A DNA stretch of 64,000 nucleotides from Macrostomum lignano (Eukaryota), in NCBI GenBank assembly GCA_002269645.1, contig NIVC01001722.1:1-64000 (forward strand). Direction: 5' to 3'. Position numbers and translations under genes: made by a program. Positions 1 to 64,000 of this stretch are shown here, piece by piece (the stretch's first letter is position 1; each line of letters begins with the position of its first letter). The notes beneath the pieces were generated by a model. The model saw only the letters and a program-made list of their open reading frames with translations. It ran no database searches and was not told the origin of the DNA.

Positions 1-706
1 CCTGCCCATGTGCAAGGTGTCTCGATACGCTCTGAACTTCTGCCACGTGCTGTCCTGTATGTGGATGCTGTGCTGGTCACTGACCGAGTGCTGGTTGTTC
101 ACCGACCGCTGGCCATGAAGAATGTCGGGCTGCGCTGGGCGGCGAGGGCTCTGGCTGGAACACTCGTTCTGTCCGCTGTGATCGCCCTGCCGAACGGCAT
201 TCTGGTGGGTCACCAGACAGTCACCATGCATGACGGCACCATCCTCATCTTCTGCTACCACCTGCACGAGACGCAGCTGTTCATGCTCGGCTACACGACA
301 TCGATGTCGAATCCACCTCTGGTGTTCATCCTGCTGATGCTGGGCCTCAACTGCTTCCTGCTATCGCGGGTGGTCGCCGCAGTCAGGAAGCGCCGCAGTC
401 TTTTATGCACTGCTTTGGCACCAGGATGGTGTCCGATGCCTTTTTCATTTTGCACTGCCAGCCCTGGCCATGAGACCAACAATGCAGCTTTCTCTCTACT
501 CTCTGGACTACCTGACTGTTCTGGCTATCGTGGCCTTCTCCCTCACCCACACCTTGGCCCTCATCAACCAATGCGTCAACTTTTTCATACTACGCAACCG
601 CAGCGCGCCGTTCAGATGCTGCCTGAAGCTGATCACTGCTCCAGCTGCACCAAGCGAACGGCTGAGCAGAGAGTGTGAGACGGTGAAATATTCAATTATC
701 AGATAG
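1..706 (+). pseudogene. Chimeric or disrupted class A GPCR copy (TM3-TM5 nearly identical to the 2791-3933 gene, followed by a divergent TM6-TM7 segment in another frame)
   Basis: 7-397 matches 3161-3552 almost base for base but lacks one G (gtggatgctgtgctg vs gtggatgctggtgctg), giving a frameshift near 70. After AAVRKRR the sequence diverges. The frame of ORF 470-706 gives LDYLTVLAIVAF..LINQCVNFFILRNRS, homologous to TM7 of the paralogs. The 5' part may lie outside the window. Confidence 0.75.
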
Positions 707-922
707 GGCAGGTACAAATTTCCGTTAGCAGCTTACGGGTCAAAGACTGCTCATAAAATTTTTTTGTTGAAACAGTTCACAGGGGCGTCGCCATGAATTT
801 TAAGGCGGGGGGGACAAAGCCAAAAATTCTACATGTACATGTTCATAACTAATTCCTACATGTACATTCTTTTCAAAATCGGGCTCGTCAGTGCTAATTT
901 TGTCGCCGCTAGCATTTATTAT

Positions 923-1578
923 AGCGCCGCAGGCATTCATTTTGGCGCCGCAGGCACTCATTTTAGCGCCGCAGGCACTCATTTTAGCGCCGCAGGCACT
1001 CATTTTAGCGCCGCAGGCATTCATTTTGGCGCCGCAGGCACTCATTTTAGCGCCGCAGGCACTCATTTTAGCGCCGCAGGCATTCAATTTGGCGCCGCAG
1101 GCATTCAATTTGGCGCCGCAGGCATTCATTTTGGCGCCGCAGGCATTCATTTTAGCGCCGCAGGCATTCATTTTGGCGCCGCAGGCATTCATTTTAGCGC
1201 CGCAGGCATTCAATTTGGCGCCGCAGGCATTCATTTTGGCGCCGCAGGCATTCATTTTAGCGCCGCAGGCATTCATTTTGGCGCCGCAGGCATTCATTTT
1301 GGCGCCGCAGGCATTCATTTTGGCGCCGCAGGCATTCATTTTAGCGCCGCAGGCATTCATTTTGGCGCCGCAGGCATTCATTTTGGCGCCGCAGGCATTC
1401 ATTTTAGCGCCGCAGGCATTCAATTTGGCGCCGCAGGCACTCCTTTTAGCGCCGCAGGCACTCATTTTAGCGCCGCAGGCATTCATTTTAGCGCCGCAGG
1501 CATTCATTTTAGCGCCGCAGGCACTCATTTTAGCGCCGCAGGCACTCATTTTAGCGCCGCAGGCACTCATTTTGGCGG
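923..1578. repeat. 21-bp minisatellite, ~31 copies
   Basis: Unit (a/g)gcgccgcaggca(t/c)tcatttt repeated head to tail. Confidence 0.97.
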
Positions 1579-1987
1579 CGAAAAATTCGAATGACTATTA
1601 ATAATTAAGCAGGACCGAATGGCAATGGCGACGGTGAATGAAAGATTTTGGGCTGATATCCTGAGCTCGGCTGAGCTGCCAGTCACGAACTTGGAAGCCA
1701 TAAAAACACATGTCAGATGAGTTCGGTGGAAATTGAATTGCTAAAATTAACTGATCCCTCTAAGGATTAAAAACCTTGGCGGTGATTACGGAATTGAAAT
1801 TGCATTGCTGAGTCTGTCGTGACAGTCTCTTCAATTATTTACGGGCTTCATCTTTACGGAAATTTCAAGCCGGAAAACGAATCTATGAAAAGATGATTGG
1901 CAACAGTTGAATAAATTTAGTCAATTTTAACAAAACATTTTATCATTGAATTTTTAGAAATAAGCATTGCTTCTAACGATAAAACTT

Positions 1988-2455
1988 AGATTAGCTTTGA
2001 GTCTGAGCAAGTGTTCAGTGAGATTAGCTTTGAGTCTGAGCAAGTGTTCAGTGAGATTAGCTTTGAGTCTGAGCAAGTGTTCAGTGAGATTAGCTTTGAG
2101 TCTGAGCAAGTGCTCAGTGAGATTAGCTTTGAGCTTGAGCAAGTGCTCAGTGAGATTAGCTTTGAGTCTGAGCAAGTGCTCAGTGAGATTAGCTTTGAGT
2201 CTGAGCAAGTGCTCAGTGAGATTAGCTTTGAGTCTGAGCAAGTGCCCAGTTAGAGGTTAGCTTTGAGTCTGAGCAAGTGTTCAGTGAGATTAGCTTTGAG
2301 CTTGAGCAAGTGCTCAGTGAGATTAGCTTTGAGTCTGAGCAAGTGCTCAGTGAGATTAGCTTTGAGTTTGAGCAAGTGCTCAGTGAGATTAGCTTTGAGT
2401 TTGAGCAAGTGCTCAGTGAGATTAGCTTTGAGTTTGAGCAAGTGTTCAGTTAGAT
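1988..2455. repeat. 33-bp minisatellite, ~14 copies, each with an internal 6-bp hairpin
   Basis: Unit gagattagctttgagtctgagcaagtgctcagt; ctgagc-aagt-gctcag is self-complementary. Confidence 0.95.
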
Positions 2456-2790
2456 TAATTGACGGCGAGCAAGTTCTTGGTCAGTTGAGTATGATTGTGA
2501 TTGAGTTAAAGTTCACACTGAATTTCCAGAGAGGAATAATGGGAGCAAGGAGATGTCTCTCTCTCTCTCTCTCTCTCTCTCAATATGTGCAGGTTCGGGA
2601 AAAGGATTCTCAAGGCAAATACCTGATTGGCTTCCCAAACGGCTGCTATGGCAATAAAAAACTCGAATGATTTCTTCCAGGTAATATTATCCCCAGCTAG
2701 GATAATAGCTTATTGTGACCGGCAGCTCAAATAACGAATTCAGTCCTCAGTCCTCAGTCCTCAGTGCTCAGGCGAAACCAAACACCCGCT

Positions 2791-3933
2791 ATGAACAACC
2801 TGACCTTGAAAGCGGTGAAAATCGGGTACGTGGAGAGTGCCATGCAGATTGTCAGGGACTGCCAGAGCGGAGACCCGTCCAGGTACCTCTTCTGCGTCAT
2901 GTCTCACGTTATCGGCTCCGTGTCGGCCGTCCTGCTGCCAATCGTCGTTGTACTCGGCACGCTGGGAAACATGGTCGTGGCCCACGTCATGCTGAACCGC
3001 CTGAAGCCCCTCACCCGCCAGAATCTGTACCTGGGCTGCATCGCGATCGCCGATATTCTCAGCCTCGTCGTGATCGGAGTCTTCAACGGGTTTCTCACTA
3101 AGGGGCTACCCTGGCTCACCAGAGGACAATTCGGATTTTTCAGCTACAACCTGAGCGACGCCATGTGCAAGGTGTCTCGATACGCTCTGAACTTCTGCCA
3201 CGTGCTGTCCTGTATGTGGATGCTGGTGCTGGTCACTGACCGAGTGTTGGTTGTTCATCGACCGCTAGCGATGAAGAATGTCGGGCTGCGCTGGGCGGCG
3301 AGGGCTCTGGCTGGAACACTCGTTCTGTCCGCTGTGATCGCCCTGCCGAACGGCATTCTGGTGGGTCACCAGACAGTCACCATGCATGACGGCACCATCC
3401 TCATCTTCTGCTACCACCTGCACGAGACGCAGCTGTTCATGCTCGGCTACACGACATCGATGTCGAATCCGCCTCTGGTGTTCATCCTGCTGATGCTGGG
3501 CCTCAACTGCTTCCTGCTATCGCGGGTGGTTGCCGCAGTCCGGAAGCGTCGCATTCTGCAGAATCGCTCCGGCATCAACGCGCAGGACAGCAGCAGGAAG
3601 GAATTATCAGGCACGGTGATCGTGCTTATCTTGGCCATTCTCTATCTCCTACTGCACACTCCTCTGCTGGTGAGTCGGCCCGCCATTGAAGTGTCGCTTT
3701 TCCTCCTGGACATGGCGGACAATTTGGACTTCCTCACTCTGCTGGCCAACCTCTTCTACTCCAGCTTGGTGATCAGTCTGATCAACCAGAGTCTCAACTT
3801 TTTTGTGCTTATGCGTCGCAGCCAACAGTTCAAGCAGTGCGTGTCGGCGGCTCTCTGCTGCGCCAGGAACAAAAGACCGAGGCGGTCAACATCTGGAATT
3901 GAGATGGGCACCGTCACTGCTAGTGCGCTGTGA
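2791..3933 (+). CDS. Intronless class A (rhodopsin-like) orphan GPCR, peptide/chemoreceptor-like
   Basis: ATG at 2791 (MNNLT, N-glycosylation sequon). Seven hydrophobic segments, GN in TM1, AD in TM2, Cys at the top of TM3 (AMCK), DR at the end of TM3 (TDRV), W in TM4, Cys in ECL2, P in TM6, NFF in place of NPxxY. Confidence 0.9.
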   Translation: MNNLTLKAVKIGYVESAMQIVRDCQSGDPSRYLFCVMSHVIGSVSAVLLPIVVVLGTLGNMVVAHVMLNRLKPLTRQNLYLGCIAIADILSLVVIGVFNGFLTKGLPWLTRGQFGFFSYNLSDAMCKVSRYALNFCHVLSCMWMLVLVTDRVLVVHRPLAMKNVGLRWAARALAGTLVLSAVIALPNGILVGHQTVTMHDGTILIFCYHLHETQLFMLGYTTSMSNPPLVFILLMLGLNCFLLSRVVAAVRKRRILQNRSGINAQDSSRKELSGTVIVLILAILYLLLHTPLLVSRPAIEVSLFLLDMADNLDFLTLLANLFYSSLVISLINQSLNFFVLMRRSQQFKQCVSAALCCARNKRPRRSTSGIEMGTVTASAL

Positions 3934-4045
3934 GCACGTGACGCGTAGGTAGGGTAGCGGAGGAAGCATTGACCGATCCAGGGCCGCCTTAACTGTCGGG
4001 GAAGAAAGTCTGATGGCGGGTCATTACTGGCCTGATTTCTAGTGT

Positions 4046-4168
4046 AACACTGGACGCTACTTTCTAATTCCCGGATGTTGTAACAATGGCCGCTAATTTC
4101 TAATTCCCGGATGTTGTCACACTGGACGCTACTTTCTAATTCCCGGATGTTGGAACACTGGACGCTGC
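4046..4168. repeat. 36-bp tandem repeat, ~3.4 copies
   Basis: Unit aacactggacgctactttctaattcccggatgttgt. Confidence 0.85.
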
Positions 4169-4799
4169 CCCCTTAATTACCAGATATAACGCTGGTCGAA
4201 ATTAGTAGCTAAAATGTTCCTAAAGGTTTGTGAAGCAAACTCCGGTTAAAAAGTAAAGCTGATTTTTTTTGGCAAAGCTGCTCCTAGCATAGAGATTGGA
4301 CAACTGATTCAACAAATTGTTTTGCAAGAATAGAAATCGGCAGACATCAAAAGGGGCTCGCTTTTATTTTCAATAACCATTGTTTTTTTGAATGAAAGGA
4401 GACTAAATTTTTTGCTCCTAGAAACATTTTTTATTAGAAAAAAACTAAAATCGGTTTTGAACAAGACCCTTGTTTAGCCCCTCAGTGCCTGTCGCCTTTG
4501 TCTGCTGATCAGAGGCAGGTCTCTCCGCCTACCGCCCGCCACACGAAGGAGATGGTCCGCCATTTTTAGCAGCTACATCTAAACGCTCACACGATTGCCA
4601 TCATGGATTTGAGTGGTTTTCAGATTCGCAGGTTGTTTATCAAATATTAGCATTCCACCCAACCCCCCCACCTGTGTGCACTTTAAAGCAGATCTCTGAC
4701 ACGTACACGGACAACTCAAGCGCTGCACTCGCGAGTTGTGCAAATTTCACAGAAAACCAATTTTCCCTAAATAGTAGTAATAATTTAGTATATGTAGAT

Positions 4800-5116
4800 T
4801 GATTACACCTGCCCTATGCAACCGACAGCTCAGCCGCAGCTATTGCGCGGCGCATCTCAAGGCTGCGTACGGCTGTTCAGTCCAAGGACTGGGAGGTCAC
4901 CACACACACCCTCAATTACCCCAGCTTATGCTGGCACCCATTTTACAGCTGGGTGAACTGAAGCAATGCAGAGTTAAGTGTCTTGCTCAAGGACACAAAT
5001 TGTTCCAGTGGGATCGGAAATCGAACCTCCGACCTTTCAGTCGACAGTTGGGAGTCTCTAACCACTAGAGCCATAATCATGGACAACTCTAGTTGTCCAT
5101 GGCCATAATAACCCTG
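4800..5116 (-). mobile_element. tRNA-headed SINE with a CORE (MIR-like) central domain
   Basis: Minus strand reads tggctctagtgg (A box), ggttcgatttcc (B box), then tgtgtccttgagcaagacacttaactctgcattgcttcagttcacccagctgtaaaatggg, which resembles the MIR CORE domain as I recall it. A second copy is at ~54390-55125. Confidence 0.75.
5078..5101. mobile_element. 24-bp perfect palindrome flanked by an 8-bp direct repeat (minimal hAT-type element or footprint)
   Basis: gccataat|catggacaactctagttgtccatg|gccataat; 11-bp arms with a 2-nt centre. Confidence 0.6.
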
Positions 5117-5323
5117 TGAGATATGAGATAAATCTCAGTTCTGTCTCTCTAGGGAATTTTAATTCAAACGAATTTGTCTATGGCTAAACCCCATTCAGTG
5201 CTGTGCAAAAGAAGAAAATGTTTGCGAAATCCGTTTAGAAAACACAAATTCTGTATTTTAAGCTTTGTCGTTCTTCAATAATACTTTTTCAACTTTTCAA
5301 CTACAGACTAAAACTGTAACGTG

Positions 5324-5925
5324 TAAACTTGAGACTGTAACCTGTAGATTTTAGCCTGTAAACTTGAGACTGTAACCTGTAGATTTTAGCCTGTAAACTT
5401 GAGACTGTAACCTGTAGATTTTAGCCTGTAAACTTGAGACTGTAACCTGTAGATTTTAGCCTGTAAACTTGAGACTGTAACCTGTAGATTTTAGCCTGTA
5501 AACTTGAGACTGTAACCTGTAGATTTTAGCCTGTAAACTTGAGACTGTAACCTGTAGATTTTAGCCTGTAAGCTTGAGACTGTAACCTGTAGATTTTAGC
5601 CTGTAAACTTGAGACTGTAACCTGTAGATTTTAGCCTGTAAACTTGAGACTGTAACCTGTAGATTTTAGCCTGTAAACTTGAGACTGTAATCTGTAGATT
5701 TTAGCCTGTAAGTTTGAGACTGTAACCTGTAGATTTTAGCCTGTAAGTTTGAGACTGTAACATGTAGATTTTAGCCTGTAAGTTTGAGACTGTAACCTGT
5801 AGATTTTAGCCTGTAAACTTGAGACTGTAATCTGTAGATTTTAGCCTGTAAGCTTGAGACTGTAATTTGTAGATTTTAGCCTGTAAACTTGAGACTGTAA
5901 TCTGTATATTTTAGCCTATAAACTT
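5324..5925. repeat. 35-bp minisatellite, ~17 copies
   Basis: Unit gagactgtaacctgtagattttagcctgtaaactt. Confidence 0.97.
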
Positions 5926-7501
5926 TAGAGTGTAGCTTGTAAACTTTAGAGTGTTTACTTAATACAGCCTCAGACTGTATCTTGTATCAGACCAACTGAA
6001 GCATGTAAATGGTCGAGCTTGTGTACTGTGAGCTACATTTCACACATTGAAGAATTTCTAATTCGGACAATATCCCACTTACAAACTAGTCAGCGCTTTT
6101 AGTCTGCACATTTTCTAAGCACATGATTACCGGCTGAGACTTATTGACTTTGCCAGCAAAGAGTTGCCAGTTTACTTAGGGAACTTGCCATGAAAGGGAG
6201 ATGGCCTCTAATGTTACAAAAAGTGATTCTGTTTGCTAAAAATACACAGCCTCTGCCACTTGCTGAACACATTGCTAGGTGATTTACAAATTGCCTTTCC
6301 TGCAACTTTCTAATGCAATAATGGCTGCATCAAATATAATTTTACAATTGGTTCGGCTCTGCTCTGCTCTTAGCAAACATTTAATGAATGTAGGAGTGCG
6401 TGCACACTGCAGCCAAACAGGTCCTGAATCGTTGTTCATCATCTGAGCGACGGAGATGATGATGGTGATTACCTAGCAGATGGAGGATGAGAGAAGCACG
6501 AACTTCTTCATGTCGACTAAAGGTCAGTGGCTGCTGAGACCGATTCCAGCGTTTTGTGCTTTTATATCCTAAATTTTAGCTCTTGAGCAATGGAGCATTC
6601 CATCTGGTTTATTAGGAAAGTGGTTTGAGTATTTTGATGTAATCTACTTTTCACTCTGAAGAAATGTGCCCATGGTCCATCAACTGCATGAGACGTGGCA
6701 TGCACTGATATTGCAATATTTCAAACAGTATATATTCCTCTCAAAGAGATGTTCTCAACTACTTTAACGTAGAATAAAATTGTGCTCAAATTAAACCGAA
6801 ACTGCGAGTGCGCCCGCTCCACTGCCTGTGTGTTTATTGCGGGTGCATTTAAAAAACCATGCCTTACATGGGCTACGAAATGTATGCAGATTAATAGTCT
6901 AAACTGGCAGAGTGATTTGATTGTCGTTAATTTAAAAAAACTACAGGTTTTTTTAAGATCGACAGATTAGCGGATACCAGCGAGCAGATGGAGCTACCAA
7001 ATCACAGACTAAACAGGTGCGGTTCAGGTTGGGATAATTTTTTAAAATATTGTTAGTTAGCTTTGAAAAATCTCAAATTTTTAGAAAAAATCCTTATTAA
7101 GATTATTTGAATTCGTGCATCCATAAAGGTAATCAAGCGACTCAAGTGTGACAATAGAAAGCAGTAGTACGATCTCACAGTGCGATAAAATAGTTGAAAA
7201 TATACGCGAATGGTGACATAACAACACAAAACTACGGCCTAATAGAGTGTAGCCTGACTGTCAATAGTCAAAACTAAAAGTACATAAAACGGAGGCGATA
7301 AAGTCTATCGGCGTGCAAAGAGTGCAAACGTAAAATATCATTAATATGTTCGTGCAAACTCATGTCCAATAAAAATTCACTCATTTTTAGTCTTTCAAAT
7401 ATCTCATCAATGTCGTACACTCGTCCTTTCACAGAACACAACATCCTCAGTAGCGGGAAGTCCGCCAGTCTTCTCCGCCCTCCTGTCGCAACCTCAGATC
7501 C

Positions 7502-8647
7502 TCAGTTTGCCGTTCCACTGGCCGTCGGCTGGTCTGTGTCGGACCTGGACTGCAAGTCTTTGCCAGCAGAGCAGCAGAACATGGCGAGAACGCATCTCTT
7601 GAAGGACTGGCTGCGGCGCATCAGCACGAAGAAGGTGAGGCTCTGGCTGACTACGCTGAACACGAGGGTCATGAAGAACAGGTCGGCCAGCAGTATAATG
7701 TAGTCCAGGTGAGTGGCCGTGTCCAGCACGAACTGGGAAATCTCCAGCAGCATCCGGCAGGCCAGCAGCGGGGCGTGCAGCGCCAGGTAGATTACGGCCA
7801 GGATCACCACAATGATGGTGCCGGAGATCTCCTTCGGATATTTCTGCTTCTGCGACTCTCCGCCGCCGGCGCCGAAAGACGACATGCTGCGGCGTTTGCG
7901 CACCGCGGCAGCCACGCGGGTGAGCAGGAAGCAGTCCAGAGCCAGGATCAACAGGATGATCAGCAGCGGCGGGTTGGACATCGCCGAGGTGTACACCATC
8001 ATGAACAGCTGGTAATCTGGCAGGTGCGAGCACAGGATCACAGTCACCCCGTCTGGCCGGTACAGCAGGTGGTGCCCGGTAAGAAAACCGTTCGGCAGGG
8101 CGATCGCAGCGGACAGAACGAGTGTTCCAGCCAGAGCCCTCGCCGCCCAGCGCAGCCCGACCTTCTTCATGGCCAGCGGTCGGTGAACAACCAGCACTCG
8201 GTCAGTGACCAGCACCAGCATCCACATACAGGACAGCACGTGGCAGAAGTTCAGAACGTATCGAGACACCTTGCACATGGCGTCGCTCAGGTTGTAGCTG
8301 AAAAATCCGAATTGGCCTCTAGTGAGCCAGGGCAGGCCCTTGACAAGGAACCCGTTGAAGACTCCGATCACGACGAGGCTGAGAATATCGGCGATCGCGT
8401 TGCAGCCCAGGTACAGATTCTGGCGAGTGAGCGGTCGCTGGCGCTTCAGCATGACGTGGGCGATGACGATGTTGCCCAGAACTCCAATGAAAAATATGAT
8501 GGGGAGCAGTACGCCCGATACCGAGCCCGTGATGTTAGACTGGATGCACTGCATGTACCTCGATGGGTCACCACTTAGGCAGTCTTGGACCATCCGGAAT
8601 GCATTGGCTGAGTAGACAATTCGCGCCTCTTTGCCCGTGCCGTTCAT
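7502..8647 (-). CDS. Intronless class A orphan GPCR, paralog 3
   Basis: ATG at 8647 (MNGT sequon), 7TM pattern, same motifs as 2791-3933; acceptor-like tttggtcccag just upstream of the ATG. Confidence 0.9.
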   Translation of the reverse strand: MNGTGKEARIVYSANAFRMVQDCLSGDPSRYMQCIQSNITGSVSGVLLPIIFFIGVLGNIVIAHVMLKRQRPLTRQNLYLGCNAIADILSLVVIGVFNGFLVKGLPWLTRGQFGFFSYNLSDAMCKVSRYVLNFCHVLSCMWMLVLVTDRVLVVHRPLAMKKVGLRWAARALAGTLVLSAAIALPNGFLTGHHLLYRPDGVTVILCSHLPDYQLFMMVYTSAMSNPPLLIILLILALDCFLLTRVAAAVRKRRSMSSFGAGGGESQKQKYPKEISGTIIVVILAVIYLALHAPLLACRMLLEISQFVLDTATHLDYIILLADLFFMTLVFSVVSQSLTFFVLMRRSQSFKRCVLAMFCCSAGKDLQSRSDTDQPTASGTAN

Positions 8648-8740
8648 GATGGCTGCTTCTGGGACCAAACAGGTGGGGACAAGTGACGTTTTCTGATGAT
8701 TTTCATATGGTCTTTCTTGAAGCTTCTAGTCTCTCAAATT

Positions 8741-9027
8741 GTAGCTTCCACTGCCTCATCTTGTAGCTTCCACTGCCTCATCTTGTAGAATAGCTTCCAC
8801 TGCCTCATCTTGTAGCTTCCATTGCCTCATCTTGTAGCTTCCACTGCCTCATCTTATAGCTTCCACTGCCTCATCTTGTAACTTCCACTGCCTCATCTTG
8901 TAGCTTCCACTGCCTCATCTTATAGCTTCCACTGCCTCATCTTGTAGCTTCCACTGCCTCATCTTATAGCTTCCACTGCCTCATCTTGTAGCTTCCACTG
9001 CCTCATCTTGTAGCTTCCACTGCCTCC
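8741..9027. repeat. 22-bp minisatellite, ~13 copies
   Basis: Unit tagcttccactgcctcatcttg; lies between a candidate donor (~9139) and the acceptor (~8663) upstream of GPCR 3. Confidence 0.95.
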
Positions 9028-9699
9028 ATCAAACCTGGACAGCAAACCTTTGTCTCTGTCATCAGAACTTGGATTTCTCAGGAGTTCATTAACTAAGACA
9101 ATTCAATGAGTGCAAAAATAGCGAGAATGGGACTCACCTTGTCGCGCGCTGCTCAGGGTCCTGCGATACTTTCTAGCGCTCGGGAAATATTCGAGCGGTC
9201 CATTAGAAACAGATGCTCGGAATTTAAATAGGCCTGCATCTTGACTGGGGATTTGTCACCTGAGAGCAGCTCGCTTGTCACACCTCATCTCTCTCCAGTC
9301 AGTTTGAATCAAAGAGGAGAAGTCTACATGTGAGCGCTAATCGCTTCAAAATAAAAGCTTTTATCATCACCCATAAGCCTGTAAAAATAAATATCCTTCT
9401 TAACGTCAGCGCAAGCTTGAGTGGTTGCTTTAGATTGACAGTGGATGTCTTCACTAATCGGGCTGGTGTTATTGTTCGATTCGGTTTTTCTGTTAGCTCG
9501 TAGCAACAATGCAGTTGTTGGGCATCAATGCTTGAAAAAGTATCGAGTTAAAGCGACGCTCGGATACCGATACTCTAAAAAGTATGGACGATAGGTGATC
9601 GATGGTAGGATTTCAAAATTTGAGTATCGATCGATACTTTAGTCCTATTTTAACATGGTTGGCTACGGGGCGGGCAGCTGGCTCAGTTTTTTCTCTCTC

Positions 9700-12120
9700 C
9701 CCCGCGCGGTGTGATTGGCTGTTATGGGGTAGAGCCCGTCGGAAGGGGTTGTGGTGGGGTGGTGGGCTGGAGCTGCCTTGCAGCCCTATCTCTCTCTCCC
9801 CTCCGCGTGTGCCGGCTGTTTAGGCAGTCGCGCCGCACTCTGGGTCTGTGTTTACAGACTTTCTAGCTCATGCTTAGTCTAATTCTGGTTGCCAACTTGC
9901 CCTCGGCCTTGACGACTTTTTCGTCAAGCGCGACCGCTGTTTTTCGTTATTTGTACGAAAAACAGCCGGCATTGGTTGCTTAAATTGCTACAACCTCAGC
10001 TACAACGCCATTGCTGGTTGCCAGAGAGCCTCCTGCTCTTACCGCCACATCTGCAAAGTGAAGGGCTGTGGGCGGCAGCATCCTGCTCATCAGCACCAGC
10101 ATCCTGCTCAACTGCTCCAGCGCGGTCCTGATGACTCGCGGCCAATGCAGGAGACAAAAAACTGAGTGAATTTTATAGTGCTTTTAATCCTCCGCGTCAA
10201 CCAAATTTTAACTCCTCTGCTGGTGACTTGAAGGCTTCCGCTTGGGAAAAGCTGTTGCATAACGACCCCGACAAGCAGTATTTGATGAATGGTATTGTTC
10301 ACGGCTTTCGTCTGGTTAATAATAAGCAGCCTAATATTACTACTCTGAGAGATAATTACGCATCCGCTAGCCAGAATGCCGCCAAGGTGGAAGCTCAGCT
10401 TCTGGATGAGCTTCGGCTAGGCCGCTACACCATTACTCAGGAGCCTGTGAAAGTGAACCCCATTGGTGCCTTGCCTAAAGCCAACGGGAAAGTCCGCCCC
10501 ATTCACGATCTGTCTGCTCCGCTCGGCGACTCTGTTAATGACTACTATCAGCAGGAGAAAGGCATCCGTTTTGGCTCCGTTCGAGAATTCAAAAAGCATT
10601 TAAAGCCCGGTTCCTTCATGGCCAAAGTGGATTTGAAAGATGCCTACAGGTCCGTCGCCATCAGTCCTGATGACCAAATTGTCTTACTGGTTTGAAGTGG
10701 CGCTTTCTAAGCCAGGACTGCGAGACTAAGATGTTCGACACCAGGCTGCCTTTCGGTTCGCGCGCCTCCTGTGAGATTTTTCACCGGCTCTCATCAGCGG
10801 TGAGGCGCTACATGGTGCGGTGCGGTTTTCATGCCACCGTCAACTACCTGGACGATTGGGCGATCGCAGCTGACACGAAGAGCGGGGCCCGGCGGGCCTA
10901 CGATTTTCTGACTAATCTGCTGCAGTCGCTGGGGTTCACTATTAACTGGGATAAGTCGACTCAACCTGTGCAACAGTTGGTTTTTCTGGGAATAAGCATC
11001 GATACGCGCAAGGGCACGATGAGTCTTCCTGCTGACAAAGCCAGTGAGATCGACAGCCTGCTGAGGGACTGCGGCCGCATGCAGACCATTCGCCTCAAGA
11101 CTATGCAGAAGCTGGTGGGAAAGCTCGGCTGGCTGTGTCAAATCAATGGCGGCCTTTCCTTGGGCCGCTGATTGCCTCCATGGACTATGACTGCAAGGCT
11201 CCAATTTTGGTTACGTCCGAGCTGAAAATGCATCTGGATTGGTGGCGGGAAGCGCTGGACTGGTTGCCGCCTAGTAGTCTATGGCCAAACTACCAGCAGC
11301 TCGCAGCGATCGAGTCTGGCAGCTGCACCAAAGGTGCGGCAGGCATTCTGAGGACCTCAACTGTCACTGACTGGGTCTACATCAACTGGGAGAGAGACTT
11401 TAATGGCCAGTTCATGAATTTACACATCAACTTCAAGGAAGCCATGGCTCTGCTGTTGACTGTTTTAAAGTTTCGCTCGACTCTGGTCAACACCAAGGTT
11501 GTGGTGTATTCTGATAGTACCGCCGCTGTCGGCATGATAAAGCGCCTGTCCTGCAGTCATCCCGATCTCCTTCGGATCTATCAAACTGTGTCTTTGTTGT
11601 GCATTCGTGATGGTATTTGTATTGACGCTTATCACCTGCCGGGTCGTATGCAAATTTCTAGTGACGCTGCGTCTCGTATGCTCGGTTCTCGTGCTGAATT
11701 GCTTAACTTTTGCTTTCGTTTTTATGGTCACATCTGCCTTTTGACTGACAATTTTTCCATGCACGCAATCTCGGTGTGCTCTCGCGCCGCCCTCCGCTTT
11801 CAGGTCGCCTCCGCTCTCGGGACGGGCCGCCCCAGAAGGCAGTCTCCGCCGGTCTGCTCTGCCGCCTCGCCCTTGCAGATAGTTCCTGGAAATCCTACTG
11901 CAGCCAATTCAAGGCCTGGCGTGTGTTCTGTGATCAGGCGGGCATCGGTCCGACCACCGCCAGCGAGAGCGACCTGTGCCAGTACGTCGTCCACCTGGTG
12001 CAATCACGAATTAGCGCCTTCTCAGCCCTGCGGTCCTACATCAATGCCGTCTCGGTGCTCCACCAGCTGGCCGGCTCGCCAGACCCAGCTGCAGCGCATT
12101 TTGCAGCGAAAACTATGTAA
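9700..12120 (+). mobile_element. Degenerate, 3'-truncated tyrosine-recombinase retrotransposon (DIRS/Ngaro type)
   Basis: Order is gag Cys/His tail (CYNLSYNAIAGCQRASCSYRHICKVKGCGRQH, ~9962-10167), RT (KVRPIHDLS, KVDLKDAYRSV, LPFGSRASC, NYLDD), RNase H (HINFKE, YSDSTAAV, HLPG), then an overlapping ORF 11776-12120 resembling the YR N-terminal domain (SWKSYCSQFKAWRVFC). Frameshifts near 10690 and 11140; the recombinase catalytic domain is missing. Confidence 0.85.
10228..11171 (+). pseudogene. DIRS-type reverse transcriptase, frameshifted near 10690
   Basis: ORFs 10228-10695 and 10692-11171 join into one RT containing the YLDD motif. Confidence 0.85.
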
Positions 12121-12339
12121 CAGTCTCCAGTGAAATTTGCAGGATTTGAAAGCGCAAGCGTCCTTATAATGTAGTTCTCCAAGCCTCATATTCGTGTGCT
12201 TGTGTCTGTACAGTGGGTATCGCTGACTGCAAACTGACTGTCGTCCTGATTTGCCCTAAGTGCCCAAAAGCATCTCAGCAAACCATGCTACTACAAGTAG
12301 TGCAGTGTAACCTAATTTCATCACTCTCTGAACTTACCT

Positions 12340-12770
12340 CTGCGGCTCATGGAGGTTTGCTGAGATGTCAAGGTTCATGAGTAGATTGCTGAAATGCTGC
12401 GGCTCATGGGGGTTTGCTGATATGTCAAGGTTCATGAGTAGATTGCTGAAATGCTGCGGCTCATGGGGGTTTGCTGAGATGTCAAGGTTCATGAGTAGAT
12501 TGCTGAAATGCTGCGGCTCATGGGGGTTTGCTGAGATGGCAAGGTTCATGAGTAGATTGCTGAAATGCTGCGGCTCATGGGGGTTTGCTGATATGTCAAG
12601 GTTCATGAGTAGATTGCTGAAATGCTGCGGCTCATGGGGGTTTGCTGATATGTCAAGGTTCATGAGTAGATTGCTGAAATGCTGCGGCTCATGGGGGTTT
12701 GCTGAGATGGCAAGGTTCATAAGTAGATTGCTGAAATGCTGTGGCTCATGGGGGTTTGCTAAGATGTCAA
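12340..12770. repeat. 57-bp minisatellite, ~7.5 copies
   Basis: Unit gtcaaggttcatgagtagattgctgaaatgctgcggctcatgggggtttgctgagat. Confidence 0.95.
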
Positions 12771-13002
12771 GATTAATTGGGAGTTTTTGGTAGGCCATCA
12801 TCAAAGAGACAGTTTGGGTTAAGCCATGGCTTAAAGGGAGGCTTTGATCCCAAAGCTCACGTGGTGCTGATATTTTCGGCTAGATTGCTGGTTTTCGGGG
12901 CTGATACTGTTTTTGCTTTAAGCATCATTTTCCCTAAGATACTAACAATTACAAAACCTACATTTAGTTTATAAAAAATGCATTTATTTCTTTCTTTCTT
13001 GC

Positions 13003-13028
13003 TTCCTCACGGGGGCGTAGATTGCTAG
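13003..13028 (+). mobile_element. Helitron-like 3' terminus (degenerate hairpin plus CTAG|T) of a probable non-autonomous element
   Basis: cctcacgggggcgtagattgctag|t closely matches the 3' end of the large Helitron (ccccaacggggggcgaagattgctag|t); 5' end not located. Confidence 0.55.
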
Positions 13029-13811
13029 TTCCATCTAAAATTTCGATAATGCATCAAAACAGCAAAGGAAATGAAGCATCTCTCAGCGGTAAAAGGTGTG
13101 AAAATGGTTAAATTCCTGGATTCGGCTAAAGACGCCAAATCAACGTTTTTCTTTTTCTATCGATTCCGCACGTCAATAGAAGAATGAAGCTTTTGTTTCG
13201 AAATCAAACAGGCTTTTCTGAACAATTGACGTGTTGGTGATGCGCCATGCGTTTTACAATAGGGCAACAGCTCAATTTGAATGGGGCAACTCAATAGGTT
13301 TTCCTTCTCGAAAAGGCTGCACGAATGATCAGGCGCACTGGATATTTAAGAAATAAAATTTTCAGAATCTTTAAAACCCTTCAGTGCTTTTGTTTACATA
13401 TGGGAAAAGTGAACAGTTTGCATGCTTTCCATGCATGTTCTTTTCCGGTCGCGATTGCGTAACACAAGCGTAATATTATTATTTTTAATTTCGGCAGCCG
13501 TAAGATTATCATAAGACGGCCGGCTTCAGGATATTTCAGAATCTGAACTACCGGTGATTTGCATCAAAATGGAACAGTAGCTCTTTGGTCTTATGACTTG
13601 ATCTGATGGGAATTATAGACAATCTGTGACAAAAAGTATGAAGTAAAATCTAGGTTGCATCATAGATAGGAACTAGCAATCTTCGCCCCCCGTTGGGGGG
13701 CATCTGTATAGAATCTCTGTTCTCTACAAGTAACAAAAAGACAGCCAAATAAAGCCTTGACAAAGACAACAGACAAACTGCTCAAATAAAGTGTAATGCA
13801 AAAAGAAATCA

Positions 13812-14005
13812 TCCCAGACAGCAAGCATCCCCCAGATAGCAAGCATCCCCCAGATTGCAAGCATCCCCCAGATAGCAAGCATCCCCCAGATAGCAAGCAT
13901 CCCCCAGATAGCAAGCATCCCCCAGATAGCAAGCATCCCCCAAATAGCAAGCATCCCCCAGATAGCAAGCATCCCCCAGATAGCAAGCATCCCCAAATAG
14001 TAAGC
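13812..14005. repeat. 18-bp minisatellite, ~11 copies, inside the Helitron 3' region
   Basis: Unit agcaagcatcccccagat. Confidence 0.95.
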
Positions 14006-14114
14006 ATCCACCAGACAATAAGTAGCTAGTGCCACAATTTCCTTAGCTCTATAGTGGCTCCTTTAAAATTGGCATGACGCTTACTTTTACGTTTGAAATT
14101 GTGTATCTTTTATG

Positions 14115-14275
14115 TTTGACATGGTGGCTTTTTAGTGTTTGACATGATGGCTCTTTAATGTTCGACATGGTGGCTCTTTAATTTTTGACATGGTGGCTCT
14201 TTAATGTTCGACATGGTGGTCCTTTTATGCTTGACATTGTGGCTCTTCAATGTTAGACATGGTGGCTCTTTTATT
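14115..14275. repeat. Degenerate 23-bp tandem repeat, ~7 copies
   Basis: Unit gacatggtggctctttaatgttc. Confidence 0.8.
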
Positions 14276-15412
14276 TTTAACGTTTGTTAAACGTTTTTGA
14301 CGTTTGTAACGCAAGAATTTTTTGTATTTTTTTGCGAATAAACTTGAAAAGTACAAAGTGAAACTTATGAACATGGCATTAAAAGTACAACCGATATGTC
14401 ACGTATACATAGCGTGTGCAATGGCTGCATGTGACCAGATGAGTTCCTTTAATACTCTACGTTAGTCTATAGTCGCAGCCCTCGGATTCGCTCATTCCTG
14501 CCCTCAAATCCATAGTCAGAACAATCAGTTCGGCTCTATATTTCCTTAGCCTTTGCGCTTTGCCACAGACTATTCATATTTGTTTCGCCAAAGATTAAGA
14601 AATGAAGTAAGACAAAAGCTCCATTCAGGGCCTTCGCCTTAGTTAAAATTGACATCTTGTGAGTTTCGTATATTATTCAACTTTCAATATATGGAAGACG
14701 AAGGCCCCGTCGCAAGTTGATGCAAATCGTTTTTTATGAGCTTACAGTCCACAGTTGTTACAGGTGACTTGAGATATTTTTGATTTTTGAAAAAAAGACT
14801 GTCACTCATAGTTTGCGTAAAAATCCATATACTAAAATTCACTCTAATGTTAAGTTTTTGCGAACCTTGGAAAACTAAAAACAAAATTGTTTCGTCTTTT
14901 GCATAAATTTGCGATATAAAATAAGTAAAGTTTTTACACGAATTATAATGAAATTTCAGGGGAAAAATAAAAGACAAAATTAACTGCTCATCAAAGATTG
15001 AATTCATTAAAAGCAGTGCAAAAGAAGGTTTGTTTCAAAAGTTACTTTCGGCTAATATGAAATTGCCTTAAAATACAAATTAACTGTAAAGTGCAAATTG
15101 ACTGTAAAAATTAGTACAATGAATTAAATAAGCCTAATTGAGCTTCAACATAAAGTTCATCAGCTATTAGCTCGTACTCACTGCCATGCAATATCTACGC
15201 TTCGTTAGAAATGAGGTTGGGGCAATAAATTTCCTGCGATTCTTTTAGGAATGAGAGCTATTGACAGCTATTGCTTTAGAGAATGAGAGCTATTACTTAA
15301 GAGATATGGGGAAATAATTATTCTATTTTTCCTTAAAAATAAATGAATATACTTTCTAGCCTTTTGCATGAGGAAAATTATTGCTCACCCCTCATTTTTT
15401 ACGATAAATAAA

Positions 15413-18400
15413 TTAGTCTTCAGTGAGAACTTCTGGAAACACAACGTTTCTGGTCCTTGTTCCCGGAATCCGGACGCGAACATTTGCCGCGTTCTTTGCT
15501 CGTGACAGCGCCGTGTACAGCTGGCCATGCGTGAAGCAACCGACTGACAGGTCACGCCAACTGTGTCCAGAGACTGTCCCTGCGACTTGTGAATCGTCAG
15601 GCAGAAACTCGGCTTCACAGGGAACTGCAGCCGCTTAAAACTGACGGGGAGGTCCGCATTGCTAGGAATCAGCGGGATTCGCGGCAGAAGAATCTCGTCT
15701 CCCGTGAACTGGCCGGCGGCAATCTTGCATCTAAGCACGTTCTCGCCCATTGCGAGTATGATCAGCCGCGTACCATTGCACAATCGTGGCGGGTTGATGT
15801 TCCTGAGAAGAACTACTGGCATACCCACTTTTAGCCTCAGCAAGTGAATCGGAAAGTTCGGGGCATCCAGCTGGTTGAGCAACTCAGGCGGGAAGTGCGT
15901 AGCGGCATCCTCATCGGCCACACTGTCTATTGAGCGGTACTCCCGCAGGCTGCCGGGGAACATGCCCAGGCACGTCTCGTTGATGGCATCCACTGAGTCA
16001 TTGTACGGCGCCAGGATCGCTCGGCTTGCAAAGTAGCCGTCCCTCTCCACTGAGGCCTCAAACGATGGGTACACAAAATTTATAAGATCATTGAGCGGCG
16101 CCTCCGCAGAAATGATGATCTCAGCAGGAAGAGACACTTTCTCCTCTGCATCCTGCTCAATTGTTCCGGATCCGATCTGGGGGAGTTAAAAGTCAAATAT
16201 TTAAAACGCTAGACAGACTTTAAGCAAGGCATTCTTGAATAAGCCACAATTTTTAAAATGGAGCTCTCAACACGAAAGAAACCGAACATCCTTAAATCTT
16301 CCAATAAATAAACTGATGAAAACAAACTTACCTGCTTGAGTAGCTCGGTGTATCTCAAATACGTTGCAGAATCGGAACTGCTCAGCAATCGGATGTTTCT
16401 TGTAAGGCGATGCCGCCGGAAAAATTTCCACAGTGGGGATCTGCTGACACACGCCATGACGCTGTTGGCTCGAGTCCCATGCACCACAACGGGCAGCAAC
16501 TGGCGAAAGTCCCCAGCGCAAACGAAAACCACTCCGCCGAATGGCACGTCCTGCTTCCGCACGTCTCGCAAGCACCGGTCGACGGCCTCCAAATCCTTCC
16601 GGTTTGTCATAGAAATCTCGTCCCAGACAATTAGACGCACTGTCCGAAATACAGCGGCCTGTTTGGACTGCGCTCCAACAGCGCACACGTCTTTGCTCGA
16701 ACGGATCGCCCGAATTGGTATCTTGAACCTGGCATAGACAAATAGTTTCACCATGCCGAACATATTTACAGCACACGAAATATTTACAACTGCTTTTTGA
16801 AATATTGACAATAAATTACTCACGTTGAATGCGCCGTCTGTCCACCTGGCAAAAGAGTCGCTGCGATTCCAGAAGCCGCAACGGCGAGGGCGACTTCACC
16901 CCGGCTGCGCACGAAGGCTAGCAGAACCTCCAGCAGGAAGGTCTTGCCAGTGCCAGCGGGCGCGTCCAGGAAGTGCAAGCCGCTGGTGCCGTCCACAAGA
17001 TTCTGAGTCACGGACTCGTACACCGCTTTCTGCTCATCTGTCAGCATTGGTAAGCGCGCCTCAGTAATCAGTGCTTGCTCAACCGTATCAAACTGCATTG
17101 GTCCATCTTGAGGTGTCACGGAGGCCGCAGGCAGGCCGTACTCTGGCAGGCTTCTCCCGCCCATGGAGATCAGCATGCTCTGAAGCTCACGCAGCGCCAG
17201 GTCAGTAATCTCCTCGGTGCTCAAGTCTCGGTGGTGAAACCGCAGGTCCTCGCTGAGATCCTCGGCAAAACTGCACCAGAGGTCGCTGCCATCCTCAGGC
17301 TCACCCCATATGAGAATTACGGCCAGAAGATGTCTCAGGGCTCTTGGCATTCTTGACTGAACGGCCTCAGCTAGACACCGCCGCCAGTGATCATCTCGCT
17401 GCAGCAGGCCAAGGGCCATGCAAGCAGCCTTGGCGCTCGGATGCACAACGCCGTCCACGGTCTGCAGCGCCTCGAAGCTAGTCGGTCCCCTAACATTCAA
17501 AAGGAGCATTCGAACATAAAATAAATCACCTGCTCTTGGACTCACCGTGTACATGCGTGCAACGTTTTTGTTCCGCACTACACCCGGATGGCCATCGACT
17601 CGCACACCCTGCTTGGCCCGCCGCCACTCTCTTTCGCTGGAGTGCCACACAAAGTAGGACGGCACCTCCGTGTAGAGCAAGGACCCAGCAAATTCGTCAA
17701 TACGGCACAGCTTGAAAAACGCCGTCAACGTCGAATCCTTCGGCGTTCTCGCTTTTGCTCTTGCGGTCCCCTCGTTGAAATACACGAGCTGCTCTTCCGA
17801 CTTGTGAACGCAGAGTCGGATGACCGCCGGAAACCTGTTGTGCACCTGATCAGAAAGTGAAAGGAAAATATACAGCCTTTAAGTTTCGATCGAAATTCAA
17901 TTTATACTATGACGAGGTTTCACAGCTCTGGTTAAAATGAGCCAATAATAATTAGAATGCGAATTACTTCAAAGCCCAAGATGGTATTCACGGCTTCCAT
18001 TGGACCAATGTAGCGCGCGGACAGGTACTCCTTAATCTCATCACGCCGCGGCTCATTTCGTGTCGTTTGCGTCGGCTGCTGGTTACCCACTGCCTGCTCT
18101 CTCGGTTCAGTAGAATTCCTATTGGCATCGACTTTGAACGTCGCCATGTCGCCACCCTTTAACAGGTACTTGATCACGTACTTGACCGACTTCACAGTGG
18201 CGCAAACTTCGACGTTCAAGTGGCACGCAAACTGGAGCAACAGGTCAGGGCTGTACGGAACGACCCACCTGTTTTAATGAAAAAATAATATCATTAACTT
18301 TCAGAAACAAAAGCTGCAATGCACAACTAAGCAATATATTAGCGTTTGAACTTCCCTGTTGTCCATGCGAATGCTCCGGCCTTTGAACAGTTTGTCCACT

Positions 18401-21400
18401 GTAAATCCGCCCATCTCAGGCGATAGTCTGCGGTACAGTGGGTAGCCAGTATCGCTGGTCAGCGTCACCTGCTGGAACTCTTTCGGAAAGCCCTTGCTGC
18501 ATTCGCCATTCTCCATGCAAGGACACGCCGGATTCTCCTTGCCGCAGGGGCCATGGATCATGTGCGTCTTCACCAGCTCATACAGCACAGGCTGCTGCTC
18601 TGGGTCCGGAATCTCGGCAGACACGATGTCATCGTATCGGTCCGGAGTCACTCGCTGACCGCTCACGAGCCACAGCAGAAAGTGCACATGGGGAAGACCT
18701 GGAGCGTCAAAAAAGTATTAAAAAATATCACAAAACCTTGTAAATCTAAATTTTAATAAATCTTAAAACTTTGATTCTTGCAAGTCAGAATTTTTACTCA
18801 CCACGCTTCTGGTACTCCAGTGAGCAAACGTGAGCGGCCTCTTTCCCATAGCGCTTGGTCAACTGGGCCAGCAGAGCTTTCTTCTTCATTTCAAAGACTC
18901 GGCTAACAATGTCGGGCCGGTCTTCTGCCCGCTGTCCAGGCAGAAGCTGAGCGCTGATCTCCGGCCATTTCGGATTGCACGTTGCGGTGACAAACAGGTC
19001 CGGCTTACCGAACTTGTGAACATAGGTCATAGCGTCCTGTAGCCTCTCCATCAGGTACCTTGGCCCGCCAACGAAGCTCGAAGACAGAAGCACATGCGCG
19101 GGCTTGCCTATGTCACTCGGATCTCTGTCGGTAGACCTGCCATCAGCTGCAAACAGAGCGTCCCGCAGACCGCTGTACGTCTCGCTGCGCAGGTCCTGCT
19201 GATGGGTCCGCAAATACAGCAGCCTCTCTGCCTCAATCTTGGCACACATGTCCACCAAGTACTGCTGAAATAATCTTCGGCCATAGTGCAGCACACTGAA
19301 CTGGCCCGCTCGCACCATGATTTCGCTCGCATAGTATTTCATGGGCGTCAATTTCTTGCCATTACTCATCAGCAACTCCGGGTGCCAGCCATCTTCGCCA
19401 TTCGGGAACAGCAGCACATACTCCAGCGGGTCATATGAGCGGTGCGTCTCGCTGATTCTCTGGGAACCGCCACCACGCAGTTGAATCACGACGTCCCGAC
19501 TGGCCGGTGTGTTCTCATTGTCCTCCACAATCAGGATACCGACCTCGTTCGCCGTAGGCAAGTTGTAGCGCCTTATTTTGAACGGAGTTTGTGGGATACT
19601 GAGTTTGTACAAATTGGATAATTGGATAATTTATTACGCAAAATATCTTATTAGAATGTCTTGCAGACATACCGAATGTGTTCCCCAGATGGTCGACGGT
19701 CAGGGTGAATCACGATTCGCGCATCTCCCAACTCCGGATCTTGACTGATTCGATGAGCGACTGCCCTCAGGCTGCGGACATAGCCGTTGCACTCGTGAAG
19801 CAGCGTCTGCAATAGCTCCAGTAGCTCCGGCTTCACCTTCTGGCTGAGACTCTGGCGGCTTTCAAGTTCGCGATCATTGAAATACACCTGCCAGCCATGG
19901 GGCTCAGCTGAATCCTCTGCAAACAGCGGCGCCGTGTTGTGATGCAACTGGCCGCTGATGATGAAGCTGGGACACCAGCCTGGCACCAACCGCAGTTTGG
20001 CACCCAGCGATGTCAGGTGCAGCGCCGAGTTGTAACTCCGAATGTTGGTCAGGAACTCGGCACTCAGTCTGTGCCGCCCCAGGTACAGATCCGCCAGCAC
20101 TTGAGGCACGGTGCGGCTGGGCAGCTTTACCTTGCCTTTGGCGCAGCAGAAATTCCTCGTCTCAGAGCACCAAAGTAATGCACCGCATTGGTCGCATGCT
20201 CTGTCCATTGGGCCACAGTTATGGGCTGGCGCTTCAGGCCTGATAATCCGTTCTGGCCTGTGATTGGAAGGATTAGGATTAGGAAGGATTAATGGCAAAC
20301 AGTTTTCCCAGTTAATCTTTCAGTTTACAAAAAAATTTATTGGAATAAAACAACTTGATTTCGATGACAAATAAATTATGATGACCAGTCACACCAATGA
20401 CCTACCTCTCTTGAGCAGGTCTTGCGCCAAAATGACCTGCATTCTGCTGAGTTAATCTTGGCTCCTCTGCATCTACAATGGGCTCAGAAACTGGAATCGG
20501 ATTAGCAAATCGCAATGACTCATAATGCTCATGACGCAAAAGAATTCGGACGATTGCAATCGGTGGCTGCAAAGGGGACATACAGTACTGCAGTACAGTC
20601 CCGTTTTCTTGATAAATCGCCAGATCAACATTAAAACAACGGCTTAAAAGCGGAACAACTTCATCAGGCACATATGTGCCTTCAGAAAAAGAGGAATCAA
20701 CAATGAAATCAGCATTTTCTGGCAAAACAAAGCCTTGTTCAATCAATTCTGGCATAATCTGCACTACACGGCTCGTCAGCTCGTGTCTTAAAGATGCCGC
20801 ATCGGTCTCAAGTGGAGTGCCCTGCAACTGATCACAGACTGCATAAAAAAAACAGTTCCCATCACCAGGAATGCGAATTATGCGCAACGCATCAAAAGGT
20901 ACCACAGACGGTGTGGCCAACTCACTACTATCAAACCTGGAATATAGGAAAAAAATTATACACAACTTCATTTGCCGGTAATTAAAGTAGTGACGAATAA
21001 ATTTTATGCTATTCTATACTGATCTCTTAAATAAAACTCTTGGAAAGCAATCGACTTGAAAAGATGAGAAAAAATGCACGAAACAGATTCCAGTTTTTAA
21101 TTATATGCCCAAGTACCAATAAAACATCAGCTAAGATAGAAAATACCCCGAATTAGGCACAATGGGCACTTGGATTTTATATGGCTATAAAATATATAGC
21201 TCCAATTAAAATGTCATCCTACCTGCCAGCCGACACTCCTCGACGGCGAATTTGCTCGGCTTCCACTCGAGCTCTTCGTTGCTCTTCGGTTTCTGAAGCG
21301 CGTCGCTTCTCCGCACGAGTTCTGTCTCCAGATCTACGCTCTTCTCGCTGAGCGTCGGTTTCAGTTGCCCTTCGCTCAGCCTCCTGCTGCCGGTGTCCAG

Positions 21401-21839
21401 CCAGCCGCTCTTCTCGCTGCGCGTCAGTCTCCATGGCCGTTCGCTCAGCCTTCTGCTGCCGCAGTCCAGCCAACCGCTCTTCTCGCTGCGCGTCAGTCTC
21501 CATGGCCGTTCGCTCAGCCTTCTGCTGCCGCAGTTCAGCCAGCCGCTCCTCTCGCTGCGCGTCTGTCTCCATGGCCGTTCGCTCAGCCTTCTGCTGCCGC
21601 AGTTCAGCCAGCCGCTCCTCTCGCTGCGCGTCAGTCTCCATGGCCGTTCGCTCAGCCTTCTGCTGCCGCAGTCCAGCCAACCGCTCTTCTCGCTGCGCGT
21701 CAGTCTCCATGGCCGTTCGCTCAGCCTTCTGCTGCCGCAGTTCAGCCAGCCGCTCCTCTCGCTGAACGGCACTCTCTTGCTGACGCTTCTTCTTGGCATC
21801 TCTGCTCTTCTTCAATGCGCTGGTGCCACGTCGAGCCAT
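15413..21839 (-). CDS. Spliced Helitron RepHel protein: STPR-like repeats, OTU protease, Zn finger, HUH-Y2 Rep, Pif1-type helicase (9 exons, two lesions)
   Basis: Exons by eye: 21839-21223, 20936-20406, 20257-19673, 19571-18802, 18698-18356, 18268-17968, 17845-16824, 16728-16332, 16176-15413; phases are compatible. Motifs: GDGNC...HY (OTU), CDQC..CC, FVTATCNP, EYQKRG|LPHVH, YPLYRR, KYVIKY, DAPAGTGKT, WDEISM, GDFRQLLPV, TIHKSQGQS. Lesions: the donor at 18355 reads GG rather than GT, and there is a 1-nt deletion near 15553. Confidence 0.9.
21380..21770 (-). repeat. 69-bp coding tandem repeat (23 aa ETDAQREERLAELRQQKAERTAM), ~5.5 copies
   Basis: In-frame repeat in Helitron exon 1; the E-T-x3-R-x2-R-L pattern and 23-aa period match STPR repeats. 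Confidence 0.85.
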
Positions 21840-23611
21840 ATTGGAATTCGAATTGAAAAATAATAATTTTTGAGTGATAATGAAAAGAAAGGATAGTAGG
21901 GGTTGTGTGCGAGAAAAGAGAAAGGTATGAAGTCTATAATGTCACGCGTTTTAAACTCAGCAACCACCCAATCCCAAAAAGCTGGACACCATTTGTACAC
22001 TGTTAGACTGTCAGTGTGTACAGCAAGCCTAAATTCTCTCCAATACCCGCCTGCTAATTGGTCAGGACTTTTTTATTATTCAATACTCTCTCTCAAACAC
22101 CTAACTCTAACTCTCCTATGTGAAAGGATTCAGATAAATTTTCTGAAGGAGGCGCAAGCCTCAGTAGCCAATGTACGAGCGTACATCTATCTCTGTGGCA
22201 CTTTTGGACCTTTTTATAATCAGACGGTTTTATTACATTTTGGGGGTTAGTCGCAAACATGGTTCGTATATTGTGAATCAATTAGATACTGTATATATGT
22301 GCATGTATTTCAATCTCTCACTCTCCCTCTCTCCAGCATTTAAAGTTAGTATGTTAATTGTGCACGGGGACATTTTATAATGTACAATCTTTTTTCGCAG
22401 TCTACATTTATAGTTCTCTAGCCTGGCGACAAAAAATACTACTTTACTGGGCGCTGCAAAGTTCAATTCCAATCAGAATGGCTCACAGTAGAAAGTTCTG
22501 CTTGACCCTTGCAGAAAGGCATGTGTGTTATTCGAATATTCGCGCTTCTTCTAGGCTTTACAAGAACTACTTTTCATGCTTAAAATGACACTTCTTTTAC
22601 GATTTTTATGACACTTGTGGTTCTGAATTAGTAAGCCTCGACGCTAGCATTTTTTTAGGTTTGTCATGACGCCTCTTTTATGTTTAACAAAAATTACACT
22701 ATAAGATGAGCACGAAGCAGTTATGACATAATCAATTTTTCAATCGGTCAGTATATCAGTTCTAATCAAAGTTAACAATATGGTTACGCAGTCTAAATCA
22801 AGTCTCGTAATATGCTTCTACACAGTGTTTTCAACACTGTGACGCAATTCAAGTCGGAGGTACAATTCAGCTGTTATGCAATCTTTATCACAATCGGAAT
22901 TCAGCCAGTCAGTTTTTTCTCTAGCATTTCAGGTCGAAAGAGCTGCTTGACCTTTGCAAAAAAGCATGTTTTTCGAATATTTAATCCCTTTAACATTGAG
23001 CAATTTCTTAGCCAAGATGCATGTACCGTCCCAGGAAAATTTCTGATCGAATGGTGCAAGTTTGAAGAAAATCGGTTGAGCCAATTTTTCTGAAATCTAT
23101 CGCATACCTACCTACCTACCTACCCACAGACAACTCATTTTTAGGATATAGGACTTCAAAGGATAAAACCAGTGATAAGACCAGTTCTAAGCCTTCCTAA
23201 GTCTTAAAGACAAAAAATTGTCTACACGAGCTTGCAGAAGAAGCTTTACTAACTCGTATGTTTCAAAGCAGACTTAATCTTCTTACTAAGTGCTGTTTCC
23301 AGATGCGTAGCTAAATACAAAATATTTTAATATGGGCTGCATAAGGCAGTAATACACCAATATGGAAGGCTTGCGGAGGCTGAAACCAGCTGAAACGTCG
23401 AGGCACATGGAGCCACTCCCTGCTCTCCGGCTGCTGAAGTCTGTGCGCTCAACTGGTAACCCATTATATTCTTTCATCCATGCAAAAAACAGCTTTCTGT
23501 CACTTCTGCTTTGTCTACAACTCATAAACATGCAGCAGCCAAAGGAACCCGAAAATTGCTGAGCATCAGGGCGGCTGCCTCAGCCTTCATCCGGGTGCCT
23601 CATCAGGGTAC

Positions 23612-24000
23612 CTCCTCCTTCATCCGGGTGCCTCAGCCTTCATCCGGGTGCCTCAGCCTTCATCCGGGTGCCTCAGCCTTCATCCGGGTGCCTCTACCTT
23701 CATCCGGGTGCCTCCTCCTTCATCCGGGTGCCTCTGCCTTCATCCGGGTGCCTCTACCTTCATCCGGGTGCCTCAGCCTTCATCCGGGTGCCTCTGCCTT
23801 CATCCGGGTGCCTCAGCCTTCATCCGGGTGCCTCTGCCTTCATCCGGGTGCCTCTACCTTCATCCGGGTGCCTCTGCCTTCATCCGGGTGCCTCTGCCTT
23901 CATCCGGGTGCCTCCTCCTTCATCCGGGTGCCTCCTCCTTCATCCGGGTGCCTCAGCCTTCATTCGGGTGCCTCCTCCTCGCATCCGGGTGCCTCAGCCT
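23612..24000. repeat. 20-bp minisatellite, ~19 copies
   Basis: Unit cct(c)(a/t/c)(g/a/t)ccttcatccgggtg, e.g. cctcagccttcatccgggtg. Confidence 0.95.
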
Positions 24001-24327
24001 TCATGCCGCAGCAGATGACTAGGATAGGGCCATTTGGGTGCTGAAATAATTGAAATGGAGAAAATTCCAAGAACATATAAAAGAATTTTCTAGGCTTTAA
24101 GCATTTGCTTTTGTATTTTTTTAACCTGCCACTGAGAAAGCGTACTGATAATGCAGGTTTTTCGAGCTTCGAGTTATTTCAATCTTTTCGATTTCTGCGG
24201 ATTGTTGAATGAAATGACAACAAAAGCAGGTATCAGTAGCCATTAGGTAAAGTTGCCCTTGACAGTCAGAAACCGATCATGAAGTCCATTTTATTCTAAG
24301 TCAAGCCTGCAGCTTCAGTCTTGTAAC

Positions 24328-25407
24328 TTAAGGTTGATAGTCAGCACTGCGACGCAACAGCACGGCTCTTCGAAACTGACGATTTCGGCGTAGCAGCACG
24401 AAGAAGGCGGTGCACTGGTTGATGAGGCCAGTCACCGAGCTGCAAAACAGCATGTTCACCACCAGGGCTATGTAGTCCATGTTTTCAGCCACGTTCACTA
24501 GGCGGGCCGCCAGCTCAGCCCAGAGGCGGAACACAAGCATCGGAACGTTGAGAACCAGGTAGATAACGCTCATAATCATGACCACTAGAACTCCAGAGAT
24601 CTCCGAGGTAGTCAGCTGTTGCTGCTGCTGTTGAGCCGCCGACAAAGACCGACGATTTCGGATTGATTGGATAACCCGCCGGAGCAGGAAACAGTTGAGA
24701 GCCAGGATAGTCAGGATGAGCAGCAGTGGCGGGTTGGTGAGCAAGATGGTGTACGGCATCATGAACAGCTGCGAGTTGGCGAGTCGGTAGCAGTAGATGG
24801 CTGCCACCCCATTGCCCAGCGGCACTTGCAAGTAGCCCATCAGGAAAACGTTCGGCAGGGCGATCACAGCGGACAGAACGAGTGTTCCAGCCAGAGCCCT
24901 CGCCGCCCAGCGCAGCCCGACATTCTTCATGGCCAGTGGTCGGTGAACAACCAACACTCGGTCAGTGACCAGCACCAGCATCCACATGCAGGACAGCACG
25001 TGGCAGAAGTTCAGAGCGTATCGAGACACCTTGCACATGGCATCGCTCAGGTTGTAGCTGAAAAATCCGAATTGGCCTCTGGTAAGCCAGGGTAGCCCCT
25101 TAGTGAGAAACCCGTTGAAGACTCCGATCACGACGAGGCTGAGAATGTCAGCGATAGCGTTGAAGCTCAGGTACAGATTCTGGCGAGTGAGGGGCCTCAG
25201 ACGGTTCAACATGACGTGGACCACGATGATGTTGCCCACGAGTCCAGTGACGAAGATCGCTGGCAGTAGGATGCCAGACAGGATGCCCATCACGTTTGAC
25301 ACGGCGCAGTACAGTTTCCGGGACGGATCGCCGCTCATACAATCCCTTACCATCAACATGGCGTTGTCACCGAATACAACTCGCCTCACTTTTTGAGTGG
25401 CATTCAT
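24328..25407 (-). CDS. Intronless class A orphan GPCR, paralog 4
   Basis: ATG at 25407 (MNAT sequon), 7TM pattern, shared TM2-TM4 core, acceptor-like atatcttag|cgATG. Confidence 0.9.
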   Translation of the reverse strand: MNATQKVRRVVFGDNAMLMVRDCMSGDPSRKLYCAVSNVMGILSGILLPAIFVTGLVGNIIVVHVMLNRLRPLTRQNLYLSFNAIADILSLVVIGVFNGFLTKGLPWLTRGQFGFFSYNLSDAMCKVSRYALNFCHVLSCMWMLVLVTDRVLVVHRPLAMKNVGLRWAARALAGTLVLSAVIALPNVFLMGYLQVPLGNGVAAIYCYRLANSQLFMMPYTILLTNPPLLLILTILALNCFLLRRVIQSIRNRRSLSAAQQQQQQLTTSEISGVLVVMIMSVIYLVLNVPMLVFRLWAELAARLVNVAENMDYIALVVNMLFCSSVTGLINQCTAFFVLLRRNRQFRRAVLLRRSADYQP

Positions 25408-28075
25408 CGCTAAGATATCTCTTTTGGGTTGCGTTTGGTGTTTAATGCTTGTGATACCTGCTATGTAATTTAAAACAGTATTGAACAGAATTCCGCAAAC
25501 AGCTTACTGGAGTAAATTTTACGCAAAATTACTGGTCGATTTTAATTGGTCTGAAATTCTTATTGGGTTCTTGCTTTGAATTGTCATTTGCCTGCAACTT
25601 ACTCTCTTATACATGTAAATGACACTTTTTCATCAGCGAAAGGGTGGTTTATATTTCTTGTGTATTATCCACATCTAAAACTTGCTGTTCAGTGCTAACA
25701 GGAATTTTCCCGAATTTTTTATATCGTCAGGTCAGACAAACATCACAGAAAGACATGCATTGCATTGCATTTCCATGGAAACATTTTGGGTTTTGACGTG
25801 AAATTATTTCCACGAAATTATTAGCTAACCTCTGGTTCCATGGTTTTCTTTTTTGTCCATTAATCTGGAAGTTTTCGGGCGAAGATAGGCGTACGAACTT
25901 TTTAGAAGATAGGAGGATGTGAGGCCGTTGTCACCAGGGCGTTCTTATAAAGTAATGCTGAGATTTTTTACCATTTTGCATTTTCTAAACAGCTACGTAT
26001 AAAAATTTATAAACGATAAACAAAAACTAATTGTTAGTCAGTCGTGAATTAAATTACCTTTTTGAATAAAATTATTCAATTCAACAAAAAAATCTAAATC
26101 TTTTGTTTAAATCAGACATAAATAAAATTTGTATCGAATCCCCGGAGACTCTTTTTTACTACTACATTCCCAAATACATTATATCCAAAGTAGCCTAGGC
26201 CCTACCAAAACTTCCATAGTCTGAATTTTTCCAAAATTGTGTCTTCGCTGTATATCAGGAGGAACCGTTAATTAAAAAATATAACATCTCTAGGCTAAGG
26301 CTTGGCTGTGTTAATGTATGTTGGCAAATTTCTGTTTGCAGAAAAAGTAGGTCTAGTCTAGGGCTAGGCCTAGCTAGGGGGCCTATATTTATAATTTATC
26401 TTATGCTCAAATTAGCGACTCTACATCTAGAAAGGTCAGAAGCTTCAAAATATTGAAGCTTATTTTAGATTAAGCCTGTACTTATACAGTGGCATGTTAA
26501 TTGTTATTTTTATTGTTTACTTTATTGGGCAAGTAAAAAAATAGTAAGAATATAGTTAAGTAAAAGTTCTTGTTAAAGCAAATTAACTTTTAACTAATAA
26601 TAGAAATTTTAAAAGTAACTTTGTAATTTATAAAATAACTTTATATAACTTTATATTATAACTTTAAAGCAGCCTTTAGGCCTATAAAGACGAAGAGTTA
26701 TAAAGACTTAGGCATAGTCTTTGTTTTTTTAAATGCAGAAAACCAAATTAGGCCCAGGGCCCAAGGGCCTAAGTAAATTTGTTCTTTTCCTTATTTACTT
26801 TTTTAAGCCTAGCCCTAGCTATCCCAATTGTTAATGATCCTATCATAAGTATAAAGACATTAACCCATTCTATAAAACTTTTTAAAGTCATATTGTATGA
26901 TCTAACTTATGCATAAAAGTTAAAAACCATCTTGATTCTCAAAATGTTTTAAGTACATTCAGTGAAACTTTTGTAGATGCATTATAACTTACAAAGTAAC
27001 TATAATCAATCAAACTTGAGTTTGAGAATTCAGGCTTGACTTTTCGTGTGCCTTGTTGGAACTGATTTTTATTTAAACTTGCTTTGTAAAGATTCACATT
27101 GTACTTATAAATTAAAATAAGACAAAATCCTCTTTATTTATCAATAGGCCTAGTATAAGCAATATAAGTTATAACCCATGGCAATTTTGTCATTGGTTAA
27201 TTCTACTATTATTTTTAGCTACACTAAAAACATATAAACAATACATATGCCTTATTTATATGCATAAGCCTATGCAAATAAGGCCTAGCATATTGCTTAA
27301 TTATATTCCCTATTAGAATAAGTATAGAAAACCTATGGATATGTGACATGACCATAAGGTCTAAAATTATAATTAAAAAATGTGATGCAACATAGAATGT
27401 TAACTTTCACATTGAATATAGGCGTAGTACTAATTAGATGATGAGGCATTTAGCCCTAATAAGATAGTCATAATTACTTTTGGCATTTACACAAAAATTA
27501 TATTGCACTATTGCTTGTAACACCACATCTGCCTTGACTTTAGCTACAATGCAACACTGGAAATTCCAAAATTGCAATAGATAGTTGGATGCCTTTTTTG
27601 TCCACTTATTCTAATAAGGATTTTATCTTAATCTTAAAATTATTTTGACATATCACATATTATTAAAATTAAGCTATTGACTATTCTTATTACCTTATTA
27701 TTTCTTTTCAATCATTAGTCTTTATTTCTTCTCTAACTAGATAGCTTTAGGGCCTACAATGGTTGCCTCCTATTTTAGCTTGTTCTTTATGGATGCTAGC
27801 TACTTTGTGCTTTAGTTGACTTTTGAAGTTAGACCACTACTTTTAGCATTTCTCTTTAGAACATTCTAGTCTATTGACTATATTTATGATATTGTCAATT
27901 TGCTGCCATCTGCATTTTTTTGTATAAATTTGCTTTGACAATATTTGTGGGGCTTTCCAGGTAATTTCTCCACTCAGTCATTACTTCTTATAGTGTCTCA
28001 AGTTCTGCTATAGACCAGTTCGCTGAGCATTTTTGCTCTACATTAGAATTCATTGGATTTTAATTATTAGTACAT

Positions 28076-28237
28076 TAATACCCATGCTTTAAGGGTGTTA
28101 ATGGGAAATCAGAAGGCGTAATAAATATCATTAGTATAAATGTATATTCTCTGCGAATATACAATATACTCGTATATAATTTTTATCTAATACACGCCCT
28201 CTGATTTCCTATTGATGCCCTTAAAGCATGGGTATTA
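28076..28237. mobile_element. Foldback MITE-like element with ~45-bp imperfect terminal inverted repeats
   Basis: taatacccatgctttaaggg...ggaaatcaga at the left end versus tctgatttcc...cccttaaagcatgggtatta at the right end. Confidence 0.65.
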
Positions 28238-28242
28238 CTATT

Positions 28243-28486
28243 ATTGTACCATAGACATTTGTGTCCTTGACAAAGTGGGACAAAATTAGCGGGTAGTTAA
28301 TGACATTAACTGCCCGCTAATTTGCATTAAAGTAAGTTTGGCAAAGATAATCAGGCATTTAATGTCATTAACTGCCCACTAATTTGCATTAAATTAAGTT
28401 TGACTCCTGCAAGTGGGCTTAAATGTAGTCTATGGCATTAAAAGGCAAGAATAAGTGCCCAGCAGGCACAAATGTCATGGTACAAT
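28243..28486. mobile_element. Second MITE-like element with ~20-bp TIRs and an internal 20-bp hairpin
   Basis: attgtaccatagacatttgtg ... cacaaatgtcatggtacaat; internal aaattagcgggtagttaatg-a-cattaactgcccgctaattt. Confidence 0.55.
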
Positions 28487-29103
28487 TGGCACTTTCACCC
28501 ATATCAGTGCCTTTAATGCTGTTTTATCAGTGTCCAAAGTTGTGACTAAAGTTTGCCTTTTGCTTCAGGACATGGTACCCATTTTTTGAAAAGGCATTTT
28601 TTGAAATTTCTGGAATGCTTCAGGTGCTTCAAGCCATTGACTGCATGCATATCTGTATCTGGCACCCTAACAATGATAGTGGAATCTTCATTAATAGAAA
28701 GAGATATCACTTAATCAATGTTCAGTTGCTGAGAGTTGCTGAGATGCCATGGCTCAAGGGGAGTTGCTGAGATGCCATTGCTCAATTAGGGAGATGCTGA
28801 GATGCCATGGCTCAAGGGGGATGCTAATATCTTGATATCTTAAACTAGAAAATGCTGTCAAGTGCAATGCCTTTTGTATTAGACATCTAAATACAATTAT
28901 CAACTGTATTGTTGTTGAAAAATTTAAACTGTTCGAATTAAAGTGAAAAGAAATTACTTCTTTTATTGAGTAGAGTAGGCCTATACATCTCTTTTGGGTA
29001 TAAGAAAGTTGTAATGCAGTTGATCTAAGCATATATGCAGTAAAAAATCTTGTTGCTAGTGTGTGTTTGCAAGCAATCCAATCCAAACTGCCACATCTTG
29101 CAG

Positions 29104-30267
29104 ACTGACCAACCGCCACCCAGTCCGCCCTCATCGGGTGTCGGCAGCGGCGACCTCCAGCGTCGACCAGCCGGCAGCTCCGACAGTTTCCAGCATCCGT
29201 TTTTACCGCCGCAGCCGCCAGCTGCAGGGCTGGCCAGCGGCGGCATCGGCGGCTCTTCCGACCCCCTGCTGGGCCCCCTGCCGCCGCCCGTGCCGCCGCG
29301 GTCTGCCTCCGCCGCCAGTCCCGCCCTAGCAACCGGCTACTCGCCATTCGGCTATGGCGGCTTTGGCGCCGCCTCGGCCATGCCTTTCTTGCACGGTGGC
29401 TTCGGTGGTCTTGGCGGCGGCGGCGGCTTCGGCGGTCTTGGCGGCGGCGGCGGCGTCGGCGGTCTCGCTGGAGCGGCTGGCGGCGTCGGCCTGACCCAGC
29501 AGATGGAGGCCAGCCTCCGGCCGGCCTTCGAATCGCTGCACGCGGTCGTGTCCACCGTGTCTTCGGTGGCCGTCATGCTGGAGAGCTGCTACTTTGCCCT
29601 CAGCCAGTCTGTGCGCGCCCTGGCAGCGCTGGGCGACCAGTTTGGCCGGGCCGGTGCCGCTGTGCGCGCCCTGCTTGGTAGCGGCGTGCGGCGGCTGTGG
29701 CGCCTCATCAGCTTGGCGCTGTACGCGGCCGGCCTGACGGAGCGTCTGCCCGCGGCTCCGATCGCCTCGTCGGCCGGCGCCGCCGCCTCTCCCTCCGTTG
29801 CTGCCGCCGGACAGTCTGCAGGCGCCAGCGTCGGCAGCGGCAGCGGCGGCCGGACTCTGCTGTTCCTGGCCGCGGCCATGGCCGGCCCGCTGCTGCTGCT
29901 CCGCTTGGCCGCTGGCGCCAGCAGCCAGACATTGGCGGCGGCGGCTTTGGCCGACAACAATGACCCGTCGACTGCGTGGAGTCGCGGCGAAGGCGAGCAC
30001 TACACGGCTAGGGCCCTGTACAGCTTCAACAGGACCGCCGCTGACGAGCTGACTGTTCAGGCCGGCGACCGATTGCTGGTGGCGCCGAAGCGGCTGCAGC
30101 CGGACGTGCCAAACTGGCTGCTGGCCGCCTGCCCGGCTACCCGCGCCTCCGGCCTGGTGCCCGCCGCCTACGTCAAGGTGCTGTCCGCTGTGCGGCCTGC
30201 GCCGCCGCCGCCGCCTCAGTCGAAGCCACCCTCAGATTGCGAAGACAAGGACGCCAAGATTGTGTAG
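29104..30267 (+). CDS. PEX13: Peroxisomal membrane protein PEX13 (main exon; first exon not located)
   Basis: PPPVPPRS, YG-rich region, QQMEASLRPAFESLHAVVSTVSSVAVMLE (Peroxin-13 N domain), hydrophobic segment, C-terminal SH3 (ARALYSF..DELTVQAGD..WLLA..GLVPAAYVKVL); acceptor ttgcag|act at 29103. Confidence 0.88.
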   Translation, partial: TDQPPPSPPSSGVGSGDLQRRPAGSSDSFQHPFLPPQPPAAGLASGGIGGSSDPLLGPLPPPVPPRSASAASPALATGYSPFGYGGFGAASAMPFLHGGFGGLGGGGGFGGLGGGGGVGGLAGAAGGVGLTQQMEASLRPAFESLHAVVSTVSSVAVMLESCYFALSQSVRALAALGDQFGRAGAAVRALLGSGVRRLWRLISLALYAAGLTERLPAAPIASSAGAAASPSVAAAGQSAGASVGSGSGGRTLLFLAAAMAGPLLLLRLAAGASSQTLAAAALADNNDPSTAWSRGEGEHYTARALYSFNRTAADELTVQAGDRLLVAPKRLQPDVPNWLLAACPATRASGLVPAAYVKVLSAVRPAPPPPPQSKPPSDCEDKDAKIV

Positions 30268-30349
30268 ATTCTCCCTAATGACTCTTCCCCTTTTGATTCT
30301 CTTCTCTGTTTGATTCCCCAATATTTTCTTCTATAATTCATTATAGTCT

Positions 30350-30550
30350 TAAGACAAAACTCAATATTATTTGCGACGCGTTTCGGCTGGAACTAGCCAT
30401 CTTCAGGCACTATCGAACAGAATTTATTTCAACTTATTAAATACTGTGTAGACGACAAAATCAGGTATTGAAAAGATATAAAAGGACTAAAGGATCAATG
30501 TACAGTATAGCAATGTTTATAATATTTTTTTGTGGAATGACAGGACAGAG

Positions 30551-30590
<40 letters not shown>

Positions 30591-30869
30591 GCGTATGCGC
30601 CCCAAATGTACTCTAGCTTAGAACACCAACAGCCGTTCACTCGCACCTCCTCCAGATAGTTGGACATTGAGAATGGGTTTGTGTAACTTTGGACTAAGGA
30701 CTAAGGAACTAAGGTCATAGACAACAGCAAAAATGAGCATAAACTTAACATTCTTGAAGCTCTGCACATTAAGTTACACAAACCCATTCTCAATGTCCAA
30801 CTATCTGGAGGAGGTGCGAGTGAGCGGCTGTTGGTGTTCTAAGCTAGAGTACATTTGGGGCGCATACGC

Positions 30870-30919
<50 letters not shown>

Positions 30920-31150
30920 CTCTGTCCTGTCATTCCACAAAAAAATATTATGAACATTGCTATACTGTACATTGATCCTTTAGTCCTTTTATATCTTTTC
31001 AATACCTGATTTTGTCGTCTACACAGTATTTAATAAGTTGAAATAAATTCTGTTCGATAGTGCCTGAGGATGGCTGGTTTTGGCCGAAACGCGTCGCAAA
31101 TAATATTGAGTTTTGTCTTACTATTATCTGTTAAGAGTGCTTCTCTACCG
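30350..31150 (+). mobile_element. 5'-truncated Penelope-like element with an inverted terminal duplication (~340-bp arms) and hammerhead motifs
   Basis: Arms 30350-30689 and 30771-31120 are reverse complements. A frame across 30715-30842 reads KVIDNSKNEHKLNILEALHIKLHKPILNVQL, like the C-terminus of the PLE GIY-YIG endonuclease. A 12-bp direct repeat tcattatagtct flanks it (30338-30349, 31151-31162). Confidence 0.8.
31059..31100 (+). ncRNA. Minimal type I hammerhead ribozyme motif (PLE-associated); mirror copy on the minus strand at 30370-30410
   Basis: gtgc-CTGAGGA-t-ggct ggtttt ggcc-GAAAC-gc-GTC-gca: core CUGANGA, stem II, GAAA, palindromic ACGCGU stem III, GUC cleavage triplet ending at 31095. 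Confidence 0.7.
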
Positions 31151-32776
31151 TCATTATAGTCTCCCGCTGATCAATACTGATAATAATGGATCTTCAAAGT
31201 TCTGTTAAACCTTTTCATATTCTAATCTTTAAGTCCACGAGATTGTGTAAATTTTATTTTCTATAATCTGTGTGGCTCATATCCGCTTTTATCATAATTC
31301 CATATCCGTCATTGCATGGCGCTTGCCTGAAGCATTATGATAACACGAGCTATGCGTGTTCCTGTCTATCGCTTAGTGAATAAAGTGAGACCAAAACCGT
31401 GTAATGCATTGGCATTGCTATTCGATTACTGAATATAGTAATCAAATATAACATTGAATATTCACTGTTGAGTTATTTTACTGCTCTAATGAGCTTAAAC
31501 TCTTCTTGGAAAGTGTTTTGGATTTTGTTTTTAAAGTCAGTTTTTTTACTTATTATATGTATTGTAACGATATTTTAATATACATGTATAAAACTATATA
31601 CGCTGCTTTGGGAAGATCTATTTATGAAAAAAAATTACTTTACATTTACCTAAAGGTAGTAGATGCTACTCGCACGGCAGTCTTGTTTAAAAATGGAAAA
31701 CTCCGATTTAAAATTCACATCCTGTTTTTTTACGAGCGTATTTTATAATTACGAGCTACTTCGAAAAACGTATGGAACTTCTCGGTGTTAAAAATCTCAC
31801 CTTTATTAGACAAGCGGATTTAACGATATACTTGATGCATGATGGAGGATAATGATGGAGTGAAGATGGACTGTTTGAGAGACTAGCTGAGGATGTCCAG
31901 CAGTTGAAGTTTTGCTCACTATCGAGAGGCTTGATCAGCGAAACTCTAGAAATTTGCAACAAGGTGTCCATAGTCACCTTGTGCCACAGTTGTAGAAGGT
32001 TCAGAAGTTCCGTCAGGGAGAAGGCCAGTAACTATCGAAGTCCCAACGAAGTCAGCTGGTGCAGACGCGTGGTAGAATCTTTGAATATCTCGACGGTCGG
32101 TCCGGAGCGCTGACGACTTGATTCTTGTTTGAGAAGGTGCACATGTACACAAAATTAGCCCCTGTTCTGGAATTCCAGCGCAGCAAAAATATATTTGTTC
32201 CTTGTTAATATTCTTTGTCAACGTAATATACGCTTAAAAGAAGAAAAATATTACTCGTCAAGCAAAAATTTAATCCGAGGGCTTTTAAAAAAATAGATTA
32301 TACGTTCGTAACACTAAGCAGAGATGATGTGACAAATCGTCACCATAGTCACTATTAAAAGTTATTATAAATTATTAAATTTAATAATAATATTATTATT
32401 ATTATTCTTATTATAAATAAGAATTTATCATCATTGTTATTATAATTATTATTAATATTAATAATAATTTAATTTATTATTACACTTATTAAATTCGATG
32501 GTCTTTTTACACTGCAATCAAGATACTTGTTTAAAAGTTCCCATTCCAAGTTTCAATTTAATTTTGTCTTTCAAGCGTTCATCAAGAGAAAAGTCAAGGC
32601 AATACTACTAGCTATTATTGCATTTATATAATTTATAGTTACAGAGTTGACGGGTTTTGTATTTTACGTTTTCGTAAAATTCCAAGGAGATATTTACAAA
32701 CAGTAGATTTAACGTGTAATTTTTCTTTATTTTCGACAGCTAGCTTTTTTATTTGAAATGCGTGTTCTGAGTAGAC

Positions 32777-33493
32777 ATGGCGGATTCTGATGATGACGAC
32801 TATAAGCCCAGTGTGCAATTGAAGATTGTTGTCGTTGGCGATGGATCTTCAGGAAAGACATCACTGACTTGCAGATATGCGCAGGATTTGTTCGGTAAAG
32901 ACTATCGTCAAACAATAGGTGTTGACTTTTTCATGAAAAAAATCGTTCTACCTGGAAATACAGAAGTAACACTCCAAGTTTGGGACATCGGAGGCCAAAC
33001 ACTCGGTGGCAGTATGCTAGATAAATACTTATACAACGCAGATGGAGTCGTCCTGGTGTACGACATTACAAACTTTTCCAGTTTCGAAAACCTGGAGGAT
33101 TGGCTCACCTCTGCAAAGAAAATGATTGACCCGTCAAAAAATCCGCACTTTGCTCTGGTCGGCAATAAAATGGACTTGGAGCATCTGCGAACAGTCAAAG
33201 CGGATCGGCACGAGAAGCTCTGCCAAGAAAAGAATCTGTCTAGTCATTTCACATCTGCCAAGACCGGCGACTCTGTCAACGCCATGTTTATGAAGGTGGC
33301 CGCTGCAATCTTGAAGATCACCCTGCGTCAGAACGACATCGATCAGCAGAAGGGAGTTATCAAAGCCGAAATTGGAAACGCGGCGTCGCGCAGCTCAGCT
33401 GGACAAGGCGCCACTCCAAGTCGCCCTTCTAACTCGCAATTGTCTAACACTAATGCGAATCAAGTGCAGACCAAAGCTTGCACATTGCTATGA
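32777..33493 (+). CDS. RAB28: Ras-related protein Rab-28, intronless
   Basis: [49 protein letters not shown] (the DIGGQ motif is typical of Rab28), NKMD, SAK; single-Cys CaaX CTLL. Confidence 0.93.
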
Positions 33494-34960
33494 CCTGCAG
33501 TCTGCACAGCCAAAACAATTGTGCTATTAACAGGGCTGGCTTTCATGTTGTCCCTTCAGTCTGTGCGAATTTGATTTTATAGTCTCGCATGCTTTCTCTT
33601 TCTGTGTTCTATTTCATAATTATATTGGTATATATATATATCAAGTTATGGGCCAATTTATTTTTGGAATTCAAATCTAAGCAAAATGCTTTGAACATTG
33701 ATTCACAATGCCACAAATGCTTGTATGTACATTTTAGTGCATTCTTTTTTCCTGTAACTGTTCACAAATATCTGCACTAAAAATTCCAGTAACTCCTGAT
33801 GGTAAGCAAAGCTCTGAAGAATGGAACAGAAAGCTTATAATTATTTTTTAAATTAAAATCCAATTGAAATCCAATAAATTTAGTTCCTGTGTCATTAAAA
33901 ATTGTACTAACAGTCAATACTAAGTCAAATTTCAGCCAAAGCTCACATGATTGGAATTCAATTTAATTAATTTTCTGTAACTTATTTTTATTAAGGACTT
34001 ATTTTTATTTATCTGTATTATACTAGAGCAGGCCAAATATCTTCAATGTAGAAAAATGGCATATAGATTTTACATTCCAAACTTAGAAGTTTGAACATAT
34101 TCTTATGCCTTTGTAATTGTAGTAATATTTTTTATGTAATTAGAATGCATAAAATATACAAACTTATGGTTGTCGCTTGATTTGCTAGATAAAATAGGAT
34201 TTATAATATTTTAAAACTTTTACAGACAAATATTGATTCTATGTATTGATTTAATAAGGTTAATCCTGCATGTGGTTTGTACTACATTAAACTGGTGTTG
34301 ATTGCATAAATAAATTATGTACAATCTGGTGGGTGTACTATATGCAATACCTACTCAACTGCATAAAAAGATTAACAAAGCAACAAATTTGCAGTGAATT
34401 TTATTCGTTTAGTTATTTGATCCGGTAAAAAAAGCAATAACTATCCAAAGATTAATTTAAATGTATATTTTTTCTAACTGTGGTTTGGTTTTTTTTCAAC
34501 AAAAAACACAGGTGACCACCCAGCTGAGGCGCAGGCAGTCAAGCATGGCGCATGATTGGTAAAGAAATTAACAAATTCATGTCACTAGACGGTGGAGAGT
34601 GCAGGAGCCACTGTGCAGACAATGACGATGGACTTTATGGGGAAAAACAACGTTAGTCGTGCGGACAGGCGCATGCAAATATTAATATCTGAGGCTAAAA
34701 GTTTGAAGAAATAAAATAATACTAGCAAACAGTTTCTAAAGAGGCTCGCAATTAATAAATAAATTAACAGGTGAAAACAATGCATCTGTGTACAAAATCA
34801 GCTCTTGTGTGGGCGCTCTGTGTGTACATCCAAATGTACATTACATTGTATACGAGTCTAATGTATCTCAAGATGTAGCGTTTAACAGTGCAGTCAAATG
34901 TAACTTTGATAACGCACAATACAATGTACAAATCAGAGTCGAGGTAAGGTGCATCGTTTG

Positions 34961-35233
34961 ATAAAAGCCAGAAGAATGAAAGCGAAAACGAACATTCGCA
35001 TGCTTTTCTTTAATAATAGGCCTACCAAATTGCAATTTTATTAATCTTTGCGCGAAGTGTTTCGCCCAACAATTGGCATCTTCAGGCAATAATAGGTGCA
35101 GAGAGAAAGAAGCCCCTGAAGATGCCAATTGTTGGGCGAAACACCTCGCACAAAGATTAATAAATTTGCAATTTGGTATTATTAAAGAAAAGCATGCGAA
35201 TATTTGTCCACGCTTTCGTTCTTCTGGCTTTAT
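34961..35233. repeat. Inverted repeat (~120-bp arms) with degenerate hammerhead-like motifs near the centre; probable Penelope-like terminal remnant
   Basis: Arms 34961-35086 and 35114-35233; cCTGAAGAtgccaattgttgggcGAAACacctc on plus and the mirror on minus. Confidence 0.65.
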
Positions 35234-35904
35234 TGTACAAATCAGTGCGTATGTAATGTACATCTAATTTGCAGATCAATGTACATCCACATTGTACATC
35301 TAATGTACATATCAATGTACATTAAGGTAACTGTAACTTGTACTTGTAAACCTGGAAAACTCGGTTAAAAAGCGTTCCATCCCAAGCAAAAAAAAGTGTA
35401 CAACTAACAGTGTACATACTTGAGCGAATTTTACAATTACAGATATTGTGAAAGAAGAGAAGTTCAAATTAAGTGAACCTATCGATCTACGGCTAATTTG
35501 TGAAGCACAAAAAATGTAACAGCACACCCAAGGAAGTGTGCACTAAAAGCAAGGAAAGGTTACCATAGAGAATACGCAGTAGACAGGTAACACATTGAAA
35601 AAAATCAATACAAAACAGGTTTGAGACAGCTTTAACCTTCTCACATGAATTCAAGAGACAAAAATAATTATAAAAAGTAAATTATTCGATTTTTTAAATT
35701 CCGCACTAAAAATCACAAAATATCAAATAGATAAGAATAATACAAAGCTGTATGCTTTTATCGATCTGCCTTAATTAGATATACCTAGCTACTTCATAAT
35801 AAAACGCAAAAATGACCCACAGGTAGGCGCTGATCAAATAATAGTTGATTTTCTATAATAAACTAATTAACTTAAATTTTATTGATAAATGATCACAGTC
35901 TCAT

Positions 35905-36030
35905 CTGTGATTGGCTGGCACACCCGCCGGGCAGAGAGCGGGATCGGGGCGGTTGGCCTAAAATGACGTGGCCGGCGCTGATTGGCCTGAGGAGAAGAGG
36001 CTGACGAGAAACGAGAAGCGGCTAGGTGAG
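35905..36030 (+). promoter_or_regulatory. Candidate CpG-rich promoter with two CCAAT boxes, a GC box, a CRE/E-box-like site and a downstream splice donor
   Basis: gattggc at 35909 and 35980, ggggcgg at 35946, tgacgtg at 35964, ctag|gtgaga at ~36026; target gene not identified. Confidence 0.3.
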
Positions 36031-36980
36031 ACGCCTTAAAGTTGAACTATAAAGTATAGAATTTAAAGTACAAACAAATAGAATTGTCATGTTAAAAGCA
36101 GGGAGCAAAGGTAAAAAGATGTATCAATTGACTGTTAGAGAGAATAATTCAGAAGAAGCAATAAGGATATTAAAAATCGCTAAACAAAGGATACCAGCTC
36201 CGACCAAAACAGTTGCTGGTTTCAATTTGATCTTCAGAGATCACGTTGGGAGAGGAAATTGAAAAATAAGTGCTAAAATGTTTCTTTTGAAACGAACTTC
36301 GGCCTTCAAATATACTTACGATATTTTAGTGTTAATGTATTACTACAGAATATTAAATAGGAGCGCCCCAGGTATTTAACAGGCAGCTCAAGACGTAGCA
36401 CAAAGTACACTTCGAACAGACTGAACAGATAGCCTCAGCGTATCGCCACTAGCACTGAAGTCAACGAATGAGACGCTGGTTAAACGCCGAGGCACTGACA
36501 CAGTTAGTTGCTTCCTTCAAATTTACTTTCGATCAAGGGTTGGCAAACTGCGGCCTCTATATAATAGCCTCTCTATTCGGCCCTCGTGTTCTTTTAAACT
36601 TCACAATAGTAATCCATCCGACCCGCTCAAGGTCTCTTCTAAGCTCTTTCATATACCTTCTTTCTCCCTCTCTTCTCTGGATCCTTTCTCCACTCGTTTT
36701 TCTCCTCTATCCTCTCATCATCTCTTATCTCTTTTCTCGTCTCGCATCTTCCAGTGGACGACCGAAGAGCCCTATCCTCCAGCTTATTATCTTCCCAATG
36801 ACCATATGCGGGTCGCATGAATCTAAGGCACAAAAACAAGTTGTCTATGGTTAAAACACCGACTTAGGCAGAAATTAATGGCCAAATCGTTCAGTTTTGC
36901 ATTCTCTATGCCTACAGTGATGCGCTTCTAGAAATGAAAGAAAACAAGTTTCTCTTATGCCAAATACATGGTGGAGAAAG

Positions 36981-39900
36981 CTACTGCACTGGGCATTCCA
37001 ATCCCAGCATCCCGTCTTCATCCTCGGGCAGCTGCACCACATCCGGCAGGGCACGCAGCAGGTAGGTGAGGGTGCCGAACCGGCCGCTAGGCGCCGTGTC
37101 GTAGAAATGCGCGCAGACGCCGCAGGCGCCGCCGCAGACAAGCGCCGGGTAGGTGGCGCCGGCGCCGCGGCGCCAGTCTTCGTGCCGCAACAGCTGGTCG
37201 ATCTGGTCGGGCACAGCGCAGCAGGCGCAGGCGTCACCGCCCAGGCTGAGCTGGTCGCTCAGAAAGGTGTAGTTGGCCCTGTGCACCAGCTGCTCGGCGG
37301 GCAGGATCCTGTGCAGATCCACTCGCTGCAGCTGGTCACAGTCCGGCAGGCGGACCAGCAGGCTCAGAGCTTCAACAACCAGCTGGCGGTACTCCGGCAC
37401 TGGCACGGCCGTGATCATCGCCTCAACGTGCAGAGCAAACTTTACTTCGCCAGCCGTCATCTCCCTGGTGAGGTACTGGCCGATGATTTGGCCGTAGATG
37501 CTCACGCCCTCCGTGTACTCCAGCAGGCGCCACATCCGCCTGTAGAAGCCGGCCGGCACCCGGTTCAAAGCGCCGTCGATTCGTCGGCGCCGAAGCCACT
37601 GGCCGCGCCGGTCGGAGCTCATGGTCTGGCCGAGCCGCTCCTCCGCCCACTGGCCCGGTCGCTGGCCGGGGCCGTCCGACGGCGCAAGGCTGCGCGGCCG
37701 GAAGTCGAGCACGCGCGAGTCCGACTGGGGATTGGGAGAGGAGGGGAAGATTTTTGGCAGTGGATTTGCCTTCTCTCTAGAATTCTATTCCCATGCTCTG
37801 GACTATTCTAAATGGGATATTTAGAAGATCAGAATCAGAATTGGCTTGATGAACTTTGGCGGCTCAAAGGTGTCGGTTTGAAGAATCGCAGCTCCAGATC
37901 ACAAAGGCGTTACATAGACACTGCTCGATGGGTTCGAGAGCTGGACTCGGGGGCAGAAAAGTATGGAGACTCAAGGCGTTTAAAGAAAAGTTAAGGAGAT
38001 ATGAGGAAAGGAACCAGAATCTGTGGTGGAGATCATCAAGAGGAGAAAGCCCAAATATTACGGACATCAGACGAGGAAGGGAGCCATGGCAAATTTCTGT
38101 ATTCAAGGAGAAATAGATAGTGAAAGAAGAAGAGGAAGACTGAGAAAAAGCTTCCTAAAGGAATGAACCGGATGGACAAATGGAGAGAGAGGCTAAGAAG
38201 AGAGCATCGAAGGACAGGGAGGCAGTGGTGGCAGGATTTTTTGCATGAATGGGTGCGCCCACCGTCATGAAAGAATTTTAAGGCTGGTTTTCGCTACGGA
38301 GATAGGTAGTGTATTATAGAAGATTGATAGCCATAAAGCTTTTCGTTCAGAAAATTAAGATTCTATGTTAATTTCTTTTTCTACGTAGAATTGTATACGT
38401 CATGTGCCTAAAAACCAAAAAAACGGCATGAGTCGAGCTGTGACATGCATTTTATTATTTTAGGTACAGGGAATGTTTAATATTAATTGATATTAATATG
38501 AAAAAAGTGGAAATTTTCCTATCTCCGTAGTGTATTTTCCGGCAAAAGTCTATGGTTCTTCTCTGCTTGACTGTCCATTTTCTATAGTCTATGGCCAAGC
38601 CAGTCATTTAACCATTTGTCCGGATGAACAACAAAAATCGAAAGTTGAAGCACTGCAAGCGATGCACCAAACAACGTTGGGTAGCAAATAAAAAAGGTCA
38701 CAACAATAAATAGCAAAGCATTTGACTATTGGCTAAGAGAGAATAATTGCCAAAAGCTAATAATCTTCTTCAGGCAGACACTATGCCCCTCAACCAAGAG
38801 TCAGCAGACCATACTAGAGTTGTTAAAATCGTCATTCATCATTATAGATTAATTTAACCGCATGCATTTCGTTAGCAACTAACTAGACTCTATATAATAG
38901 ACAATAAATGCTTAATCACAGTGCGAGCACAACAGCTATTAGCAGAGAATAGTCAGTTTTACTGAGGCCTCACCTCCAACGAGATCTGCTCGTCCTCCGC
39001 TGAATAAGGAACATAAAGCTTAACGTTAGCATGTAAGATAATAATAGCTGCACATCTCAGTCTTAATTAATAGCTCCCGAATACTAAAATAATAATAATG
39101 AGCGGAAAAAGTCAGTCAAGTTAGCTGTGCACAGGGCAGCTTTGAAGGGCAGAAGCGCGCGGGCCGGTCTGATCTAAAATTAGACTCCCACAAATAGTCT
39201 CCGCGTGTTTCACCATCCCTTCCCTTACTCCCTACCTGCAGGGGATAGCTCTTGTTGCTAGGGAAACGGATTAGGCCTAGCAGGTGTAGATAGCACAACA
39301 AACAGTGGCGAGGGAAAAGTACGAGAGAGTAGCACTGAACCCGAGATGAGGGGTAAGAGAGGCAAGCTGTACACAAGCTGTTTTGTTAAGTAAAATAATA
39401 CAGTAAAATTCGCACTCAACTACTCACAGTATTCCGCGTGGAATTCTTTGCCGCTGAGAATGTGATGCAGCAGTGTTTTCATCTTGTACGGACTCAGGCC
39501 TAGCAGGTGCTCGGTGGCCTCTTCAGCTGCGGGGGGGGGGTTACTTGGCTAGTTCAGGATATTTATAGGCTGTTAATTTGGTTGGAATCTGGACTCGCTG
39601 ACTAGCAGCAGTCGCAGGGACCTCTGGTGCTGCTCCTCTGTAGCGTTTGAAGAAACAGAGCTGCCCCCCTCTTTAGCTGCCCTCTGTAGCTGCCCTCTGT
39701 AGCTGCCCCCTGTAGCTGCCCTCTGTAGCTGCCCCCCTGTAGCTGCCCCCTCTGTAGCTGCCCTCTGTAGCTGCCCCCTCTGTAGCTGCCCCCATCTTTA
39801 GCTGCCCTCTGTAGCTGCCCCCTGCAGACCTACCGGAGATATTCAGCGCCCTGGCCATCTCGGAGCCCATGACCTGGATGACCAGGCCCACCCGGATCCT

Positions 39901-42900
39901 GTACATGCTGGCCAGCAGCTGCGGCTCAGTCCTAGCCAGCATGCTCAGGTACACCAGCAGCTCCTGGGTGAGCACGCCAAGTGTTGGATCGCTGTCGCTG
40001 GCTGTCCGAATCAGCTGAGCGAGGGCGGCGCCTCCGCGCGGCGAGCTGATCACTGTCTCGCGCGGCTCCGGCGGCAAGCCGACAGTCACCTGGGCGTATC
40101 GATTGTCGGGGACAATTAAGGACGCGTACTTCAGCTATGGCAGATTCGAACCCCTGACCCTACGAGTATGATATTCGAACCCCTGACCCTAAGAGTATAA
40201 GATTCGAACCCCTGAACCTACGAGCATAAGATTCTAACCCCTGACCCTACGAGTATAAGATTCGAATCCCTGACCCTACGAGTATAAGATTCGAACCTCT
40301 GACCCTACGAGTATAAGATTCGAACCCCTGACCCTACGAGTATAAGATTCGAACCCCTGACCCTACGAGTATAAGATTCGAACCCCTGACCCTACGAGTA
40401 TAAGATTCGAACCCCTGACCCTACGAGTATAAGATTCGAACCTCTGACCCTACGAGTATAAGATTCGAACCCCTGACCCTACGAGTATAAGATTCGAATC
40501 CCTGACCCTACGAGTATAAGATTCGAACCTCTGACCCTACGAGTATAAGATTCGAACCTCTGACCCTACGAGTATAAGATGCGAACCCCTGACCCTACGA
40601 GTATAAGATTCGAACCCCTGACCCTACGAGTATAAGATTCGAACCCGTGACCCTACGAGTACGAGTATGATATTCGAATCCCTGACCCTACGAGTATAAG
40701 ATTCGAACCCCTGACCCTACGAGTATAAGATTCGAACCCCTGACCCTACGAGTATAAGATTCGAACCTCTGACCCTACGAGTATAAGATTCTAACCCCTG
40801 ACCCTACGAGTATAAGATGCGAACCCCTGACCCTACGAGTATGATATTCGAACCCCTGACCCTACGAGTATAAGATTCGAACCCCTGACCCTACGAGTAT
40901 AAGATTCGAACCCCTGACCCTACGAGTATAAGATTCGAACCCCTGACCCTACGAGCATAAGATTCGAACCCCTGACCCTACGAGTATAAGATTCGAACCT
41001 CTGACCCTACGAGTATAAGATTCGAACCCCTGACCCTACGAGTATAAGATGCGAACCCCTGACCCTACGAGTATAAGATGCGAACCCCTGACCCTACGAG
41101 TATGATATTCGAACCCCTGACCCTACGAGTATAAGATTCGAACCTCTGACCCTACGAGTATAAGATTCGAACCCCTGACCCTACGAGTATAAGATTCGAA
41201 CCCCTGACCCTACGAGTATAAGATTCGAACCTCTGACCCTACGAGTATAAGATTCTAACCCCTGACCCTACGAGTATAAGATGCGAACCCCTGACCCTAC
41301 GAGTATGATATTCGAACCCCTGACCCTACGAGTATAAGATTCGAACCTCCAACCATACAATTATATTCGACATTCGATTTTTTCAACTCAAACTTCAAGT
41401 CACACACTAGAAGAATAATAAAATCAAATAGAAAAATATAAAATATAAAATCCACACTCACGTGCTTCTGTCGGACCAGCAGATCAGTGAGAAACATTGG
41501 CAATTTCTCAACTCGCTTGTCCAGCATTCCGGCCGTGTAGCGAACCAGCCACCACTGGCGGAGCGAGCCGGCCCGCTCGTACAGCTCCTTGACGAGGTCG
41601 CGCACTGTCACCGGCTGGCCGCTGCCGTTGGCGTCCTCCCAGCCTGTGGTGTAGTCCAGGCCTCTGCGTTGGCGCAGGCGGAGGCGTTAAGTATTTTTTA
41701 AATCTCGTCCCATAAGTGTACAGCGGCCCTGACTTTCTATTCGTCAGGCATGTACACTCTCTGTGCCTTGGGGGTTGTTGGAGCGAGAGTCAGACGCGTT
41801 TACCGCTGACCTACTTTGACTCCGTATTACTAAGTAGTAAGTAACGAATATGGCGGCTATTTTCCTGTGAAGAACTCAACTAGATGTTTCATTGCTTCAC
41901 TGCAAGATAAGAAACAGTCACGTGACAATCTGTAAATCAGTGCGCGGGAGGGAACAAATGTACATTAGTCAGCCAGGCTATAAATAAATGTACATAGCTG
42001 GCCGCTCCGATGCGTTATTCGGATGTACAATAAAATTAGGGTTAAGAGGACAGATAAAAACAGCCAATAGGAATCTAAGGAGTAAGACATTCAGCCAATC
42101 TCACTTTGTATGGTACAGATGAAACAGCAGGTCGAACTGTTCGTACAGATGGTCGGACTGGGCCAGCCGTTTCAGCAGCTGCTGCTCGTTCATGCTGGCC
42201 ATGCAGTTCCCCGAGTCGTGCTGGTCAGTGGCCCTAGCGCAGTGCACCATTCGCTTCATGCTGTCCACGCTGTCCTCGTTCAGCATTGTGGGGTTCTTCA
42301 GCCGGTGCGTCACTGCGGAGGGGTTGGGGCAGCAAGGGTCAGCACTGACTCACTGCTCATCATTGACTGCAGCTGCCTGACTCACTGCTCACCATTGACT
42401 GACTGCAGCTGACTGACTCACTGCTCACCATTGACTGACTGCAGCTGCCTGACTCACTGTTCACCATTGACTGCAGCTGCCTGACTCACTGCTCACCATT
42501 GACTGACTGCAGCTGACTGACTCACTGCTCACCATTGACTGACTGCAGCTGACTGACTCACTGCTCACCATTGACTGACTGCAGCTGACTGACTCACTGC
42601 TCACCATTGACTGACTGCAGCTGACTGACTCACTGCTCATCATTGACTGCAGCTGCCTGACTCACTGTTCACCATTGACTGCAGCTGACTGACTCACTGC
42701 TCACCATTGACTGACTGCAGCTGACTGACTCACTGCTCACCATTGACTGACTGCAGCTGACTGACTCACTGCTCACCATTGACTGACTGCAGCTGCCTGA
42801 CTCACTGCTCACCATTGACTGACTGCAGCTGCCTGACTCACTGCTCACCATTGACTGACTGCAGCTGACTGACTCACTGTTCACCATTGACTGACTGCAG

Positions 42901-45900
42901 CTGCCTGACTCACTGCTCACCATTGACTGACTGCAGCTGCCTGACTCACTGTTCACCATTGACTGACTGCAGCTGACTGACTCACTGCTCACCATTGACT
43001 GACTGCAGCTGCCTGACTCACTGTTCACCATTGACTGACTGCAGCTGACTGACTCACTGCTCACCATTGACTAAAGGTTAGAAGAGCAAGTTAACTGAAG
43101 CCGGGATAGATAATTTTGCAGAACACAGGCTTTGAAACGAAAAAAATTTATGCGGTATCTAGTTACACAAGGTTTTAAGGCATCATTCTTGTTATTGTAT
43201 TCATTAATGGAAACTAACTAGACAATAAAAAATAATAGACTACTCTAGCGAACCTCCATCTGATCTAGTGTTACCTGAAATTCGATAAAGCGTACTTCCA
43301 TTCTAGTCTAGTGTACTTCCAATCTGATCTAGTGTACTTCCAATCTGATCTAGTCTACTTCCAATCTGATCTAGTGTACTTCCAATCTGATCTAGTGTAC
43401 TTCCAATCTGATCTAGTGTACTTCCAATCTGATCTAGTGTACTTCCAATCTGATCTAGTGTACTTCCAATCTGATCTAGTGTACTTCCAATCTGATCTAG
43501 TGTACTTCCAATCTGATCTAGTGTACTTCCAATCTGATCTAGTGTACTTCCAATCTGATCTAGTGTACTTCCAATCTGATCTAGTGTACTTCCAATCTGA
43601 TCTAGTGTACTTCCAATCTGATTTAGTGTACTTCTAATCTGATCTAGTGTACTTCCAATCTGATCTAGTGTACTTCCAATCTGATCTAGTGTACTTCCAA
43701 TCTGATCTAGTGTACTTCCAATCTGATTTAGTGTACTTCCAATCTGATCTAGTGTACTTCCAATCTGATTTAGTGTACTTCTAATCTGATCTAGTGTACT
43801 TCCAATCTGATCTAGTGTACTTCCAATCTGATCTAGTGTACTTCCAATCTGATTTAGTGTACTTCTAATCTGATCTAGTGTACTTCCAATCTGATCTAGT
43901 GTACTTCCAATCTGATCTAGTGTACTTCCAATCTGATCTAGTGTACTTCCAATCTGATCTAGTGTACTTCCAATCTGATCTAGTGTACTTCCAATCTGAT
44001 CTAGTGTACTTCTAATCTGATCTAGTGTACTTCCAATCTGATCTAGTGTACTTCCAATCTGATCTAGTGTACTTCCAATCTGATCTAGTGTACTTCCAAT
44101 CTGATCTAGTGTACTTCTAATCTGATCTAGTGTACTTCCAATCTGATTTAGTGTACTTCTAATCTGATCTAGTGTACTTCCAATCTGATCTAGTGTACTT
44201 CCAATCTGATCTAGTGTACTTCCAATCTGATCTAGTGTACTTCCAATCTGATCTAGTGTACTTCCAATCTGATCTAGTGTACTTCCAATCTGATCTAGTC
44301 TACTTCCAATCTGATCTAGTGTACTTCCAATCTGATCTAGTGTACTTCCAATCTGATCTAGTGTACTTCCAATCTGATCTAGTGTACTTCCAATCTGATC
44401 TAGTCTACTTCCAATCTGATTTAGTGTACTTCCAATCTGATCTAGTGTACTTCCAATCTGATCTAGTGTACTTCCAATCTGATCTAGTGTACTTCCAATC
44501 TGATCTAGTGTACTTCCAATCTGATCTAGTGTACTTCCAATCTGATCTAGTGTACTTCCAATCTGATCTAGTGTACTTCCAATGTGATCTAGTGTACTTC
44601 CAATCTGATTTAGTGTACTTCTAATCTGATCTTGTGTACTTCCAATCTGATCTAGTGTACTTCCAATCTGATCTAGTGTACTTCCAATCTGATCTAGTGT
44701 ACTTCCAATCTGATCTAGTGTACTTCTAATCTGATCTAGTGTACTTCCAATCTGATCTAGTGTACTTCCAATCTGATCTAGTCTACTTCCAATCTGATCT
44801 AGTGTACTTCCAATCTGATCTAGTGTACTTCCAATCTGATCTAGTCTACTTCCAATCTGATCTAGTGTACTTCCAATCTGATCTAGTGTACTTCCAATCT
44901 GATCTAGTGTACTTCCAAATTGATATCAAAGCACACTTCAACCCTGATGTAGTGGGCAGCTGTTAGAGAAACATGGAAAAAAGACACTGCAAAATGAAAC
45001 ACCGTGCATTGAAAAAATGAATTCATTCAAAAAATACCGAATGCACGCATCATACTACTGATATGGGGGTTGCCAGTACAGTAGCTACCTGTAGTTTCCT
45101 CGGCCACACGCCTGGACTCGTTAATCATCTCGTTAAGATTGGGCACCATGCCGAGCAGGCCGAAACCCGAGCTGCGACGCCGGCGGGACGGCTGCACGCC
45201 GCTGGCTGGGACTGCCGGAAAATAGGAGGGGCCAGCTGTATATACTACTGCCAGCGACAGGCGTGCACATTGGGCGGCAATTTTAGTAACAGCAAGTGCA
45301 GACAGTGACCGGCCGCTTCTAATAGCAGAATTAAAAAATGTCTTATTGTCTTATTGAAATATTCCCTTGTAATAATTACTGTCATTACCCATGAACGAAA
45401 TCGGATTATTTATGACCAGGTTATCCCTTTCCATAACGATCAGGTGTGGTGAAGAGTTGATAGATCAGACAGGTGTGTGTAGTGAAGAGTTGATAGATCA
45501 GACATGTCTTTAGTGAAGAGTTGATAGATCAGACAGGTGTGTGTAGTGAAGAGTTGATAGATCAGACAGGTGTGTGTAGTGAAGAGTTGATAGATCAGAC
45601 ATGTCTTTAGTGAAGAGTTGATAGATCAGACAGGTGTGTGTAGTGAAGAGTTGATAGATCAGACAGGTATTTAGTGAAGAGTTGATAGATCAGACAGGTG
45701 TGTGTAGTGAAGAGTTGATAGATCAGACAGGTGTGTGTAGTGAAGAGTTGATAGATCAGACAGGTGTGTGTAGTGAAGAGTTGATAGATCAGACAGGTGT
45801 GTGTAGTGAAGAGTTGGTAGATCAGACAGGTGTGTGTGTAGTGAAGAGTTGATAGATCAGACAGGTGTGTGTGGTGAAGAGTTGATAAGACAGGTGTGTG

Positions 45901-48900
45901 TAGTGAAGAGTTGATAGATCAGACAGGTGTGTGTAGTGAAGAGTTGATAGATCAGACAGGTGTGTGTAGTGAAGAGTTGATAGATCAGACAGGTATTTAG
46001 TGAAGAGTTGATAGATCAGACAGGTGTGTGTAGTGAAGAGTTGATAGATCAGACAGGTGTGTGTGTAGTGAAGAGTTGATAGATCAGACAGGTATTTAGT
46101 GAAGAGTTGATAGATCAGACAGGTGTGTGTAGTGAAGAGTTGATAGATCAGACAGGTGTGTGTGTAGTGAAGAGTTGATAGATCAGACAGGTGTGTGTAG
46201 TGAAGAGTTAATAGATCAGACAGGTGTGTGTAGTGAAGAGTTGATAGATCAGACAGGTGTGTGTAGTGAAGAGTTGGTAGATCAGACAGGTGTGTGTAGT
46301 GAAGAGTTGATAGATCAGACACGTGTTTGTAGTGAAGAGTTGATAGATCAGACAGGTGTGTATAGTGAAGAGTTGATAAGGCAGGTGTGTGTAGTGAAGA
46401 GTTGATTAGTTTATCATTAACATAATAATTTAGTTAGTATAATTAAACAAAGTGAGCTGTTTTGGCCAGCAAATATTCACGATTATATAAAGAGACTTCC
46501 ACAAAATCATTTTATGACTAATAATCGTGTGGAAAAATACTTCAGTAGTTTTAGCCCTGTCGCTGCACTTTCGGAGTTTCTAGCAATTTTAGCTACTGAG
46601 AGTAGAGTAGCTTGAAAAAAGCGATAAAAAAGGAAGACAAATGAAATGAAAATGTTGAACTTTGCTTAGGGGTAATGTTTGGTTAAATAAGTTGACCACA
46701 GACAGGCAAACATATTTTAAAGCACAAAAATAAAATAATAATATTTGAAAGTAAAAACTCAAAAATTATTCGAACACAATAGCAATTGAAACTAAGGCTG
46801 CGTGCTGTGATTTTCACGAAAATTTACATACACAGGAGACTGAGCATTCAGCAGCTAATTAGTACTGTATGGGATTTTACTGTCTCAATAATGCAATAAA
46901 TGCTGAGCAGGGTGCGCTCGTAATGTTAGATAATTAGTAATATCCGTACCTGGTCCCGCTTTTGATTCCGGGGAACCAACTTTGAACTGAACAGCTATAA
47001 ATATAATGAGGGCAAAACAGCAAATTTATCAGAATGCACAGGTTTAAACAGACTGGTAAGTTGAGCGAATTTGTGTAGCTTAAAATTCGGTAAGATCTAC
47101 TTAGAGTAGTACACAACAACTCAAAAAAGTAAAAAAAGATACACATACACAAGTTAAGACTGCAAAATGAAGCACGAACAAAAGTTTGCACTAATTCAAA
47201 TTCAAAATGGCACTCAAGTATTACTCACAAATTCAAAATGGCACTCAAATATTACTCACAAATCAAAATGGCACTCAAATATTACTCACAAATCAAAATG
47301 GCACTCAAGTATTACTCACAAATTCAAAATGGCACTCAAGTATTACTCACAAATCAAAATGGCACTCAAGTATTACTCACAAATTCAAAATGGCACTCAA
47401 GTATTACTCACAAATCAAAATGGCACTCAAATATTACTCACAAATCAAAATGGCACTCAAGTATTACTCACAAATCAAAATGGCACTCAAATATTACTCA
47501 CAAATCAAAATGGCACTCAAATATTACTCACAAATCAAAATGGCACTCAAATATTACTCACAAATCAAAATGGCACTCAAGTATTACTCACAAATCAAAA
47601 TGGCACTCAAATATTACTCACAAATCATAATGGCACTCAAATATTACTCACAAATCAAAATGGCACTCAAATATTACTCACAAATCAAAATGGCACTCAA
47701 GTATTACTCACAAATCAAAATGGCACTCAAATATTACTCACAAATCAAAACGGCACTCAAATATTACTCACAAATCAAAATGGCACACAAATATTACTCA
47801 CAAATAAAAAAGGCACACAAAGAATGGTCACAAATTAAAAAATGGCAGACAAATAATGGTCAGTTTGTTCAAAATGGCACACACAACTGGCAGAAATTCG
47901 AACTTAAATACCAATCGAAGAATTCGCAAAAGTTTGATGCGACAAATAAATTTTCGTCGCTCACCTTCCTCGTCGCCGAACGGTTCGCCTTCGCCCTCGC
48001 CGTCGGCGTCAGCGGCCGAGAGGCTGGACAGGGCCAGCTCTAGAGCGGCGGCGCTGCTCAGTACGACGGATTTTTTACGAGCGCTAACGCTGCCAGCTCG
48101 GAAGCGCATGGCAATTGCGGCGGCGTCGGCGGCAGTGGCAGAGGCGCCGGAGCCCAGGCGTGTGCGGCCGCGTCGCCGGCCTTCGACGGCGGCCTTGGCC
48201 TTGGCCAGCTCGTCGTCTGCGTTTTGCGGCGTGGGGAAGATAAAATAGTTGAAAGATTTTGTTCAAAACTTGCTTAAAAAACTCCATGCATATCCTAAGT
48301 AGTCTACTTTCGATGCCAGTGAGTAGCATCTAAAGCTTTTAATACGGAGGATTAAAGTTAATGTTTTTAGCAAACGATACTGCAGTTAAAATTGAATGCC
48401 ATTAAAAGCAGACAGGCAGCACGTAGCAGCACTCACCGCCCTGTCCTTTATCCAAAAAAGTCATGTTGGTGACGCAGCTGGTGTCAACAAAGTCTGCCAG
48501 TTTTCCGAGCGTGACCCTGAGCAGTTGGTACAGGGTATTGAATGCACTGATCTGTATAATTGTTTAATAAATCAAAAAGTCTAATTGCGTAGAAAATAGA
48601 TTATACGATTTGGGATGAGATGAGATTTTATGTCTGGGATATCTGAAAAGAGCTTTTTATACCTAGAAGGAGATTTTGATATCAAGAATGAGATTTTGAT
48701 ATCTAAGATGAAATTTTTATATCTAGCATGAGATTTTGACACAAAGAAAGAGATTTTGATATCTAGTATGAGATTTTGGTATCTAGGATGAGATTTAGAT
48801 ATTTAGAATCAGAGTTAGAATAAGAGATTTTGATATCTAGCATGAGATTTTTATATCTAGTATGAGATTTTAATATCTAGGATGAGATTTTGATATCTAG

Positions 48901-51900
48901 GATGGGATTTTGATATCTAAGATGAGATTTTGATGTCTAGGATGAGATTTTGATTTTTAGAATGATATTTTGACATCTAGAATGAGATTTTGATATCTAG
49001 TATGAGATTTTGATGTGTAGCCTGAGATTTTGACATAAAGTAAGAGATTTTGATATCTAGAATGAGATTTCTAATTCTTATTTTGACAATGAAAAATACC
49101 TGGTGCCATTGATGTAGCCGCTCTGCAGCTTCTTAATAGTGGTGTACAGCGAAGGTGCCTGCTCGCTGGAGTCCGCATTGAAGTACCAGTGGTACACAGG
49201 TATGATGAACAGCGGCCGGCCAACAGCCGACCAGGTGCGCCGCAGGAAGGCCACATCAGTGCGCAGCATGTCTAACAGGAAGTCCAAGTCCAGGCTCAGG
49301 TAGAACGAATGATGATCGAGGAACTGCGGAGTGAAGGCCACGGTGCGCTGGCCAACAATGTACAGCTTGCTGGTGGCCAGGATGCCGACCTCGCTGGACT
49401 GGCGGCCGCTGAGGCCCAGCTGGTGGCACTTGCCCAGGTGCCGATAGAAATGACTCAACACCTTGGCCGGGAACACCCGGATCTTGGTTTCCTTGTACAT
49501 CTCGGCAAAGTCTTGCACCTGCTTCAGTCCGAATTGGGTCTCCAGGGTGCGACGGATTTTGGCGTCTTCGGCAACCACCACAACCTGAAATTGGATCGCT
49601 TCATCAATCAGATTTCTACCTTTCTGACGCGGGGGAGATTTGGTTATCGAGAGAGGTGACAAGAAATTACAGACTCTAGGGAAGAGAGATTACAGATCCT
49701 CGGGAAGAGATTACAGATTCTAGGAAAGAGAGATGACAGATTCTAGGGAAGAGAGATTACAGATCCTAGGGAAGAGAGATTACAGATCCTAGGGAAGAGA
49801 GATTACAGATCTTAGGGAAGAGATTACAGATTCTAGGGAAGAGAGATTACAGATCCTAGGGAAGAGAGATTACAGATCTTAGGGAAGAGAGATTACAGAT
49901 CCTAGGGAAGAGAGATTACAGATCCTAGGAAAGAGAGATTACAGATTCTAGGGAAGAGAGATTACAGATCCTAGGGAAGAGAGATTACAGATTCTAGGGA
50001 AGAGAGATTACAGATCCTAGGGAAGAGATTACAGATACAGAGGGCATACGTCATGGATAGGATGGGGGAACACAGAATAGAGAGCAGCTGAGTAGCAACC
50101 CACCTGCACCACCAAGTCGGGCTTAGCCTCGAGTCCCAGGCGCCTCCCGATGGGGTCAATCTCTTGCGGCCGAAGGAATTTGTCGCGCAACAGCTGGCAG
50201 ATGACGTACAACGATTGAGTCCACAGGTGCGGCAGCGCACCAACCGGGTGGCGATCCTGGCTACCCGGAGCGGCCCGCTCTGCTGCAACCAGGTGCCCGG
50301 GCACGCTGTAGGACTCGGGCATCTGCGGCAGTCCGTCAGAGTTCAGCAGAGCCAGCCGGTCCAGCAGGCGGGCGAAGCGGTCCGCCCGCTCGTCAGAGTC
50401 GGCGAACTGCGCGTCCAGCAGCTGGTAGCAGAGGAACAGGGGCCACTCGCACTCGATATTCTCGAACTGGCGCAGCTCCCAGGGCTCGTAATAGAGCCGG
50501 TTAGGGTCCTCAACGGCTGTGCGGTAGCCGTCGCGCAGGAAGCGCCGGTAGCCGTACCTGGGGTGGGATTTCCGGTGGATGATTATAAAGGGATTAGCGA
50601 GGTTGTGACTCGGAAAGGAAGGTTAAAAGCAATTTTAAAACTAACTAGGAATAGAATTTTATTGAATCAGTTGGGAAATGGTTGGGATAAAGAACAGGAT
50701 GGATGGAATGGGGAACAGAATGGATTGGATGGGGAAAAGGATGGGGAATAGGATGGATTGGATGGGGAACAGGATGGATGGGATGAGGAACAGGATGGAT
50801 GTGATGGGGAACAGGATGGGATGGGGAACAGGATGGGATGGGGAACAGGATGGGATGGGGAACAGGATGGATGGGATGAGGAACAGGATGGATGTGATGG
50901 GGGAGCAGGATGGGATGGGGAACAGGATGGATGGGATGGGGGAGCAGGATGGGATGGGGAACAGGATGGATGGGATGGGGGAACAGGATGAATGGGATGG
51001 GCAACAGGATGGGGTGGGGAACAGGATGGGGTGGGGAAAAGGATGGGAACAGGATGGATGGGATGGGGGAGCAGGATGGGATGGGGAACAGGATGGATGG
51101 GATGGGGAACAGGATGGATGGGATGGGGGAGCAGGATGGGATGGGGAACAGGATGGATGGGATGGGGGAACAGGATGAATGGGATGGGGAACAGGATGGG
51201 GTGGGGAACAGGATGGATGGGACGGGGAACAGGATGGATGGGGTGGGGAGCAGGATGGATGGGATGGGGAACAGGATGGATGGGATGGGGAACAGGATGG
51301 ATGGGGTGGGGAGCAGGATGGATGGGATGGGGAACAGGATGGATGGGGAACAGGATGGATGGGGTGGGGAGCAGGATGGGATGGGGAACAGGATGGATGG
51401 GTGAGGAGCAGGATGGGATGGGGAACAGGATGGATGGGTGAGGAGCAGGATGGATGGGGAACAGGATGGATGGGATGGGGAACAGGATGGATGGGGAACA
51501 GGATGGATGGGGAACAGGATGGATGGGGAACAGGATGGATGGGGTGGGGAGCAGGATGGGATGGGGAACAGGATGGATGGGTGAGGAGCAGGATGGGATG
51601 GGGAACAGGATGGATGGGTGAGGAGCAGGATGGGATGGGGAACAGGATGGATGGGATGGGGAACAGGATGGATGGGGAACAGGATGGATGGGGAACAGGA
51701 TGGATGGGGAACAGGATGGATGGGGTGGGGAGCAGGATGGGATGGGGAACAGGATGGATGGGTGAGGAGCAGGATGGGATGGGGAACAGGATGGATGGGG
51801 AACAGGATGGATGGGGTGGGGAGCAGGATGGGATGGGGAACAGGATGGATGGGTGAGGAGCAGGATGGGATGGGGAACAGGATGGATGGGGAACAGGATG

Positions 51901-54900
51901 GATGGGATTGGGAACAGGATGGATGGGGTGGGGAGCAGGATGGGATGGGGAACAGGATGGATGGGATGGGGAACAGGATGGATGGGGTGGGGAGCAGGAT
52001 GGGATTGGGAACAGGATGGATGGGTGGGGAGCAGGATGGGATGGGGAACATACATGCGCAACAGTCGGCCGAGTCGGCCGATCCGGCCGACCGATTTGGC
52101 GGCCAACCAAGGAAGTTGCAAAAATGCCTACCTGAATAAAAACCCAAGTAGTAGTACTAAGTAGCTGACGAGGCATTTTGGCTCAATAAGACAGTTATAG
52201 TTACTCCTGCCGTTTACCCAAAGTTGCGTTAATTTTGCTTTAGGGTTCTTTTACATGTAAGTCGCATTTTTGGCCAAAAACTACGTCGCATTTTTGTTAA
52301 AACTAAGTCGCACGGCCGACCAAATTTTGGGGGTTGCGCATGTATGATGGGGAACAGGATGGATGGGGAACAGGATGGGGAACAGGGTACACTGATAGGA
52401 CACACTATACGAGTGAGATAGAGTGAGGAATGGGATGGAGAGTAGCAGTACAGTAAAAGTACGATTCCCCCTAACACTGAACAAAAACAAGATCCTAGCG
52501 CTAATTAGTCAGGCGCTTGATGCTCTCACCTGCCCTGCAGCATGCTGTCAATGCAATTCCTAGTGCTGGCAACCAGCTCTTCCCTATCCACAGCGAATGC
52601 CGGATAGCCAATAACAGCCAGCAGGCCAGCGTCAGTCTCCTTGGAGCAGCTCTCCCTCGGCAGCATGGTGTCCAGCACGGCCGCGCAGTTCTGCGAGTCG
52701 TCAGCCATCACGTGGATAAACGATCGACAGCCGCCCGAGCTGCCGTACAGGTCGAGCTCGGACAGCGCCTCCAGAGCCGCCTTGGTCATGCCTATAGAGG
52801 TGGAGTTGAGCTCCGGCTGGCCATTGTTAGTCTTGTCGCCTCGTTCCCACACGCCGTAGTCGCAGGTCATATAGGCCGCGTCAAGGTAGAACACAAGATT
52901 CTGTACGAATGCAGTCTCTTCGGCTGTGTAAACAAGCACCAAGCCTGAGGCGGTCATCTGTGCCAGGGCTAGCAGGTACAGGGCGACAGCGTCGAACTGC
53001 AGGTGGCCATAGTTGGAATCGCCAGTGACTGGCGACAGGCTGCTGGCTGAGAACTTGCAGTGCAGCGCGTCCAGTGGCTGCCTGGTGTGCTTGAACCGCT
53101 CCACCTGCGCAGTGGGTTTGTGCTGGGCATCGTTAATAACAAAGCCCAAAGGCATTTGCGGTAAAATGGAAAAAATCTGTTAGATTTAAAGTTTAGGTCT
53201 CGTGAAGTTTAGGTCTAGTGAAGTTTAGGTCTTGTCAAGTTTAGGTCCTGTCAAGTTTAGGTCTTGTCAAGTTTAGGTCTTGTCAAGTTTAGGTCTTGTA
53301 AACTTTAGGTCTTGTGAAGTTTAGGTCTCGTGGAGTTTAGGTCTTGTCAAGTTTAGGTCTTGTGAAGTTTAACTCTTGTGAAATTTAGTTCTTGCGCAGT
53401 TTAGGTGTCGTGAAGTTTAGGTCTTGTAAACTTTAAGTCTCGTGAAGTTTAGGTCTCGTGGAGTTTAGGTCTTGTAAAGTTTAGGTGTTGTGAAGTTTAT
53501 TTCTTGTCAAGTTTAGGTCTCGTAAAGTTTTGGTCTTGTGAAGTTTAGGTCTTGTGAAGTTTGGGTCTTGCGCAGTTTAGGTCTCGTGAAGTTTAGGTCT
53601 CGTGGAGTTTAGGTCTTGTCAAGTTTAGGTCTTGTGAAGTTAGGTCTTGTGAAGTTTAACTCTTGTGAAATTTAGTTCTTGCGCAGTTTAGGTCTCGTGA
53701 AGTTTAGGTCTTGTCAAGTTTAGGTCTCGTGAAGTTTAGGTCTCGTGAAATATAGTTATTGTGAATTCTAGGTCTTGTGAAGTATAGTTCTTGTGAAGTT
53801 TAAGTCTCGTGAAGTTTAGGTTTTGTGAAAGCGCCCCCTCCCTGAATCCATCTGAACGCGCGAGGAATCGAACCCGAGACCGTTTGCTCGAGAGAGAGAG
53901 AGACACTTCACCAAAGCATCAAGGTAAGACAGCCGCTAACGGGAGCGCGTGAAATTTACAAAGAAGCCAGCAATAATTAATAGATATTTAGTGTCTGTGA
54001 ATTCTAATTTAAACACATTCATCACCTTATCAGCCTGACGCATCATACAGGCCAGCAGGCTCCGCATGCACTTGATAGTCCGACCTTCGAGGTCTCGCAG
54101 CCTAGCCCTATCCTGGTCCTCTTCGGCCACCTTTTTGAAGGCCAAAGCCAGCGCCCAGGTGCACATGGCAGCGTAGGTGTTGTCCCGGATGTAGGCATGA
54201 TCGCTGCTGGGCGTAGATGGTATCAATCCCGTGATGTCATTCTGCCTGGCCAGCACAGTCTTCAGCACCAGGCTGTGGTAATAGTCCAAGTTCTTTCTGG
54301 CTCTGGCGACGACTGAAGGTGTACAAGTGGCCAGTGCAAACTTATTCAATGCTGAGCAAGAGCATGTATTAGCCTTGTAGCATATGCCAGGGGGGAACCT
54401 AGGGCTTAGAGTGTCAGACTCACAACTTGAAGGTCGGGGGGGGGGGGGTTCGATTCCCAATCCCATAGGACCAACTTGTGTCCATGAGCAAGACACTTAA
54501 CTCTGCATTGCTTCAGTTCACCTAGCTGTGAAATGGGTGCCGCCAGCATTAGCTGGGGTTATTGAGGGTGTGTTGTGACCCCCCAGTCCATGGACTGAAC
54601 CACAAATACTAGAATAACCAGATGGGCCACTCAGGCATATAAACTTAGTAAATCAGCTTTCTACTTTCAGTTCAGTAGCAAAGAAGAATACATAAGCTAT
54701 TTATAAAATAAAGTCAGCTGAAATGACTTTGATAAGTTTAGAAGCCCAAGCTTGCAGGCGTAAACAACTTGCTAATTTGTTCAGTAATAATGTACATTAG
54801 CCAGTCCACTGAAATGTACATGGCAACTTTAGGCTGGAATTCCGAGGAAGGCAATAAAAATTGGGGCAGGGTAGGGGGGCAGTGTAGAAAGGCACAGTTT

Positions 54901-57249
54901 AAGGTTTTAAACTGGGAGGCCCATGAGGGTGGTAAGAGCCAATAAATGAGACTTGTCTTTAAAAATACATTAAAATGGTTTAGTTTAACACACTACTAAG
55001 CTGAAAGTAGCTTACAAGTAGCTCAAATGTGCTGAGTGGCCCATCTAGTTATTCTAGTATCTGTGGACTGAATAGCCATATGTAGCCTTCAGATATCCCA
55101 CACAATATAGCTATGGCTGAGCTTTTTCAATTTTTTTATTGCTTATATCAGCTAATTATCAGTTTTCATCAAAAATACTTGACTATTTAGCATGATCCCA
55201 TTTAAATCTTTTCATATTTCTAAATTAATTGTTTTATGCACTTAATTAAAATGAATTCCTAATTCATTATATATTACTATTGTCTATAACTATTGCAAAT
55301 AGGCAAAGATAAATTGCCATTTTAGACATAGATAAGCAAAGACTAGTAAATTAATTTCTTAGAAACAGTTAGAAACTTGAGTTCTTGACTTAAGAATCAT
55401 TGTTTAAGCAGAATAGTCATATTTAAGCTTTAAAGTATAATAAATAATTAGAAATTGTCCTGTCACTAAGCATAGCAATGATATGATTAATACCTTTATT
55501 GAATTTATTGTTGATATATCTATTGCCATGCTAAATTACATATAGCAGTTTCTTATGGTCATGACAAAAAAAATTTATGACTATATTTACAATTACATGT
55601 CTTTTTTGTTTTTTTTAATATCATATCATTTTTTCATGTCTTTTTCTAGCTTCATTTCTTTATCTTTATCTTTTATTTACATATATGTCTAATCTTCCTG
55701 GTTTATATTAGCTGTGCTTACTTACTTCCTGACTTATCTAATATAATTTTGGGTAAATGGTATGAGTAGGCCTAGCTATAACTATATTGTTAAGACTAAA
55801 TGCCTTGTCATCTAATTAGTACTAATTAGTATCTATAGTCAAGACTAGAGGTAATTAAACAAAGATAATTTATTGCATATATTATAGACTATTAGAGTCT
55901 ATACTCTACTCTAAAAAAACATTATTTATGCCAGTGCCAGCATGCATTTGGCTTGGTTGATGAGCATTCTATGCAGTAGGTTCTAGCATATTTTCTAGCA
56001 AGCACTCAAGATGATCCTATGGAGTATAGACAATAATACTTATAATACTCTAGCTATATACTTTACATCATTGAATATAATCATTTTCTAGTTATTTTTA
56101 GAGTAATTTTGTTGTTTGCTAATGTTTAATAGGGCCTAGTTGATTACAAAACAAATGGTTTTTAAAAAGTTTATTGACCAACTTTTTATTTTTAATTAAA
56201 ATAAAAAACTGCACAGTATATTAACTTATATATAGTTGACAATACAATTATTTGTTTTTGTTGGTTATGGATATCTTGGCAAAATATAATACATGCCAAT
56301 TTTAATTTACAAAAGTATAAAGTTTTAAAATCAAATTTATTGCATCGTTCTTTCGAAAAAAAAGTATTCACTTTTTATTACTTGCAGTTGAAAAGGCTCT
56401 ACTTATTATACTATATGTTTACAATTTATTAAAGGACTAAAAAATTAAATTAAAAAAAATTTAAATGTCACCCGGCTGACCGGCTGATTTTTCAAGCTTA
56501 AATCTGTGGCTCAGAGTCTACGTATTGCTTAATCGAACCCTAAACAAATTCTATAAACAGGATTCTACTTTAAAAGTATTCTTAGGAACTAAACACAAAA
56601 CTATGGTATATACATGGTATTCCACTGAATTATCTCTGCATGACTTTGTTAAAATAAAAAACATTAAAGTGCAATGATGGTGATTCTTTGCTGTTACGAA
56701 ATTGTGTATTATAACGTTATATCAATTTATATTAACTCATTGTGCACAAAATAAAAAAACTTGCATGCTTAATCAAGAAATCCGTCGTTACTTTCTTCTG
56801 TTTTACTATGATATCAAACAAAAATTTTGTTGTGTTAGGAATAGTATGCTTGCTGCATACTCTACTTTTACTGTGTCATAAAGTAAAATGTAATTCTGTT
56901 GTTGGCATTCTGTTGTGGCTCCGGCTTTTTATGATGATCCCCTGATGATTTTTTACGGCCTAGGATTAACTTATACCAATTACAGCCTAATTTTGCTGAA
57001 TAAACTTTGTAGCGCAAAAATGTTTGCACTGATCGAGTCTGAGGATGATCGACCAATTTTGGATGGAGTAGTTAGAAATGCAGTACCTATATTTGAATGT
57101 ACAAATATTTGGGCAAGTACGGAGTTAGTTTCTAAAGACGCCTTGGAACATTGACAGAATAGTGCAGTGGATTTTCTTCATGTGCTTCAATAGCTGCTGG
57201 AGCTCTGCTTGTCCAACAATTCTGACACTTACGAACCCGCGTATTGCAT
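36981..57249 (-). CDS. PHKA: Phosphorylase kinase regulatory subunit alpha (about 14 exons)
   Basis: Exons: 57249-57233 (tentative, MQYAGS), 54302-54026, 53104-52530, 50557-50104, 49584-49100, 48516-48437, 48216-47965, 45211-45089, 42312-42105, 41663-41462, 40089-39834, 39526-39428, 38999-38974, 37724-36981; all GT-AG and phase-compatible. Motifs: [71 protein letters not shown]; C-terminal CaaX CPVQ as in alpha subunits. Confidence 0.92.
37850..38230 (+). mobile_element. Decayed 3' fragment of an RTE-clade LINE in the last PHKA intron
   Basis: Broken frames give [21 protein letters not shown] and [31 protein letters not shown], matching the RTE RT C-terminal pattern LLYG.E.W / AFE / RKL.Y.GH..R / G.R.RGRP. 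Confidence 0.6.
39655..39825. repeat. 12-14-bp tandem repeat in a PHKA intron
   Basis: Unit tgtagctgccc(c)(ct). Confidence 0.9.
40144..41350. repeat. 29-bp minisatellite, ~41 copies, each carrying a tRNA B-box on the minus strand
   Basis: Unit gattcgaacccctgaccctacgagtataa; reverse complement contains ggtcaggGGTTCGAATC. Confidence 0.95.
42343..43071. repeat. 32-36-bp minisatellite, ~20 copies
   Basis: Unit gactgactgcagctgactgactcactgctcaccatt. Confidence 0.95.
43305..44918. repeat. 21-bp minisatellite, ~77 highly homogeneous copies
   Basis: Unit gtgtacttccaatctgatcta. Confidence 0.98.
45441..46405. repeat. 31-35-bp minisatellite, ~29 copies
   Basis: Unit gtgaagagttgatagatcagacaggtgtgtgta. 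Confidence 0.95.
47200..47830. repeat. 30-bp minisatellite, ~21 copies
   Basis: Unit atggcactcaa(a/g)tattactcacaaatcaaa. Confidence 0.95.
48660..49070. repeat. Degenerate 20-bp minisatellite, ~20 copies
   Basis: Unit atgagattttgatatctag(g/a/t/c). Confidence 0.9.
49660..50035. repeat. 21-23-bp minisatellite, ~16 copies
   Basis: Unit gggaagagagattacagat(c/t)cta. Confidence 0.93.
50695..52048. repeat. Purine-rich, G-run-rich complex minisatellite
   Basis: Variable units built from ggatg, ggatgggg and aacaggat/agcaggat; continues briefly at 52347-52386. Confidence 0.95.
52049..52346. mobile_element. 298-bp hAT-type MITE inserted in the G-rich minisatellite
   Basis: 14-bp perfect TIR catacatgcgcaac / gttgcgcatgtatg; 8-bp TSD atggggaa on both sides. 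Confidence 0.8.
53185..53830. repeat. 16-bp minisatellite, ~40 copies
   Basis: Unit aagtttaggtcttgtg and variants. Confidence 0.93.
53835..53915 (-). mobile_element. tRNA-derived SINE head fragment
   Basis: Minus strand tggtgaagtgtc...ggtctcgGGTTCGATTCCtcgcgc (A/B-box-like); no full cloverleaf. Confidence 0.4.
54390..55125 (+). mobile_element. Second CORE-type SINE copy, interrupted by a MITE
   Basis: ggttcgattccc B box and the same core as 4800-5116; after 55065 the SINE body resumes (gactgaatagccatatgtagcc...ggctgagct). Confidence 0.75.
54601..55065. mobile_element. 465-bp hAT-type MITE
   Basis: ~34-bp TIRs cacaaatactagaataaccagatgggccactcag / ctgagtggcccatctagttattctagtatctgtg; 8-bp TSD gactgaac/gactgaat. 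Confidence 0.8.
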
Positions 57250-58359
57250 TTGCGTTTTTTAACTTTTTATTTTCATATACTATACTAGCCTCCCGAGTAG
57301 TAGTTTAGTAAGTAGTTTAAATTGATATTTAGTTTTTGCCGGAACCGAATGGTACATGTATATAATTTATGAGTCGATTATATAATCATCATATAATCTT
57401 TAATCATGCATTTTTAGATTTTCATGTACACATGTAGTATTACCCTGGGGTTGTTACATAATTAGATTAGTTCTAGCATCATTATAATGCGCATATCGGT
57501 TTAATGCAAATATTTCTTGAACTACATAAAATTTTTACCATTTACCTTTCTGGGTAAGCTCTGCGAGTCTGTGCACATGGTATGCATGTACATGTTGCAT
57601 AAAGTTAAAGTAATAAATCCATGCAGTAAATTTGCTTGAAAAATCGTTGATTTCAATTTGCAACTCTCACAGCGTGACTAGCTCAAAAGGCCACTACATG
57701 TATAATTCGTACAAAATGAGAGTGATGTATTATAGCTAGCTAGCAGTAGAAGATACTGTACAGTAGTAGTGTACAGAAGATACAGAAGCACAAGGATGAG
57801 ACGGAAGCGCTGCGACAGCATCGACCCAAGCAGCCTTATCTGCAGAATAAACTGACTTTGACAGGAAAGAAACCCGCGAGGGCCTTGAGAGCTAGCTTGA
57901 GCGCTCTTGAAAGCATCGGAAATAAACCAATATCCGCATTTGCCCTTTTCCCGCATTCCCGCACCGTCAGATGGGGCTGGGCAACCTGCTGTGCCCCTCG
58001 TCCCTACCCATGCAATACATGGCTGATAAAAGTGCAACGAGTTATATTAGAAACAGACGTTCAGAGCTGAGAATTAAGCCATTGTCTAACCCTAAAAGGC
58101 TGTGCCAGTAGGTTCAGATTTACGCTCGTATAGCTCATATTACTGATATCTTATGACATGCTTTCCACTGTTGTGAACTCTATTAATAGGCTGCTTTGCA
58201 CTCTTTAATTAACTCGCGTGTTCGTCCATCCTCAGATACCGTAGCGATCGCTCCCTGAGACTGCTTGGACATTCTCCCTGTGATCCGCTTCCTCTACTCT
58301 TCAGACTTTCCTCAGAAAATCAAACTGTAGTTATGCGTCTTCCTCTCCTCCACCTTTTT

Positions 58360-59214
58360 ACTCTTCCCTACAGTCTCCCTCTCTCCTATCTTTTCACTCT
58401 CCTCTACAGTCTCCCTTTTCACTATCTTCTCACCAAGGACTACTAGACGAAGCCTACTAGACTATAAAGAAGCGTTCTTAGAGATCCTTGCTTCTCACTC
58501 TCTCCTACCGTCTCCCTCTCCCCTACCGTCTCCTTCTCCCCTACCGTCTCCTTCTCCCTACCGTCTCCTTCTCCCCTACCGTCTCCTTCTCCCCTACCGT
58601 CTCCTTCTCCCCTACCGTCTCCTTCTCCCCTACCGTCTCCCTCTCCCCTACCGTCTCCTTTTCCCCTACCGTCTCCTTCTTCCCTACCGTCTCCCTCTCC
58701 CCTACCGTCTCCTTCTCCCCTACCGTCTCCCTCTCCCCTACCGTCTCCCTCTCCCCTACCGTCTCCTTCTCCCCTACCGTCTCCTTCTCCCCTACCGTCT
58801 CCTTCTCCCCTACCGTCTCACTCTCTCCTACAGTCTCACTCTCCCCTACCGTCTCCTTCTCCCCTACAGTCACCTTCTCCCCTACGGTCTCCTTCTCCCC
58901 TACAGTCTCCTTCTTCCCTACCGTCTCACTCTCTCCTACAGTCTCACTCTCTCCTACAGTCTCACTCTCTCCTACAGTCTCACTCTCTCCTACAGTCTCA
59001 CTCTCTCCTACTCTCCCCTACAGTCTCACTCTCCCCTACTGTCTCCTTCTCCCCTACCGTCTCCTCCCCTACCGTCTCACTCTCCCCTACCGTCTCACTC
59101 TCCCCTACCGTCTCACTCTCCCCTACCGTCTCACTCTCTCCTACAGTCTCACTCTCTCCTACAGTCTCACTCTCTCCTACTCTCCCCTACAGTCTCACTC
59201 TCCCCTACTGTCTC
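58360..59214. repeat. 18-bp pyrimidine-rich minisatellite (continues at 63943-64000 beyond the LTR element)
   Basis: Unit ccgtctccttctccccta and variants. Confidence 0.95.
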
Positions 59215-59582
<368 letters not shown>

Positions 59583-59652
59583 TCTCCCCCCTAAAGTTCG
59601 AAACATCCCCTAGCAAAGTTCGTTCGAAGTCAGAGTCAGTTCAAATTCAGGA

Positions 59653-62600
59653 TCAAAGTTGCAGGCGTTCAGGTGGCTGCCTCCGACGCTGCGGATAGCG
59701 CCTCGCCGGACTGCTCGGCCGGTCAGCGGCGGCGGTGGCCGCGTCATCCTGCGGCGCGTCATTGCCGCCGTCGCCTTCGCTTTGCTCGGTGGGCAGCGAA
59801 TGCGGTTCATCGGAGACAGCGGCCGGCGTCACCGGGTCGGCCTCTGGCAGCGAGCTCGTCAGCAGCTGGTCCGTGTGCCGCCGATGGAGAGCGCCGCCGA
59901 CCTCAACGACACAGTTGCGGGATCCAGCGGACACGACGCTGCCCTCCGCCCAGCGGGTGCCGCCGCCAGCCCTAGCGTTGGAGCTGAAGTCGCGCAGTAG
60001 AACTCGGTCGCCGACTTGAAACTCGCGCGCATGCGGCTGCTGCTCGACCTGCCGCTCTTGGTGCTGCTGCATGCTGCTCGTCAGCGATGGCATCAGCAGG
60101 TCCAGCCGACTGCGCAGTCTGCGGCCGATGAGCAGCTGGCTGGGAGCTTCGCCGGTGATCGAGTGCGGCGTGTTGCGGTAGGACAGCAGCATCTGCTGCA
60201 GTGCCGCCGTCGAGTGCCCGCTCTTGAGCAGATGTCGCTTGAGCACCTGAACGAACCTCTCCGCTTGGCCGTTCGTTGCCGGATGGAACGGCGCCGAGAA
60301 AACATGCCGAATGCCGTTGCGCCTTGTGAACTCGCCGAACTCCGCGGAGGTGAACTGCGTGCCGTTGTCGGAGACCAACACCCGGGGAATGCCCAGTCTG
60401 GCGAAGACCTCGCGGAGTCGCTCGATGGTGGCAGCAGACGTAACGCTGTGCACCTGATGAACCTCCGGCCACTTGCTGAAGGCGTCCACGATGACCAGGT
60501 ACGTGCGACCGTTAACGGGGCCGGCGAAGTCCAGGTGCAGCCTCGCCCAAGGTTCAGCAGGAAACGGCCACGGTTGCACCGGCGCTTTGGGCGGGTCGGC
60601 CTGGTTCAGCATGCAGGTCCGGCACGACTTGACGGTCATCGCAAGCTGCTCGTCCAGGCCGGGCCACCAGACGTAGCTGCGGGCTAGCGCTCGCATGCGG
60701 TTGATGCCGGGATGCGCCTGGTGCAGCTCGTCCAGCACGCCTTGTCGCAGAACCGCGGGCACCACGACGCGGGCGCCCCACAGCACGCAGCCTTGTTCAA
60801 CGCTCAGCTCGTCCTGGCGCCTCGAGAAGTCGATGAGATCGGCGCCAGCCATTGGCGCGCCAGTCTGCAGACAGCGAAGCACCCGGCCGAGAATGGCATC
60901 CGAGCGAGTGCTGCGCGCGACCGCCTGAGCCGTTATGGCGGACCCGGTCTCCTCATCCAGTAGCAGGGCGTTGACGGCCGGCTCTTCCTCAAACTGCCTC
61001 GGCAATGGCAGCCGGGACAGAGAGTCGCAGTTGGCGTGCTTGCTGGTGGGCCGGAACTCCAGCGAGTAGTCGTAACCGGCCAAACGGATCGCCCAGCGCT
61101 GCATGCGAGCCGCGGCGTGCTCTGGAATCGCCTTGTTTTCACCGAGAAGTCCTAGGAGCGGCTTGTGGTCGGTCACGATGACGAACTTGCGGCCTTGGAG
61201 GAACTGATTGAAGCGCTGGAGGCCGAACATGATCGCTAGCGCCTCCTTGTCTAACTGCGAGTAGCCCTTTTGAGCCGTCGTCAGGCTGCGACTTGCGAAG
61301 GCAATGGCTCAGTCCTGGCCGTCCACTCGGTGCGTCAGCACCACGCCGAGACCATAGGGGCTGGCGTCGCACTCTAGCCGCAGCGACAGCTTGGCGTCAT
61401 AATGCATCAGCACCGGAGACTCGAGCAGAAGACGCTTGGACTTCTCGAAGGCTATCTGCTGAGGCTCCCCCCACGTCCAGCGCGTGTTCTTAGTCAGCAG
61501 CTGATTCAGGGGAGCGACAACCGTGGACAGATGAGGCAGAAATTTGCCGTAGTGCGTCAACATGCCCAAATAAGCTCGGAGTTGACTGCAGTCTGCGGGT
61601 GGCGGGGCGTCCTGCACCGCCTTCACCTTCTCTGTCAGCGGCCGCAGTCCGTTGCTGTCGATCCGGTGGCCCAGATACTCGACCGAATCGCGGAACAACT
61701 CGCACTTGTCTTTGTTCAGCCGTAGGCCCGCCTCCCGTAGGCGCTGAAGGACCTTGATAAGATTCTCGCGATGATGCTGCAGCGTCTTGCCCGTCACCAG
61801 GATGTCGTCCACAAAGACTTGCACAGACTCTAGGTCACCGAGCAGCGAGTCTAGCGTGCGCTGGAATACCGCACTGGCGCAGTTGATGCCGAACGGCATG
61901 CGGTTCAGCTGGTACAGGCCTCGCTGCGTGTTGATGGTCAAGAAGGGCTTGCTGTCCTCAGACAATGGCAGCTGCAGGAAGGCGTTTGACATGTCCAGCT
62001 TGGACCATTTGCAGCCGCCACCCAGCTTTGCAAATAAGTCCTCAATGCGCGGCAGTGGGTACAGCTCCGGCCTGGACTCTGCGTTGTAGGTGAGCTTGTA
62101 GTCGCCGCAGATCCTCACCGAACCGTCCTTCTTGACAACAGGCACAATTGGCGCAGCCCAGTCGGAATGTTTGACTGGCGTGATGATGCCGTCAGTCTCC
62201 ATCCGTCGAAGTTCCTGATCGACGCGCTCCCGGAGTGCATAGGGGACCGGTCTGGCCTTGAAAAAGCGCGGCTTCGCCTCAGTCGGCATGTGCAGTTTCA
62301 CCTCGCCGTGCCGATAGGTGCCAAGGCCGCCTTGGAAGACCTCGGGGAACTGCGCGAGCAGATCAGCTGCTTGTCCGGTCACTGAGTTGACCTGACCAAG
62401 GATCGTCGGCCAGGCCAATCTCAGCTGCGTCAGCCAGTCGCGACCCAGTAGTGCGACATCGCCTTGCTCGACCACAAGCAGCGTCAACCGCCGATCTTGG
62501 CCATTATGCTGAACTGCGACCTCTGCCTGTCCGATGGGTCGAAAGCTCTCGCCCGTGAAGGTGCGCAGCACCGTGGATGTCGGCGACAGACGGAGACCCG

Positions 62601-63588
62601 GCAGGACATCATCTTGGAGACTCTTCGGGATGACGGTGAGGGCGGAGCCGGTATCCACCTCGAAGCGACATGGCTTGCCTTGGAGCAGCAGCTCGACCGC
62701 CAGACCCTTGCTGGATCCGCTCTGCCTAATGCTGAAGAGGGGCTCCTGCTGCTCAGACGGCTCTGGGTCCAGCTTGTGCAGCTTTGAAGACCTGCACACC
62801 TTGCGGATGTGCCCGACTTTGCCGCAGTTATGGCACTTGGCCTCACGAAGCTTGCACTGCTGCCGACTGTGGGCGCCGCCGCAGCTTGCACACGCGCCTG
62901 AGGCAGCAGCTGACCGCATAGCGTTGGCTTGAGCTCCGGGCGGCTGCCGGGGAGCCTGCTTGTTGAATTTGTTGAGCTCTTTGGGCGCAGCGGGCTTCTT
63001 GTGGAGACGCAGGTGGGCAACTGCTTCAGCACGGTGCGCCATCTCCGACGACGATTTCTCCGCTGCCTCCAATGCGTCGACTCTGGCCACGAGCGTCTTG
63101 AAGTCGGGCTGTTCGATCTCCAGCAGCTTTGCACGGTGCACGTCACTGCGGAGACCGAAGACAAACTGGTCGCGCAGTCTCTCGTCCAGAGTGCTGATGC
63201 AGTGGGATCCGTCTGACCCGTCCAGAGTGAACTCAAATTTGCAATGCTCCGAGGCAGCCTTTAGGCCAGCAATAAAGTCCGCGAGACTCTCGCCGGGCTT
63301 CTGCACGCGCTGTTGAAAGCGGAATCTGGCGGATAACATTGACGTCTTGGGAGAGTAATGTGCCCTCAAGACAGCAGCTAAGTCTGAGTATGACTTGGAG
63401 GTCACCGTTTCCGGCAGGCACAGATTCCGAAGAACCTTGTAAGCGTCTTCTCCGATGGCGGTCACCAGCGTGGCGACCTTCGCCTCGTCTCGGACTTCTT
63501 TACAGATGAAGTATTGTTCGAGCCTCTCTAGGTATACCTCAATGTCAGAGTTTGCAGAGAGTTCTGGAATTCTACCAGTTGTAGCCAT
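59653..63588 (-). pseudogene. Gag-Pol polyprotein with a single in-frame TGA in RNase H (61311-61309)
   Basis: Two Cys/His knuckles (CASCGGAHSRQQC, CHNCGKVGHIRKVC), PR VDTGS, RT FVDD, RH CDAS...D*AIAFASRSL, IN HQAH..CRTC and DFAGP/SDNG/AERF; ORFs 63588-61309 and 61230-59653 share a frame. Confidence 0.92.
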
Positions 63589-63602
63589 TTTCTCGTCGCC
63601 AA

Positions 63603-63741
63603 TGTGAAATTATGAGCCGAGTGATTGTAGTTAGAAGTAGAAAAGGAAGGACACGTGAAACTCTCCACGCGCGGTGTTGTATTTATTTATATTGATTTAC
63701 TGACTCAGCACAGACAGAGATTAGGGGTGGGTGACTGAACA

Positions 63742-63817
<76 letters not shown>

Positions 63818-63942
63818 AATAACCAACTCCAAACCCCACCGACACTGGGGTGGCAAAAGTGCACTAGATCTAAAAAATAAACAAATAATAATAACTAACT
63901 GAGAGACCTAGCCAAGCCATACACATAACTAACTATCTGACA
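63603..63942 (-). repeat. 5' LTR (340 bp) with (GA)34
   Basis: Same sequence as 59215-59582 with 14 fewer GA units. Confidence 0.95.
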
Positions 63943-64000
63943 GTCTCCTTCTCCCCTACCGTCTCCTCCCCTACCGTCTCACTCTCTCCTACCGTCTCCC

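Follow-up and report, generated by a model that had tools for sequence, protein, structure and literature searches.

Regional gene conversion has been described in the clustered variable exons of protocadherins in fugu, zebrafish and mammals; the homogenised blocks of fugu occupy the 3′ end, with one boundary, exceed 99% identity and are elevated in GC3 (PMC1852091). Conversion between the tandem receptor paralogs TLR1 and TLR6, which have an LRR/TIR fold, is likewise restricted to one region and has recurred independently in several lineages, which the authors interpreted as a limit on how far a functional region diverges while diversification goes on in other domains (PMC2077338). Among GPCRs, conversions are known for CCR2/CCR5 and for the chicken FFAR2 paralogs, with mosaicism extending across the human rhodopsin-class GPCRs; in FFAR2, selection around the ligand groove has been proposed to reduce effective conversion, and bat CCR2/CCR5 tracts always take in extracellular domains (PMC8877049, PMC4453067, PMC2684142). 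The orphan receptor family PROF1 consists of intronless genes recognised by degenerate rhodopsin motifs in TM2 ([L/I]A..[D/E]), TM3 (D[R][C/M/L/V]) and TM7 ([N/S/D][F/G/I]..[Y/F/M/L]) (PMC3261222). A literature search turned up no account of regional conversion among PROF1 genes.

Here we analyse a 64,000-nucleotide stretch of the flatworm Macrostomum lignano (contig NIVC01001722.1; hereafter the window), which carries four clustered, intronless orphan receptor genes of the rhodopsin class (class-A GPCR) within 25 kb. Like the protocadherins, these are tandem single-exon receptor paralogs that combine a homogenised and a divergent block, with a discrete boundary within the coding sequence; the same synonymous-site argument applies to both systems, and in both, specificity is presumed to reside in the divergent part. 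Unlike the fugu blocks, the GPCR block is internal (two boundaries), is ~95% identical and has no raised GC3, and the cluster is small and contains inverted copies. The window and a tapeworm cluster examined below show the same pattern as TLR1/TLR6, although concerted evolution there was shown directly with orthologs of nine species, whereas the GPCR comparisons are between paralogs of the same cluster. As at CCR2/CCR5 and FFAR2, tandem intronless class-A GPCR paralogs appear to have swapped partial coding tracts; in contrast to the bat tracts, the tract here comprises TM2-TM4 with ECL1, while ECL2 and the N-terminus are spared.

Results

A cluster of intronless receptor genes distantly related to PROF1

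Three of the four genes are intact and the remaining one is a broken partial copy. Gene B (2791-3933, plus strand; 380 amino acids counted from the first ATG) is inverted relative to gene C (7502-8647, minus strand; first ATG at 8647) and gene D (24328-25407, minus strand; 359 amino acids), and each runs from ATG to stop as one unbroken ORF. Copy A (1 to ~700, plus strand) is a partial PROF1-like GPCR that the window edge truncates and that, in this assembly, resembles a pseudogene. A 1-bp deletion lies near window position 70, at a GG dinucleotide, the TM6 region is missing, and a TM7-like stretch (458-628) is read in another frame, its protein only ~40% identical to that of B. Searches with tblastn and blastn found no further copies between 27 and 64 kb, and no donor copies for other gene segments were found within the 64-kb window. 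The intact genes score 49.8 (B), 46.1 (C) and 47.8 bits (D) against Pfam PF00001 (7tm_1; gathering cut-off 30.5 bits), and the AlphaFold model of B (pLDDT 78.5, pTM 0.77) has seven long helices and an ECL2 β-hairpin. The window also contains ~20 minisatellite arrays in its 64 kb, within an extremely repeat-rich genome; an OTU-like domain suspected in a Helitron ORF (20402-20971) was not confirmed by Pfam.

The closest relatives among database matches are flatworm proteins, with no close non-flatworm relative. A phmmer search with B alone matched P0007 (Sparganum; 3.8e-32) and P0009 (Echinococcus 'rhodopsin orphan GPCR'; 8e-28); the Hymenolepis match carries the name PROF1, and Macrostomum lignano proteins were also among the matches, the top four being named as such. 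The best homolog is 34-50% identical, and identity to any database member is only 27-50%. Features in common with PROF1/Srfb (PMC3261222, PMC6114109) are the intronless structure, the TM2 motif I-A-x-x-D (IAIAD) and the TM3 motif DRV, both of which fit PROF1 in B, C and D (DRV being the PROF1-II pattern DR[L/V]), the TM7 motif NFFVL of B, and a long conserved KGLPW-containing ECL1 common to cestode and Macrostomum sequences. The TM7 asparagine is replaced by T in C (TFFVL) and by A in D (AFFVL), neither of which fits, and the TM6 sequence (Y...H.P or Y...N.P) is an exact match to none of the three published patterns. Taken together, these comparisons suggest that B, C, D and A are distant relatives that belong to or adjoin the flatworm-specific orphan family PROF1/Srfb. 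A protein homology search for relatives, run with B alone and with a Macrostomum-weighted alignment, returned none, and no match came from an exact look-up of D in an assembly index, from degenerate DNA matching to FGFFSYNLSDAMCKV or from scanning metagenome contigs with a protein guide.

The TM2-TM4 block has a younger ancestry than the rest of each gene

B, C and D, and in part A, have in common a 342-bp internal segment bounded by two breakpoints. This core occupies 3010-3351 in B (plus strand), 8090-8431 in C (minus strand) and 24850-25191 in D (minus strand), and its 3′ part lies at window positions 6-195 in A (plus strand), which is cut by the window edge. These positions agree to within a few bases with those of the original prediction, which had also quoted the ECL2 strings correctly. 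In B the core encodes residues 74-187, which the helix limits of the AlphaFold model (TM2 76-109, TM3 123-156, TM4 166-189, with the ECL2 hairpin from 191) assign to TM2-ECL1-TM3-ICL2-TM4.

Copies of the 342-bp block shared an ancestor far more recently than the remaining parts of the genes did. Among the three intact sequences, on which all core/flank comparisons rest, nucleotide identity is 93.9-95.6% in the core versus 58-62% in the flanks, and the longest exact runs are 55-82 nt versus 14-17 nt. By the Nei-Gojobori method, core and flank dS are 0.15-0.18 and 0.96-1.64 (a 7-10 fold contrast), dN is 0.012-0.028 and 0.35-0.55, and four-fold degenerate sites differ at 12-13% and 51-70%, respectively. 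Core pairs are nevertheless separated by 15-21 substitutions, many of them copy-specific and clustered. The core had been predicted to be near-identical even at synonymous sites, with dS near 0; the strong contrast with the flanks stands, while the actual values are ~95% identity and a dS of ~0.15.

A two-breakpoint likelihood scan with codon permutation was used to delimit the block, in place of a longest-run test. For B/C and C/D the scan located the low-divergence block at alignment codons 83-196, and for B/D at codons 72-196, a 5′ extension of ~11 codons relative to the other pairs, with logLR values of 72-102 against a maximum of 17 in 200 codon permutations. The 3′ boundary is identical in all three intact genes. 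The GENECONV-type check that had been proposed, run as a Sawyer-type longest-run test on polymorphic sites, reached significance in one pair (p = 0.02) but not in the others (p = 0.71 and 0.78); this test is uninformative here because the tract is common to all three genes and the core contains few polymorphic sites. Higher GC3 in a converted tract is a common, although not obligatory, footprint. GC3 is not higher in the core (0.73-0.77) than in the flanks (0.71-0.85), so a footprint of GC-biased conversion is absent.

A longer tract in A and patches within the core

A separate tract, longer and younger than the core, is common to A and B (dS ~0.08). The B-like tract in A (6-401, plus strand, equivalent to B 3161-3557) is 97.5% identical to B and spans the 3′ part of the core together with ECL2-TM5-ICL3, at a dS of 0.084 for the core part and 0.080 for the remainder. 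Resemblance to B stops abruptly at ~401, ~200 nt 3′ of the core end. Thus the sharp boundary predicted after IALPN is present in B, C and D, but between A and B the high identity continues to window position 401.

Within the core, seven of the 12 C-private differences are packed into 16 nt (p ~1e-4) at 8333-8348 (minus strand, equivalent to B 3093-3108). Either this micro-patch escaped conversion as an island, or it is a short tract donated by a sequence outside the observed copies. In D, five private differences cluster close to the core's 5′ end (25147-25167, minus strand, equivalent to B 3034-3054). The four alleles originally cited as mosaic fared unevenly: three are private to B (B 3258, 3267 and 3270), and only one, B 3247 (pattern AC|BD), is phylogenetically incompatible. 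The extended A/B tract and the C micro-patch are better evidence of patchwork than these alleles.

Tests of constraint and comparison with tapeworm clusters

In distant homologs the TM3-ICL2-TM4 half of the block is no better conserved than the remainder (19-35% identity versus 13-29% elsewhere), and among B, C and D it is 95-100% identical. Because this half is unremarkable in distant homologs, protein constraint does not explain the block. The tandem PROF1 pair of Schistocephalus solidus has its lowest dN (0.17-0.18) in TM2-TM4, with dS there >1 or saturated; this negative control argues against any synonymous constraint intrinsic to that region in the family.

In Anoplocephala perfoliata, three PROF1 genes in tandem (X, Y and Z) contain low-divergence tracts that are pair-specific. 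Codons 41-232 of Y/Z differ at 6.4% versus 28.9% outside (logLR 62 versus a permutation maximum of 10), and dS is 0.05 over TM2-TM3 and 0.84 in the rest, while X shows a TM2-TM4 dS of 0.5-0.6 against both Y and Z. This cluster appears to be an independent replicate of the conversion process.

No Rfam family was found in the core, and its predicted folding was no better than that of shuffled sequences (z-score -0.25), so an RNA element was rejected. In C and D an open antisense frame spans the core, but in B it is interrupted, and on this ground an overlapping antisense gene was rejected.

Discussion

The homogenised TM2-TM4 block is best explained by interlocus gene conversion, which we consider likely. 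Unequal crossing-over fails on geometry, since it cannot yield an internal block with two breakpoints in inverted genes and conversion can. Conversion is further favoured by the drop in dS, the contrast at four-fold sites and the breakpoints, all highly significant, by tract ends that vary by pair (further 5′ in B/D, further 3′ in A/B) and by the clustering of C-private differences inside the core. The S. solidus negative control and the A. perfoliata replicate point the same way, as do the lack of an Rfam or folding signal and the closed antisense frame in B. Together with the opposite gene orientations and the second A/B tract, this evidence supports the original prediction of ectopic conversion between direct and inverted paralogs.

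The dS data give the relative ages of segments and not a direction, and the polarity could in principle be the reverse. B, C and D would then be fairly young duplicates (dS ~0.15 throughout at birth), whose N-terminal and ECL2-TM7 parts were overwritten by divergent family members elsewhere in the genome; the core would be an unconverted remnant, and conversion truly the diversifying force. Copy A is indeed chimeric, joining B-like TM3-TM5 to the TM7 of a fourth lineage, and the C micro-patch could stem from an unseen donor. However, under this history two or more genes must each have received two or more independent tracts whose inner ends fall at the same codons, and the window is without donor copies. 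Moreover, conversion between sequences that are only ~60% identical is mechanistically disfavoured, and we consider flank replacement very unlikely.

Selection on synonymous sites, through an overlapping functional element (mRNA structure, antisense gene, small-RNA or editing target) that keeps the 342 bp alike, would account for block boundaries that are essentially equal in B, C and D and for the antisense ORFs covering the core in C and D. It is nonetheless highly improbable: B interrupts that ORF, Rfam and folding gave no signal, dS is saturated over the same region in S. solidus, the low-dS tracts of A. perfoliata are pair-specific, the A/B tract continues 200 nt beyond the core at the same dS, and the core protein is only ~33-49% identical to its closest Macrostomum homolog. 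We likewise give little credence to an assembly or polishing artefact, in which cross-mapped paralog reads would have homogenised the consensus in the most similar segment. While the repeat content of the genome is extreme and a sequencing error could account for the 1-bp deletion in A, the cores differ from one another, many of their differences being copy-specific and clustered, and the frames of B, C and D are intact. The same kind of tract also occurs in the independent assembly of another flatworm (A. perfoliata), and cross-mapping presupposes the high similarity that itself needs explaining.

We propose a model of gene conversion in which non-crossover recombinational repair copied the block between paralogs in direct and inverted orientation. 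TM2-ECL1, the most protein-constrained stretch of the family, probably retains enough nucleotide identity to seed heteroduplex, tracts would halt where identity collapses at the TM4/ECL2 junction, and conversions extending into ECL2-TM7 may be selected against. The net outcome would be that the divergence of one block is limited, while the N-terminus and ECL2-TM7 retain old paralog-specific sequence. The common 3′ boundary in B, C and D counts against this model, as it calls for recurrent events limited by homology, for selection or for a less simple history; the lack of raised GC3 in the core also counts against it.

The further proposal that conversion diversifies these receptors into a modular repertoire is not supported here: conversion is seen limiting the divergence of one block. 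The flanks, at a dN/dS of 0.21-0.51, resemble sequences that diverged long ago in the ordinary way while under purifying selection, and neither acceleration nor a diversifying effect of conversion is evident in them. In ECL2 dN/dS is ~0.45, a weak estimate given saturated dS, with no pointer to positive selection.

Regional conversion, the probable process in this cluster, is a real but familiar mode of tandem receptor family evolution, as in protocadherins, TLR1/6 and CCR2/5, and no new mechanism. The cluster clearly, and with strong statistical support, adds an orphan GPCR family confined to invertebrates to the cases of concerted evolution restricted to a gene segment, with the same process apparently active in the PROF1 cluster of the tapeworm A. 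perfoliata. Because the alignment block of published PROF1 trees (TM I-IV; PMC3261222) includes the converted region, apparent species- or cluster-specific expansions may partly be homogenisation artefacts. A broader reading, which we regard as rather unlikely, is that the TM2-TM4 block is a selectively maintained shared PROF1 module, whose surface is co-evolved by conversion in clustered paralogs while the N-terminus and ECL2-TM7 carry individual specificity, and that this recurs independently across flatworm lineages and distorts PROF1 phylogenies built on TM1-TM4. Such a module might offer a surface for a co-receptor, dimer partner, chaperone or invariant ligand moiety around the unusually long and conserved KGLPW-type ECL1. 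PROF1 receptors are discussed as selective anthelmintic targets. The block that is alike across paralogs and the adjoining paralog-specific ECL2-TM7 are the likely seats of family-wide and paralog-specific properties, respectively.

Results

A cluster of probable PROF1-type receptor genes

Four copies of one gene type lie within the first 25.4 kb of the window: copy A (1 to about 700, + strand), which is truncated by the window edge, and genes B (2791-3933, +; 380 residues), C (7502-8647, -; about 381 residues) and D (24328-25407, -; 359 residues), each of these three an uninterrupted ORF matching Pfam 7tm_1 above its gathering score. No additional GPCR copy was found in 27-64 kb by tblastn and blastn. 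Similarity among the copies was not detectable beyond the coding sequences, and the DNA between them consists of minisatellites and mobile elements.

A word-indexed protein search using B alone as query gave zero matches, and a full HMMER scan covering 1.84 billion representatives returned 315 relatives, the best sharing 30-36% identity over the full length (50% for one 140-residue fragment). The ten best matches include the Macrostomum lignano proteins P0001, P0003, P0004 and P0010. The top match, P0001 (UniRef100_A0A1I8HJ75, 2481 aa), is a fused gene model in which unrelated cadherin-like sequence is joined to a pair of almost identical PROF1-like copies, of which one is interrupted; Macrostomum therefore also possesses members of this family that duplicated very recently. 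Earlier work characterized PROF1 receptors as lacking introns and carrying degenerate motifs (PMC3261222), and planarian Srfb has been equated with PROF1 (PMC6114109). The window genes carry IAIAD in TM2 and DRV in TM3, and have in common with flatworm sequences a long KGLPW-containing ECL1. The window would thus probably derive from a flatworm that has no near relative in the databases. Their TM7 motif reads NFFVL in B (3790-3810), TFFVL in C (7625-7645) and AFFVL in D (24400-24420; all coordinates approximate), placing N, T and A, respectively, at the position equivalent to the N of NPxxY. The NPxxY-type TM7 motif is usually linked with receptor activation.

The surroundings are unusually dense in minisatellites: the 64 kb contain about 20 arrays, whose periods range from 13 to 69 nt, with arrays at 897-1577, 1988-2457, 5322-5949, 8717-9026, 12340-12771, 13813-14015, 21336-21765, 23572-24004, 40142-41347, 42344-44918, 45444-46406, 47197-47840, 48638-50036, 53189-53829 and 58493-59180. 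One lies directly upstream of the start of C, and further arrays separate A from B. At 50692-52050 lies a G-rich degenerate 21/37-nt array (units GGATGG / GAACAGGATGG); its GC skew reaches +0.585 across 2 kb, and long spurious ORFs occur on either strand. Between C and D sits a Helitron-type element (15385-19612, possibly to about 20971, -; Helitron_like_N, PIF1 helicase, Pif1 2B domain), which is broken over several ORFs and is therefore probably degraded; an OTU-like domain suspected in the ORF at 20402-20971 was not confirmed by Pfam. A degraded retroelement at 10228-12133 (+; RVT_1 at 10692-11171) spans three consecutive ORFs in different frames, and an LTR-retrotransposon pol region at 59653-63588 (-) encodes aspartyl protease, RT, RNase H and integrase in two adjacent ORFs. 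Host genes adjoin the cluster at 29050-30267 (+), 32777-33493 (+) and 52526-54496 (-); they include a peroxin-13-like ORF (Peroxin-13_N and SH3), a 238-aa ORF for a Ras/Rab-family GTPase that seems to lack introns, and two exon-like ORFs with glycosyl-hydrolase-15 similarity, a pair presumably resembling a phosphorylase-kinase regulatory subunit.

A core of low divergence in B, C and D

When B, C and D are aligned by codon, a single outlier block emerges, corresponding to B residues 74-187 (nt 3010-3351). Nucleotide identity is 93.9-95.6% in this core and 58-62% in the flanks, with dS (Nei-Gojobori) of 0.15-0.18 and 0.96-1.64, dN of 0.012-0.028 and 0.35-0.55, and 12-13% and 51-70% differing 4-fold degenerate sites, respectively. 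A two-breakpoint likelihood scan recovered the same block (alignment codons 83-196 for B/C and C/D, 72-196 for B/D), with a logLR of 72-102 against a permutation maximum of 17 (200 codon permutations). Because an AlphaFold model of B (pLDDT 78.5, pTM 0.77) places TM2 at 76-109, TM3 at 123-156, TM4 at 166-189 and the start of the ECL2 hairpin at 191, the block corresponds to the predicted TM2-ECL1-TM3-ICL2-TM4. The original prediction had the copy coordinates and the ECL2 strings right, and its TM2-TM4 assignment agrees with this model; for the core it called nearly identical, identity is about 95% and dS is about 0.15, not close to 0.

Between window positions 6 and 401, a stretch that takes in the 3′ portion of the core together with ECL2, TM5 and the beginning of ICL3, copy A is 97.5% identical to B; dS is 0.084 within the core portion and 0.080 3′ of it. 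Similarity ends past 401; A lacks the TM6 region, and its TM7-like stretch (458-628) lies in a different frame with only about 40% identity to B. Near position 70, one base of a GG dinucleotide is deleted, which shifts the frame. As assembled, A looks like a pseudogene, an apparently dead chimera of a B-like middle and a fourth-lineage tail with TM7. Across the 190 nt of core comparable in all four copies A has no private substitutions. Of the alleles proposed to be shared in a mosaic way, three of four are B-private changes; only the site at B 3247 is genuinely incompatible. Bases 1-5 of A depart from the shared core (4/5 mismatches), and a further breakpoint may therefore lie right at the window edge.

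An independent replicate in Anoplocephala perfoliata

Three complete intronless PROF1 ORFs lie in tandem at a locus of this tapeworm (L001, CM142496.1): X (10001-11443), Y (14850-16295) and Z (22610-24157). They provide an independent replicate, with pair-specific tracts. Codons 41-232 of Y/Z differ at 6.4% versus 28.9% outside (logLR 62 versus a permutation maximum of 10), and Y/Z dS is 0.05 in TM2-TM3 versus 0.84 in the rest. N-terminus/TM1 dS is 0-0.09 in all three pairs, and TM2-TM4 dS of X against Y and Z is 0.5-0.6. The deposited model P0005 (284 aa; 10001-15325) fuses the 5′ parts of two neighbouring PROF1 genes.

Gene conversion and its alternatives

Regional interlocus gene conversion is, with good confidence, the best explanation for the core. 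The predicted mechanism, in which ectopic conversion between paralogs would homogenize TM2-TM4, is supported by the dS contrast, two breakpoints, pair-specific tract ends and clustered differences. Simple unequal crossing-over is excluded by the internal position of the block and by the orientation of B, opposite to that of C and D. Tract ends are unequal, B/D reaching further 5′ and A/B about 200 nt further 3′, and the A/B tract is younger than the B/C/D core tract. Seven of 12 C-private core differences fall in 16 nt (p about 1e-4) and 5/9 D-private ones in 21 nt; the core shows no GC3 rise. That an assembly or polishing artefact made the cores alike is unlikely, given 15-21 core substitutions per pair, clustered copy-specifically, and intact reading frames. 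A less parsimonious and less likely alternative is the opposite polarity: young duplicates whose flanks were later replaced by conversion from distant family members.

In comparisons with distant homologs, TM2-ECL1 is better conserved (39-56% identity) than the rest of the protein. Protein-level constraint fails as an explanation for the TM3-ICL2-TM4 half, over which B, C and D are 95-100% identical to one another but which is no better kept in distant homologs (19-35%) than ECL2-TM7 (13-29%). In a PROF1 pair of Schistocephalus solidus, 8 kb apart, the lowest dN (0.17-0.18) falls in TM2-TM4; dS there is above 1 or saturated, like everywhere else, contradicting nucleotide-level constraint on the core. 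No Rfam family matched in 1-26 kb, and the folding of the core RNA is not more stable than that of its shuffled versions (z = -0.25; adjoining next 343 nt, z = -0.77). Genes C and D have an open antisense frame across the core; in B that frame is closed.

The 3′ core boundary is identical in B, C and D, possibly reflecting repeated events limited by homology loss, selection against ECL2-TM7 conversion, or a more complex history. The adaptive part of the original prediction, that conversion yields a modular, diversifying repertoire, is not supported. With a dN/dS of 0.21-0.51 and saturated dS, the flanks look like old paralogs under purifying selection. Conversion in this cluster limits divergence, with no creation of diversity seen.

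Discussion

Conversion confined to one region of a gene, with a discrete boundary inside it, is already well documented. In fugu protocadherin subclusters, 3′ regions are over 99% identical and 5′ regions 60-80%, with raised GC3 (PMC1852091), whereas the block described here is about 95% identical without a GC3 rise. One region of TLR1/TLR6 was converted independently in nine mammals (PMC2077338); regional conversion is also reported for CCR2/CCR5 in bats (PMC8877049) and chicken FFAR2 paralogs (PMC4453067), and mosaicism across the class for human rhodopsin-class GPCRs (PMC2684142). The present case departs from these in detail, not in kind: here an internal block spanning TM2-TM4 is affected, inverted copies take part, and the receptors belong to a flatworm-specific family. 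Our literature search found no paper that reports gene conversion in PROF1 receptors of flatworms. In practical terms, the main lesson is one of caution, since trees of PROF1 built on the TM I-IV block (PMC3261222) include the converted region.
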